From the NCBI GenBank assembly GCA_002104945.1, contig MCFH01000039.1, forward strand, positions 372,001 to 436,000: a stretch of 64,000 bases of DNA. The letters run 5' to 3'. The position numbers and the translations under genes are program-made. Below are positions 1 through 64,000 of this stretch, one piece after another; position 1 is the first letter of the stretch, and the number at the start of each line of letters is the position of its first letter. Source of the stretch: Piromyces finnis finn (taxonomy: Eukaryota; Fungi; Neocallimastigomycota). A model generated the notes under the pieces. That model worked only from the letters and a program-made list of their open reading frames with translations. It made no database searches and had not been told where the DNA came from.

Positions 1-30
1 TAATACATTAGTAATAATTATTAATGCACA

Positions 31-192
31 TGTTCTAAGAATATCCATGTACATGATTTTTAGTAATAGATTAAGCCACATATTATAGTATAAATTTATT
101 GAATTTTGAATTAATTAATTCCTTGTAATTACCTATTTATATTTATTATAAATAAACTTTATTAATAAAATCAACCTAAAATAAAAATAACA
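31..192 (+). mobile_element. Putative 5' LTR of Copia element 1
   Basis: TGTT...AACA termini, directly followed by a PBS and a Copia gag ORF; left edge inferred only from the terminal motif. Confidence 0.45.
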
Positions 193-206
193 GATTAAGA
201 GTCTCA
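193..206 (+). promoter_or_regulatory. Primer-binding site complementary to the tRNA-Lys(CTT) anticodon arm
   Basis: GATTAAGAGTCTCA directly after ...CA; reverse complement TGAGACTCTTAATC; identical 14-mer at 9756-9769. Confidence 0.7.
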
Positions 207-221
207 GCTTAAACTACAGAC

Positions 222-2069
222 ATGTCTTCAACCAATATCAATTTTTCCTGTGACAAGCTAGTAGGTTGTGAAAACTTCCCCATCTGGTACATCACAATCA
301 ACGATTATCTCAAATCCTTAAAATTAAACTTGTACATTGAAACCAATGTTACAAGTAACATTACCGATCCCACTACCGAAATGGATCACAATGCCAATGA
401 TGCGAAGGCCATCATCATTATTCTAACAAATATAATAGACAAAATTAAATAATTACATTAAGGATTGTGCTACCGCTTATGAAAAAAATGGAAAAGCAGA
501 AATCTCTATATGAAGTTGATAAGGCCACCTTTTGTGGTATGTGGATGAAAAGACTATACTCAATCCGCGCATAATCTGTCCGAGACACAATGGAAATAAT
601 AAACGAAATTCTGGAGTTATTTAAATTGTTGAAAGAATCATCAATGGAGCCTCCAAAAATTGAGCAAATTACTATAATGTATGACGTATTACCGAAGGAA
701 CTTAAATCAATTGTTACATACAGTTCTTCCAATACGGCCGAGGAATTTTATGAAGAAATTAAAGATAAATATTCCATTCTTTCTTATCGAATGGATAGGG
801 GTGAACCTTTTTATACAAATCTCAATATAAATCGTTATAAGAATAACTCAATTTATAAGAATAACCAATCAAATCAAGAATATGAAGATAAAATGGATAT
901 TGATAATATTGAAAGAAGAAGAAAAGATATATCATATATTACATATAAAAAAACTCAAAAATCAACTAAAACCTGTTTTATTTGCAACAAGCAAGGACAT
1001 TTGGCAAAGGATTGCTATTTTAATCCATGCGGCACAAATAAAAGAAATAGTAGATCTCGCAACTATTTCAATAACAACAATAATAATAACGTAAAAAACA
1101 GAATGAACAATAAAAGAAACACCAACAACAAAGGAAATTACAACAGAAAACGAAGCAAGAATTATAACACAATTAGCAATATTGAAAAGGAATATACACC
1201 CTCTTATGAAGAAATCAATTTTATGTATGGCAACAATATTGACAGTATAGAATATGATAAAGAAAAAATAATTGATAATCTATGCGATAACAACATAAAC
1301 TATCATTCAGAAAATGATTGTAAAGATATCATACGTCTCTGTTTGATATCTTTAATGTAACTTAAGCCACAAGTATTATTGTTTAAGTTACACAAATTAT
1401 ATTACAGAAAAAGAAAATGAGACATAATTTATTTATTAATAATTAAAGTTTAAAACAAAATAAATTATTAGTTTATTTTTAATGTTTAACAAGTAAATTA
1501 ATATTCTCAATGTAAATCCCTAGTTTTAGTATTGTTTTTTCATAGAAATAGATAAATAATATATAAATAATAAATGATTAATATATCAATAATACATGGG
1601 CACATATTCAAATTAAATAGTACTTAATTTGAATTGCCAATTGTATTTTACTAAAAATAGTTATAGTTTAAATATTTATTAATAATTAAAATTTTAATGT
1701 AGATTTTAAATAATAATATATTTTAAATAAATAGTTATAATATAATATAAATGTATTTAGGAAAAATATAAATAGAAGATATTTTTCATCATTTTGGTCG
1801 ATGTAATTGTTATTAATAAAATTTCTATTATAATAAAAGATATTTTTATAAAAACAATTTTTCTTTTTTCTTATTTAAATTTTAGTGCTATTGTAATAGA
1901 ATAGATATCCTAATCTATTCTTCCAGTGTTCAACATTACAATGATATGCGCGTGACCAATGAAATAAATATATTAAATACAGAATACTCTTTTCCAGAAC
2001 AAAGTACAGAAAATGACGCCAATATTAATAAAATAAAATCACGTAATACATATTCATGTATCAGGAGTT
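222..2069 (+). pseudogene. gag: Ty1/Copia gag, fragmented and split by a solo LTR
   Basis: ORFs 222-452 (ENFPIW) and 590-1318 with zinc knuckle CFICNKQGHLAKDC; frame continues after the LTR (HSEND|MRVTNEIN). Confidence 0.8.
1319..1940 (+). mobile_element. Solo LTR, family A
   Basis: TGTAAAGATATC...CATTACA; matches LTRs at 21924 and 27519; 5-bp TSD ATGAT. Confidence 0.95.
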
Positions 2070-2600
2070 TGTAGAATAGGTTGAATTATTTTATTATTAA
2101 TTAAGGTTTGATAAAAATTTTGAAAAACAATAATAATAAAAATTTATTAAAAATTTATTTAAGATTATTTTATTGATAATTTGAGTTTAAAATTAAATTT
2201 GATTTTTTATTAACATTAAAAAGTGGACTTTCTATAAGTGGAAATAATAAAAAGATTTTATATAAAATTGAAATTGAATTTGAAAATAATTCTCAATTGA
2301 AGCTTAACTAATTATTTTTTCTTTAACTATTTATACTAAAGCTTCAATTGAGGCTTTACAATTATTTTAATTTTTTATTAATAATAATTACTAATAATTA
2401 CTAATTAAATAAAAATAATTAATAATAAAAAATTATAAAATTAATATTACTTCGAGAAAGTGTTATAATTCTTTTACTAAACTAAACTATTTATTCTTCT
2501 AAATTTTTCTATTTATTACTAATAACTAATTTATTAATAATTAAGATTCTTCTACAAAAATTATTTTATTTTTTATTATTAATTAAAGTTAATTATAACA
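2070..2600 (-). mobile_element. Putative 3' LTR of the adjacent Gypsy fragment
   Basis: TG..CA bounded AT-rich block after the integrase stop, with a 14-bp inverted repeat (2292-2305/2339-2352); no second copy to confirm. Confidence 0.3.
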
Positions 2601-2665
2601 AAAATTTCTCTTAACGTAATGTAACGTATTGATAAGGTCCCTTCTCAAAGACGGATTCCAGACGT

Positions 2666-4030
2666 CTAAAGGAATTTTTCTAGTCTTTCAATATGAACTA
2701 CGTCTAAAGCTTTGGAATTAGGCGAAAGTTCTAGCTTAAAAGTAACAGGGGATAATTTTTCAATAATTTTGAAAGGTCCAATTCTTCTAGAGGCAAGTTT
2801 TTTCAATTTCTTCAACGATGGAACTTGTTTGACCCAAACGAAATCACCAATTTTAAATAAAGGTCCTTTAGAGCGGTGTTTATCAGCGTTTTCTTTGTAT
2901 GATAGTTTACTTGAATTAATATTATTGTAAATAGAATTAAAATGAACTTTCCAGTCAAGAGTTGTGAATTCTGCATGATTAGAAGCACTAATAAAACTAA
3001 GATCTGGATCAAAATTAAGATTATGTCCATAAACGATTTCAAAAGGAGATTTTTTCGTAATAGCATTAATAGTATTATTGATAGAAAATTCCACAAGAGG
3101 GAGATAATAAGACCATAAGTGAAATTCATCATGAGAGATATATCTAAGAGTCTGAGTGACTATTCCGTTTAATCTTTCAACTTGTCCATTACTTTGATGG
3201 TGATGAGCGGTGGAGTATTTACATTCAATCTTGAGAAGGTTGAGAAGCTTTTTCCAAAAATGAGAAGTAAATTGACTTCCACGGTCAGAAGTAATAGAAT
3301 GCGGTAAACCATGAATTCGGAAGATATTTTGAAGAAACAAATTAGCAACGTCTTCCGCAGAGGGAGTACCAATAACGGGAATTAAGTGGATCATCTTGCT
3401 AAATTGGTCAACAACGTTCATAATAGTAGTATATCATGACGAATCTGGTAAGTCTGTAATAAAATCAACGTTGATAAAGGTCCATGGTAAAGAAGGAATT
3501 TCTGTAAGTTGGTTCAGTCCATATGGAGAATGAGTAGCTTCTTTTCTAGTGGCGCATATAACACATTTCTTAATAAACATATCAATATCGTCATGCAACT
3601 TGGGCCAATAGTAGTATCTGGTAATTAATTCTTCAGTTCTCTTTGTTCCAAAATGACCAGCAACCGGTGTAGTATGATATTTTTGAATAGTGGAAATTCT
3701 CATGTTTATAGGCAAATAAATCCTATTATTATAATAAAGAATATCGTTAATAATCTCATAATTTTTATTATACTCAACGTTTGATTTAATTGAATTTATA
3801 ATATTTTGAATTTCAAGATCAAATTGATATTGTTTTTTGATTTCATCAAAGAATAATTCATTATCATTAAAAGAAGTAATAAGTCCAATAAATAAGTCAG
3901 GTCGTCTTGATAGAATATCGGCTTTCTTGTTTGAGGCTCCACTACGGTAGACGATTTCATAATTGAACTTAGAAAGGAATTCAAACCAACGGATTTGTCT
4001 ATCCGAAAGGACTTCAGGCTTCTTGGGAAA
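2666..4030 (-). pseudogene. pol: Gypsy pol fragment (RNase H end + integrase, no chromodomain)
   Basis: RQIRWFEF, HHCC region (GHFG...CVIC), SDRGSQF, GQVERLN, GPF; broken into several ORFs. Confidence 0.9.
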
Positions 4031-4258
4031 TTTTAATAATAAATATTATTAAAAAGTATAAATAAAGAAAATTTTTCAACTATTGATTACCTAGTGAGGG
4101 CTCTGGTAAAATAACCTTCACGGTAAAGTAATCAACGGTTGTTATAGTTTAGTTTAGTTTAAATAATTTAATAAATAAATAAAATATAATAAATAAAAAT
4201 AATTTGTTAGTTTAGTTGAATTGTATACAAACCTGAACTTAGGTTAGTTTATTTTACA
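4031..4258 (+). mobile_element. Partial LTR, family F (internally deleted)
   Basis: Reverse complement of parts of 5355-5670; ends TTTTACA. Confidence 0.75.
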
Positions 4259-5354
4259 CTCCCATAAAAACATAATAAAAACTAGCTGAATAAACACGAC
4301 TTAACCCATAGTAACTTATAGTAAAAAAATAAACGATAATAACCCTTAAAAATGAATGAATAATAATTTTATGAAAATATAACCCTTTCTTAAATAAATA
4401 ATATTCTCTTTATTATATAATAAATTCTGAGTAAAAACGACCAAATAGTGATAATAATAAAATAAATTATCAAATAAAATAAATTATTAAAAGTAAAACG
4501 ACTTAATCCAATAATTAAAATAATAAAATAATAATAAATAAATAAAAATGAATAAATAAACTAAAAATAAAATGGTATACATCAAATTATTAATTCTAGT
4601 GTTTTATCCAAGTGTTCTTTAGAAATTCTTTTAAACTTATAAATTAATAAATAACTAATTGAGTAATTTTTACTAAAATGATAAACTTAAAACCTGGAAA
4701 TAGAACAATAATAACAATTCTAAAGATAAAATACAGAACTCTTTTATGTTTCTGTATAAAATGAGTATTTATAATAATTGATACTTTTAACATTTTAATT
4801 TTATTTTAATATTATTTTAATTTTAAATTTAAATTATTTTATTCAAAGTATTATACATTTAATGATAGTCAATGATAATTTCTAATAATTTTTCTAAATT
4901 TAAACATTTTGAAGTAATAAGAAAATCAAATAAGTAATATTCTATAATATTTTATAATACTAAGACATAATTTTAATTTATTCTTTTAATTTTAATAAAT
5001 AATAACAATAGTAATAATAATATCTAATAGTTAAAAATAATAATACATGTAATAAATGAAAATGTATAAAAGGAAGATAAAATTCTTCTTCATAAAAAGG
5101 GGACAATAAATAGAAAATAAAAAGACAATAAATAGATAATAAATAAATTATAAAATATAATAAAGATTTAATTTAAAACATAATAAGAGTTTATTTTCGA
5201 GTTTTGAGTGATTTATTTGTTAATTATAAAACATATTTTATTTTATTTTAAATTTATTGTTTCATCATAATAATATAGAATTTATTATTTATTAAAAACA
5301 TTATATTATTCAAAAATATATCGGTCAATGCATCAAAAATTTTTTGAAGAGGGA

Positions 5355-6123
5355 TGTAAAATAAGCTAAACTAAGTTCAGGTTTGTATACACTTAATAGA
5401 CTAAACTAAACTTTAAATTATTTTTACTTATTATACTTTATTTATTAAATTATTTTAAATTAACTAAACTAAAACAACCGTTGATTACTTTACCGTGAAG
5501 GTTATTTTACCAGAGCCCTCATTAGGTAATCAATTTATATTTACGTAAAACTAAAATTAATAACTAAACTATTATTTAACTAATGTTAATTTATCTATAC
5601 TAAATTAACCAATACGATTTTCCAGCTATCGTTTCAATAGTTGAAAAATTTTCTTTATTTATACTTTTTAAATAAATTGAATAAATTCTAATATACATGT
5701 TTTAATATTATAATTTTACATTGTTTACATTTATACATTTATTAAAAGAAATTATTTCTATTAAACTATTTAAATTCAATTTATTTACTAAAGAATTTTC
5801 TAAACTTAAAATAAATTTTTGATTTATTTACTATATGGTTAATTATATTTCAAACATATATTCAATTTATTTATTTCTAATTTTGAGGCCTAGTTTATAA
5901 AAAAAAATTTTTATTACCTAAAATATTTATTGGTTAAAAATTATTTAAAATTTTATTTTATCATCAAAAACTTTATCTTATCATAAAATTAAATTTTACA
6001 TAAATTTATGTTAATGTATTGTGATATAAATTTTGTGAAAATTTACGGTACATTAATTTGATACATCACACATTGTTTAAAATACGTATTAAATACATTA
6101 TTCTATTAATACAATATTTTACA
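5355..6123 (-). mobile_element. Solo LTR, family F
   Basis: TGTAAAATA...TATTTTACA; matches 15331-16103; TSD AGGGA; orientation from the PPT at 16104. Confidence 0.95.
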
Positions 6124-7304
6124 AGGGAAGATTTGCCTGGGGGCGTGCCTGAGATGGTTGTGAACTCACCGGGGATGTAGGAGGGGTAGTAGTATCAGGA
6201 TTCGAGGAGGTGAGCGAGTTGCGCCTCTTCATTTGAGCTGATTCCTCCTCATCTGTAGGGTCTAATTTCCTTTTAGCTACAGCAATTATATCCTTTTTGA
6301 CCGTAGATTCCGATGGTGAGTGACCTATTTTGTTACTGGAGGTGGATCGACCTCCATTTAGTGATTTAAACGACCACAGTCTTTTTGGAGGTGTCCTGGT
6401 TGATGGCAGCGATAACACACTTTTTGGGAAAAGTTACCAGACGCATGAGGGGTATTCCTAGGCTGATTGTAAGATGAATTATACCTGTTTTGATATTGAT
6501 TTGGAGGATTATAAGCAGGATAAGGGGTGTAATATTCAAATTGATGGTAAGTGGCGTAACCTTCTCCCATTGGTGCAGGAGGCCTGTTGTTGAAGTAAAG
6601 TTCTGAGTAACTAGGTCCAGGAGCCTGGACAGGAGCAACCGGTGTTGAAGGATAATTGTAACTGGAATTATTGGAATATCCATAAGAATAAGGGTTAGGA
6701 TTGGAATAATGATTATCCATCGGACGATACTGTGTTGTGTAAGCACCATGAGGATTATAACCGGAAGTAAAGCTGTTAGAATAAGAGGCGTATTCTTTCA
6801 AGTATTCATGATTATTTGGAGTTTGGCAAGCCTCATCAATAGTTGCATGCTCGCGAATGGTGAGGGCATGTTGTAATTCTGGACGACTACGGATAGCATG
6901 ATATAGTCGTACACAGAAACTCTAGGGCGATATTCCGCGTCCAAGGAATGGTAAAGGTCCAGAAATCTATTATTGAATTCATCCACTGTTTCGCCAGGAC
7001 GAATAACCATAATCTTTAATCGGCGAAAACTGTCCTGTTTGTTGTTCCAATAGGCTAACCTATTCCTAATTGATGGCATACATTCATCCAAAGAGGGTGG
7101 CCTGTTCCACATGCGTTCAAACCTAATTAGTTCATCAACAATTTCTGGGAAATCGATACAACCGACAATGGTATCGAACTTTTCATTCTCATCAACAATA
7201 CCTTCTCTAGAAAACCATGCTTCCATCTGACGTTTCCACACATCTTCATTGCAATGGGTTTTGTCCAGGATAGGAAATCTATAATACAAAGATCTATTAG
7301 CCAT
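6124..7304 (-). pseudogene. gag: Gypsy gag (element J), frameshifted
   Basis: Capsid-like region (GETVDEFNNRF), Y/P/N-rich segment, zinc knuckle CYRCHQPGHLQKDC; PBS and LTR upstream. Confidence 0.8.
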
Positions 7305-7795
7305 AACAAAAATTTACTGAATTGTAAAGGGTTAGGTATTAATGAGTAAACAGAGTTTTTTTTTTATAATAATTATTTTTCTACTTATTTAACTTAAAAT
7401 AATATAACAAACTAATTATTTAATATATTTTATTTATCAAGTTTAGTTTTCGACCTCCACTTTGGGCCCTCACTAATAAATACTTTATTCCAACAGTGGG
7501 TTAGAATGGTGATATTTCTTTAATAGCTGCCGGAAGCGTTCTACTCTCCTAATGAATATTTAAGAACTGATATGGTAGCTACCAACTCTTAAATAACCTC
7601 AATAAATAACTGGAGTAAATATACTAAACTTTTATAATTTATACGCAAGCGTTGTAGCTGTCTAGTATAAACTACTTAATTATATTATATTATTAAAAGG
7701 ATAATAACTTTTTATATCCTTTTCTACTTCTAAGTAGTAAAGGAGGAAAATAACAATAAAACTTCTTAAATATCGAAAAACACTATTCTTTCTTT

Positions 7796-7812
7796 CCCCG
7801 ATATCTCCACCA
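7796..7812 (-). promoter_or_regulatory. PBS, tRNA-Ala-like 3' end
   Basis: TGGTGGAGATATCGGGG 3 nt after the LTR end; same core at 55186-55198. Confidence 0.75.
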
Positions 7813-7815
7813 AGT

Positions 7816-8229
7816 TGATACGGGTTAATTTTATGTAGAAAGAATTAAACTTTAAATAATATGTTTTATTAATAATTTTATTTATTACGTTCCAATATTT
7901 CTATTCTGTCTAAATACTAAAACGTTCTGTCGTTGTAAAATATTAAAATTCTAACTAAAACAAGAAGCCCTTTTTTAATAATATTTATTCTAGTCTATTT
8001 ATACTAATGAGGCTTAATAACTAATTGTCCAATTATATGGCTGGAACTGTATGGATTCTACATCTACATTATTCTTTTACATTACATGATATTACATTTG
8101 TCGTACATTTACATTACGTTCTTATCCATTGTAGAAATAATTAATATTATAATAAAACTATATAAATTTAATATTAGGAAAAATTACTAATATAATAATA
8201 TGTTCAAGTCACATATTATTTTTATATCA
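7816..8229 (-). mobile_element. 5' LTR of element J
   Basis: TGATA...TATCA termini like family D; followed by PBS; right edge abuts Copia coding sequence. Confidence 0.6.
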
Positions 8230-8246
8230 ATAGCACCTCCTTAATC

Positions 8247-8780
8247 TTGGGAAGTCCATCGTTTAGTACCAAAGGTACACTTTCAACAAAAACTACCTTT
8301 TGGACTTACGACACTGGAGCAAATGAACATATAACCAATGATATCACAATATTAGAAAACTTTACCTACAAGAAGATAACTATGAAATGTGCCAATGGAT
8401 CAACTTGTTGCTTTGAAGGATATGGCATGTTCAAGGGTCTTATCAACGGTCATGAAATCATCCTTGATAATGTTCTATATTCAAAGGACATTAATAAAAA
8501 TCTAATTGGTGGAATCAAACTAATAAAGGATGACATCCATTCAATGACAAAGCTCCACAATAATGAAATCTTCTTAGTTCTGGTTAGAAACAACAAGATG
8601 ATAGGTGAATTTAAATCAAATAATTCTAATATCATCAGAATACCTATTGTCAAAGAGGCCATAAAGGACATATCTTCCACTGAACTAGACGAACCAAGCC
8701 TTAAACTATGGCACAACAGGCTTGGTCATTATTATCAAGACGATTTATCCAAATATTTAGATATTCACAATATCAAATAA
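8247..8780 (+). pseudogene. pol: Copia pol fragment (protease + pre-integrase region)
   Basis: FWTYDTGANEH protease motif; LWHNRLGH motif. Confidence 0.9.
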
Positions 8781-8784
8781 AATG

Positions 8785-9174
8785 TATTTAATTTGAGTAA
8801 ACTACAAATTAAATACAGTCCATGTATTACCTATATATTAATTAAATATTAATAATACTATTTATTATATATTGCTATTAAAAAATGCTAATTTAAAACT
8901 ACGCTAAAGTTATTAAACTAATTTTAATTAAATAAAAACTTTTTTAAGATTTAATTTGAATATTTAAAATATTTAAATTTAATTATCCATTAATTTAAAT
9001 ATTTATCCAATTTTCATTTCTAACTTTGATATTTTAAAATTAATTTTTTATTTAATTATTCCATAAAATTTATACAATAAATTTTATAAATAATCTCTCA
9101 TTAAAATATCAAAATTATTTAATAATTATTAATTAATTACTAAATAATTTAAAGGTATATTTTATATCTTTACA
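8785..9174 (-). mobile_element. Partial LTR, family C (U3 part)
   Basis: Reverse complement of 29647-~30040; terminus TGTAAAGATATA at 9174. Confidence 0.85.
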
Positions 9175-9755
9175 GTAATAATAATAATAAATAAAAATAA
9201 TTAATAATAAAATAATAAAACAATTAATTATTATAATAGTATATTAATATTTATTATTTTTAATAATAATCATAATTATTAAAATATTTTATTTGTATTT
9301 ACAATTATTGATTTAAAATTAATTATTATTCTTGTAATTAATTGTTATCCATAATGTAAATGGTGTATGTAACAAATTAATGCATACATGGTAATAAGCC
9401 ACATTTAATATTTATGTATTGTAATACTGCATCACAAATATTCACATTTACTCAAATTAGAAAAGTTGGTATTTATTAATAAATAAATTTAATATACTTT
9501 AGATTAATTAATTTGTACCAAATAATAAAGTTGTGAAAATAAAATACATTCCAATATAATATTTTATGTATTTTATAAGATTATAAATTAATATTGTGCT
9601 ACATTTTTTATTAATTGGTTAATTTTTAAAAAGGATTTAAGAAAGTTACAATATCTATATTATAAAATGAATATAAAAATAATAAATAAAAGATTATAAA
9701 AACCCAAATAATTTTTTTAAATAAATTTAAGTATAAACTAAATTTATATCTGACA

Positions 9756-9769
9756 GATTAAGAGTCTCA
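9756..9769 (+). promoter_or_regulatory. PBS of Copia element 2 (tRNA-Lys(CTT) anticodon arm)
   Basis: ...TGACA then GATTAAGAGTCTCA, 30 nt before the gag ATG. Confidence 0.7.
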
Positions 9770-9799
9770 ATTGCTCTTATATTTAAGTAAATTTTTAAT

Positions 9800-10201
9800 A
9801 TGCCTGAAGGAAAATCTAACGGAGATACTGGATCAATTCCTATGTTCAATTCTACCGTTATGTTAGGGAATGTCACTTATGAATTAAATAATAAAAATTT
9901 CATAACGTGGCAAATGTTCATGAGGAACATTTTAAATTATTATGGTCTTGAAGATTGGGTTAATGATAACAAAACCCCAAAAATCAAAAGTGATGAAGAA
10001 ATGGATATAGATGGAAAGGAATATCTAAAGGCACTTTTTGAAGTAAACACATACTATGACAAATCAGTAACTGAAAATGACTTAAAGACGGATAGAAATA
10101 TCCAATTCCTAATTAGATATATTTTATGTCCAAACTGCCAATAAGATATCCAAGATAGGTCTTTAATAAGCTACGAAATGTGGAAATTGTTAGAAGACAT
10201 T
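9800..10201 (+). pseudogene. gag: Copia gag N-terminal fragment
   Basis: NFITWQMFMRNIL...GLEDWV Copia gag-like N-terminus; cut at the LTR starting 10202. Confidence 0.7.
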
Positions 10202-11007
10202 TGTAACAACGCGATAGACTCAGGTTAACACAACACTAATTAACTATTAGTGTTAACTGTTACACCTAAATGGCTTAGTTCTATTTTTAGTAACAGTCAT
10301 TATCATTAATTAAATTAATATAGCTAAATTTCTTATTGATATATTTTTAATTTCTGTTAAGTCATAAGAAAGGTTTATGATCCATACTTTATCATTTTAA
10401 TTTTAATTTACCTATTAAAATTTTTAAATGATCATAACTTCCTTAAGTAATCAGTTGGAAAGACCACGATTGTACCAAAATGTAGCTTTTTCCTTACGCT
10501 TTCTAATAAACTTAATTTTATTTTGGCGAGTTACGCCCTGTTTCGTGTTTGTTTATTTTTGGCTAAGGGTTATAGTGTATTGATATTAAATTTTTGAAAT
10601 CATAACCCTTTCACTGAATCAAAATTAGTAACCTGTCTTAGTGGTTAGTAACTAAGACCTTGGTTTGGACTACTCGAGTTTGAAACCTCGTCAATCTATT
10701 TTTATTAATTATCAAAATTTTTTTACAACAAAATTTTACCAAAAAAGATAATTTCTGATTGGTCTAAATAATTGTAAAATTTTTATAAATTTAATTTATA
10801 AATTTTTCATATAAATACTTATAAATTTTCTTTAAAATTTTTTATTCGAGTTTTTATTAACAAAAAATTTTTATAATAAAAATAAAATTATTAAACACTA
10901 ACCTATTATAATTTTGTTAAGTGTTCAATAATAAAATTTTTATTTATTTTAATTATTTTCCTTTTTTATATATTTGTGTTTTTATTTTTGAACATTAGTT
11001 CTTTACA
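10202..11007 (+). mobile_element. 5' LTR, group K (copy K1)
   Basis: TGTAAC...TTTACA; tRNA-like module, CCAAT and TATA motifs shared with 19.4, 28.5 and 45.5 kb copies; followed by self-complementary PBS and gag. Confidence 0.6.
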
Positions 11008-11651
11008 ATAAAAACTCCTAATATATAGAATAACACTTTAGTATTTAGAAAAGGAAGAATTTTTTATTTATTAAAATAATTAAGTCAGTGAAACTTATTT
11101 TAACAATAAGGGTACTGAAAACAAAAGTAAAACCCATAGTTATTATAAGGGGAGCGCAAGGACATTTAATTTAATAATAAAGAAAAAAATCCATTTTCTA
11201 ATAAAACTTTTTCTACTTTTAATAAATAAAATAAAATTTTATTATTTTTGAAAAATATTTATAAATAACAAAGAAGTTAGGATTCAACACCTCCCTTAGC
11301 GTTGATAGTTGGATACCTATACATAATACTTTGTTGTTTAGATATTATTAATAACCAGGGAATTAAACCTATTTTTTTCATTAAGTAAGTGACAATAAAG
11401 AAACTAATACCGTTAATTCCTTTTATTGAAAATTTTATATTTCCAATATTAACAATTAATCATATCTACGTTATTAACAAAGAGCTAAGAGAGACCTAGT
11501 ATTGATTACTAATAAAATTAAATATTTGATGGTCCAATACTATTTAATTTGACTCTTTATTTAATTTATTTAACTTTCTTAATTATTTTTTTAATTTTAA
11601 TTTTATTTCTATTTTCTTAATTGTTTTATAATTTTGATTTATTTAAAATAA

Positions 11652-13130
11652 ATGGAAGGACAAATATTCGACAACGCTTCATTAAAAGACGGCTTCACAG
11701 GAGATAGAAAATACCTCAAATGATTCTTAGAAAAAATAGAACTTGTTTTTCTACTTTATCCTGATAGATACCAGGATGAAGAAAGCAAGGTAATCTACCT
11801 GATTTCCCGCCTCTATGGAAACGCATTAAATTGGGCCGCTACGTTAATCGACAATCATGATCCATGTATGGCAAACTACCAAGCATTCAAGGAAAGATTA
11901 AAAGCATTTTATGGGAATACTGACGCCGTCTACGTAGAAAACCAGATGCTACGTACTCTTAAACAACATCGTTTGGGTGGTATTAGAGGATACATCCTTG
12001 GGTTCAATAAATATTCAGACGAATCCAACTGGAACGAAGAGGCTAAGATGGTCGCATGACTTAACCAAGAAGTGGCTATAAAGATTCTAGAAATGTTCCC
12101 AGGACCAAGAGACTTATTTTCTCTTCAAACTATTGCATCAAGGATAGACTCCAGACTCGCTACCAGAAGATTATTCTTTAATAAAAATTCTAATGGACAA
12201 AGATCTAATTTCAACACTGGATCCAGAAAAGCTTCCACAACTCTAAAAGAACATCCCAAGAAGAAAAAGAAAGAAGTAAAGAATACTTATGTATCTACTG
12301 TGGATCTCCGGGACATCAACTGAAAGATTGCCCTAAGAGAAGAAATAAAAACTCATCAGGTCGAATCTTTAGTTTCCATACTAAATGATTCCTCCGATTC
12401 CAAGAAAAATTAACCAGATAGGGTAACTTCAAATTTCAAGCTATCATATGAACTCCACACCAAAATCCTTATAGATTCCGGTTCCACTCTTAACTTGATC
12501 GATGTTGACTATTGCAATGATCATAACATCCCGTACCATTTATGAAGAAGATCTACCAAACTTATTTGGTATTGGTGTTAGTCAAAAACTATTTCAGAGT
12601 TATTCCGCCTCTTAACCTCCGTTATATGGATCATTTGTGTATTACTGTCTTTTACGTTACTGATCTACTTGTATATCCTTGTATTCTCGGTCTACGTTGG
12701 CTTAAGGAACACAATCCAAGTATTAACTTTGAAAATAACAAATTATCTTTTGGTTCTTTTTATTGCTTGGATCATTGTATGACTCTCTCTTCAAATGTTC
12801 CTGAATTCCATCAAGAAACTTCTGTTTTTTCTACTGATTCTACTGATTGCTATCACTCTACTTCTGTTTCTTTGCCTATTTTTATTTACAATCCTAACCC
12901 TTCTTTTTTAAGTTCTAAGTTATCTCATTCTCGTAATCCCAAAGAAAAATGTTCTAAATCTGTCTCAATTAGCAATGAATCTGTTAACAATCCTTCATCA
13001 CAAGAGTCTTGTCATGGTTTCTAATACTTCTCTTTCCAAAGTTGATCCTAATTTACCAAAAAAACTCTCTTAAGGACTCAAATATTATCACTAAACTTCC
13101 GAAGGAATTAGAATCTATGCTAAATTGTCA
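11652..13130 (+). pseudogene. gag: Chromovirus-type Gypsy gag-protease (group G/K), degenerate
   Basis: GFTGDRKYLK...NWAATL gag, ILIDSGS protease, YCLDHC motif; stops and frameshifts. Confidence 0.85.
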
Positions 13131-13419
13131 TATTACATTGAAAGAATGATAATGTTTACTATAAACATTTATTATAGATATATTTTTATATATTATTATC
13201 ATTATTATAATTATTATTATTATTTATGATGAATATTTTGTAATTAAAATTATTAATAATTCTCAGAGGGAATGACTAAATTTCAAAGATTTTCAAAACT
13301 TGTCTACACTGTTACTATTATTTATAAATATATATATAAAGATTTAAATAATGTATTAATTTTTATTTTTTTATTATTACCCAAACATCTCAAATACATT
13401 ATAAGTTATTTATTTATTT

Positions 13420-13806
13420 AATTTTTTGTAGATTATATTTTAATATACTTATTCTATTTAATTATACATATACTCAATATAAAATAAACAAAACTAATCT
13501 ATATATTAATTAAATATTAATAATACTATTCATTATATATTATTAAAAATGTTAATTTAAAACTACGCTAAAGTTATTAAACTAATTTTAATTAAATAAA
13601 AACTTTTTAAGATTTAATTTGAATATTTAAAATATTTAAATTTCATTTCTAACTTTGATATTTTAAAATTAATCTCTATTTAATTATTCAATAAAATTTA
13701 TATAATAAATTTTATAAATAATTTTTTCATTAAAATATCAAAATTATTATCTAATAATTATTAATTAATTATTAAATAATTTAAAGATATATTTTATATC
13801 TTTACA
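13420..13806 (-). mobile_element. Partial LTR, family C
   Basis: Reverse complement of 29647-30180 with internal deletion; terminus at 13806. Confidence 0.8.
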
Positions 13807-13832
13807 AAAAGTTATGATTTATGAATATATTT

Positions 13833-15330
13833 TTAAACTTTATCATCGATGTTTTTTCCAATGTTGTTATAAGAAAATGAAACAGCCCATTTTTGAGTTT
13901 CTCTAGAATCATTACATACATCACTTAATACGTATGTATAAATGGAACTGCAAATATCTAAACATAAATTTTCATTTCTAATAAAATTTGTATTCATAAT
14001 AGAATCAATAGAATCACCTTTTGAACATAAATTAATTTTCGAATTTCCATTAATAGGATCTAATTCTAAGCATAAAGTATTATTAAAAGAATTAATGCAA
14101 TGCCCTGGTTTAATTAATGGTATATACCATTTATTATAATCAGAATAATTGCAATTTTTTAATACCGGTTTTGAATATGAATTATCATTAAACTTAGACA
14201 TAAATATTTTCCCTTTTCATTTAAAATGTTTAAATTATATATCCATCCTAATTTATGATAAGAAGTTATATAATTATTATTTTGTGGTAAAGTAACATTA
14301 GTAGTCGTTGTAGGAGTTGTAGAAGTAATTATTGTTGTTGTTATTGTTGCTGAATATGACGTGACAGTATTTGTTATTTTATTTTTAACTGTTGTTATAG
14401 TTGATTCAACAGTAGCTGGTTTAGAATAAACATTTTTTGTTGAATACGAACTATTTTCATTTAAAATAGATGATAATGATGATGATGATGTTGTTGTTGT
14501 CAAAGTTTTCCCTGTCAGTGCTCAATCACCAAAATTTTGTTGACATCCTTTAAAAGGTAAACAATACTTTGAAGTAGTACCACAAACACCATCGTCAGAG
14601 CAACAATTCATTTTATTAGAATCAAGAATTTTAAAGCATTTTTTAAATCCTGCATATATGCCACATATATTTTCTAGATAAGAATTATTACAGGAGTATA
14701 CAATTCTTTTCCCGTTATTAGCGAATATATTAGGTGTTTCTTTTAATCTTTCAGTTGAATAGTATCGATCATATAAGATATCATTCTGTGATAATTCCAA
14801 AATCTTGTTTTTCAATATTTGTTGATTAAAAATTATATCTTTATTTTCAGATATAACTAAAGCTGAAATTCCTGTAACAATCGGTGCTGAATATGATGTT
14901 CCCTTAGCAAACATGTATTTATTGATTATTTTTGATCTATCATACGTACTTACAAAATCCTCACTGAAATAAGCTGCATATACAAATCCTGGTGCAAATA
15001 CGTCTGTACAATTGCAATAATTAGAAAAATTTGAAATAGTATATATATCTGATGATGATCCTTTTAAATATTCATTTTCATATAGATCTCTAATTCCGAC
15101 ACTACCAACACCAATAACATTATTAAAAAAAGAAGGGATATAACTACCTTCCTTAATACTATTCATTCGATTAAAAACACATCCATCTAATTATCATTTC
15201 CAGCATTAGCTATCTCCATTCTTTCAAGTTCTTCAATTTTACTTTTTATTGTAAAGTCATCCTTTTCTTTCTTATACCAACAAAATGACATGTTGATAAT
15301 TGTTTTATGTGGATTTATATTGTTTATGTA
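13833..15330 (-). pseudogene. Subtilase (peptidase S8) C-terminal half with chitin-binding (CBM18-like) module, Thr-rich linker and ricin-B-like region
   Basis: PHKTIINMSF, ANAGND, GTSYSAPIVTG catalytic Ser motif, CCSDDGVCGTTSKYC, LCLD..QKW; frameshifts and stops. Confidence 0.8.
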
Positions 15331-16103
15331 TGTAAAATAAGCTAAACTAAGTTCAGGTTTGTATACACTTAATAGACTAAACTAAACTTTAAATTATTTT
15401 TACTTATTATACTTTATTTATTAAATTATTTTAAATTAACTAAACTAAAACAACCGTTGATTACTTTACCGTGAAGGTTATTTTACCAGAGCCCTCACTA
15501 GGCAATCAATTTATATTTACGTAAAACTAAAATTAATAACTAAACTATTATTTTACTAATGTTAATTTATCTATACTAAATTAACCAATACGATTTTCCA
15601 GCTATCGTTTCAATAGTTGAAAAATTTTCTTTATTTATACTTTTTAAATAAATTGAATAAATTCTAATATACATGTTTTAATATTATAATTTTACATTGT
15701 TTACATTTATACATTTATTAAAAGAAATTATTTCTATTAAACTATTTAAATTCAATTTATTTACTAAAGAATTTTCTAAACTTAAAATAAAGTTTTGATT
15801 TATTTACTATATGGTTAATTATATTTCAAACATATATTTAATTTATTTATTTCTAATTTTGAGGCTTAGTTTATAAAAAAATTTTTTTATTATCTAAAAT
15901 ATTTATTGGTTAAAATTTACTTAATTTAAAATTCTATTTTATCATCAAAAACTTTATTTTATCATAAAATTAAATTTTACATAAATTTATGTTAATGTAT
16001 TGTGATATAAATTTTGTGAAAATTTACGGTACATTAATTTAATACATTATACATTATTTTAAATACGTCTTAATACATTATTCTATTAATACAATATTTT
16101 ACA
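15331..16103 (-). mobile_element. 3' LTR, family F
   Basis: Matches 5355-6123; preceded on the minus strand by PPT AAGAAGAGGGGCA and integrase end. Confidence 0.9.
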
Positions 16104-16386
16104 TGCCCCTCTTCTTAAGTCGAGCCCCTGAGCGACTTATGTTTAAGGTATTCCTGGATCATTTGAGGGTCTTCGATTTCATCTTCTCTAAGCCATGTAC
16201 TTTCTGAAGGTAACAAACTTTTCCAAACCATAAAGTAGTACTTAGTTCCATTAACAACTTTTTCACTAACAATCTTCAATGGAATTCTTCCTTCAGTAGA
16301 ATCGGTAGCAATGTTTAGAATTCTAGAAGTTGATTCATTCACTTCAACTTCTCTTTCAACATAAGTGTAACGATATCAAGTATCGT
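16104..16386 (-). pseudogene. pol: Integrase C-terminal chromodomain remnant + PPT (family F)
   Basis: YYFMVWKSLLPSESTWLREDEI. Confidence 0.85.
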
Positions 16387-17788
16387 TGATATAATTTGAT
16401 AATCTTAATTTTGAATTTTACTTCAAAAGGTGATTATTTGTAAAGATATCAAACGCCTCAGCTTGATATCTTTAATGTAACTTTAGCCACAAGTATTATT
16501 GTTTAAGTTACACAAATTATTCAGAAAAAGAAAATGAGACATAATTTATTTATTAACAATTAAAGTTTAAAACAAAATAAATTATTAATTTATTTTTAAT
16601 GTTTAACAAGTAAATTAAAATTCTCAATTTAAATCCCTAGTTTTAGTATTATTTTTTCATAGAAATAGATAAATAATATATAAATAATAAATGATTAATA
16701 TATCAATAATACATGGGCACATATTCAAATTAAATAGTACTTAATTTGAATTGCCAATTGTATTTTACTAAAAATAGTTATAGTTTAAATATTTATTTAC
16801 AATTAAGATTTTAATGTAGATTTTAAATAATAATATATTTTAAATAAATAGTTATAATATAATATAAATGTATTTAGGAAAAATATAAATAGAAGATATT
16901 TTTCATCATTTTGATCGATGTAATTGTTATTAATAAAATTTCTATTATAATAAAAGATATTTTTAATAAAACAATTTTTTATTTTATTTTAAATTTAGTG
17001 TTATTGTAATAGAATAGATATCCTAATCTATTCTTTCTGTGTCAGCATTACATTATTATATTATATCTTTAATTATAACTATATAAGTTATATGAATTAA
17101 AATTTAAAATTATTTTTATAAAAATTAATAAAATTGTTTTATTAAGACACTAAATTGTTTTATTAGAAGCACTCGTTTTTCTAATATTTAAATATTTAAA
17201 ATTTTATTTATTTAAGTATAAAAGTAATTATTAAAATTACAAAAATATTAACTGAACTATATAATATTTCTTTATTAATAATAATAATAATGATTAAAAT
17301 AAGAATATTTACATGTATTTATGTTTTCTTTTAAATTTAAACTATTTACATTAAAATAATAAAATTAATAACTATTTACAATAAAAGTAATAAAAGTAAT
17401 AATTAAAAGTTAAAGAATATAAAAAGTTGTTAGATTTACAATTAATTAAAGTAATAATTATTTTTAATGTTTTAATAAAGGTGTTTAATTATATTATTTT
17501 ATAACATGAATTATTATATTTGTTTACTTTTAAAGTGTAATTTACTAACGAAGTTATTAAATATTTAATTTAACAATTTAACAAAAGTTATATATTTTGA
17601 TCTCGATTAATTAAAGTTTATTATTTTCTTTCAATAATCAAAATATATGCAGTGTTTAGGATTAATTTTATTTAAGAATTTTGGTAAAGTACTTAATTAA
17701 ACTATAACTTATTTTAAGTTACTTTTAGGGTTAACTTAAAAATCAGGTTTAATAATAATTTTATATTTATTAATTTCATTATTTATCA
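16387..17788 (-). mobile_element. LTR, family D, interrupted by a solo LTR-A
   Basis: Diverged copy of 36516-37306; no flanking TSD. Confidence 0.9.
16439..17052 (+). mobile_element. Solo LTR, family A
   Basis: Family-A termini; TSD TTATT. Confidence 0.95.
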
Positions 17789-17795
17789 AACAAGT

Positions 17796-18924
17796 TGTAA
17801 AAGGTGTTTTTATATTATTAGTTAATAGGTTATTAATTAGTCAATTAAGTTAGTTATTACCTCTCTATACGAGTTAATAACTAAATAAAGTTTTATAAAA
17901 AATAATAAAAGAAAGAAAATAAATATTATAACACAAAAATAAATATAAGTATATATAAATATTATTATGAAATAAATTTACTTAAATAATTATTTTTTAA
18001 TTATATCTTTTATTTATTTATTTATTATAATTATAATACATTAATTATTATTATAGCTATTAATTTACTTTAATACTAACGCTAAAGTATTCAACGTTAG
18101 TTTTAACTATACTATTTAACTATATTAGTTTATTTTCTTTACCACTTGATTGGGTAAAGCAAATAAACTTCCTATTTAATTAATAACCATTAATATATGG
18201 TTATGCATATATCTGGCCATTAAATGGTGACCAGAATATATGGTTTGTTACGGATTTCACTTCAGTTAGGTCGGAATATACATATTTACCCTAAGTTTAT
18301 TAATTTAATAAATGAATAAATAAATATTTTAAATAAATAAATAGCATTTTATTAATTAACTTTATTTATTAATAAATTTTTATTTAAAGAAAAATTTTTA
18401 TTTATTAAATAGTATTATAATTAGAGTAAATATTAAATGTAATGAACTCTCGAAATTCCTAATGATAGGAATTTTCTCGAGTATTTATACTATCTCTAAT
18501 ATTAAGGAATACATTTTAAATTTAATACATGACTAATTATTTATATTAATTAACTATTCTATAAATTAATTACAAATTAATTATATATGACTTTTCACTC
18601 GTGTTAAATTTAATAATTATAAAAGTCATATTATCAATCATTTGTAGAAGGAATGATTATTTTATAATTTAGTTTTAATTTCCTTCTTAATCAAATGAAC
18701 AAAGAGATATTAATTCAAACTTTAATAAATATAAAATCTTAATAATTATAATTAATTAATATCTCTTAAAATACTATTTAATTATGTTTTATAATAAAAT
18801 ATTTCTAATTAATTAAACTAGTAAAACACTAATTAAATAAATAATCATGAATCCACTAATATTCATGACATGGTTTCAATTGAAATATTTATGGGCAAAC
18901 TTATGGCCACAAATATTTCTTACA
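17796..18924. mobile_element. Solo LTR, family E (copy 1), interrupted
   Basis: TGTAAAAGG...TCTTACA; matches 44937-45442; TSD CAAGT, right copy displaced by copy 2. Confidence 0.9.
18246..18870. mobile_element. Solo LTR, family L
   Basis: TGTTAC...ATGACA insert in LTR-E; TSD TGGTT. Confidence 0.85.
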
Positions 18925-18928
18925 CAAG

Positions 18929-19427
18929 TGTAAAAGGTTTTTTATATTATTAGTTACTAATTAGTTAATTAAGTTAGTTATTACCTCTCTATACGAGTTA
19001 ATAACTAAATAAAGTTTTATAAAAAAATAATAAAAGAAAGAAAATAAATATTATAACACTAAAATAAATATAAACACTTATATAAATATTTTATGAAATA
19101 ATTTTTACTTAAATAATTATATTTTAATTATATCTTTTATTTATTTATTATAATTATAATACATTAATTATTATTATAGCTATTAATTTACTTTAATACT
19201 AACGCTAAAGTATTTAACGTTAGTTTTAACTATACTATTTAACTATATTTAACTATATGAGTTTATTTTCTTTACCACTTGATTGGGTAAAGCAAATAAG
19301 CTTCCTATTTAATTAATAACCATTAATATATGGTTATATATATATCTGGCCAATAAATGGTGACCAGAATATATGGTTTCAATTGAAATATTTGTGGGCA
19401 AACTTATGGCCACAAATATTTCTTACA
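18929..19427. mobile_element. Solo LTR, family E (copy 2)
   Basis: Full E termini; TSD ACAAG (18924-18928 / 19428-19432). Confidence 0.9.
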
Positions 19428-19442
19428 ACAAGTAGTTAAATA

Positions 19443-19514
19443 GCTATATTGGTTCAATAGTCAACACCAGAATTATTAATTTGAATATTCTGGGTTCGAC
19501 TCAACCTGATACCA
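19443..19514 (+). promoter_or_regulatory. tRNA-like Pol III A/B-box module in a K-group LTR remnant
   Basis: A-box TGGTTCAATAG 19450, B-box GGTTCGACTC 19493, ends ATACCA; no full cloverleaf. Confidence 0.6.
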
Positions 19515-19945
19515 ATTTTATAAATAATTTTTATTGTTACAAAATATAAATACATTAATGTAGCAATTATTGTAGTTCTAGAATTTTTATCAATTAATTT
19601 AAAGAATTTAAGAATTTTCTAAAAAATTAAAAAAAATTAATTATTCTATTTTTCTATTTTTATATAATGAAATTAATTCTTAGAAATTCTAAAAATTTTT
19701 ATAAAAAGTATAAATACGAGTGAATTTTTCATCAAAAAATTTTTCTTCGTGTTTTTATTAATTAGAAATAAGTAATTTAAAATATTACAAATACTAATTA
19801 ATAAATAAAATTAATTTTCAGATTTTTATTAAGAAAAAATTATTTTCTAAAAAAACAAATTACTTATTTTAGTGTATACCTATTGTGGTAAAATTTAGTT
19901 TTTATTGATAAACTAATAATATTATTATTTATCTAATAAAAACAT

Positions 19946-20345
19946 TACAGTTTATATTACCTTCCTCTTTGATATAATCTAATGTTTATAATATGTTACT
20001 ATCTCGCAAGTCTGTAGCAATTGATATTAGTTTTTTTGCTACTCCAAAATGGAACCCATCAGCAACAGATGCTACTCTAGTTCCATGAATAGGCATTTTA
20101 ACATTATCCTTGAAAGAACAAAGTTTTCTTCTTTCATCGTCTTTTGAAAGTCTCTCGATTCTCCCATTTGAAATAATTGCGTCACAAGAAACTGTACGCT
20201 CCTGTTCATCAATACTTGATGTCGTTAAAGAAATCCAAATGATATGTATTGATACCTTTATCAATAATAAATATCAATACCTTTTCCCGATTCTTTCGGA
20301 ACATAGTATATACTATCATACAACTTAAGTTTTGTATTATTATAT
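19946..20345 (-). pseudogene. Subtilase (S8) N-terminal catalytic fragment
   Basis: IFIIDKG (Asp motif, alternative frame), HGTRVASVA (His motif), GVAKK. Confidence 0.8.
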
Positions 20346-20584
20346 AAATATTGAGAAATTAATAAAAGATGGTTATACGCATCTTTTTGTAATATTAAAA
20401 ATATATTTTCTTTTCATCTTATAATGCCCTTCTTGAAATCTTTTATTGATGCCAATATATTATTTTATTTTTTTTTGTTACCGAAAAAAAAATATCTATT
20501 AATTTTAATGAAATTAGTAGAAAGAATAAAAGATTATTGATTTTACTCTAATTAATAATTATATCAAAATAGATAGATTATTAT

Positions 20585-21563
20585 TGTAATGAATTATATT
20601 TAGTAATAAGGGTTAGATAAAAAATCATTAAGGTTAGATTAGGTTTACCAAAAAAAAATAATAATTTTTTATAACCAATCATTAGATAATTAGTTCACTT
20701 ATCACATTGTACTAAAAATTATTTTCACGTATAAAAAGGAGAAAACATGAGGGTCAATATTATCCTTTAGTGTTTTTATTAATAATAAAATTAGTTTTTT
20801 TAGTTTTTGTTAATTTGATTAATCTGATAATACACTAACCTAGCGAGTGTAAAGATATCAAACGCCACAGATTGATATCTTTAATGTAACTTAAGCCATA
20901 AACATTATTGTTTAAGTTACACAAATTATGTTACAGAAAAAAAATGAAACATAATTTATTTATTAGTAATTAAAGTTTAAAACAAAATAAATTATTAATT
21001 TATTTTTAATGTTTAACAAGTAAATTAAAATTCTCAATTCAAACCCCTAGTTTTAGTATTGTTTTATAATAGAAATATATATATAGTATATAAATAATAA
21101 ATGATTAATATATCAATAATACATGGGCACATATTCAAATTAAATAGTACTTAATTTGAATTGCCAATTGTATTTTACTAAAAATAGTTATAGTTTAAAT
21201 ATTTATTAATAATTAAAATTTTAGTGTGGATTTTAAATAATAATATAAGAAGTATATAATTATAATATAATATAAATGTATTTAGGAGAAATATAAATAG
21301 AAGATATTTTTCATCATTTTATTGATGTAATTGTTATTAATAAAATTTCTATTTAATAAAAGATATTTTTTAATAAAACAATTTTATTTTTTATTTTATT
21401 CATTTAGTGATATTGTAATAGAATAGATATCCTAATCTATTCTTTCTGTGTCAGCATTACAGCAAGTTAGTTGTATTATAATAATAAAAAATTTAGTAAA
21501 TAAAATTATAAATAAAACGTAAATTATATGTGTATGTTTTTATTATTATAGTATTTCGTTACA
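20585..21563 (+). mobile_element. 5' LTR, group K (copy K4), interrupted by solo LTR-A
   Basis: Ends GTTACA followed by PBS ATAAAAACACT and gag; left edge uncertain. Confidence 0.55.
20848..21461 (+). mobile_element. Solo LTR, family A
   Basis: Family-A termini; TSD GCGAG/GCAAG (1 mismatch). Confidence 0.92.
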
Positions 21564-21633
21564 ATAAAAACACTTTAAGAAAAAGATTGCTACCTCAGTG
21601 TTTATTTATTTGTTTACTTCTAATTTTTTTTCT

Positions 21634-21923
21634 ATGAATAACTCTGCCGACTTAAAGAACGGTTTTGACGGTAATCGTCGCTACTTGAAGGGATTCTTAG
21701 CCAAAATGGACATGTTCATAATGGTCCACCCAGAATTAGGAAGAGACGATGGAAAAAAGGTTTTCTATGTCGTTAGCCGCCTCTACGGGGATGTAATGAA
21801 CTGGGCTGCTACCTTGATTAACAACTATGTTCTTTGTTTAAAAGATTATGGAGCCTTTGTTGGGAAGTTGAAGGATGCTTTTGGTTTCCATGGCCATTCT
21901 ACCTTGATAAACCTACAAATAAT
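21634..21923 (+). pseudogene. gag: Group G/K gag, split by element A (continues 28124-28206)
   Basis: GFDGNRRYLK...NWAATL; INLQI joins IASRIGGRL after element A, matching LQTIASRIDSRL at 12.1 kb. Confidence 0.85.
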
Positions 21924-22529
21924 TGTAAAGATATCAAACGCCTCTGTTTGATATCTTTAATGTAACTTAAGCCACAAGTATTATTGTTTAAGTTACACAA
22001 ATTATATTCAGAAAAAGAAAATGAGACATAATTTATTTATTAATAATTAAAGTTTAAAACAAAATAAATTATTAGTTTATTTTTAATGTTTAACAAGTAA
22101 ATTAATATTCTCAATTTAAATCCCTAGTTTTAGTATTGTTTTTTCATAGAAATAAATAAATAATAAATGATTAATATATCAATAATACATGGGCACATAT
22201 TCAAATTGAATAGTACTTAATTTGAATTGCCAATTGTATTTTACTAAAAATAGTTATAGTTTAAATATTTATTAATAATTAAGATTTTAGTGTAGATTTT
22301 AAATAATAATATATAAGAAATAAATAGTTATAATATAATATAAATGTATTTAGGAAAAATATAAATAGAAGATATTTTTCATCATTTTATCGATGTAATT
22401 GTTATTATTAAAATTCTATTATAATAAAAGATATTTTATAAAACAATTTTTTATTTTATTTCTTCAAATTTTTGTGTTATTGTAATAGAATAGATATCCT
22501 AATCTATTCTTTCAGTGTTCAACATTACA

Positions 22530-22540
22530 ATAACAATTAC
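22530..22540 (+). promoter_or_regulatory. Self-priming PBS of element A
   Basis: ATAACAATTAC is the exact complement of LTR 22395-22405 GTAATTGTTAT. Confidence 0.85.
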
Positions 22541-22570
22541 CCAACGAAGATAGAGAATACGTTAGGGTAT

Positions 22571-22715
22571 CTACCGCCGGGTACAAAAAGCAAGAAAGAA
22601 CTTTAACTACTGGTTAGAATTGGAAACTACCGCCGAATAAGAAGAAAGAAGAAATTTTGACTACTGGTTAGAATTAGAAACTACCACCGAGTGCAAGAAG
22701 AAAGAAGAATTAACC
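22571..22715 (+). repeat. ~55-bp tandem repeat (about 2.6 units) in the 5' UTR of A
   Basis: CTACC(G/A)CCG starts at 22571, 22627, 22681; ACTACTGGTTAGAATT repeated. Confidence 0.85.
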
Positions 22716-22893
22716 AATATTAATTAGTAATACAAAACTTGTTCGACACTGCTTTGCAGAACGCGTTTGAATAACTTTTGTATTAGGATAAATTGTAGTA
22801 GTGTAATTAAAAAAAAAAAAAAAATTTAAGATTACTTACTTGAAATAGTAGTAAGAAACCATTTTAATTTTATATTATATATTATATTTTGAA

Positions 22894-24399
22894 TTGGAGG
22901 ATTTAATTAGTGAGTTTGAAAATTTAAATTTAGAAATGGGTGATAGGAATGTGGGTGTTTCCGGGAACTCGGGGAACATTATTAATGCTCCACCGACATT
23001 TTCTGGTAAACAAAGAGAATTGGATGGATTTTTAACTAGAGTGGAGTTGGTATTTCGTACTCGACCGACACTGTATAATACAGATCGAGTCAAGGTCGAC
23101 TTCGTTATATCATACTTTTCTGGTAAACCTTTGGAATGGGCTTCAGTGTTGATGAAGAATAATAGTGGGGTTTTAAACCATTATGATGAATTTGTAGATA
23201 GGTTGAAGGCTAATTTTGGCAGTTATAGATACGATACCGTTGTAGCTAACGGTAAATTAGATAATCTTCGCCAAAGGAAACTTGGTCAGGTATTAGATTA
23301 CATTACCGAGTTTCAACGTATTAGCCAAAATTCAAGCTTTAATGATAGCGCAAAAATCTACATGTTTCTGAAAGGTTTATTACCACCACTTAGGGAGAAG
23401 TTGGCTTTCATTGAATCAAACCCAACTTCAATTGAACAATTGATTTCTTCAACTATTTTAGTTGAAGATATGATGAAAAGGAATTCTTTAAGTGAATTTT
23501 ATTTTAATGGTAGAAGGGCTAATGATCCTATGGATGTGGATGTATTTAAAATTAGTAGAGAGAATAAACGAAAAAGGTATGTGAATATTCAAGGATCAAG
23601 TAAAAATTACAATGAAAACATAGATAACTTTGAAGAAGAAAAGAAAAAAGGGTTATGTTTTCTTTGTAAACAACCGGGACATTTAAAATTTAATTGTCCT
23701 AATAGAGTAAAGCCCAGAAAAGTGTTAAGAATTGTTAAAGAAAGGACTCCAAAAATTGTTAATCCAAAAATTTACAAAGTTGGAGTCAAGGGAGTGAAAA
23801 GTGATTTAAACCTTGTGGATTTTTACTTGAGTACCAATGAAGTTTCGGAAGTTAAAATTAAGGTTTTAATTGATTCCGGTTCTGAATTAAATTTCATTAA
23901 TCCAAGTCTTGCTGAAGACCTTGGTATTAATTTGGAAAAAGTAGAACCATTCCGTGTATCTGGTGTTAGTGATGGAGTTGTTAGTGTTTGGGAAAGGACT
24001 GAGAAGTGCATGCTCCGTTGCAAAAATCACTTCGAAGTAATTCAACTTTATGGATTACAAGTCCCCGGTGTTGATGTTATTCTTGGTTTGCCGTGGATAA
24101 AGAAGCATAATCCAAATGCTTTCTACGACTCTAAGAAAATCGCTTTTAGTTCTGGTTATTGTGCCAGACATTGTAATAAAGGCAAAAGAAAGAGAAAACC
24201 AAGAAAGAAGTCAAAGAATGATCAGTTAGATCATGATGTTCTCGACCGAAGCTTGACCAAAAAGCCGAAAGTAGATCCCTCTGTCCCAAACAATGAAGAA
24301 AAAGAATATGTTAAAGGCCGCCTTGTTAGAACCATCAATGATGAAGATGATAGTGATGATGAATATATTAGTTTTAATAAAAAGTCAAATGTATTGTAA
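22894..24399 (+). CDS. gag: Gag-protease of element A
   Basis: PPTFSGK, DPMDVD, CFLCKQPGHLKFNC, VLIDSGS, YCARHC; TTG start, first ATG 22936. Confidence 0.92.
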   Translation: MEDLISEFENLNLEMGDRNVGVSGNSGNIINAPPTFSGKQRELDGFLTRVELVFRTRPTLYNTDRVKVDFVISYFSGKPLEWASVLMKNNSGVLNHYDEFVDRLKANFGSYRYDTVVANGKLDNLRQRKLGQVLDYITEFQRISQNSSFNDSAKIYMFLKGLLPPLREKLAFIESNPTSIEQLISSTILVEDMMKRNSLSEFYFNGRRANDPMDVDVFKISRENKRKRYVNIQGSSKNYNENIDNFEEEKKKGLCFLCKQPGHLKFNCPNRVKPRKVLRIVKERTPKIVNPKIYKVGVKGVKSDLNLVDFYLSTNEVSEVKIKVLIDSGSELNFINPSLAEDLGINLEKVEPFRVSGVSDGVVSVWERTEKCMLRCKNHFEVIQLYGLQVPGVDVILGLPWIKKHNPNAFYDSKKIAFSSGYCARHCNKGKRKRKPRKKSKNDQLDHDVLDRSLTKKPKVDPSVPNNEEKEYVKGRLVRTINDEDDSDDEYISFNKKSNVL

Positions 24400-24479
24400 C
24401 AAAAATTAATGAAACATGTAATAATGATAATGAATCATGTAGTAATAATAATAATGGAAAAGATATTAATAAAGATAAA

Positions 24480-27400
24480 TTGGTCGCCGTACCAACCCAA
24501 TATTTAGAATTTAGTGAAGTGTTTAATGAAAAAAATTGTGAAGTGTTACCTCCTCATAGACCTTATGATTGTGAAATCAAACTTAAAGATGATTCGACTT
24601 TATTTTATGGACCTTTGTATCCATTAACTGAAGTTGAAAGAGAGGAACTTAAAAAATATATTGATGATAATTTAAATAAAGGTTTTATTAGGAAATCATC
24701 GTCTCCTGCTGGTGCCCCAATTTTATTTGTTAAAAAGAAGGATGGCTCCCTAAGACTTTGTATCGATTATAGAAAGTTGAATGATATTACCATTCGTAAT
24801 TCATATCCTTTACCTTTAATTAGTGACCTTTTGGATAGGATGAAAAATGCTAAGATTTTTACTAAATTAGACCTTAAATCCGCTTATAATCTTGTTCGTA
24901 TTAAAGAAGGTGACGAATACAAAACGGCTTTTCGTACTAGATATGGACATTTTGAATATCTGGTTATGCCTTTTGGATTAAAGAATGCACCTGCAACTTT
25001 TCAACACTTCATTAACGATGTCCTTAGTGACTATTTAGACGATTTTGTTATCTCATATATTGATGATATTCTTATTTATTCTAATAATATCGAAGAACAT
25101 CATGAGCATGTTAAAAAGGTACTTAAGAAACTACTTGAAAATAATCTTTATGTTAAATTAGAAAAATGTGAGTTTGATGTTGAGAAAACCACTTTTCTTG
25201 GTTATGTCATTTCAAAGGATGGATTGCAAATGGATGAAAATAAAGTTAAAGCAATTCTCGATTGGCCGGTTCCCAAGAATGTTAAAGAGGTTCAGTCTTT
25301 TATTGGTTTATGCAACTATTACAGAATTTTTATTAAAGACTTTGCTAAAATTGCAAACCCTCTTCACAAACTCACTAGAAAGAATGTTGCTTTTAACTGG
25401 GTGAAAGAAGATCAGGACGTTTTTATTTTATTAAAATCTCTGTTCACGTCAGCTCCTATTCTGAAACATGCGGATAGTAATAAACAATTTATTGTAGAAA
25501 CTGATGCTAGTAATTATGCTGTCGGTGCTATTCTCTCTCAAGAATTTGATGGCAAATTACATCCTATTGCATTTCTTTCTAAAAGTTTGACGAGTTGTCA
25601 AAGAAACTATCCTATATATGACAAGGAACTTTTAGCTATTGTAGTTGCTCTTGAAGAATGGCGTCATTATTTAGAAGGTGCACGCCATCCGTTCATAATT
25701 TATACTGATCACAAGAATTTAACATTTCCTAGAAAACCTGAAATGTTATCTCAGAGACAAATTAGATGGAATTTGTTCTTATCCAGATTTGATTTTAAAC
25801 TCATTTATAGAGCTGGAAAGAAATCCGGTAAGCCTGATATCCTGTCTCGTAGAAGTGACCATGTAGAGAATAATATTAATTCTGATGTTTCTTGTCTTAC
25901 TATTTCGTTTCATCATAGCGATAACAAACCGTTAATCGATTCTATTTTATTAGAACTTAAAAATGACGATTTGTATAATTCTATTGTCCAATTTAAAATG
26001 AATGGTTCTGCATGTAATGCACCTATTAAAAATATTGATAAAGTTATTATTGATAATGAAGGATTTTTGTTATATAATAATCTTATTTATGTTCCTAAAT
26101 CTCTTAGGACAAGAGTTTTGGAACTTCATCATGATTCTGTTGCTGCTGGTCATTTCGGTATTAAGAAAACCACTGAACTGATTTCCAGAAACTTTTGGTG
26201 GCCAAGGTTTCATTCAGACGTTAAATCTTTTATCAAATCTTGCGTGACTTGTTGCAAATCCAAAGTCCCCAGACATAAGCCTTATGGATTGTTATCCCCT
26301 TTGGACACTCCCAGGAGGCCCTGGTCTGATATTTCTATTGATTTTATTGTTGATCTTCCTAAGTCCAGAGATATGACAACTCTCATGGTTGTTGTCGATA
26401 GATTTACTAAATTTGCTCACGCCATTCCTTTACGTTGTCTTCCTACTGCTTTGATTGCTGCTGATGCTTTTATTGCTAATGTCTTCCGTTTGCATGGTCT
26501 TCCTGATTCCATCATTTCTGATAGAGGCTCGCAATTTACTTCTGACTTTTGGTCAAGACTTTGTGACCTTCTTAATATCAATCATTCATTATCAACTGCT
26601 AACCATCCGCAGACAGATGGTCAAACGGAGAGGGTGAACGGCATATTAGAACAATATTTCCGTTGTTTTATAAATAAAAAGCAGAATAACTGGGTTGATC
26701 TTATCCCATTTGCTGAATTTGCATATAATAATACTTTACAACAATCTATAAATCAATCCCCATTCTTTACTAATTATGGTTTTCATCCAAAGTTCAGCTT
26801 AGAAATTCCAGCTAATGATAGACCTAGTAGAGCTGAACAAAGAGTAATTGATATGAATGAAAACTTTAAATTATTAAAAGAAAACTTAGAAAAAGCAAAA
26901 GAAACATATAAGAAATATGCCGATATGAAGAGAATGATTCCCCCGGAGTTCGAAGTGGGAAAGAAGGTATGGTTATTGAAAGATTCTCCTGGAACTAACC
27001 TAAAGAGAAAATTAGCACCTCAAATGCTTGGCCCATTTGAGATAATTGGAAAAGTTAGTTCTCTCGCTTTCAAATTGAAACTTCCAAAGACAATGAGATG
27101 TCATCCAGTCTTTCATGTTTCATTGTTAGAACCATACTTTGAAAACAAGTTTAACGACAGGTCTAATCGTAGGAAGAGGAACATTCACCTTAACACAGAT
27201 TTAATTGAAAAAATTCCAGAGAAAATTGAAAAGATGAAATCTGTTAATGGTGAAACATTTTATAAGTTATCATGGAAAGGATTTGACAAATCCACTTGGA
27301 TTTCTGAAGATCAGATTCCAGATAAACAATTAATACAAGAGTTTGAAAGAAACTCTAAAAAGTCAAAATATAAGTCGAACGACTCCTCCATGAAAATTAG

Positions 27401-27482
27401 AAAGAATAAAGTTGGTAATCTAATCAAGCACAGATACCAACCATTTGTAATTGAAATTCCTTCGAGAAAAGATTCCTTATAA
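24480..27482 (+). CDS. pol: Pol (RT-RNase H-integrase-chromodomain) of element A
   Basis: YIDD, ETDAS, HHCC, SDRGSQF, GPF, chromodomain-like tail; frame open from 24381. Confidence 0.95.
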   Translation: MVAVPTQYLEFSEVFNEKNCEVLPPHRPYDCEIKLKDDSTLFYGPLYPLTEVEREELKKYIDDNLNKGFIRKSSSPAGAPILFVKKKDGSLRLCIDYRKLNDITIRNSYPLPLISDLLDRMKNAKIFTKLDLKSAYNLVRIKEGDEYKTAFRTRYGHFEYLVMPFGLKNAPATFQHFINDVLSDYLDDFVISYIDDILIYSNNIEEHHEHVKKVLKKLLENNLYVKLEKCEFDVEKTTFLGYVISKDGLQMDENKVKAILDWPVPKNVKEVQSFIGLCNYYRIFIKDFAKIANPLHKLTRKNVAFNWVKEDQDVFILLKSLFTSAPILKHADSNKQFIVETDASNYAVGAILSQEFDGKLHPIAFLSKSLTSCQRNYPIYDKELLAIVVALEEWRHYLEGARHPFIIYTDHKNLTFPRKPEMLSQRQIRWNLFLSRFDFKLIYRAGKKSGKPDILSRRSDHVENNINSDVSCLTISFHHSDNKPLIDSILLELKNDDLYNSIVQFKMNGSACNAPIKNIDKVIIDNEGFLLYNNLIYVPKSLRTRVLELHHDSVAAGHFGIKKTTELISRNFWWPRFHSDVKSFIKSCVTCCKSKVPRHKPYGLLSPLDTPRRPWSDISIDFIVDLPKSRDMTTLMVVVDRFTKFAHAIPLRCLPTALIAADAFIANVFRLHGLPDSIISDRGSQFTSDFWSRLCDLLNINHSLSTANHPQTDGQTERVNGILEQYFRCFINKKQNNWVDLIPFAEFAYNNTLQQSINQSPFFTNYGFHPKFSLEIPANDRPSRAEQRVIDMNENFKLLKENLEKAKETYKKYADMKRMIPPEFEVGKKVWLLKDSPGTNLKRKLAPQMLGPFEIIGKVSSLAFKLKLPKTMRCHPVFHVSLLEPYFENKFNDRSNRRKRNIHLNTDLIEKIPEKIEKMKSVNGETFYKLSWKGFDKSTWISEDQIPDKQLIQEFERNSKKSKYKSNDSSMKIRKNKVGNLIKHRYQPFVIEIPSRKDSL

Positions 27483-28456
27483 ATTAATCTCGCAGGAGCT
27501 CGACTTAGAGAGAGAGATTGTAAAGATATCAAACGCCTCTGTTTGATATCTTTATGTAACTTAAGCCACAAGTATTATTGTTTAAGTTACACAAATTATA
27601 TTCAGAAAAAGAAAATGAGACATAATTTATTTATTAATAATTAAAGTTTAAAACAAAATAAATTATTAGTTTATTTTTAATGTTTAACAAGTAAATTAAT
27701 ATTCTCAATTTAAATCCCTAGTTTTAGTATTGTTTTTTCATAGAAATAAATAAATAATAAATGATTAATATATCAATAATACATGGGCACATATTCAAAT
27801 TGAATAGTACTTAATTTGAATTGCCAATTGTATTTTACTAAAAATAGTTATAGTTTAAATATTTATTAATAATTAAAATTTTAGTGTAGATTTTAAATAA
27901 TAATATATAAGAAATAAATAGTTATAATATAATATAAATGTATTTAGGAAAAATATAAATAGAAGATATTTTTCATCATTTTATCGATGTAATTGTTATT
28001 ATTAAAATTCTATTATAATAAAAGATATTTTATAAAACAATTTTTTATTTTATTTTTTCAAATTTTTGTGTTATTGTAATAGAATAGATATCCTAATCTA
28101 TTCTTTCAGTGTTCAACATTACAATAATAGCCAGTCGCATAGGGGGTAGACTGACATGCCACCAAGAAGAAATAAACAAAAGATCCAATGGAAGTTTCCG
28201 TTCTAATATAATGATTTCTAGGAAACTTATAATGACACCATGACTATCACAACACAGGTTAATAAATTCTTATTGTTAAAACTTTATTCTATATTATAAT
28301 TTTTTTAATGTTAATAACAACACGAGGAAAAAAGAAAAAGAAAAATTAATAATATTTAACATTATATTATCTCATGGTTTGACCAATAGTTTTAAGAATA
28401 GTTGATTTAATAAACAAAAATTTAAAAAAAATAAAATAAAATAAAATTCAATTTAA

Positions 28457-28530
28457 TGGTATGACTCGAACCTGGAAAATTTATGTCTAATAACAAGAGT
28501 ATTACCGATTTCTCTACGATTCGAATACCA
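28457..28530 (-). promoter_or_regulatory. tRNA-like A/B-box module in the 3' LTR of G
   Basis: TAGAGAAATCGG (28516) and GGTTCGAGTC (28472), 44 nt apart; ends ATACCA. Confidence 0.6.
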
Positions 28531-29646
28531 AACGAATTAGAGAAGAAAAGAAAATAAAACAAGGAAATAAGAAATAAAATTAAGAATAGAAATACAAGAT
28601 AAGCAAAGATTTTTTTATATAGATGTATAATAATATAATTAATGTGTAAAAACTAGTTGGGAGAATAGAAGGTGGCGATGGATGAATGGATGAGTAGTTA
28701 TTTCTTCCTTTCAAATACTTCTAATAGTTCGTTACAGTTTAAGTTTTCGACTGGCTCCTAGGAGGCCTCTGAAAGGGAATATCCTTTCCACTTAATAAGA
28801 TATTGAGTTTTTCCGTAGTATGTCCTTTTGTCCAGAATTTCTTGAACTTCGTATTCGTCTTCGTTGTCAACTTTAATGGGAGGTGGGGGACTTTCTTCTC
28901 TTTGAAATTCGTCTTCATAGAAAGGTTCTATGTCCATGACGTAAAAGACTGGATGTATTCTATAATTGTTCGGAAGTTTAACTTTAAAAGTGTTAGTTGA
29001 AATTTTTTCGATAATTTTGAATGGACCTACCTTTCTGGGTTTAAGTTTTTTATTTCCCTTTCTGTCGAATAAATAGCTTCTAATCCAAACTTTATCGTTG
29101 ATTTTATAGCTGGGAGGTTTTTTTCCTATGATCATCAGCGAATTTCTTTTGAGTTTCGGCAGCTCTGGATAAATGGTCCCTCAGTTCATCAATGATTCTT
29201 TTTAAATTTCTAGTGAAGAGATTGGCCCTAGGAACTTCAGTTTGACTAGGAATGGCAGGGATGTGTCTAGGATTGAAACCATAATTTAGAAAGAACGGGG
29301 AGGCCTGGGTGGACTCTTGAGTAGCATTATTATAGCTGAATACATCTAAACAAAGGTATTTAATCCAATTGTTATCCATGTAATTCGAGTAACATCATAA
29401 ATATTATTCCAGAATAGAGTTTAATTTCTCCGTTTGACCATTGGATTGGTGATGAAACGGAGTAGCATACTTACAGGAAATGTTTAAAGAACGACAAATA
29501 GAGGACCAAAACTTGGAGGTGAATTGTGATCCTCTATCCGAAATTATATCAAAAGGAAGGCCGTGTAAACGAAAAATATAAGAGAGGAACGCATCAACAG
29601 TATCAACGGCAGAAGGAATACCTCGGAAAGGAATAAAGTGACTCAT

Positions 29647-30373
29647 TGTAAAGATATAAAGTATATCTTTAAATTATTTAATAATTAATTAATAATTATT
29701 GAATAATAATTTTGATATTTTAATGAAAAAATTGTTTATAAAATTTATTGTATAAATTTTATGAAATAATTAAATAAATATTAATTTTAAAATATCAAAG
29801 TTAGAAATGAAATTTGGATAAATATTTAAATTAATGGATAATTAAATTTAAATATTTTAAATATTCAAATTAAATCTTAAAAAGTTTTTATTTAATTAAA
29901 ATTAGTTTAATAACTTTAGCGTAGTTTTAAATTAGCATTTTTAATTATAAATATATAATAAATAGTATTATTAATATTTAATTAATATATAGGTAATACA
30001 TGGACTGTATTCAATTTGCAGTTTACTCAAATTGAATCAAAAGTGTATTTAATTAGTTTTAGTTTAGTTTTATTATTTTATTATTTAATTAAATTAGTAT
30101 TAAATTAGTTTTGTTTATTTTATATTGAATATATGTATAATTAAATAGAATAGTATATTAAAATATAATTTACAAAAAATATAAATACATGTAAAATTTC
30201 TTGATTAAAACGATGTAATTGTTATTGACTATTATTTAGTTAATAACTAAATAAAATTAATAAAAGAGATATTTTTTTAAATATAATTTATTTTCTTGTT
30301 TTTTCTTTATTTTGTGTTGTTGTTTTATTGTAAAAATTTTTATAATCTGTTTTACATTTATAAAACTTTTACA
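29647..30373 (+). mobile_element. Solo LTR, family C
   Basis: TGTAAAGATATA...TTTTACA; TSD CTCAT; splits integrase at RCTK|MSHF. Confidence 0.95.
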
Positions 30374-31056
30374 CTCATCTTCGTACAGCGATTGACAATA
30401 ACAAGAATACAATTGAAACCGTCGGATTTAAGAAGATCCGTGACAAAGTCCATTGGGATTGAAGACCAAGGCCTAGAACTAATAGGGAGCGACTCCAAAA
30501 ATCCATACGGTTTGTGTCTTAGGTCTTTAAACCGACAACAGACAGAGAAAGAACGGACAAAGTTTTCTTCATACCATAATGACTAGCAGCAGGGGAATCA
30601 TGACATATTTGTAAAACAGAAGACCGGCACGAAGGGGGATGCAAATTTTATCGTTATGTAGAAGAAAGTTATTCCGAATACAAAATTTATTATGGAGGTC
30701 AGTTGAACAAGAAGGACCGTTACTTAAGGAGTCGCAGATTTTAGAGTAAAACTGGTCATCCTTGTACCCAATAAGAATCGACCCATTGAGAGTGGAAACA
30801 GAGGAGACTAAGGCGCAAAAGTTTTCAGACTTGAGTACAGAAAAGGATGAAAAAAAATCATTTAGAGTATTTAGATAGTTTGGCCGTCTTGATAAGCAAT
30901 TTGGTTTGCCATTCGAAGAGCCCGGTCTAAATTCAATTTGGAAATTGAATTCGGAAAGAAAGGAACAAAGATCAGCGAACGAGTCGATTGGTCATCTTTT
31001 CAGATTTATTCTGAAAGAGAAGATTACGATGGTCTGAAAAGATTTTAACGGGAGAG

Positions 31057-31852
31057 TGTAAAGATATAATATATATTTTTAGATTATTTAATAATTAATT
31101 ATTAATTATTAAATAATAAATTAATATTTAGTAAAACTGATTATAAAATTTTTGAATAAATTTTATGGAATAATTTAATAATAAATTATTTTATAATAAT
31201 TCCGTTAAATTTAAATTAAGATAAATATTTAAGTTTAAGGAATAAAAGAATTTTAATTAAATTTAAATACTTCAAATATTTTAAATATTCATAATATTTT
31301 CTAAATACCTTTTATTTAATTTTAGAATAGATTATACTTTTTTATTTAAATTTAGAATAGTTTAATAATTTTAACTTAGTTTTAAAAATAGATAGATTTA
31401 TTTATATTTCAATAGGAAATATATTAAGAATAGTATTGATAGTATTAAATTAATTTATAGAAAATACATGGGCTTTATTCAATTCTGAGTTTACTCAAAT
31501 TGAATTAAAAGTATAATGAATTAGTTTTAGTTTAGTTTTGTTATTTTATTATTTAATTAGATTAGTGTTGTTTATTTTATATTAAATATATGTTTATTTA
31601 AATAGAATAATATATTAGAATATAATTATGAAAAAATATAAATACATGTAATTTTTGTTTATTAAATCGATGTAATTGTTATTTTCAATTTTTTAATTAT
31701 TAACTATTATATAGTTAATAATATTTTTAAGAGTTTAAATAAAAATGTTTTTTTTAAAAATAAAAATTTAATGTTTTATTTTTTTATTTTTGTGTTAATA
31801 AAAATTGTTTTGTTTTAAGTATAAAATCTGTTTTAAATTTTATACTTTTACA
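31057..31852 (+). mobile_element. Solo LTR, family B
   Basis: Similar to 57394-58146; TSD GAGAG; splits RNase H. Confidence 0.95.
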
Positions 31853-34800
31853 GAGAGGTTACACCCTTTTACAAGTTCCAATGATGCAACAATAGCGAGA
31901 AGTTCCTTATCATATATGGGGTAGTTACACTCAGCAGATGATAAGGAACGAGAAAAGAATGCTACGGGATGCCTTTTGTTATCTGTTCGAGAAATCTGGG
32001 AAAGTACTGCGCCGATAGCATAATCGCTGGCGTCAGTTTCAAGAAAGAACGGAAGTGAGCAATCCGGGAAGATGAGGACCGGGGCGGAAGTTAAAAGGTG
32101 TTTTAAAGAGAGGAAAGCCTCATTGGCCTCCTTTGACCATGCAAAAGACTTACCCTTTTTAAGAAGGAAATTAAGGGGATGCGCAACTTTAGCAAACTTA
32201 GGGATGAACCTCCTATAATAGTTTGCAAGCCCAATAAATGATTGTACTTCTTTGGCGTTTGACGGAATGGGCCAATTTAAAATAGTATACACTTTGGATG
32301 GATCCATCGAGATTCAATTGTCCGAAATCCGATGTCCAAGAAAATCAAGAGATGGGGAGAAAAATAAAAATTGGCATTTCTCTAACTTGGCAAAGAGACC
32401 CGCGGACCTGAGACATTGGAGAACGAAGCGAAGGTGTGTTAAATGGGTGTCATCATTTTCAGAAAATATAATGATATCATCAATGTATTCGTAAACATAC
32501 TTTCCGATACTATCATCGAAGACATCATTGATGAAATGCTGGAATACCGCTGGGGCGTTCTTGAGTTCAAACGGCATTACAGTATATTCAAAGTGCCCGA
32601 GATGATAGTTAAAAGCGGTTTTATATTCATCGCCGCTCTTAATTCGCACCAAGCTATAGGCTGAACGTAAGTCCAGCTTGGAAAGGACCTTCCCACGCCC
32701 TAAGTGTTTCAACATATTGTTAATAAAGGAAAGAGAATATGAATCACGTATAATGATTTCGATGAGTCTTCGATAATCAACGCATAGACGTAAATCTTCA
32801 TTCTTCTTCTTGACGAAGAGGATGAGCGCTCCAGCAGGGGACTTACTTTTTCGGATAAATCCCTTTTTAAGGTTTTCTTCGATGTAATCCTCCAGAGCCT
32901 TGGATTCCTGCTGGGTTAATGGATAAATAGGACCGTAAAACAGCTTAGAGTTAGGTTTTAAGTTAATTTCGCAGTCATAAATACGGTGAGGAGGAAGCTT
33001 ATTAGCCGAGACCTTATCAAAAACATCGTAGAACTGCGAGAGAGAAGCGGGGAGAGATGAAGAAGACGAAGAGTCTGAGGACCGAGCATCGAGAGAAACA
33101 ACAGAGTGGATCGGGAAGGCAGAGACTGGAGTAGAAGAGGGAGGGACAGAATTTTGTAGCATTTTCTTTAGGGAAGATTGAAGACAGTAGGTCTTACAGT
33201 AATCGAAAGAGAAAAATAGCTCTTTGGAATCAATGGATGGATTGTGACAATTTAGCCATCCAGCGCCTAAGAGACAGCAGTAAGAAGTAAGATCGATCAC
33301 GTAGAAGGAAACATAGCAATTGTGATCTTTATAAGACAAAAGTAAAGGATCAATTTTCCCAATGATGGATTGGTTACCACCAATTCCTGCAATGTTCGGA
33401 AAATCGGAGTAGTGAGAGAAAGGAATCTGAGAAACCTTAGCAAAATTGATGTCCATTAAATCAAACTGAGAACCAAAATCAATGAGAATCTTGGTTTCGA
33501 TATTTGAAGAGTTAAGGATGATATCAAAAGGTACTACCGCCGTTTGTGCTAAGTTAGGGTTATCGGATAATCTACAAGGACTGTGGATAGGAAGTTGGAT
33601 GTCTACAGGAACTGAGACATGAGAGCCAAAACTAAAACTCATTGAGGAATGGTTTGGATGAGAAGATTTTTTTGGTTTCTTGGGGCAACTATCGGAGAGA
33701 TGGCTAGGTGCTCCACAGTATAGACATAGACTATTCTTCCCTCTACGGCCTTTCTCTTCGTTGGAGAGTGACTTGAAATTATTTTTCCTTGGCCTGGGGC
33801 TCCGTTCTCTTGAGGAAAAGTTGGAGTCATGGAAAAATTTTGGTAAGCTGCTAATTTGGTGTCTATACGAACGGCTATAGACTGCATAGCAGCAAGAGAG
33901 CGAGGGCCTGGGAACATCTCAAGGATTCTATTCGCTACTTGATCATGAAGACCAAGTAAGAACGCGTCCATCATGGCTAATTCATTAAGTGGAATCAGCA
34001 GCGAACCTATTAAATTCCAAGATGTAACCTTGAGTACCACCGAGGTTGCGTTGTCGAATTGAATGTAACCTCTGGTTGGCAATAAAAGAACATCTTCATA
34101 CGTTCAATGAATTGCTAATAATCGGTTAGACATGGGTCGTTGTTATCTATTAGGGTTGCTGCCCAGTTCATGGCTTCCCCATAAAATCTTGACACCAAAT
34201 AGATTATTTTTGCTTCATCAGTTGGGTATTTGTCAGGATATATCATGAATAAAAGATTTATTTTTGCTAGAAATTCTTTCAGATACCTATGATCATCTGC
34301 AAACCCGTCCATTAGGGTAGCAGCGTCTGGAAATTCGATTTCCTTTTTTTTTGAGCTTGATGGATGAATAACTGTTAAGAGACCGAATTTATTGAGGTGT
34401 GTAATTGTGTTTTAATGGTGTTATTATAATGATTTCTAGAAAACTTATAATGACACCATGACTATCACAACACAGGTCAATAAATTATTATTGTTAAAGT
34501 TTTATATATTATAATATTTTTTTTAATGTTAATAAATTACCTTTCGGAAAATAAAATTGAAACAAATAATAATAAATCTCCAAGTCTTAAATTAAAAAGT
34601 TGTGGATGTATTAATATAAGAAAATAAAAAGGAGCTTTAGTAATTAATAAAATAAAATAAAGAATTCTTTTACTTATAGTGGATAAAAGGTTAAATAGAA
34701 TGTGGATAAATGTTAAATGTGGATAATGGAATAAAAGTATCAGAAAACAAACTTTAAATAATAATAAACATTAAGTAAGCTTTAATTAATGTGGATATAA

Positions 34801-35004
34801 ATGAAAAATAAAATTACTCAAAAAGATACTGCAGCTACTATGAAAACTATCCGGAAAATTTTATATTAAAAATAAATTAATAGAGGACAATAGAAATTAA
34901 ATATGCATATAAAGAAAGAAGAAAATCTTAAGAAGTAATAAAACAAAGTTCTTTAATTATTTATAAAATTTTATTCTTTATCTATTATTTTTTTTCTTTA
35001 CTAA

Positions 35005-35600
35005 CTTCAAGGGTCGAAATTTCTTCTTAACGGCCGAGAAATTGATAAAGAATGAAATTTATAAATAATGAATTAATAGAATAGCTGATTTTAAAATTAT
35101 ATAAACTTAATATAAATTAAAATAATAGTAAATAATCAAAATAATCTAAAATATAAATGTTTAATTAAATTTTAAAAATGTAAAATATAAACAACTTTTG
35201 TTTATAAATAAACTTAAATGTATTTATTTATTATAAATAGAAATAGAAAATATTATTTTTAAAGATTGTTACTAATTAGCCAGGAAAATTAGAATATTTT
35301 AAAATTATTTATAATAGTATATAATAGATAGTTAATAGAATAATTAGATATTCTCAATATTTTATCTATTTAGAAATTGTAACTTATTAAATAATAAAAT
35401 AATATTAAAATAATAAATCATTATTCAATATTGAAATATTATTGAAATATTATTAAAATAATATTAAAATAAATTAAATAAATTATAATACTTAATAGTA
35501 TAGTATTAATATAGTAAATTGATATATAAATATTATATATTATATAAAATATATAAATATTTTAAATAAGAAAAGAATTTTATAAATATATCATAGATTA
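35005..35600 (+). mobile_element. Deleted family-D-like fragment (PPT, LTR start, 5' UTR piece)
   Basis: GGCCGAGAAAT-TGATAAAG resembles the D PPT/LTR junction; 35330-35590 resembles the reverse complement of 43735-44010. Confidence 0.65.
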
Positions 35601-37319
35601 GATAAATAGTTAATAATATTATAAATCAGATAGTTGAATAATTGTAATGAATTGCTACGGTTCAAATAAGATATCACAAAACACTTGAATAGTTATAAAA
35701 ATAAAAATTTATTTAATTTTAATTTTTATTCATTTAATTTATTTTTGATTTTTCAATTTTTAAAATTTTTCTCAAAAATCCTCGTACTTTTTCCAACTAT
35801 CCATTATTTGAAATTTAATGGTTTTGGATAGCTAAGGATTTAAATTGATTTCATTCATAATATATGGATCATTCACTGTAACATATATTAATTAAATCCT
35901 TAATATATATTATGAATAATCTCTTAATATTTGAATAGAAAAATTTTTAATTTATAATTAATAAATTTTTAATTTATGATATGTGTAACATTTTTGCATA
36001 TCATATATTATATATTTAATTATGACATATAATAAAATTATATTATTCAATTAATTATGCCCTTTTTTAGACATAAATAATAATTTTTCTGTCGAGGTAT
36101 CTTCTGTTTTGTGTGTAACAGTTGCCTCTTTTAGTAAAAATTATAATTAAATTCTATGTCATAATTTCAAATTATAAAATATTATACAATAAAGTTAATT
36201 AATAAAATAAACCTTAAATAATAATAAAATACCTATAACTATTTTAATAATAAAATTTTGTAAAATTTTATAAGTATAAAATATTATAAGTAATTATACT
36301 AATACTAATAATAAAGGTCTTAAATAACTATATACAAATAATATAACTATATAATAAAAATATTAATAATTACTAGAAAAATGTATAAAAATTATATATT
36401 ATAATTTTTATATTTTAAAAATAGAGTTAAACACTAGTAAGGAATATAAATAGTTGAAGGTTAAATCCTAAAATTCTAGCTAATTCAACTATTTATGTTC
36501 ATTCCTTAACAGAATTGATATAATTTGATAATAATCTTAATTTTGAATTTTACTTCAAAAAGTGATTATTATATTATATCTTGAGTTATAACTATATAAG
36601 TTATATGGATTAGAATTTGAAATTGTTTTTATAAAGATTAATAAAATTGTTTTATTAAAAACACTAAATTGTTTTATTAGAAACACTCGTTTTTCTAATA
36701 TTTAAATATTTAAAATTTTATTTAATTAATTATAAAAGTGATTATTAAAATTATAATATTTCTTTATTAATAATAATAATAATGATTAAAATAAGAATAT
36801 TTACATGTATTTATATTTTCTTTTAATTTTAAACTATTTACATTAAAATAATAAAATTAATAACTATTTACAGTAAAAGTAATAAAAGTAATTAAAAATA
36901 ACAATAAAAGAAATAATTAAAAGTTAAAGAATATAAAAAGTTGTTTATTTTACAATTAATTAAAGTAATAACTATTTTTAATATTTTAATAAAAGTGTAT
37001 AATTATATTATTTTATAACATGGATTATTATATTTGTTTACTTTTAAAGTGTAATTTACTAACGAAGTTATTAAATATTTAATTTAATAATTAATTTAAC
37101 AAAAGTTATATATTTTGATCTCGATTAATTAAAGTTTATTATTTTCTTTCAATAATTAGAATATATGCAGTGTTTAGGATTAATTTTATTTTAGAATTTT
37201 GGTAAAGTAATTAATTAAACTATAACTTATTTAAAGTTACTTTTAGGGTTAATTTGAAAATCAGGTTTAATAATAATTTTATATTTATTAATTTCATTAT
37301 TTATCAGTTTCTCGGCCTT

Positions 37320-40300
37320 TTAAGAATTAACTTCGTCCCTTGAAGTCAAATTTTGTTCTGGTAGAACGTAAGGAAAAATATTTTTAATATGCACATTTCT
37401 ATCAAGTAGTTTTCCTGTATGTGGATCTTCAAGTACAACAGTATTAAATTTTTGTTTATTAACAACTTTATAAGGACCATAAAAATAAGGATTTAATTTA
37501 CTTCTTCCTATTAATCTTATCATAACATAATCACCTGGTTTATAAGTTTTCTTTAAAGCTTTGGATAAACCTATTCTATGTTCCCAATATTGATTAGCAT
37601 GATTAGAATATTCAGTAGCTTGTTTTACCCAATTTTGATGCCTTAAAAATCTTCGAAAAATATATTCTTCTTCTGTTTCATTAGGATCTTTATAAATATC
37701 AGGAAACATTATTTCTAATGGCCATGTGTCTCTTCTACCATATAATAGTTCGAAACTACTAAACTTAGTTTTTGAATTTTTGGTGGTTCTAAGTGCCCAA
37801 AGTGCAGATGGTAAATATTCATCCCATTCGGATTCATTTTCAATTAAAAGTCTTAAAGTTTTTCCAATTTCTTTGTTTCTATTTTCAATCATACCATTAG
37901 ATTGTGGGTGATGAGGAGAAACAAAATGAACCCATGATCCATATAGATCAATCATCATTTTAGTAATATCAGACATAAACGAACTTCCATTATCAGTAAC
38001 AATTATTTCTGGTGGACCGTGTCTTGTTATTACTTCTATTAAAAATTTTATTACTTCTTCTGATTTCATATTTGGGATTGCTTTAGCTTCAACCCATTTG
38101 GTGAAATAATCAACAAGGGTAATAATATAAGAATTTCCATGTTTAGTAAGTGGTAATGGACCAACTATATCTAATCCGACTCTAGTAAATGGTTGTTCAA
38201 TTGGGGTTATATTATCTTCAGTATTTTTAGGTAAAGGTTTAGGTCTACAAAGTTGACATTTTCTACAGGACTTTACCCACATTCTTACATCATTCCAAAT
38301 ACCAGGCCAATAGTAAGATTTTAAAATTCTATTTGTGGTCTTTTCAGCACCTTCATGACCAACAGAATGAGCACGACTAATAATATCCTTTTTATCTTCA
38401 TCTTTATAAATAACTTTAAGATATAATTCATCCTTTTTGTAATAAAGAGTATTATCAACAACTTGATAATTTTTAGTAAAATATTTTTTTATTCCTTCAG
38501 GTAGGTCTAAATCTCTTGGATTAAAATCAGATAAAATTGCATAAGCGCAATTTACTATTTCATTAGAGTTTTTAGAAGGCAATCTTGAAAGAGCATCAGC
38601 AAAAACATTTTTCTTTCCTTTATCATATTTTAATTCAATTTTATATTTATTAAATTCTTCAATCCATCTTGCATGTCTACCTTTTGATGGAATATTCTTT
38701 TTATAGAATCCAAGTAATGGTTTATGATCGGTAATTAATATGGTAGGATTTTTATTACTTATAATATATTAACGAAATTGTAAAATAGCATAATATATTG
38801 CTAATCCTTCAAGATCAGTAACAGAATAATTCTTTTCTGAAGTAGATAAAGTACGACTAATACAACAAATTGGATGTTCCAATTTGTCCCCCTCCACCTG
38901 TAAGAGTACAGCACCAATGCCATTAGTTGATGCATCAGTACGAATAATAAATTCTTTATTAAAATCAGGATAACTTAAAATAGGATCACTTAATAGACAT
39001 TGTCGAATATCTTCAAAAGCATCATTACATTCTTGTGACTAAATATATTCTTGGTCTTTCTTTAATAAATTAAAAAGAGAACTTGCTCTAATAGAAAAAT
39101 TTTGAATAAATTTGCGGTAATAACTAGCTAGACCTAGGAATGATCTTAGTTCATTAACATTTCTTGGAGCATTCCATAAGGCAATACTTTGAACTTTAGA
39201 AGGAACAGTTTTTAATCCATTAGGTGTAAGTACATGTCCTAGTACTTCTACCTTTTCTTGAAAGAATTTACATTTTTGTAAATTAAGAGAAAGATTATAT
39301 TTAGATAATATTTCAAAAACTTGTTGTAAATGATAAAGATGTTCTTCAGGTGATTTAGAATAAACAACAATATCATCAATATAAACAAAAAGACATTTAC
39401 CAATTAATGGTAAGAGAATCCTATTCATTTCTCGCTGGAAAGTAGCGGGAGCATTAGTTAAACCAAATGGCATTACTTTAAAATTATAATTACCAAATTT
39501 CGTTGTAAAAGCAGTTTTTTCAATATCATTTGGATTCATAGGAATTTGATGATAGCCAGAATATAAATCTAAAGCAGAAAATATTTTTGCACCATTAACA
39601 GAAGAAATTAATTCATCAATAAAAGGAAGTGCATAAGAATCCTTAATGGTAATTTCATTAAGTCTTCTATAATCAATACACATTCTCCATTTACCATTTT
39701 TCTTTTGTACAAGCAGAACTGGAAATGACCATGGAGAGTGAGGAGTAATTAAACCTTTATCAAGTAATGAAAGAATTTCACTTTTTAAAATATCAGCATG
39801 TTCCTTAGATAATTTATAAGGTTTTAATTTTATTGGTTTATTAGTAGTAGTAATTATAGAATGAGGCTCTAGATCCGCAGTAGTTAATTGAGACATTGAT
39901 GTAGCCATACAATTTTTATATTTATTTATAATATGTTCAAATTTTGATTTAATATTATCAGGTGTTGAATTTAAAATTTCTTTTAATGTATCTTGAAATT
40001 CTTGGTTTTCTTCTTTTGAAATAATTATAGAATTCATCAAAGGAATATCATTAATATCATTATCATTACTATTGATAATATTTGTAATTTTCTTTAAACC
40101 TTTTTTTGTTTTTTGATATATATAATCATCATCAGGGTCAATAAATAAACGGTATTTCTTTTGAATACCTCTTCCAAAAATTATATCAAAGTATGGGTTA
40201 CTTTGTTCTATAATATAAAATTTTTCTAAAATAGTACAACAATTATTAATATTTATTTTTAAAGTAGTAAAAATATTTGTAGGAACAGTAGTACCATTAG

Positions 40301-41168
40301 CAATAGTTATATTTTGTTCCTCATCACTTTTTTCAATATTTTTATTAGATAATTTATTAAAACCATTTGTAGTAATGATATTGACGTTTGCGCCAGTATC
40401 ATAAAGAATTTTTAAATATTTTCCATCTATGTCGCCAATTATTAATGGAATATTAGAGTTATTAAAGGAGTACATCACTTTTTCAACTTTAGGTTTACAA
40501 CCTTGTTCTAATTCTTTTCTAAGCGATGGACTAGTAGAGAGTAATTGAGAAAGACTTATTTTTGGATATAAATTATTTGCTTCTTTAATTATACTAAATT
40601 TATCTTTGGTTTTTAACATTTGTATTTCTGTCATATTTCTTTTTGTAGTTACCTTGGGTTTGACAAGATTTTTCTTTACTTTTATATTATTAGTTTCATT
40701 ATTATTTTTAAAAGTTTCTTCATTAGTAGAATTGTTAGAATCATTAATTTCAATAGGTTGGATATGTTCTTTTGTATTCGTAACTTCTTCTAAAGGTATT
40801 TCATTGGTATTATTTTGTTCTTCTTCACTTTCTATTTCTGTTTCTTCATTTGGGATTTCTTCCATCTTTTCATCTTTATCTTCACTAATTTTTCTTCTAC
40901 GAGTATCTCTAATATTCTTCTTTTGTTGTTTTAAATTCCTAATGTTGGGTTGGTTAAGTATTGAGGGTTTGACAATACTTTTATTATTTGATGATATTTT
41001 ATTTTTATCTAGTGTTTTAACATTTATTCTCTTCTTTTGAGCGGCATTTATAGAATAATTATTTTCATTAGAGATATTAGAATTTATTTGGGCTTCTTGT
41101 ACATTTTGTGAATTGTTTGCAATTTTAGTTTTTATGGGAGATTGCTTACTCCCATTATTTAATTTAAA
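37320..41168 (-). pseudogene. pol: Pol of element D (PR-RT-RH-IN) with two in-frame stops
   Basis: LYDTGA, YIDD, RTDAS, HHCC, TDNGSSF, GPY; stops at 39039-39041 and 38769-38771; one frame from 41168. Confidence 0.92.
41119..41168 (-). promoter_or_regulatory. -1 ribosomal frameshift signal (slippery site + pseudoknot)
   Basis: T TTA AAT before the gag stop, 6-nt spacer, ATGGGAG/CTCCCAT and GCAAT/ATTGC stems; -1 frame is pol. Confidence 0.8.
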
Positions 41169-42127
41169 TGATTATATTCATCATCTAATTCTGGACAATC
41201 ATTCGTAGTATGACCTATTCTTTTACAATTTAAACAAACATTAATTTTTAGGTCAGCAAGCTTTTGAGTTATTTCTTTTAGTTCATCATCATTATTTTGT
41301 GGATATTTTAAGGTACTTCTTCTTTGCTCAACATTTTGACTAATATTATTAAATCTTGGATAATTATTGTTATTATTATTGTAGTTATTATTTTGAATAT
41401 TACTATTATAATTATTATTTCTGTAGTTATTAGTATAATTTCTATTATTATAATTTTTAAAACTATTTTGGGTGGTATTATTATTATTCATTCGGTTATA
41501 ACTATTAAAATTATTGGAATATGCTTTATCATTATTTCTTTGAGCATTATTATCATTTGGAGATCTTCTAGAATTAATGGAGGTCCTCATTTTGGGTCTA
41601 TTTTCTTCGACTATGTTATAAATTTTCTCTTTCTTAATAGTAATATTCCTGGCTTCTTCTAAACTTTTTGGTTCAGCTTCTAATAGTGCCTCATAAGTCT
41701 TGGTAAAGTTTCTAAAGGCATTAATATAGTATGATATAATAATTTCATTTGACATTTTTAGATTTGTTTTATTTATTAGAGAGTCAAATTTTATATTAAA
41801 TTCAGATACACTTTCATTTTTCTTTATTGTAATAGTAGATAATTCTAATAATCTAGAATTCTTTGGTATGGAACCTCTAAAATAATTTTTAAGGTTTTTG
41901 ACGATGGTATCATAATCATCTGGTGTCTCTTTATTTAATGCATTAACTACAATTGTTCTAGCGGTACCTGTAGTTAATGATATAAGATATTCTAACTTTT
42001 CTTGTTCTGGTATCTTATATAAATTACACCAATGTTTAAAAGAAAATTCCCAATCATCAAATTCAACCTTTGTTGAACCCAAAATAGGTATTCTATTAAA
42101 GGTGATACCTTTAGTAGTATTATCCAT
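41159..42127 (-). CDS. gag: Gag of element D
   Basis: Intact 322-aa ORF, Asn-rich segment, CLNCKRIGHTTNDC. Confidence 0.9.
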   Translation of the reverse strand: MDNTTKGITFNRIPILGSTKVEFDDWEFSFKHWCNLYKIPEQEKLEYLISLTTGTARTIVVNALNKETPDDYDTIVKNLKNYFRGSIPKNSRLLELSTITIKKNESVSEFNIKFDSLINKTNLKMSNEIIISYYINAFRNFTKTYEALLEAEPKSLEEARNITIKKEKIYNIVEENRPKMRTSINSRRSPNDNNAQRNNDKAYSNNFNSYNRMNNNNTTQNSFKNYNNRNYTNNYRNNNYNSNIQNNNYNNNNNNYPRFNNISQNVEQRRSTLKYPQNNDDELKEITQKLADLKINVCLNCKRIGHTTNDCPELDDEYNHLN

Positions 42128-44120
42128 TATTACTTTTTATTTTTATTTTATTTAATTTTATTTTAATATTTTATTTAAAAGTTTTAATTTTATTTGTTTA
42201 TAATAAGTACAATAATATATTTTTATTTACAATTATTTTTATTTATACTGAATTTTTTTTATTTACAATAATATAATTTTATTTACAAGTATTTAGTATT
42301 ATTTACAATAATTTGTTCACAATAAAATAATTTTATTTACAGATATTTTTTTTTTTTTTTTTTATAAAGGATATTAGGTTTTTTTTTTTTTTTATTAATA
42401 AAATATACTCTTATATAATGTAGTATGATAGAGAGCAATTTAGTTGTTATGTGTAGACAGTTATTTTAATTTTATTGTTATTAGGGAACTTTATTCTTGA
42501 GAAAATTTTATTAACGTTATGAGTATATTTTATTTATATCAAATTTTTTTTATATATTAGTATTGTTATTTATAAAGAATAGTTGTTTTTAATGTAAGGT
42601 ATATATATATATTTCTTTTATTATTACAAAGCAGAAAGATAATATTGATTATGTTGTTATAGTACCTTCAGAGTACCCGACAGTTTCGTCACCGTGCCTT
42701 TCGACCTCCACTAACTAACCGTCATAAATATTAAGTGGTGTAATATTTACTTATTAGTTAGCGCTCTACTCCCCCACGATATGTGATAAAACTGCACTCT
42801 TACTAACTTACTATAAAACACTTTAATTATCTCAGTAATTAATTAACCGAAAAGATAAACAAAAGTTATTTTTCGCTGAAAATTAACTAAAAAGACAACT
42901 CAATATTATTGCTTTTATTATTTGAAATTTATAACAATACTTTTAATTTTATTTAACCGATGATTATATTTTATAATTTTTATTAAATAATTTTTATCTT
43001 TAATTTATAAATTATACTTATTAATTTATAATTATAATTTATGTATTTCTTTTTCTTTTAAAAAAAAATAATTAAATATAAAACTTTATTTACAGGATTT
43101 ATTTTTCGCTTTTTAGTGCCTTACAACAATTTAATTAACCGGCAAAAGCTACTAACTAGAGGTGATATACTAGACCTCAAAATAAATTTAAACTATATAT
43201 TTTTATGTCGCTTTACCTTCACGACAAACCTTTAGCCTTCGGTGACTAAAGTTCCTTATTCGCCAGAGTTCACTAAAGTATTCAACTTGAGAGTCCTGTA
43301 TTGCGTGCTTTTTATCACACTAACAATCCCTTCCTCCAAGTAAGCGTGCTATTCACACTCGTCCTACTTTTACAAATACTTCAGTGATTAACAGCTATAG
43401 TTTCTAACCGACTGAAACTAGTTAATTATACACTGAAACTCTGTATATGAGCTCTATACGCTCCTAGTATATTTTTACAAGTATTTTTAATTTATAAAGT
43501 TTTATATTTATAATAATTTTTTTTTTTTTTTTTTTTTTTTTTTTGTAGTATATATATTTTTTATATATATATATACTTATATCTTTATTTATTATTATTT
43601 TATTTTATTATATGTTTGTTTTTATGTATATATATCTAATGTATATATACCTATTTTATTATTATTATTATTATTAATTATTTTAACTATCTAATTTATA
43701 ATATTATTAACTATTTATCTAATCTATGATATTTTTATAAAATTCTTTTCTTATTTAAAATATTTATATATTTTATATAATATATAATATTTATATATCA
43801 ATTTGCTATATTAATACTATACTATTAAGTATTATAATTTATTTATTTTATTTTTAATGTTATTTTAATAATATTTAAATAATATTTCAATATTGGGTAT
43901 TGATTTATTATTTTAATATTACTTTATTATTTAATATTTATTAAATTTTAATAAGCTATAATTTCTAAATAGATGAAATATTGAGAATATCTAACTATTC
44001 TATTAACTATCTATTCTATACTATTATAACTTGATTATTTAATTAATTTCATAAAATATTTTACTATTTTTTATGAAATTTTTATATAAAGAAAATTTTA
44101 TATTTACCTTATTTTGATTC

Positions 44121-44137
44121 TCCGGTTCGAAGGACCA
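44121..44137 (-). promoter_or_regulatory. PBS, tRNA-Tyr-like 3' end
   Basis: TGGTCCTTCGAACCGGA 1 nt after the 5' LTR. Confidence 0.85.
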
Positions 44138-44936
44138 TTGATATAATTTGATAATAATCTTAATTTTGAATTTTACTTCAAAAAGTGATTATTATATTAT
44201 ATCTTGAGTTATAACTATATAAGTTATATGGATTAGAATTTGAAATTGTTTTTATAAAGATTAATAAAATTGTTTTATTAAAAACACTAAATTGTTTTAT
44301 TAGAAACACTCGTTTTTCTAATATTTAAATATTTAAAATTTTATTTAATTAATTATAAAAGTGATTATTAAAATTATAATATTTCTTTATTAATAATAAT
44401 AATAATGATTAAAATAAGAATATTTACATGTATTTATATTTTCTTTTAATTTTAAACTATTTACATTAAAATAATAAAATTAATAACTATTTACAGTAAA
44501 AGTAATAAAAGTAATTAAAAATAACAATAAAAGAAATAATTAAAAGTTAAAGAATATAAAAAGTTGTTTATTTTACAATTAATTAAAGTAATAACTATTT
44601 TTAATATTTTAATAAAAGTGTATAATTATATTATTTTATAACATGGATTATTATATTTGTTTACTTTTAAAGTGTAATTTACTAACGAAGTTATTAAATA
44701 TTTAATTTAATAATTAATTTAACAAAAGTTATATATTTTGATCTCGATTAATTAAAGTTTATTATTTTCTTTCAATAATTAGAATATATGCAGTGTTTAG
44801 GATTAATTTTATTTTAGAATTTTGGTAAAGTAATTAATTAAACTATAACTTATTTAAAGTTACTTTTAGGGTTAATTTGAAAATCAGGTTTAATAATAAT
44901 TTTATATTTATTAATTTCATTATTTATCAGAATACT

Positions 44937-45442
44937 TGTAAAAGGTTTTTTATAATATTAGTTAATAAGTTGCTAATTAGTTAATTAAGTTAGTTATTAC
45001 CTCTCTATACGAGTTAATAACTAAATAAAGTTTTATAAAAAATAATAAAAGAAAGAAAATAAATATTATAACACTAAAATAAATATAAACGCTTATATAA
45101 ATATTTTATGAAATAACTTTTACTTAAATAATTATATTTTAATTATATCTTTTATTTATTTATTATAATTATAATACATTAATTATTATTATAGCTATTA
45201 ATTTACTTTAATACTAACGCTAAAGTATTTAACGTTAGTTTTAACTATACTATTTAACTATATTTAACTATATGAGTTTATTTTCTTTACCACTTGATTG
45301 GGTAAAGCAAATAAGCTTCCTATTTAATTAATAACCATTAATATATGGTTATACATATATTTGGCCAATAAATGATGACCAGAATATATGGTTTCAATTG
45401 AAATATTTGTGGGCAAACTTATGGCCACAAATATTTCTTACA
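44937..45442. mobile_element. Solo LTR, family E (copy 3)
   Basis: E termini; TSD ATACT. Confidence 0.95.
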
Positions 45443-45447
45443 ATACT

Positions 45448-45863
45448 AGAAATAACTAAATTGTCTTAGTGGTTAGTAGCTAAGACTTTGAGTCTGAATG
45501 ACACTAGTTTGAGACCTCATAGATACTATTTTAAAAAAATTATAATTTTATTTTATTTTTAAATTTTATTTTATATGAAGATTATTGATTGGTTAAGAAT
45601 TTTAAGTTGAAAAAATTTTATAAATTAATTTAAAAAATTTTTAGTATAAATACGAGTGAATTTTCCCAAATATTTTAAAGAATCGAGATTTTATTAATAA
45701 ATAATTATATTATTAAACACTAACTTATTAAGTTAAATTCTATGTGTTTTTAATGATATTTTTATAAATTAATAATTTACAGAATATTTTAAAGTGTTAA
45801 TATTACTAAGTTATTTAGTAAATATTATAATTTGTTTTATTGTTAAAGACACATTTCTTTACA
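45448..45863 (+). mobile_element. K-group LTR remnant (K5) with degenerate A/B-box module
   Basis: Homologous to 10630-11007; TGTCTTAGTGG at 45462, AGTTTGAGAC at 45506; ends TTTACA. Confidence 0.6.
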
Positions 45864-48800
45864 ATAATAATAATAATAATAAAATAGGTATATATACGAT
45901 AATAAATAAAGAGTTAAGTATATATATATAAAAAATATATATATACACAAAAAACAAAAAAAAATATAAATATAAAACTATATAAATAAGAATACTTGTA
46001 AAAATATACTAGGAGCGTATAGAGCTCATATACAGAGTTTCAGTGTACAATTAACTAGTTTCAGTTGGTTAGAAACTATAGCTGTTAATTGTTGAAGTAT
46101 TTGTAAAAGTTGGACGAGTGTGAATAGCACGCTTACTTGGGGGAAGGGATTGTTAGTGTGATAAAAAGCACGCAATATAGGACTCTCAAATTGAATACTT
46201 TAACAAACTCTGGCGAATAGGGAACTTTAGTCACCGAAGGCTAAAGGTTTGTCGTGAAGGTAAAGCGACATAAAAATATATAGTTTAAATTTATTTTGAG
46301 GTCTATATCACCTCTAGTTAGTAGCTTTTGCTGGTTAATTAAATTGTTGTAAGGCATTAAAAAGCGAAAAAAAAAAATAAATCCTGTAGAGGTCGAAAGA
46401 CACGGTGACGAAACTATCGGGTACTCTGAAGGTACTATAACAACATAATCAGTATTATCTTCTGCTTTGTAATAATAAAATAAAATATACCTTACACTAA
46501 AACCTTATAAATAACAATACTAATATATAAAGTAATTTGATATAAATAAAATATACTCATAACGTTATAATAAATAATAATAAAATTTTCTCAAATAAAG
46601 TTCTCTAATAACAATAAAATTAAAATAACTGTCTACACATAACAACTAATTGCTTCCTATCATATTATATTATATAAGAGTATATTTTATTAATAAAAAA
46701 AATCTAATATCTTTTATATAAAATATCTGTAAATAAAATTGTTTTATTGTGAATAAATTATTGTAAATAATACCAAATACTTGCAAATAAAATTATATTA
46801 TTGTAAATAAAAATCATTGTAAAAAAATATATTATTGTAATTATTATAAATTAGAACTTTTAAATAAAATATTAAAATAAAATTAAATAAAATAATATAA
46901 AGAAAAATAAAAAAAATAATAATGGATAATATTACTAAAGGTATTACTTTTAATAGAATACCTATTTTGGGTTCGACAAAGGTTGAATTTGATGATTAGG
47001 TATTTTCTTTTAAACATTGATGGTCCCAGAACAAGAAAAATTAGAATACCTTATATCATTAACTACAGGTACAGCTAGAACAATTGTAGTTAATGCATTA
47101 AACAAAGAAACACCAGATGATTATAATACCATCATCAAAAACCTTAAAAGTCATTTTAAAGGTTCCATACCAAAGATTTCAAGACTATTAGAATTATCTA
47201 CTATTACAATAAAGAAAATTGAAAGTGTATCTGAATTCAATATTAAATTTAACTCTTTAATAAATAAAACAAATTTAAAAATGTTAAATGAAATTATATT
47301 ATCATACTACATTAATGCTTTTAGAAATTTTACCAGAAGGTCCTCAAATGATAATAATGCTCAAAGAAATAACTTTAATAGTTACAGCAGAATAAATAAC
47401 AATTATACCACTCAAAATAGTTTTAAAAATTATAATTATAGAAATTATACTAATAATCACAGAAATAATAATTATAATAATAATATTCAAAATAGCAACT
47501 ACAATAATAATAATAATTATTCAAGATTTAATAATATTAACCAAAATGTGGAGCAAAGAAGTACCTTAAAATATCCACAAAATAATGAGGATGAACTAAA
47601 AGAAATAACCCAAAAGCTTGCTGACCTAAAAATTAATGTTTGTTCAGATTGTAAAATAATAGGTCATACAACGAATGATTGTCCAGAATTAGATGATGAA
47701 TATAATCATTTAAATTAAATAATGGGAGTAAGCAATCTCCCATAAAAACTAAAATTGCAAACAATTCACAAAATGTACAAGAAGCCCAAATAAATTCTAA
47801 TATCTCTAATGAAAATAATTATTCTATAAATGCTGCTCAAAAGAAGAAAATAAATGTTAAAACATTAGATAAAAATAAAATATCATCAAATAATAAAAGT
47901 ATTGTCAAGCCCTCAATACTTAACCAACCTAACATTAGAAACTTAAAACAACAAAAGAAAGTTATTAGAAATACTCGTAGAAGAAAAATTAATAAAGATA
48001 AAGATGAAGTTATGGAAGAAATCCCAAATGAAGAAATAGAAATAGAAAGAAGAACAAAATAATACCAAAGAAATATCTTTAGAAGAAGTTACTAATACAA
48101 AAGAGCATATCCAACCTATCAAAATTAATGATTCTAATAATTCTACTAATGAAGAAACTTTTAAAAATAATAATAAAACAAATAATGTAAAAGTAAAGAA
48201 AAATTTTGTCAAACCCAAAGTAACTACAAAAAGAAATATGATAGAAATGCAAATATTAAAAACTAAAGATAAATTTATTATAATTAAAGAAGCAAATAAT
48301 TTATATCCAAAAATAAGTCTTACTCAATTACTTTTTGCTAGTCCATCACTCAGGAAAGAACTAGAACAAGGTTGTAAACCTAAAGTTGAAAAAGTGATGT
48401 ACTCCTTTAATAACTCTAATATTCCATTAATAATTGGTGATATAGATGGAAAATATTTAAAAATTCTTTACGATACTGGCGCAAATGTCAATATCATTAC
48501 TACAAATGGTTTCAATAAATTATCAAATAAAAATATTGAAAAAAGTGATGAGGAACAAAATATAACTATTGTTAATGGTACTGCTGTTCCTACAAATATT
48601 TTTACTACTTTAAAAATAAATATTAATAATTGTTATACTATTTTAGAAAAATTTTATATTATTGAACAAAGTAATCCATACTTTGATATAATTTTTGGAA
48701 GAGGTATTCAAAAGAAATACCGTTTATTTGACCCTGAAATTATATATATCAGAAAACTAAAAAAGGTTTAAAGAAAATTACAAACATTATCAATAGTAAT

Positions 48801-48905
48801 GATAATGATACTAATGATATTTCTTTAATGAATTTTATAATTATTTCAAAAGAAGAAAACCAAGAATTTAAAGACACATTAAAAGAAATCTTAAATTCAA
48901 CACCT
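45864..48905 (+). mobile_element. Truncated family-D copy (D2): 5' UTR, gag, protease
   Basis: Reverse-complement match to ~39955-43670; gag ATG 46922 with early TAG and internal deletion; no LTRs. Confidence 0.92.
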
Positions 48906-51900
48906 CATACAATTCTAGAAAAATTTTTGTAAAGTCAGAATTAAACTGTACTCCATTATCAATAATTATAGTAGTAGGTGTACCAAATCTTGCAAAAATT
49001 TTTGATAGTAAGTAAACCACATCGAGACATTATTGAGGACTGCGGCTCTGCTTCTACCCACTTGGTAAAATAGTCAACTACTACCATAATGTACTGGTTG
49101 CCTTGGCTAGTAGCAGGTAAAGGGCATATTATATCTAAACCTAGGTGAGTAAATGGAGCTTCCACAGGAGTAACATATTTTTCTGTGGGATTGGGAATTT
49201 CATTCTTTTTATTTAATTGGCAGGTAATACAATTAGCTATGAATCTTTTAATATCTACTGTCATTCCTTTCCAGTAGAAGGATTTCTTTAACCTCTCATA
49301 AGTTTTACTGAAGCCTTCGTGACCAATTGCATGTGCTTTCCAAATTAAATTGAACTTTTCTTCATTTGTACTAATTATTCTTCTTAGATTTCCTTCATCT
49401 TTAATGTACCTTTCATTATCTAGAGTCACTATATAATCCTCAAGGAATTCTTTCATGAATTCAGCGATATCTCCATCTGTATCATTTTCATTATTATTAC
49501 TACTGCTATTATTAATAGAATGTATTCTATAATTGATTAAATTATATGTATTACTCTTATTTCCTAATATATTATCTATATATTGTAATATATAATTCTA
49601 AGTTTGGTTCAATTGATTTTTATATTGACATAAATTCTCAATTTTATGTTCTTCATTCATATTTTGGTTTTCTCCATTATATTGTAATATACGAAATTCT
49701 ATATGGGCCAGTATATTAGAATAGTATTTGTTTATATCATTTTTGAATTGAATCAATTTAATTAAAAATTTCTTCAATTTATTTTTATTTTTAATATATT
49801 GGGGTTTATATGATTATATATATTATGATTACACTCTGATATATGGGATTTGTTCTGAATTGAAAATTTTTTTGGATTTCCTGAAAATTTCAAATTATCT
49901 ATATACCACCATTTTTCCCTTAAATTTTTAATTGATGAAATTTTTGAATTTTTCAAAATAATTTTATTTTTTTGAATAGTAGATGATTTATTATGATTTT
50001 GAATTCCTAAATTATTTTGACCTTTTTGTGGCGTTTTGAAATTTTTTTGTGTTTTCTTCTGACAAAACTTCTTCTTTATTAACTAGGTTATTACTTCGTC
50101 TTTCTAAGGTAGCAGGTATTCTTGATAAAGCGTCAACGAGACAATTTTTCTTTCCTGGTTCATATAATATTTTTATTCTTAACATACTTATAGTAATGCA
50201 CCACCTAATATGGCGCATGTTTTCTGGTTCTTTATTAATGAATAGACCAAGCAAGGGTTTATGGTCGGTATATAAGAGAACCTCATATTTATTTCCAGAA
50301 ATATAGTATTTAAATTCCTTTGCACAGTAATAGACTGCTGTGCCTTCCAGATCCGTTGTACTATAATTTCTTTCTGCTTTAGTGAGTGTTCTACTTATAA
50401 AATGTATAGGATGCTCTAAGCCATCTTCATCATTAATTTGTAGTAATACACCTCCGATACCATCCTTACAGGCATCAGTTCTAATAATGAATTGTTTATT
50501 TGAATTGGGAAAAGCTAATATTGGGGCTTCTACCAGAGCTATTTTTAGTATGTCGAAACTTTCTTGTTCTATTTTATTCCATATAAACTGAGAATCTTTT
50601 CTCAATAATTTATAAAGTGGCGCAGCAAGTTTAGCAAAATTATTTATGAATTTTCTGTAATACCCAACTGTGCCTAAAAATGACCTAAATTCAGACACGT
50701 CTTTTGGCTTAGACCAGTTCTTCACGGCTTCTACTTTAGACTTAATGGTTTTGAGACCATCTTTGGACACTACATGGCTAAGCACCTCTACCTCCTCCTT
50801 GAAGAAGCAACATTTCTCAATGTTGATTTTAACCTTATGTTGGCGGAAGATGTCCAAAACTTGGTTTAAATGAGAAAGGTGTTCTTCGACATTATTAGAG
50901 AAAATTAAAATATCATCTAAGAAAACATAGACAGAATGTCCAAGTAGGTCAAAGAGAATTCTATTCATTTCTCTTTGAAAAGTAGCAGGGGCACCAGTAA
51001 GACCGAAGGGCATGACCTTAAAAACAAAATTTCCAAACTTAGTGGTAAAACCAATAAGGTCAATACTATCGTCGTCCATATGAATTTGGTGATACCCGGA
51101 AAACAGGTCCAGAGTAGAGAAAATTTTAGCTCCATCAATCCCACTAAAAATTTCATCAATATTGGAAAGTGAGTAGGAATCTGGAACAGTTAAAGCATTT
51201 AATTTCCTATAGTCCATGCAAAGTCTTCATTTACCATTCATTTTTGTGACAAGGACTATAGGAGATGACCATGAAGATTTGGAAGGAACAATAAGACCTT
51301 TATTAACTTGGTAAGTTCCTCCTTAAGAATGTTGGACTTGAATTTGTTAAGTCTATAAAATTTATTTTTACAGGGAACCAGCGTCTTTTAAAAGTTCAAT
51401 GCGATGAGGATTAAGATCTGACGGCGATAATTGTTCAGACGAAGTAGCAATAACATCAATATTATCATTTAGAGAATTAATAATTATATCTCTGTATTGT
51501 GGATCTAATTCAGAAAGAAATTTTTCAGAATGAATACAATCACTTGGGGACAAATTTTCATTCTGTGTAACTTTAAGATTGGAAAAATTATTAGAAAAAT
51601 CTTCTAATTCTTCAGAAAATTTAGAAGAATAAATATTTTTATGTGGACTTAGGAATTTAATGAAACAAGTGACAATCTCGGCATCTTGGTCTTCAACAAT
51701 AGGTGCTAAAGCTTCAAAAGAATCAGGGGATGTACACCTACAAACTGTTTTAGATACCGGGTTGATAAAAAGATAATTATCGGCAATTGTTTTAAGACTA
51801 ATTAGGATATCAAAATAAGCTGCATCATGTTCTATAATGCAGAAATTAGCCATAAAGGAATAAGAATTAATAACAATTGGTAAAAGGACTACAATAGCAT

Positions 51901-54900
51901 TAGAAATAGTATCATCACCTAATACTTCACCAATTTTATCGCGACAAACGCCTACAGTTTCATATTGCTCAGGCAGTTTGTTGAAATATTTAGTAGTAAC
52001 CAAATTTAGATTACTTCCAGAATCAATAGAGTTTATTTTTAATATTATCAACTGAGGCTAAGACTATACCTAAGTCATCATTTTTAAATTTAGCATTATG
52101 AACTGTAATGTTATTATTATAGAAATTAAAATCATCATTAAAATACATAGAGTTAACAAATTTCAATTTTTCTAGTTTAATGTTCTTAGTTAATTCACTT
52201 CTAAGTTTAAGACAAATATCCAGAATTTGGGTAAACGAAATGTTACACTTGGTATTAGCTAAGTCTTTCTCTATATTATATGGTTCAATATTATTTTTAT
52301 TAACTAAAATAGTATGACGGTCTTTCCTAGTTTTAGGAGAAGTCATGTGAACCTCAAATTTATTATTGTGATCAGGTGATACCGGTGGATCCTTAAATCT
52401 AACTTTATTATTAATATTTTGGACTGATTTTGAATTATTAATATTAAAATTACTATGAATATTAGAATTAGTATTAATGGAATTATTGGTACTAAGATTA
52501 TTAATAGAAATGGTGTTAGAATTAGAATTAGAATTATTAATAGTTTTAGATTTATTAGAATTAGAATTAGAATTATTAATAGTTTTAGATTAATTAGAAT
52601 TAGAATTAGAATTATTAATAGTTTTAGATTTATTAGAATTAGAATTATTAGAAGAAAAATTATTATTAGAATTTTCATTAGAAATAGAATTAGAATTTTA
52701 ATAGTAATATTAGAAGAATTATTAGAAGAACTATTATTAGAATTATTGCTATTAACAATTTTTGAAGGATTATTATTCTTTACACTATTAGTTTTAGTAA
52801 AATCTTTAGAAGTCTTTTCTATATACTTTGAAATATTAGAATTTTTATTAATAATTTCATTATTAGTTACATTATTGTATACATTATTATCATTTACATT
52901 AATTTCATTTACATTATTATTGTTTACATTGTCATTATTTAAATTATTAGAAAATAAATTTTTAAAATTAGAATTATTATTATTTAAGTTATTAGTTAAC
53001 TTATTAGGACTATTTTGGTCCATGTCAGAGTTTTTACTGGGAGAACGATTACGGGAGTGTGGATTTACAGTTTTTCTATTGAAGGTATCCTCCTCCATAT
53101 CAGATTCAGAATCCTCAGAACTATTAATTGGCATTCCTTGCAAAGAAATTTTATTCCTGGTATTACTTTTAGCTTTTCTTATTTCAGTACTAGGTTCTAA
53201 GGAAGTGCCTTTTCTTTTAATGGCATCCACATAGAAGTTTCCCATATCTTGGTATGCATTTTGGTTTAGGGGAGAGCATTTACTCCCCTGCATTAGTTCA
53301 AATGCATTGAATCATTTTGATGATCTTCGTTATCGGAGAAAATATCAGAATTTTCATAGAAGTTCTGATTATTGAAACTCCTATCTTGATAATTTTGGTA
53401 ATTAGTAGCGGAGTTTCTGAGCGGAGCAGAATTACTAAAGGGATTATTACTATAGGAATTATTGTAATTGTTATAACCAGAATTATCAAAATTATTAGGA
53501 ATAAAGTTGGTGTTACTGTTACTAAACTTAGAATTATTAAAATTTTTATTAAAATTTGAATTAGTAGAACCTAAATTATTATAATTTTGACCATTGAAAT
53601 TTAAATTATTAGAATATGAATTATTAAAATTTTGATTATTAAAACCTTGATTATTAGAGTTTTGGTTATTAAATCCAGAGTTATTATTATAATTAAATTT
53701 ATTAGAATTAAATTTATTTGAGTTAAAATTACTAGAGTGGTTAAAAATTATTTTGACTATTGGCTGGATAATTATTAAAGTTAGTATAATTTGAGCTAAA
53801 ATTATTATAGTTATTTCTCATTTGTTCATCTTTATACTTAAGAAATTGGAATTGAGCGAATCCAGAACAATCCGACTTCGTGTGACCTCTCTCGTGACAA
53901 AATTTGCAAACAGTAACCTTATGATTAGAATTTCTATTATTAAAGTTATTACCATTATTATTGTTGTTGTTATTATAGTTATTCCTGTTAGATCCATTAT
54001 TATTAAAGTTATTATTGGAAATTGAAGAATTAAAATTTGACCTATTATTTCTTTGGTTGTTATTAGGCGGAGTTGTTTTGTACTTTAATTCTTCATTCAT
54101 TTTATCATAGAATTCTACGGCATCCATGGCTTCTAATAAGAAGATTCTTCTTTGTTTAAACTCCGATTTAACACTTCTCCATACGTCCGTTCAGTTAATT
54201 ATGGAGTATGAATAGTAATTGGCCGTAACTCTGGTTTGTTGGTTCTTGTCCAATTCACTGAATAGTTTCATATATTTTTTATTGAATTCTTTGACATTAT
54301 CATGATACGAAATTTTTAAAGATTTTAATTCGTTGATAATGTCTTCTGGGTCCTTCTTTAATTTGTATGTCCTTAATAGTGCATCTTTCATTTCTTCAAG
54401 GGATGGATAAACAGTAGTACCTTAAGCGTCGGTACGTACTAAATCCCTAATTGCTGCAGCACCCATTCCCTGTACTCTCATAAGACACCAATCGTAGATG
54501 TCCCTAGATGCTGTAATCTTTTGTATAACCAAGACTAGAATTGATCATGCTATAAATTAATGTCATGATTTTCATCCGTCAAGGTGACGATACCTTGAAG
54601 AGTCATTAGGCGGTATTGTAGTAACATAGAGTTATTTAGTTCCGCCATTCTTTATTCCTTGGTTTCTTTCACAAGAGCTTCAATAAGTTTTGTGCAGTCC
54701 AATTTCTTAATAATTAAAGTTAAAAAAAAATGTTTTTTATTTTAATAGTATATTAATTATTTTTTTATTAACGTATTCTAAAAATTTCAAATTTAAATAT
54801 TTAATATTGTTATTATCAATTTGAATTTCCGACCAAAATGTGTATAATAAGCTGCACACCTAAGGGTCTTTCATCCGATGATTTATGTTTCCGTCACCCT

Positions 54901-55198
54901 AATTACGTGATAGTTCCGTCAAACGCTTCAGGATCTTAAAACCACCCTTACTATACCCCTTCTGAGAGTTGCATGGCTTGCTTATGGTGACACGATTTTG
55001 TTAAATTCAATATTGATAAGAATGAAACTTCAATTATCAATATTAAATAATAATAATTTATATATATATATATTTTTTATAATATAGTTAATGAATAACT
55101 ATGAGCAAAAATAAAAATGTTATGTAAAAAAAATAACTAACACAATTTATTAAAATGTATAACTTCTTCCTCCTCTAAAAGAATTGATATCTCCACCA
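48906..55198 (-). mobile_element. Degenerate non-chromodomain Gypsy element H (3' truncated)
   Basis: tRNA-Ala-type PBS 55186-55198, gag 54648-53293 (CKFCHERGHTKSDC), protease IDSGS, RT FLDD (50012-51217), RH, partial IN; LTR begins TGATA at 55201, far end unresolved. Confidence 0.88.
52520..52650 (-). repeat. 39-bp tandem repeat x3 in the H gag-pol spacer
   Basis: TTATTAATAGTTTTAGA at 52534, 52573, 52612 within AATTAG microrepeats. Confidence 0.85.
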
Positions 55199-56398
55199 AA
55201 TGATATAACTCGGTTCTATTTCTTTTTTTAGGGGGAAACTTTATGAAATAATGTTTTGTTTAAATTAATTTTATTCAATAAATTTTTGGCTAGAAATACA
55301 AGAAGCAAAGAATTAATTATAAGAAATAACAATACATTTATATATCTTTTAATAATTATAAACTATATTTTGTTTGTTTAATTAATAAATATATAACTAG
55401 TATAAAAAGTATAAAAATATTTATTAAAGTATAATATAATAAAATATAAATATAAAATATAAAATATTATAAATAAAAATAATAAATAAAAGAAATTATT
55501 TACATAACATAAAATTATGTTAAAATTTTATGTTTTTATTATTTAAATTAATAAAATAAATTTATGTTATCACTTAAATTTATTTTATCGTGTGAATTTA
55601 TTTACTTCTCAATTGCTTTTAGTCACTTATTACATGACTATTTTAATTTATTTTATGTAATTATTAATAAAATAATTTTATTAATAATTAGAGTTTTATT
55701 TAATATTTCATATCACTAATATTTGAAAATGAACAAGTATAAAAATCATTTATTTTTATTTATTTTTATTTATAAAATTTAGATATAGATATTATCACTT
55801 TCTATATTCATTTATAGAATTAAGATAACATTCTTACCGTATCATAAATCTGTCACAATAACATATATAAAAATTTAAAAATTTTGGGCACATGGAAAAA
55901 AATAATTTTTTTTAAATTTTTATTAAAAAATTTCAAAGTATAAAATTTCTAATCTTTGAAATTGTTAAAATTTTATTATTATAAATTTTATTTTAAATTT
56001 ATTAACTATTTACAATAATTATATTAATTATTAATTTATAAAAATTAAATATTTTATACTTAAACAATAATTAATTAAAATTAAAAATGTAATAATTAAA
56101 ATTGTTCATGTATAAAAAGAACAAAATTTGACAAAAATTACAAAGCTTTAGCGTTAGTAATTTTTTAACTTAAAGTTAATAAAATTTATAATCTCCTATA
56201 AAACCTAAAACTTTAAAAAATTTAATATTTTTAATAACTTAATATATGTTGATATTAAGTTATTGCTAAAATAAAAATATTATTTAATTTTCTTTATGTA
56301 AATATTATTAGCTTTACGCCTTCAATAGGAAAGCGTATTATATTTGTTAATTAATATAACTAGTGTGTTTACCACACTTTTCTTTAATAAAAAAAATC

Positions 56399-56822
56399 TG
56401 TAAAATATTGTATTAATTGAATAATATATTTAATACGTATTAAAAATAATGTATAGTGTATTGAATTAATGTACCGTAAATTTTACAAACATTTATATCA
56501 CAATACATTAACATAAACTTATGTAAATTTTATTTTTCAATTACAAAAATTTACATCACAATACATTAACATAAATTTATGAAAAATTTATTTTTGATAA
56601 GATAAAGTTTTTGATGATAAAATAAAATTTTAAATTAAATAATTTTTAACCAATTAATATTTTAGATAATAAAAAAATTTTTTTTATAAACTAAGCCTCA
56701 AAATTAGAAATAAATAAATTAAATATATGTATGAAATATAATCAATCATATAGTAAATAAATCAAAACTTTATTTTAAGTTTAGAAAATTCTTTAGTAAA
56801 TAAATTGAATTTAAATAGTTTA
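56399..56822 (+). mobile_element. Partial LTR, family F
   Basis: TGTAAAATATTG start; cut at 56823 by LTR-B. Confidence 0.8.
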
Positions 56823-57393
56823 TGTAAAAGTATAAAATTTAAAACAGATTTCATACTTAAAACAAAACAATTTTTATTAACACAAAAATAAAAAAATAAA
56901 ACATTAAATTTTTATTTTAAAAATCATTTTATTTAAAACTCTTAAAAAGATTATTAACTATATAATAGTTAATAATTAAAAAATTGAAAATAACAATTAC
57001 ATCGATTTAATAAACAAAAATTACATGTATTTATATTTTTTCATAATTATATTCTAATATATTATTCTAATTTGAGTAAACTCAAAATTGAATAAAGCCC
57101 ATGTATTTTCTATAAATTAATTTAATATTATCAATACTATTCTTAATATATTTCCTATTGAAATATAAATAAATCTATTTTTAAAACTAAGTTAAAATTA
57201 TTAAACTATTCTAAATTTATATAAAAAAGTATATTATTATAAACTATTCTAAAATTAAATAAAAAGTATTTTATTATGAATATTTAAAATATTTGAAATA
57301 TTTAAATTTAATTAGGATTCTTTTATTCCTTAAATTTAAATATTTCTCTTAATTTAAATTTAACGGAATTATTATAAAATAATTTATTATTAA
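56823..57393 (-). mobile_element. Partial LTR, family B, interrupted by element B
   Basis: Reverse complement of the 3' part of 31057-31852. Confidence 0.85.
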
Positions 57394-60300
57394 TGTAAAG
57401 ATATAATATATATCTTTAGATTATTTAATAATTAACTATTAATTATTAAATAATAAATTAATATTTATTAAAATTAACTATGAAGTTTTTAATATTCAAT
57501 GGAATAATTTAATAATAAATTATTTTATAATAATTCCGTCAAAATTAAATAAAGATAAATATTTAAATTTAAGGAACAAAAGAATCCTAATTAAATTTAA
57601 ATATTTCAAATATTTTAAATATTCATAATAACTTTAAATACTTTTTATTTAATTTTAGAATAGTTTAATAATAATATACTTTCTTATTTAAATTTAGAAT
57701 AGTTTAATAATTTTAACTGAGTTTTAAAAATAGATGTGTTTATATTTCAATAGGAAATATATTAAGAATAGTATTGATAATATTAAATTAATTTATAGAT
57801 AATACCTGAGCTTTATTCAATTTTGAGTTTACTCAAATTGAATTAAAAGTATAATGAATTAGTTTTAGTTTAGTTTTATTATTTTATTATTTAATTAGAT
57901 TAGTTTTGTTTATTTTATATTAAATATATGTTTATTTAAATAGAATAATATATTAGAATATAATTATGAAAAAATATAAATACATGTAAATTTTATCAAT
58001 TGAATCGATGTAATTGTTATTTTATTTCTAACCATTAATAAAGAAGATAATTTTTAAAAAAAAAAGAAACTCCTATTTTTATTTTATCGTGTGTTTAATT
58101 GTTTTATTGTTAAATATATAATCTGTTTTAAGATTAATATTTTACAATAACAATTACCTTTTATTTTAAAAAAACACGTTATATTTTAATAATAAAACAA
58201 TTTTATCTTTGAAACTACTGGAATTTTTGGTGAATCCGAAGTTGTGGAACTGCTACTGTGATTTAAAAGCTTACGGAAATTTTCTTTCTACTTGGAACTC
58301 TAGGAATTCTTTTTACTTAGATATTTAGAAGAATCCCCTTTGTGTAACGTTTACTTTGATCTTTAGAAGATATTTTTATAATTATTCTCTCGTGGAATTC
58401 TCTTTGTGTAACGAAAACTCAACCGTTGATACAAAAGTTATTTTTTCGATTAATTATTTTATACTATTAAATATCTCGACGACACCGTTTGATAGGATAG
58501 AGTCAGATCGACGTCTTTAAATATAGTATATTATCAATTTAATAGAAAAAGGGTAACTTATAAGAGTATTTTGTGATAATACAAAAATAAAATTTTATAT
58601 ATTAATGAATTTTTTGACAAGCTATTAAAGAAAGAATAAATTTTGTATTTTTAAAAGCTTCTTAATTTTGATCAAAAAAAAAAAAAAAAAAATTTAATAC
58701 CATATTTTCAAAGTGGAAGATCTAAATAAAATTTTTCAAAATTTAACTATTAAGGACGTAGAGATGTCAGAAAATCATAGCAACCTTAGGAAAATCAATA
58801 GTCCACCCCTATTTTATGGAAATAGGAAAGATCTTGAAGGTTTTCTAACTAGAGTCGAACTAACCTTTGAAGATGAACCAGACCGCTTCTCAGATGATAG
58901 CAAGAAGATTAGATATATTATGTCCTTCTTTGAGGACAAAGCTTTGAAATGGGCTATTATATTAAGGAGAGAAAGAAATCCAATTCTTAACTCCTTAGAT
59001 GATTTTATCCGTGAAATGAGATCACAATTTGGTGATCAAGATTGTGAGACTGTTGTAGCCAATGGAAAACTATGTACAATAAAACAAAAAAGTTACAAGA
59101 ATGTTTATTCGTACATAAATGAATTTAAAAGAATTAGCCAGTACTCAAACTTTAATGAGGCCGCTAAAATATATATGTTCATTCAAGGATTACATTACAA
59201 AATGAGGGAACATCTTGCTGTTGTCGATTCTAATCCTGATGACCTCAATAAACTCTACAGTGAAGTTATAAATATTGAGAGTCTCACCAAAAGAATAAAT
59301 ATTAGCGAACATTATTTTAAAAATAATGAAGGAAGAGGCAACAAGAAAGATCAAGATAATGATCCTATGGACGTTGATCTTATGAGAATTAAAAGTGGTA
59401 ATAAATATACTCATCACTATGCGGATCCAAAAAGGGATTACTATGTTAAGAACAATGATTCCCATGAAGAAGAAAAGAAAAAAGGTCTTTGTTTTTTATG
59501 CAAGAAGCCGGGACACCTACAATTCAACTGTCCTAACAAGAGAAAGCCAATGAATGTTAGAACCATTCAGGAAAAAGGCTCACATTCTAACGATACTGCC
59601 TCTTTGAATAGAATAATTAAGCTAGATAAATTTATGGACATAGCTACAATCCATGAAATTGTGAAGAGAGAAAATTTATCAAGAAAGAAAAATAATATCC
59701 TTAACTTCTCAATTAAGTCAAATGAAGGAGATGAAGTCAGAGATAGAGTACTAATTGATTCTGGATCTGATCTTAACTTTATTCACCCTGACTTTATTAA
59801 AAAACATAAAATCGGAACTAGAAAAGTTAAGGAATCAATAAGAGTTACGGGATTGGGATGTGATGTAGCCGTGATTGAAAGTGAAACAGAAAAGTGTATT
59901 CTTCGCTATCGAAACCATCTCGAGGTTATCAAGCTCTATGCTCTTAGAATTCCAGATGTCGATATCATTCTTGGTATCCCTTGGATTGATAAGCATAGCC
60001 CTCAAAACTACCACGACGCGAGCAAAATTCGGTTTAATTCTGATTATTGTTCTCGCCATTGTAATAATGGAAAAAGAAAGCACAAATCAAAAAAGAAGAA
60101 ATCTAATAAAAAGAACAACTCTATACAAGAAACCAAAATTATGACAAATCCTCAAGTTCACAAAAGAAAATTATCGGAGGTAACTGAAGATGCTGATGAA
60201 GATTTTGAATATGTTCGTGGTCGTCGTTCTCGTATTTGTACTATTATTGATAATAATAGTGATAATGATGATTTTTATCATTATAGGAATTTTAATAAAA

Positions 60301-63300
60301 ACTTAAATTGTAATAACTGTAATAGTATTAGTGATAGTTTTAGTATTGGTAATAATTATAAAAAGAGTTTTAATAGTATTTGTAGTAATAATAATTGTAA
60401 GTGTAATAATTGTCTTAAGTGTATTAATTGTATTAATATGAAAAAATTAAATGTAATTAATGAAAATAACTTAAATAAAGATAAAAAATTGGTCTCAGTG
60501 CCAAAACAATATTTAATTTATAAAGAAGTGTTTAATGAAAATAATTGTAATATGTTACCACCTCATCGTGAATATGATTGTGAAATTAAATTAAAAGATA
60601 ATTCTAATTTGTTTTATGGTCCCCTTTATCCATTAACTGAAGCAGAAAGAGATGAACTAAAAAATTACATTAAAGAAAATTTAGAAAAAGGTTTCATTAG
60701 GAAATCTACATCTCCTGCTGGGGCACCAGTTTTATTTGTTAAAAAGAAAGATGGCTCATTACGGCTATGTGTTGATTATAGGAAGCTTAACGACATGACT
60801 ATTAGAAACTCATACCCTCTTCCTTTGATCAGTGACTTATTAGATAGAGTGAAAGGAGCAAAGTATTTTACTAAGTTAGATTTAAGGTCAGCCTACAACT
60901 TAGTTAGAATCAAGGAAGGTGATGAATTTAAAACTGCCTTTAGAACTAGGTATGGGCACTTTGAATACCTTGTTATGCCGTTCGGGTTAAAGAATGCACC
61001 TGCTACCTTCCAGCATTTTATTAATGATGTTCTTAGTGAATATTTGGATGATTTTGTTATTTCCTATATCGATGATATTTTAATTTTCTCAAATAGTTTA
61101 GAAGAACATCATGTACACGTGAAAAAAGTATTAAAGAAATTATTAGATAATAATTTGTTTGTTAAATTAGAAAAGTGTGAATTCGACGTCCCTGAGACAA
61201 CTTTCTTGGATATGTGTTATCGAGGGAAGGCCTAAGAATGGACAGTAATAAAGTGAAAGCTATTCTTGACTGGCCTGTTCCTACTTCTGTTAAAGAAGTC
61301 CAATCCTTTATTGGTTTATGCAATTATTACAGAATTTTTATTAAAGATTTTGCTAGGATAGCTAATCCGCTGCATAAACTCACTAGAAAAAATGTTCCTT
61401 TTACTTGGAGCTCAGAACATCAGAAAGCATTTGATACCCTCAAAGAATTATTTACTTCCGCACCTATTCTTATAAATCCTGATAGTAATAAACCATTTAT
61501 TGTCGAGACTGACGCAAGTAACTTCGCGGTTGGCGCAATTTTGTCACAAGAATTTGAGGGTCAGTTGCATCCGGTCGCTTTTATTTCTTCAAGTTTAACA
61601 AAGTCTCAAAGAAATTATCAAATCTATGATAAAGAATTGCTTGCTATCAAAGTAGCTCTGGAAGAATGGAGACACTATTTGGAAGGTGCTAGACATCAGT
61701 TTACCATCTATACTGATCATAAGAATTTGACGTTCCCTAGAAAGCCTGAAATACTATCGCAACGACAAATAAGATGGTATGAGTTCCTATCTCGTTTTGA
61801 CTTTAAGCTAATTTACAGAGCTGGTAAAAAGTCTGGAAAACCTGATTTATTATCAAGACGTAGTGATCATTTATTTAATAATATTTCATGTAATAAAATT
61901 TCTTGTAACGTAATTGATAATATTAATAAAAATGATAATACTTTGATTAATTCCATTTTATGCTCTCAAAAAAAAGATGTGTTTTACAATAAAATTTTAT
62001 CTTACTTTAATAATAACAATAAGTCCTCGTCCCCACCATGTAAAAACATTGATAAATATTTTATCGATGTTGATGGCTATTTGTTATTTAATAATTTAAT
62101 TTATGTTCCACCTAATTTAAGAACTAGAATTTTAGAGTTGCATCATAACTCTATTTCCGCTGGCCATTTTGGTATTAATAAGACTACCGAATTAATTAGC
62201 AGAAATTTTTGGTGGCCAAAATATTATGATGATGTTAAAAAGTTTGTTAAGTCCTGTGTAACTTGTTGTAAAGCTAAAGTTCCAAGACATAGACCATATG
62301 GGTTGCTATCTCCTCTTCCTACTCCTGATAGAGCTTGGTCTGAATTATCTATGGAATTCATTGTTGAATTACCAAAGTCCAAAGATATGACTACCATTAT
62401 GGTCATTGTTGATAGACTAACCAAAATGGCTCATTTTATTCCCTTAAGGTGCCTTCCTACTGCATCTATTGCAGCTGATGTTTTTATCAACAATATCTTT
62501 CGGTTACATGGTTTCCCCGAATCAATTGTTTCTGACCGTGGTACTCAGTTTACTTCTGAATTTTGGAATCGTCTGTGTGATTTATTAAATATTAAACTTA
62601 AGTTTTCCACTGCTAACCACCCACAGACTGATGGTCAAACGGAGAGAGTGAACGGGATATTGGAACAATATCTCCGTTGTTTTATTAATGAAAAACAAAA
62701 TAATTGGGTTGATTTGCTTCCTTTTGCCGAATTTGCCTATAACAACACATTACAGCAATCGATCAATCAATCCCCATTTTATGCAAACTATGGTTTTAAT
62801 CCCAAATTTAATATCGATATTCCTTCAGCTAATAAACCAAATAGAGCTGAACAAAGAATTTTAGATATAAATAAAAATATCAAACTTCTAAAGGAAAATC
62901 TTGATCATGCAAAAGAAACTTATAAAAAATATGCTGATCAAAGAAGAATTGAATCACCAAAGTTTGAAGTTGGAATGAAAGTTTGGTTATTGAAAGGAAT
63001 AAATCCTTCAGGAAAAAACATTAAAAGAAAACTGTCTGATCAAATGCTAGGACCATTTAAAATTATTAAAAAAGTAAGTCCCCTAGCATTTGAATTGAAA
63101 TTACCACACAATTTGCGTTGTCATCCTGTCTTTCATGTTTCGTTATTAGAACCGTATACTGAAAACAAATTTAAAGGTAGGACAAATAATTATAATAGGA
63201 AAAATATCCAATTAAATATTGATACAAATGAAAAAATTCCAGAAAAAATTATTAAAGAAAGAACTTATAATAAAAAGAAATCATTTCTTGTTACTTATAA

Positions 63301-64000
63301 ATATCTTGATTCAAGTGAAAATCGATGGATTCCCGAGGATCAGATTTTAGATAGACAATTGATCCAAGAATTTTACAGAAGAAACAAAAAGCTAAGAAAA
63401 AATAAAGACAACGAATATATGGATAATTTAAACAACGACGGTATGATTCGAACAAAGTATAGACCATTTGTTATAGAAATTCCTTCTAGAAAATGATCTC
63501 ACAGGAGCTCGACTTAAAGGGTGAGATTGTAAAGATATAATATATATCTTTAGATTATTTAATAATTAACTATTAATTATTAAATAATAAATTAATATTT
63601 ATTAAAATTAACTATGAAATTTTTAATATTCAATGGAATAATTTAATAATAAATTATTTTATAATAATTCCGTCAAAATTAAATAAAGATAAATATTTAA
63701 ATTTAAGGAACAAAAGAATCCTAATTAAATTTAAATATTTCAAATATTTTAAATATTCATAATAACTTTAAATACTTTTTATTTAATTTTAGAATAGTTT
63801 AATAATAATATACTTTCTTATTTAAATTTAGAATAGTTTAATAATTTTAACTGAGTTTTAAAAATAGATGTGTTTATATTTCAATAGGAAATATATTAAG
63901 AATAGTATTGATAATATTAAATTAATTTATAGATAATACCTGAGCTTTATTCAATTTTGAGTTTACTCAAATTGAATTAAAAGTATAATGAATTAGTTTT
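57394..64000 (+). mobile_element. Near-complete chromovirus-type element B (3' LTR cut by the window edge)
   Basis: 5' LTR 57394-58146, PBS 58147-58157, PPT to 63527, 3' LTR from 63528. Confidence 0.96.
58713..63496 (+). CDS. pol: Gag-Pol polyprotein of element B, one 1-bp frameshift near 61203
   Basis: ORFs 58713-61235 and 61214-63496; all domains present; adding one T restores TTFLGY seen in element A. Confidence 0.88.

Follow-up and report, generated by a model that had tools for sequence, protein, structure and literature searches.

In a 64,000-nt stretch of Piromyces finnis DNA, analysed here as a whole and referred to as the window, we found four tRNA-type RNA polymerase III (Pol III) modules inside LTRs, and such modules likely attract other retrotransposons. 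At three of the four (M1, M2 and M4), LTR elements had inserted 19–23 nt before the A-box, suggesting that the boxes bring in the machinery of tRNA transcription and thereby serve as landing pads that move with the LTR. We put at roughly 70% the probability that a tRNA-type unit in the U3 of gypsy LTRs loads TFIIIC and TFIIIB, and that other LTR elements dock there, as with Ty3.

The A-box/B-box pairs lay where the original prediction had placed them, at 10634/10677 (43 nt apart), 19450/19493 (43 nt), 28516/28472 on the minus strand (44 nt) and 45462/45506 (44 nt), and the stated B-box sequences were found there, as were the two ATACCA ends. Judged by A- and B-box consensus motifs, with the B-box core as in PMC5391098, all four modules had a type-2 layout (A-box, B-box, tRNA-like spacing and T-run), the T-run starting 11–15 nt past the B-box each time. 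M1 (10634..10703, plus strand) consisted of an A-box at 10634-10644, a B-box at 10677-10687 with a T at the C56 equivalent, and a T5 run at 10699-10703. M2 (19450..19519, plus) had its A-box at 19450-19460 and a perfect B-box at 19493-19503, with T4 at 19516 and T5 at 19528; M3 (28443..28516, minus) had its A-box at 28516-28505 and a perfect B-box at 28472-28462, with T4 from 28446 and T8 from 28431; and M4 (45462..45532, plus) had its A-box at 45462-45472, its B-box at 45506-45516 and T4 at 45529. The window copies of M1 and M4 each carried one key B-box mismatch, and these two modules had been described as decayed. That description held for the T in place of the B-box C in both copies, but at M4 the T (at 45510) was specific to this copy, since most family copies have the canonical C, which made up 98% of the summed depth in DNA run X1 (68,008.7/69,250.5) and was also present in contigs of X5 and X6. 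Over ~240 nt, these contigs differed from the window by 1 letter and 10 gap positions, the sole letter difference being that canonical C. Boxes were better conserved than flanking LTR sequence in the one comparison made, between LTRs K1 and K4, where the boxes of M1 and M4 were identical at 21/22 positions and the other LTR sequence at 216/287 (p = 0.019).

All four modules sat inside LTRs and upstream of a TATA-like motif, which bears out the predicted order of module and TATA/R part on motifs, the TATA/R assignment being motif-based only and the K3 TATA weak. M1 lay in the K1 5′ LTR, whose portion downstream of the W insertion (10614..11007, plus) carries TATAAATA at 10810; the start of this LTR was ambiguous (10202 or 10251), and a decayed gypsy gag followed from ~11652. 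M2 lay in K2, a solo LTR with nested inserts (15327..19949, plus; TSD GTTTA) that splits a subtilase/CBM18 gene and is tied to the K group by shared motifs in AT-rich DNA only. M3 was located within the 3′ LTR/U3 of K3, 184 nt past the integrase stop of a decayed chromodomain gypsy element (28204..34535, minus) spanning gag-pol-chromodomain, and the alignment of this LTR with the 5′ LTR was restricted to the 3′ 111 nt. M4 belonged to K4 (45443..45863, plus; TATAAATA at 45645), probably a 5′ LTR, from a multi-copy family in other copies of which a PPT precedes the LTR. The opening few bases of K4 were found at ~36506-36515, past the B and X insertions, and reads put the LTR start ~27 nt before the A-box, so that the idea of an extended U3 preceding the module was rejected. 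The internal part of K4 fell outside the window, and an X6 contig extended ~780 nt beyond the LTR. Sequence similarity places K3 and K1 in the chromodomain clade, K3 by a chromodomain at the integrase C-terminus (PF00385, E = 6e-8) and K1 through gag similarity only (61% over 67 aa). Within the same gag subclade there was one more LTR, the fifth (K5), and it had no module.

The elements inserted before the modules belonged to families X, B and probably W; there were six insertions, four with clean TSDs, and all in one shared orientation. W, a probable solo LTR (10258..10613, minus) with TG...CA ends and a 5′ hairpin on the minus strand, ended 20 nt before the M1 A-box; neither a clean TSD nor a second copy of it was found. 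At M2, a B-family solo LTR (16387..17788, minus) that has lost its TSD and has an A-family LTR nested within it (16439-17052) lay 23 nt before the A-box once later inserts are removed, X solo LTR 1 (17796..18924, minus; TSD CAAGT) lay 21 nt before it in the frame without X solo LTR 2, and X solo LTR 2 (18929..19427, minus; TSD ACAAG) lay 22 nt before it. A Y solo LTR inside X solo LTR 1 (18246..18870, minus; TSD TGGTT) was 75 nt from the A-box in the frame without X solo LTR 2. At M4, a gypsy B element (36516..44929, minus; 4-bp TSD GAAT) with identical LTRs (791/791), a tRNA-type PBS and no chromodomain ended 21 nt before the A-box in the frame without X, and an X solo LTR (44937..45442, minus; TSD ATACT) ended 19 nt before it. 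TSD sequences varied between sites, and M2 and M4 did not align outside the boxes. The minus-strand sense of the X family was judged from its PPT.

We delimited 16 insertions in the window, and all six of X, B and W ended 19, 20, 21, 21, 22 or 23 nt before an A-box, compared with none of the ten others (0/10 in the 19–23 nt range). Under a uniform model with only two independent sites counted, these positions had a p of ~1e-5, for a range that was derived from the same data and agrees with published distances. The X copy nearer the module was the younger one, in that X solo LTR 2 matched the X at M4 at 492/498 positions and X solo LTR 1 at 427/443. M4 carries the T mutation here, yet it received the very young B and afterwards X, and the B-box change must accordingly be very recent. 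No insertion preceded the M3 A-box despite its perfect B-box. The insertions before the modules, and hence the landing-pad effect, had been overlooked in the original prediction.

An unlikely alternative is that X and B favour the 5′ ends or hairpins of other LTRs, as well as the ends of one another, and that this preference creates the hot spot, with the boxes as passive remnants of an old tRNA-SINE insertion. The insertion zone coincides with LTR nt 7–13 in K4, and also in K1 if that LTR starts at 10251, so that an LTR-end preference is confounded with the distance to the boxes; in K2, nt 5 is occupied by a further element (at 15331), and the gap from B to X was exactly 7 nt at both sites. 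Elsewhere, X 5′ flanks (10 of 13 loose-end rows, 30 letters each) showed no clear A-box, and among the X flanks listed two had the start of another LTR 1–9 nt off and one was a mixed consensus (5 contigs). However, at least 25 nt of K2 lay ahead of the M2 site, and two other contigs had a different A-rich stretch before 19433, indicating that the offset to the LTR start varies while the offset to the A-box is constant at 19–23 nt. Furthermore, neither X nor B was found at the 5′ end of any of the four listed A-family LTRs that have no module, and the idea of passive remnants sits poorly with boxes that show conservation and that have the canonical form across the family.

We then considered what the modules encode. 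Their likeness to tRNA was confined to boxes and spacing: ARAGORN found 0 tRNA genes in the window, and Rfam at E ≤ 5 returned four weak matches with tRNA among none; none of the modules is a tRNA. The earlier inference that a tRNA-derived cassette had been captured in U3 finds support in the boxes and spacing only. None folded as a full cloverleaf, as had been noted before; all formed hairpins, a single long one in M2 (z −3.9). The ATACCA ends were out of the tRNA 3′ register, ending 12 and 6 nt past the last B-box core base, a distance that is 15 nt in a tRNA. Two readings of ATACCA, as the copy of a tRNA 3′ end and as a reverse PBS, were discarded: besides its register, no LTR end adjoined it and the folds paired it with a TGGT on the 5′ side.

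The spacers of M1/M4, M2 and M3 were mutually unalignable and shared no fold, so that no conserved RNA product is evident. This would fit modules that bind TFIIIC alone, as an ETC-like insulator or barrier from which RNA is not made, an explanation that we regard as improbable. The conserved A-box, the tRNA spacing and the terminator position instead suggest a full unit, and the insertions coincide with the place where transcription is predicted to begin. In yeast, sites that bind TFIIIC alone are not targeted by Ty3 (PMC5911963), which makes an insulator of that kind a poorer fit.

That the motifs arose by chance in AT-rich LTRs is very improbable. A strict scan (perfect B-box, A-box with at most one mismatch, T-run) detected two modules, M2 and M3, where 40 block-wise dinucleotide shuffles led us to expect 0.15, whereas a loose scan that also admitted M1 and M4 gave 10 vs. 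6.1 ± 2.2 expected, so that M1 and M4 were non-significant from the window sequence alone; T-runs, moreover, are frequent at 24% GC. M4 is rescued by the family data (the canonical C at 45510) and M1 is supported through its homology to M4, and chance is further opposed by the canonical family B-box, the box conservation and the constant insertion distance at three modules.

It is scarcely credible, and was already disfavoured, that Pol III makes the genomic RNA of the element from the LTR promoter as in Helenus or Cassandra, for although tRNA-type boxes do lie within the LTR, as they do in Helenus, 4–11 runs of T5 or longer follow each B-box within the LTR, and K1 and K3 encode proteins, measure kilobases and have a TATA-like motif apart from the module, in contrast to Helenus at 311-1263 bp and non-coding (PMC10886601). 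The analogy with Cassandra that had been drawn thus fails mechanically: T4–T5 runs occur 11–15 nt past the B-box, ahead of those further runs, and modules unable to make full-length element RNA are neither Helenus nor Cassandra.

According to PMC10886601, Helenus is a tRNA-type TRIMp3 (Kojima 2024) of Pucciniales and Agaricomycetes that is thought to depend on Copia, and the main text of that source contains no mention of nested, chytrid or neocallimast. Like Helenus, the modules described here combine conserved tRNA-type A- and B-boxes inside an LTR with the lack of a functional tRNA, occur in fungi, and are associated with a 5-bp TSD (here at the solo K2). Unlike Helenus, which has recognisable tRNA similarity, they show none detectable beyond the boxes; K1 and K3, at the least, are gypsy elements that encode proteins and not non-coding TRIMs (K2 being solo); and candidate T-run terminators directly follow the module, where in Helenus Pol III would be able to read on into the second LTR. 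Cassandra, a plant TRIM with a 5S (type 1) promoter whose RNA runs from 5′ LTR to 3′ LTR, likewise bears a Pol III promoter on its LTR (PMC10886601), but here the layout is type 2 and the predicted stop lies at most ~50 nt from the B-box.

The insertion distance links these sites to known integration systems. For all six insertions at the three sites, 19–23 nt before the A-box equals 12–16 nt before the equivalent of the tRNA first base, and in the excerpts of PMC5006619 and PMC5911963 considered, this resembles Ty3 of S. cerevisiae, DGLT-A of dictyostelids and Tj1 of S. japonicus, with insertion ~15 nt before the tRNA first base for Ty3 and 13–16 nt for D. purpureum DGLT-A (PMC5006619). B also resembles DGLT-A in having a tRNA-type PBS and no chromodomain, and its integrase matched that of Ty3 (7q5b) at E = 7e-25, less strongly than foamy virus integrase. 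As these sources describe them, the targets of Ty3, DGLT-A and Tj1 are host Pol III genes, whereas in the present case another retrotransposon carries the target, a non-tRNA module, and Ty3 inserts in both orientations, whereas the six inserts here all point one way. A parallel for bare boxes is TRE5-A, which targets non-tRNA A/B-box loci on Dictyostelium rDNA, its insertions being taken as evidence of a Pol III complex (PMC5391098, excerpts); it differs from the present case in being a non-LTR element that inserts ~47 bp upstream, at fixed host rDNA sites rather than on a mobile LTR. The ingredients are thus known singly, from Helenus, Cassandra, Ty3 and TRE5-A at bare A/B boxes, and we found no report of the combination, or of any of it in this lineage, in the open-access literature searched.

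When the end of the X LTR was searched for in one metagenome scan, two chance bacterial matches came back, the K1/K4 module had 0 matches in viral contigs, and the B integrase matched one and four distant viral-contig loci in two scans. A genome-contig scan yielded 62 loci, of which nine (L008-L016) were AT-rich relatives of the B clade binned into prokaryote assemblies; these stopped at or just inside their LTRs and had no tRNA there, and 11 related loci contained 0 tRNAs in all. The K module was not found among 75 loci scanned, the matches being one bacterial tRNA, coding regions and one PBS-anchored pair, and K4 and W searches of five assemblies binned as prokaryote gave AT-rich noise or nothing, an absence that is uninformative there. 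A likeness of X to repeats at the end of L127 was rejected as non-significant (128 vs. a shuffle maximum of 131). Contigs from runs guessed to be RNA covered M4 together with the PPT and left M2 uncovered; we did not count these as Pol III evidence.

Taken as indirect evidence, the insertion pattern makes Pol III factor assembly at the modules likely. We propose that the unit of A-box, B-box and T-run in U3 would load TFIIIC and TFIIIB, that the integrases of X, B and W would dock on TFIIIB like that of Ty3, leading to insertion 19–23 nt ahead, and that each newcomer would land between the older insert and the module. The Pol III product would be a non-tRNA RNA of ~90–120 nt, ending at the first T-runs and well short of the LTR TATA-like motif. 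Why the unit is retained is the least supported part of this explanation. Tentatively, the host element may keep it because the unit opens chromatin locally, or acts as a barrier, to the benefit of the element's Pol II promoter 150–260 nt downstream. More doubtful is the broader idea of a chromovirus lineage in which a minimal Pol III gene is retained as a portable barrier, shielding the element's promoter in the heterochromatin that its chromodomain seeks. The lineage would thereby seed new TFIIIB docking sites for several unrelated tRNA-targeting retrotransposons, so that one mobile element would write the insertion map of others and build the nests of the genome.

Targeting tRNA genes is usually read as a safe-harbour strategy toward fixed host genes. 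If a functional Pol III start site is part of an LTR, the target is itself mobile and amplifies with the repeat. The intact and the one-base-changed B-box would also offer a natural pair for the effects of Pol III factors on an LTR promoter. If our reading is true, targeting of the Ty3 type would reach into a fungal lineage that diverged early, and the stacked nests in the large, LTR-rich genomes of gut fungi would be explained in part.

We found the four A-box/B-box pairs of the original prediction in the window, at 10634, 19450, 28516 (minus strand) and 45462 (modules M1–M4, borne by the LTRs K1–K4, respectively), spaced by 43, 43, 44 and 44 nt, with a run of at least four Ts beginning 11–15 nt past the B-box in each. 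The lack of a full cloverleaf was also confirmed, the modules folding as hairpins (better than shuffles in M2 only, z = −3.9), and neither ARAGORN nor Rfam identified a tRNA. A strict motif scan of the window recovered M2 and M3, with 0.15 matches expected, while a loose scan gave 10, with 6.1 ± 2.2 expected; M1 and M4 are not validated by the loose scan alone. The claim that two B-boxes are decayed held only in part, as that of M4 reflects a change in the window's copy: position 45510 is C in 98% of the depth of DNA sequencing run X1 (68,008.7 of 69,250.5 summed depth), which makes the M4 B-box canonical. Contigs of two further samples differed from the window in this letter and in 10 gap positions over ~240 nt. 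The depth of the K4 piece was 17,587 and that of several junction contigs roughly 150–370; these values are not copy numbers, and their contrast points to K4 being a multi-copy family. The M2 family is a low-copy one, and its variants show 3–4 differences within 19438–19482.

Comparing K1 with K4, we observed identity at 21/22 box positions, 11/17 spacer positions and 216/287 positions of the remaining LTR (Fisher p = 0.019), so on this one pair the sequence argues against the boxes being no more conserved than flanking LTR. The 15 nt past the A-box, which pair with it as a closing hairpin, were identical at 13 positions.

The K1 LTR, with gag downstream of it, ends at 11007. K3 belongs to a minus-strand element whose integrase has a terminal chromodomain (PF00385), M3 lying 184 nt beyond its stop. 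The gag pieces of K1, K3 and K5 share 50–61%, compared with 33–37% against the A and C LTR families. K5, from the K1/K3 subclade, comprises a 5′ LTR and the beginning of gag (20477–21900, with an A-family solo LTR within). It has no A/B module in 20477–21562, and the trait is therefore not clade-wide. K2, a solo LTR (15327–19949, target-site duplication (TSD) GTTTA) with subtilase-like frames on either side, is a putative K-group member by motif only. In its other copies, K4 is preceded by a polypurine tract (PPT) and the LTR starts ~27 nt before the A-box; TATA-like motifs lie ~150–260 nt downstream of the A-boxes. The window has a GC content of ~24%, and nested Ty3/gypsy and copia fragments surround a minus-strand host gene encoding a subtilase (S8) with chitin-binding CBM18, whose two parts (14522–15326 and 19955–20300) are separated by the K2 nest and whose 5′ part contains stops.

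Sixteen insertions were delimited in the window, belonging to LTR families X (3), B (2), W (1) and others (10), and distances were taken from the module-facing end to the A-box in a frame without later inserts. At M4, X lies 19 nt (TSD ATACT) and B 21 nt (TSD GAAT) before the A-box; at M2, the solo LTRs X1 and X2 lie at 21 nt (TSD CAAGT) and 22 nt (TSD ACAAG) and a B solo LTR, its left flank lost, at 23 nt; and at M1, W, only a probable LTR, lies at 20 nt. TSDs were clean in four of these six, and the U3 end faced the module in all (X, from the PPT in reads; B, from ORFs and primer-binding site (PBS); W, solely from a 5′ hairpin). None of the ten remaining delimited insertions fell 19–23 nt before an A-box (p ~1e-5, counting two independent sites under a crude uniform model). 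Among X copies the younger is closer to the module, as expected if a fixed protein landmark places each newcomer. B lacks a chromodomain and has a tRNA-type PBS. Among the closest homologues of its integrase, the single one with a named source is from Orpinomyces (50%), which makes an anaerobic gut fungus (Neocallimastigomycota) the likely origin of the window.

Several other repeats were noted. With X2 taken out of the frame, the Y solo LTR (18246–18870), within X1, ends 75 nt short of the M2 A-box and 68 nt before the tRNA base-1 equivalent, a single case. Unrelated LTR families carry a 9–13 bp hairpin in their first 50 nt: W (10258–10613), Y, A (21924–22529) and X (44937–45442). An inverted partial copy of the B 5′ UTR, gag and protease (45876–48926 vs 39939–43611, 84–92%) starts 12 nt beyond the K4 LTR end; near 35000–35050, the end of a second B-like integrase, a PPT and the start of an LTR were seen by eye; and a C-family LTR fragment, inverted relative to the full C element's 5′ LTR, forms a ~780-nt near-palindrome (56823–58126). 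A scan of genome contigs with the B integrase returned AT-rich gypsy contigs (L008–L016, 36–80% like it) in several prokaryote assemblies, likely misbinned gut-fungal repeats. On the contig L123, a contaminant of fungal type, a motif resembling a PBS lies just within a gypsy element (9101–9048, minus) and is at the same time an A-box; a B-box follows after 43 nt, with no T-run beyond it. On L127 (5900–6251), the 3′ LTR end of a B-clade relative adjoins two tandem repeats that start like the X U5 end, with no significant similarity to X; this stack resembles that at M2, and no target is reached within the contig.

We consider it probable (roughly 0.7) that the U3 Pol III unit loads TFIIIC/TFIIIB and that elements insert 19–23 nt in front of it through integrase docking on TFIIIB. 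The boxes would be bound by TFIIIC, which would load TFIIIB, the likely docking point for X, B and W integrases, and Pol III would make an RNA of 90–120 nt ending in the first T-runs. An A-box starts at tRNA base 8, which places the X, B and W insertions 12–16 nt before base 1. In passages of the sources cited, Ty3 inserts ~15 nt before base 1 and DGLT-A 13–33 nt before it (13–16 in D. purpureum) (PMC5006619), Tj1 inserts 1–10 bp ahead of the start site (PMC5911963), and insertions in Dictyostelium rDNA served as evidence that Pol III complexes form on A/B boxes outside tRNA genes (PMC5391098), the same reasoning as used here. A passage on yeast reports that TFIIIC-only sites are not Ty3 targets (PMC5911963), which favours a complete complex at the modules rather than an insulator that binds TFIIIC alone.

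It is unlikely that X and B simply prefer LTR ends: at K4, and possibly at K1 too, the insertion window does fall on the opening bases of the host LTR, but M2 speaks against such a preference. Counting against the modules as landing pads, no insertion was found in front of M3, though the module is intact, and at M4 a very young B was followed by X and last by the B-box change, so that all three events must be recent. Ten of 13 rows of X loose ends included PPT junctions, the window's own junction, one mixed consensus, one flank that lacked an A-box and two flanks that started another LTR within 1–9 nt, which fits stacking and does not identify the target.

The suggested analogy with Cassandra failed, since 4–11 runs of at least five Ts lie between each module's B-box and the LTR end, so that Pol III, unlike at Cassandra, would not make the element's genomic RNA there. 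Among described designs, Helenus comes nearest (PMC10886601), but its recognisable tRNA body, short non-coding TRIM form and read-through are absent here; the K module behaves as a Pol III unit would that Ty3-like elements target, and is not a Helenus. Among open-access papers we found none that describes such modules, either from this lineage or from the LTRs of protein-coding gypsy elements; the Helenus Table S1 or Repbase may list longer tRNA-like LTRs, and a passage in PMC10886601 speaks of "not a few LTRs" with tRNA similarity. An RNA function of the module seems less likely than a chromatin effect, because the spacers have no common sequence or fold, and our preferred guess is that the host element keeps the unit because it shields its own promoter as a barrier or holds the chromatin there open.
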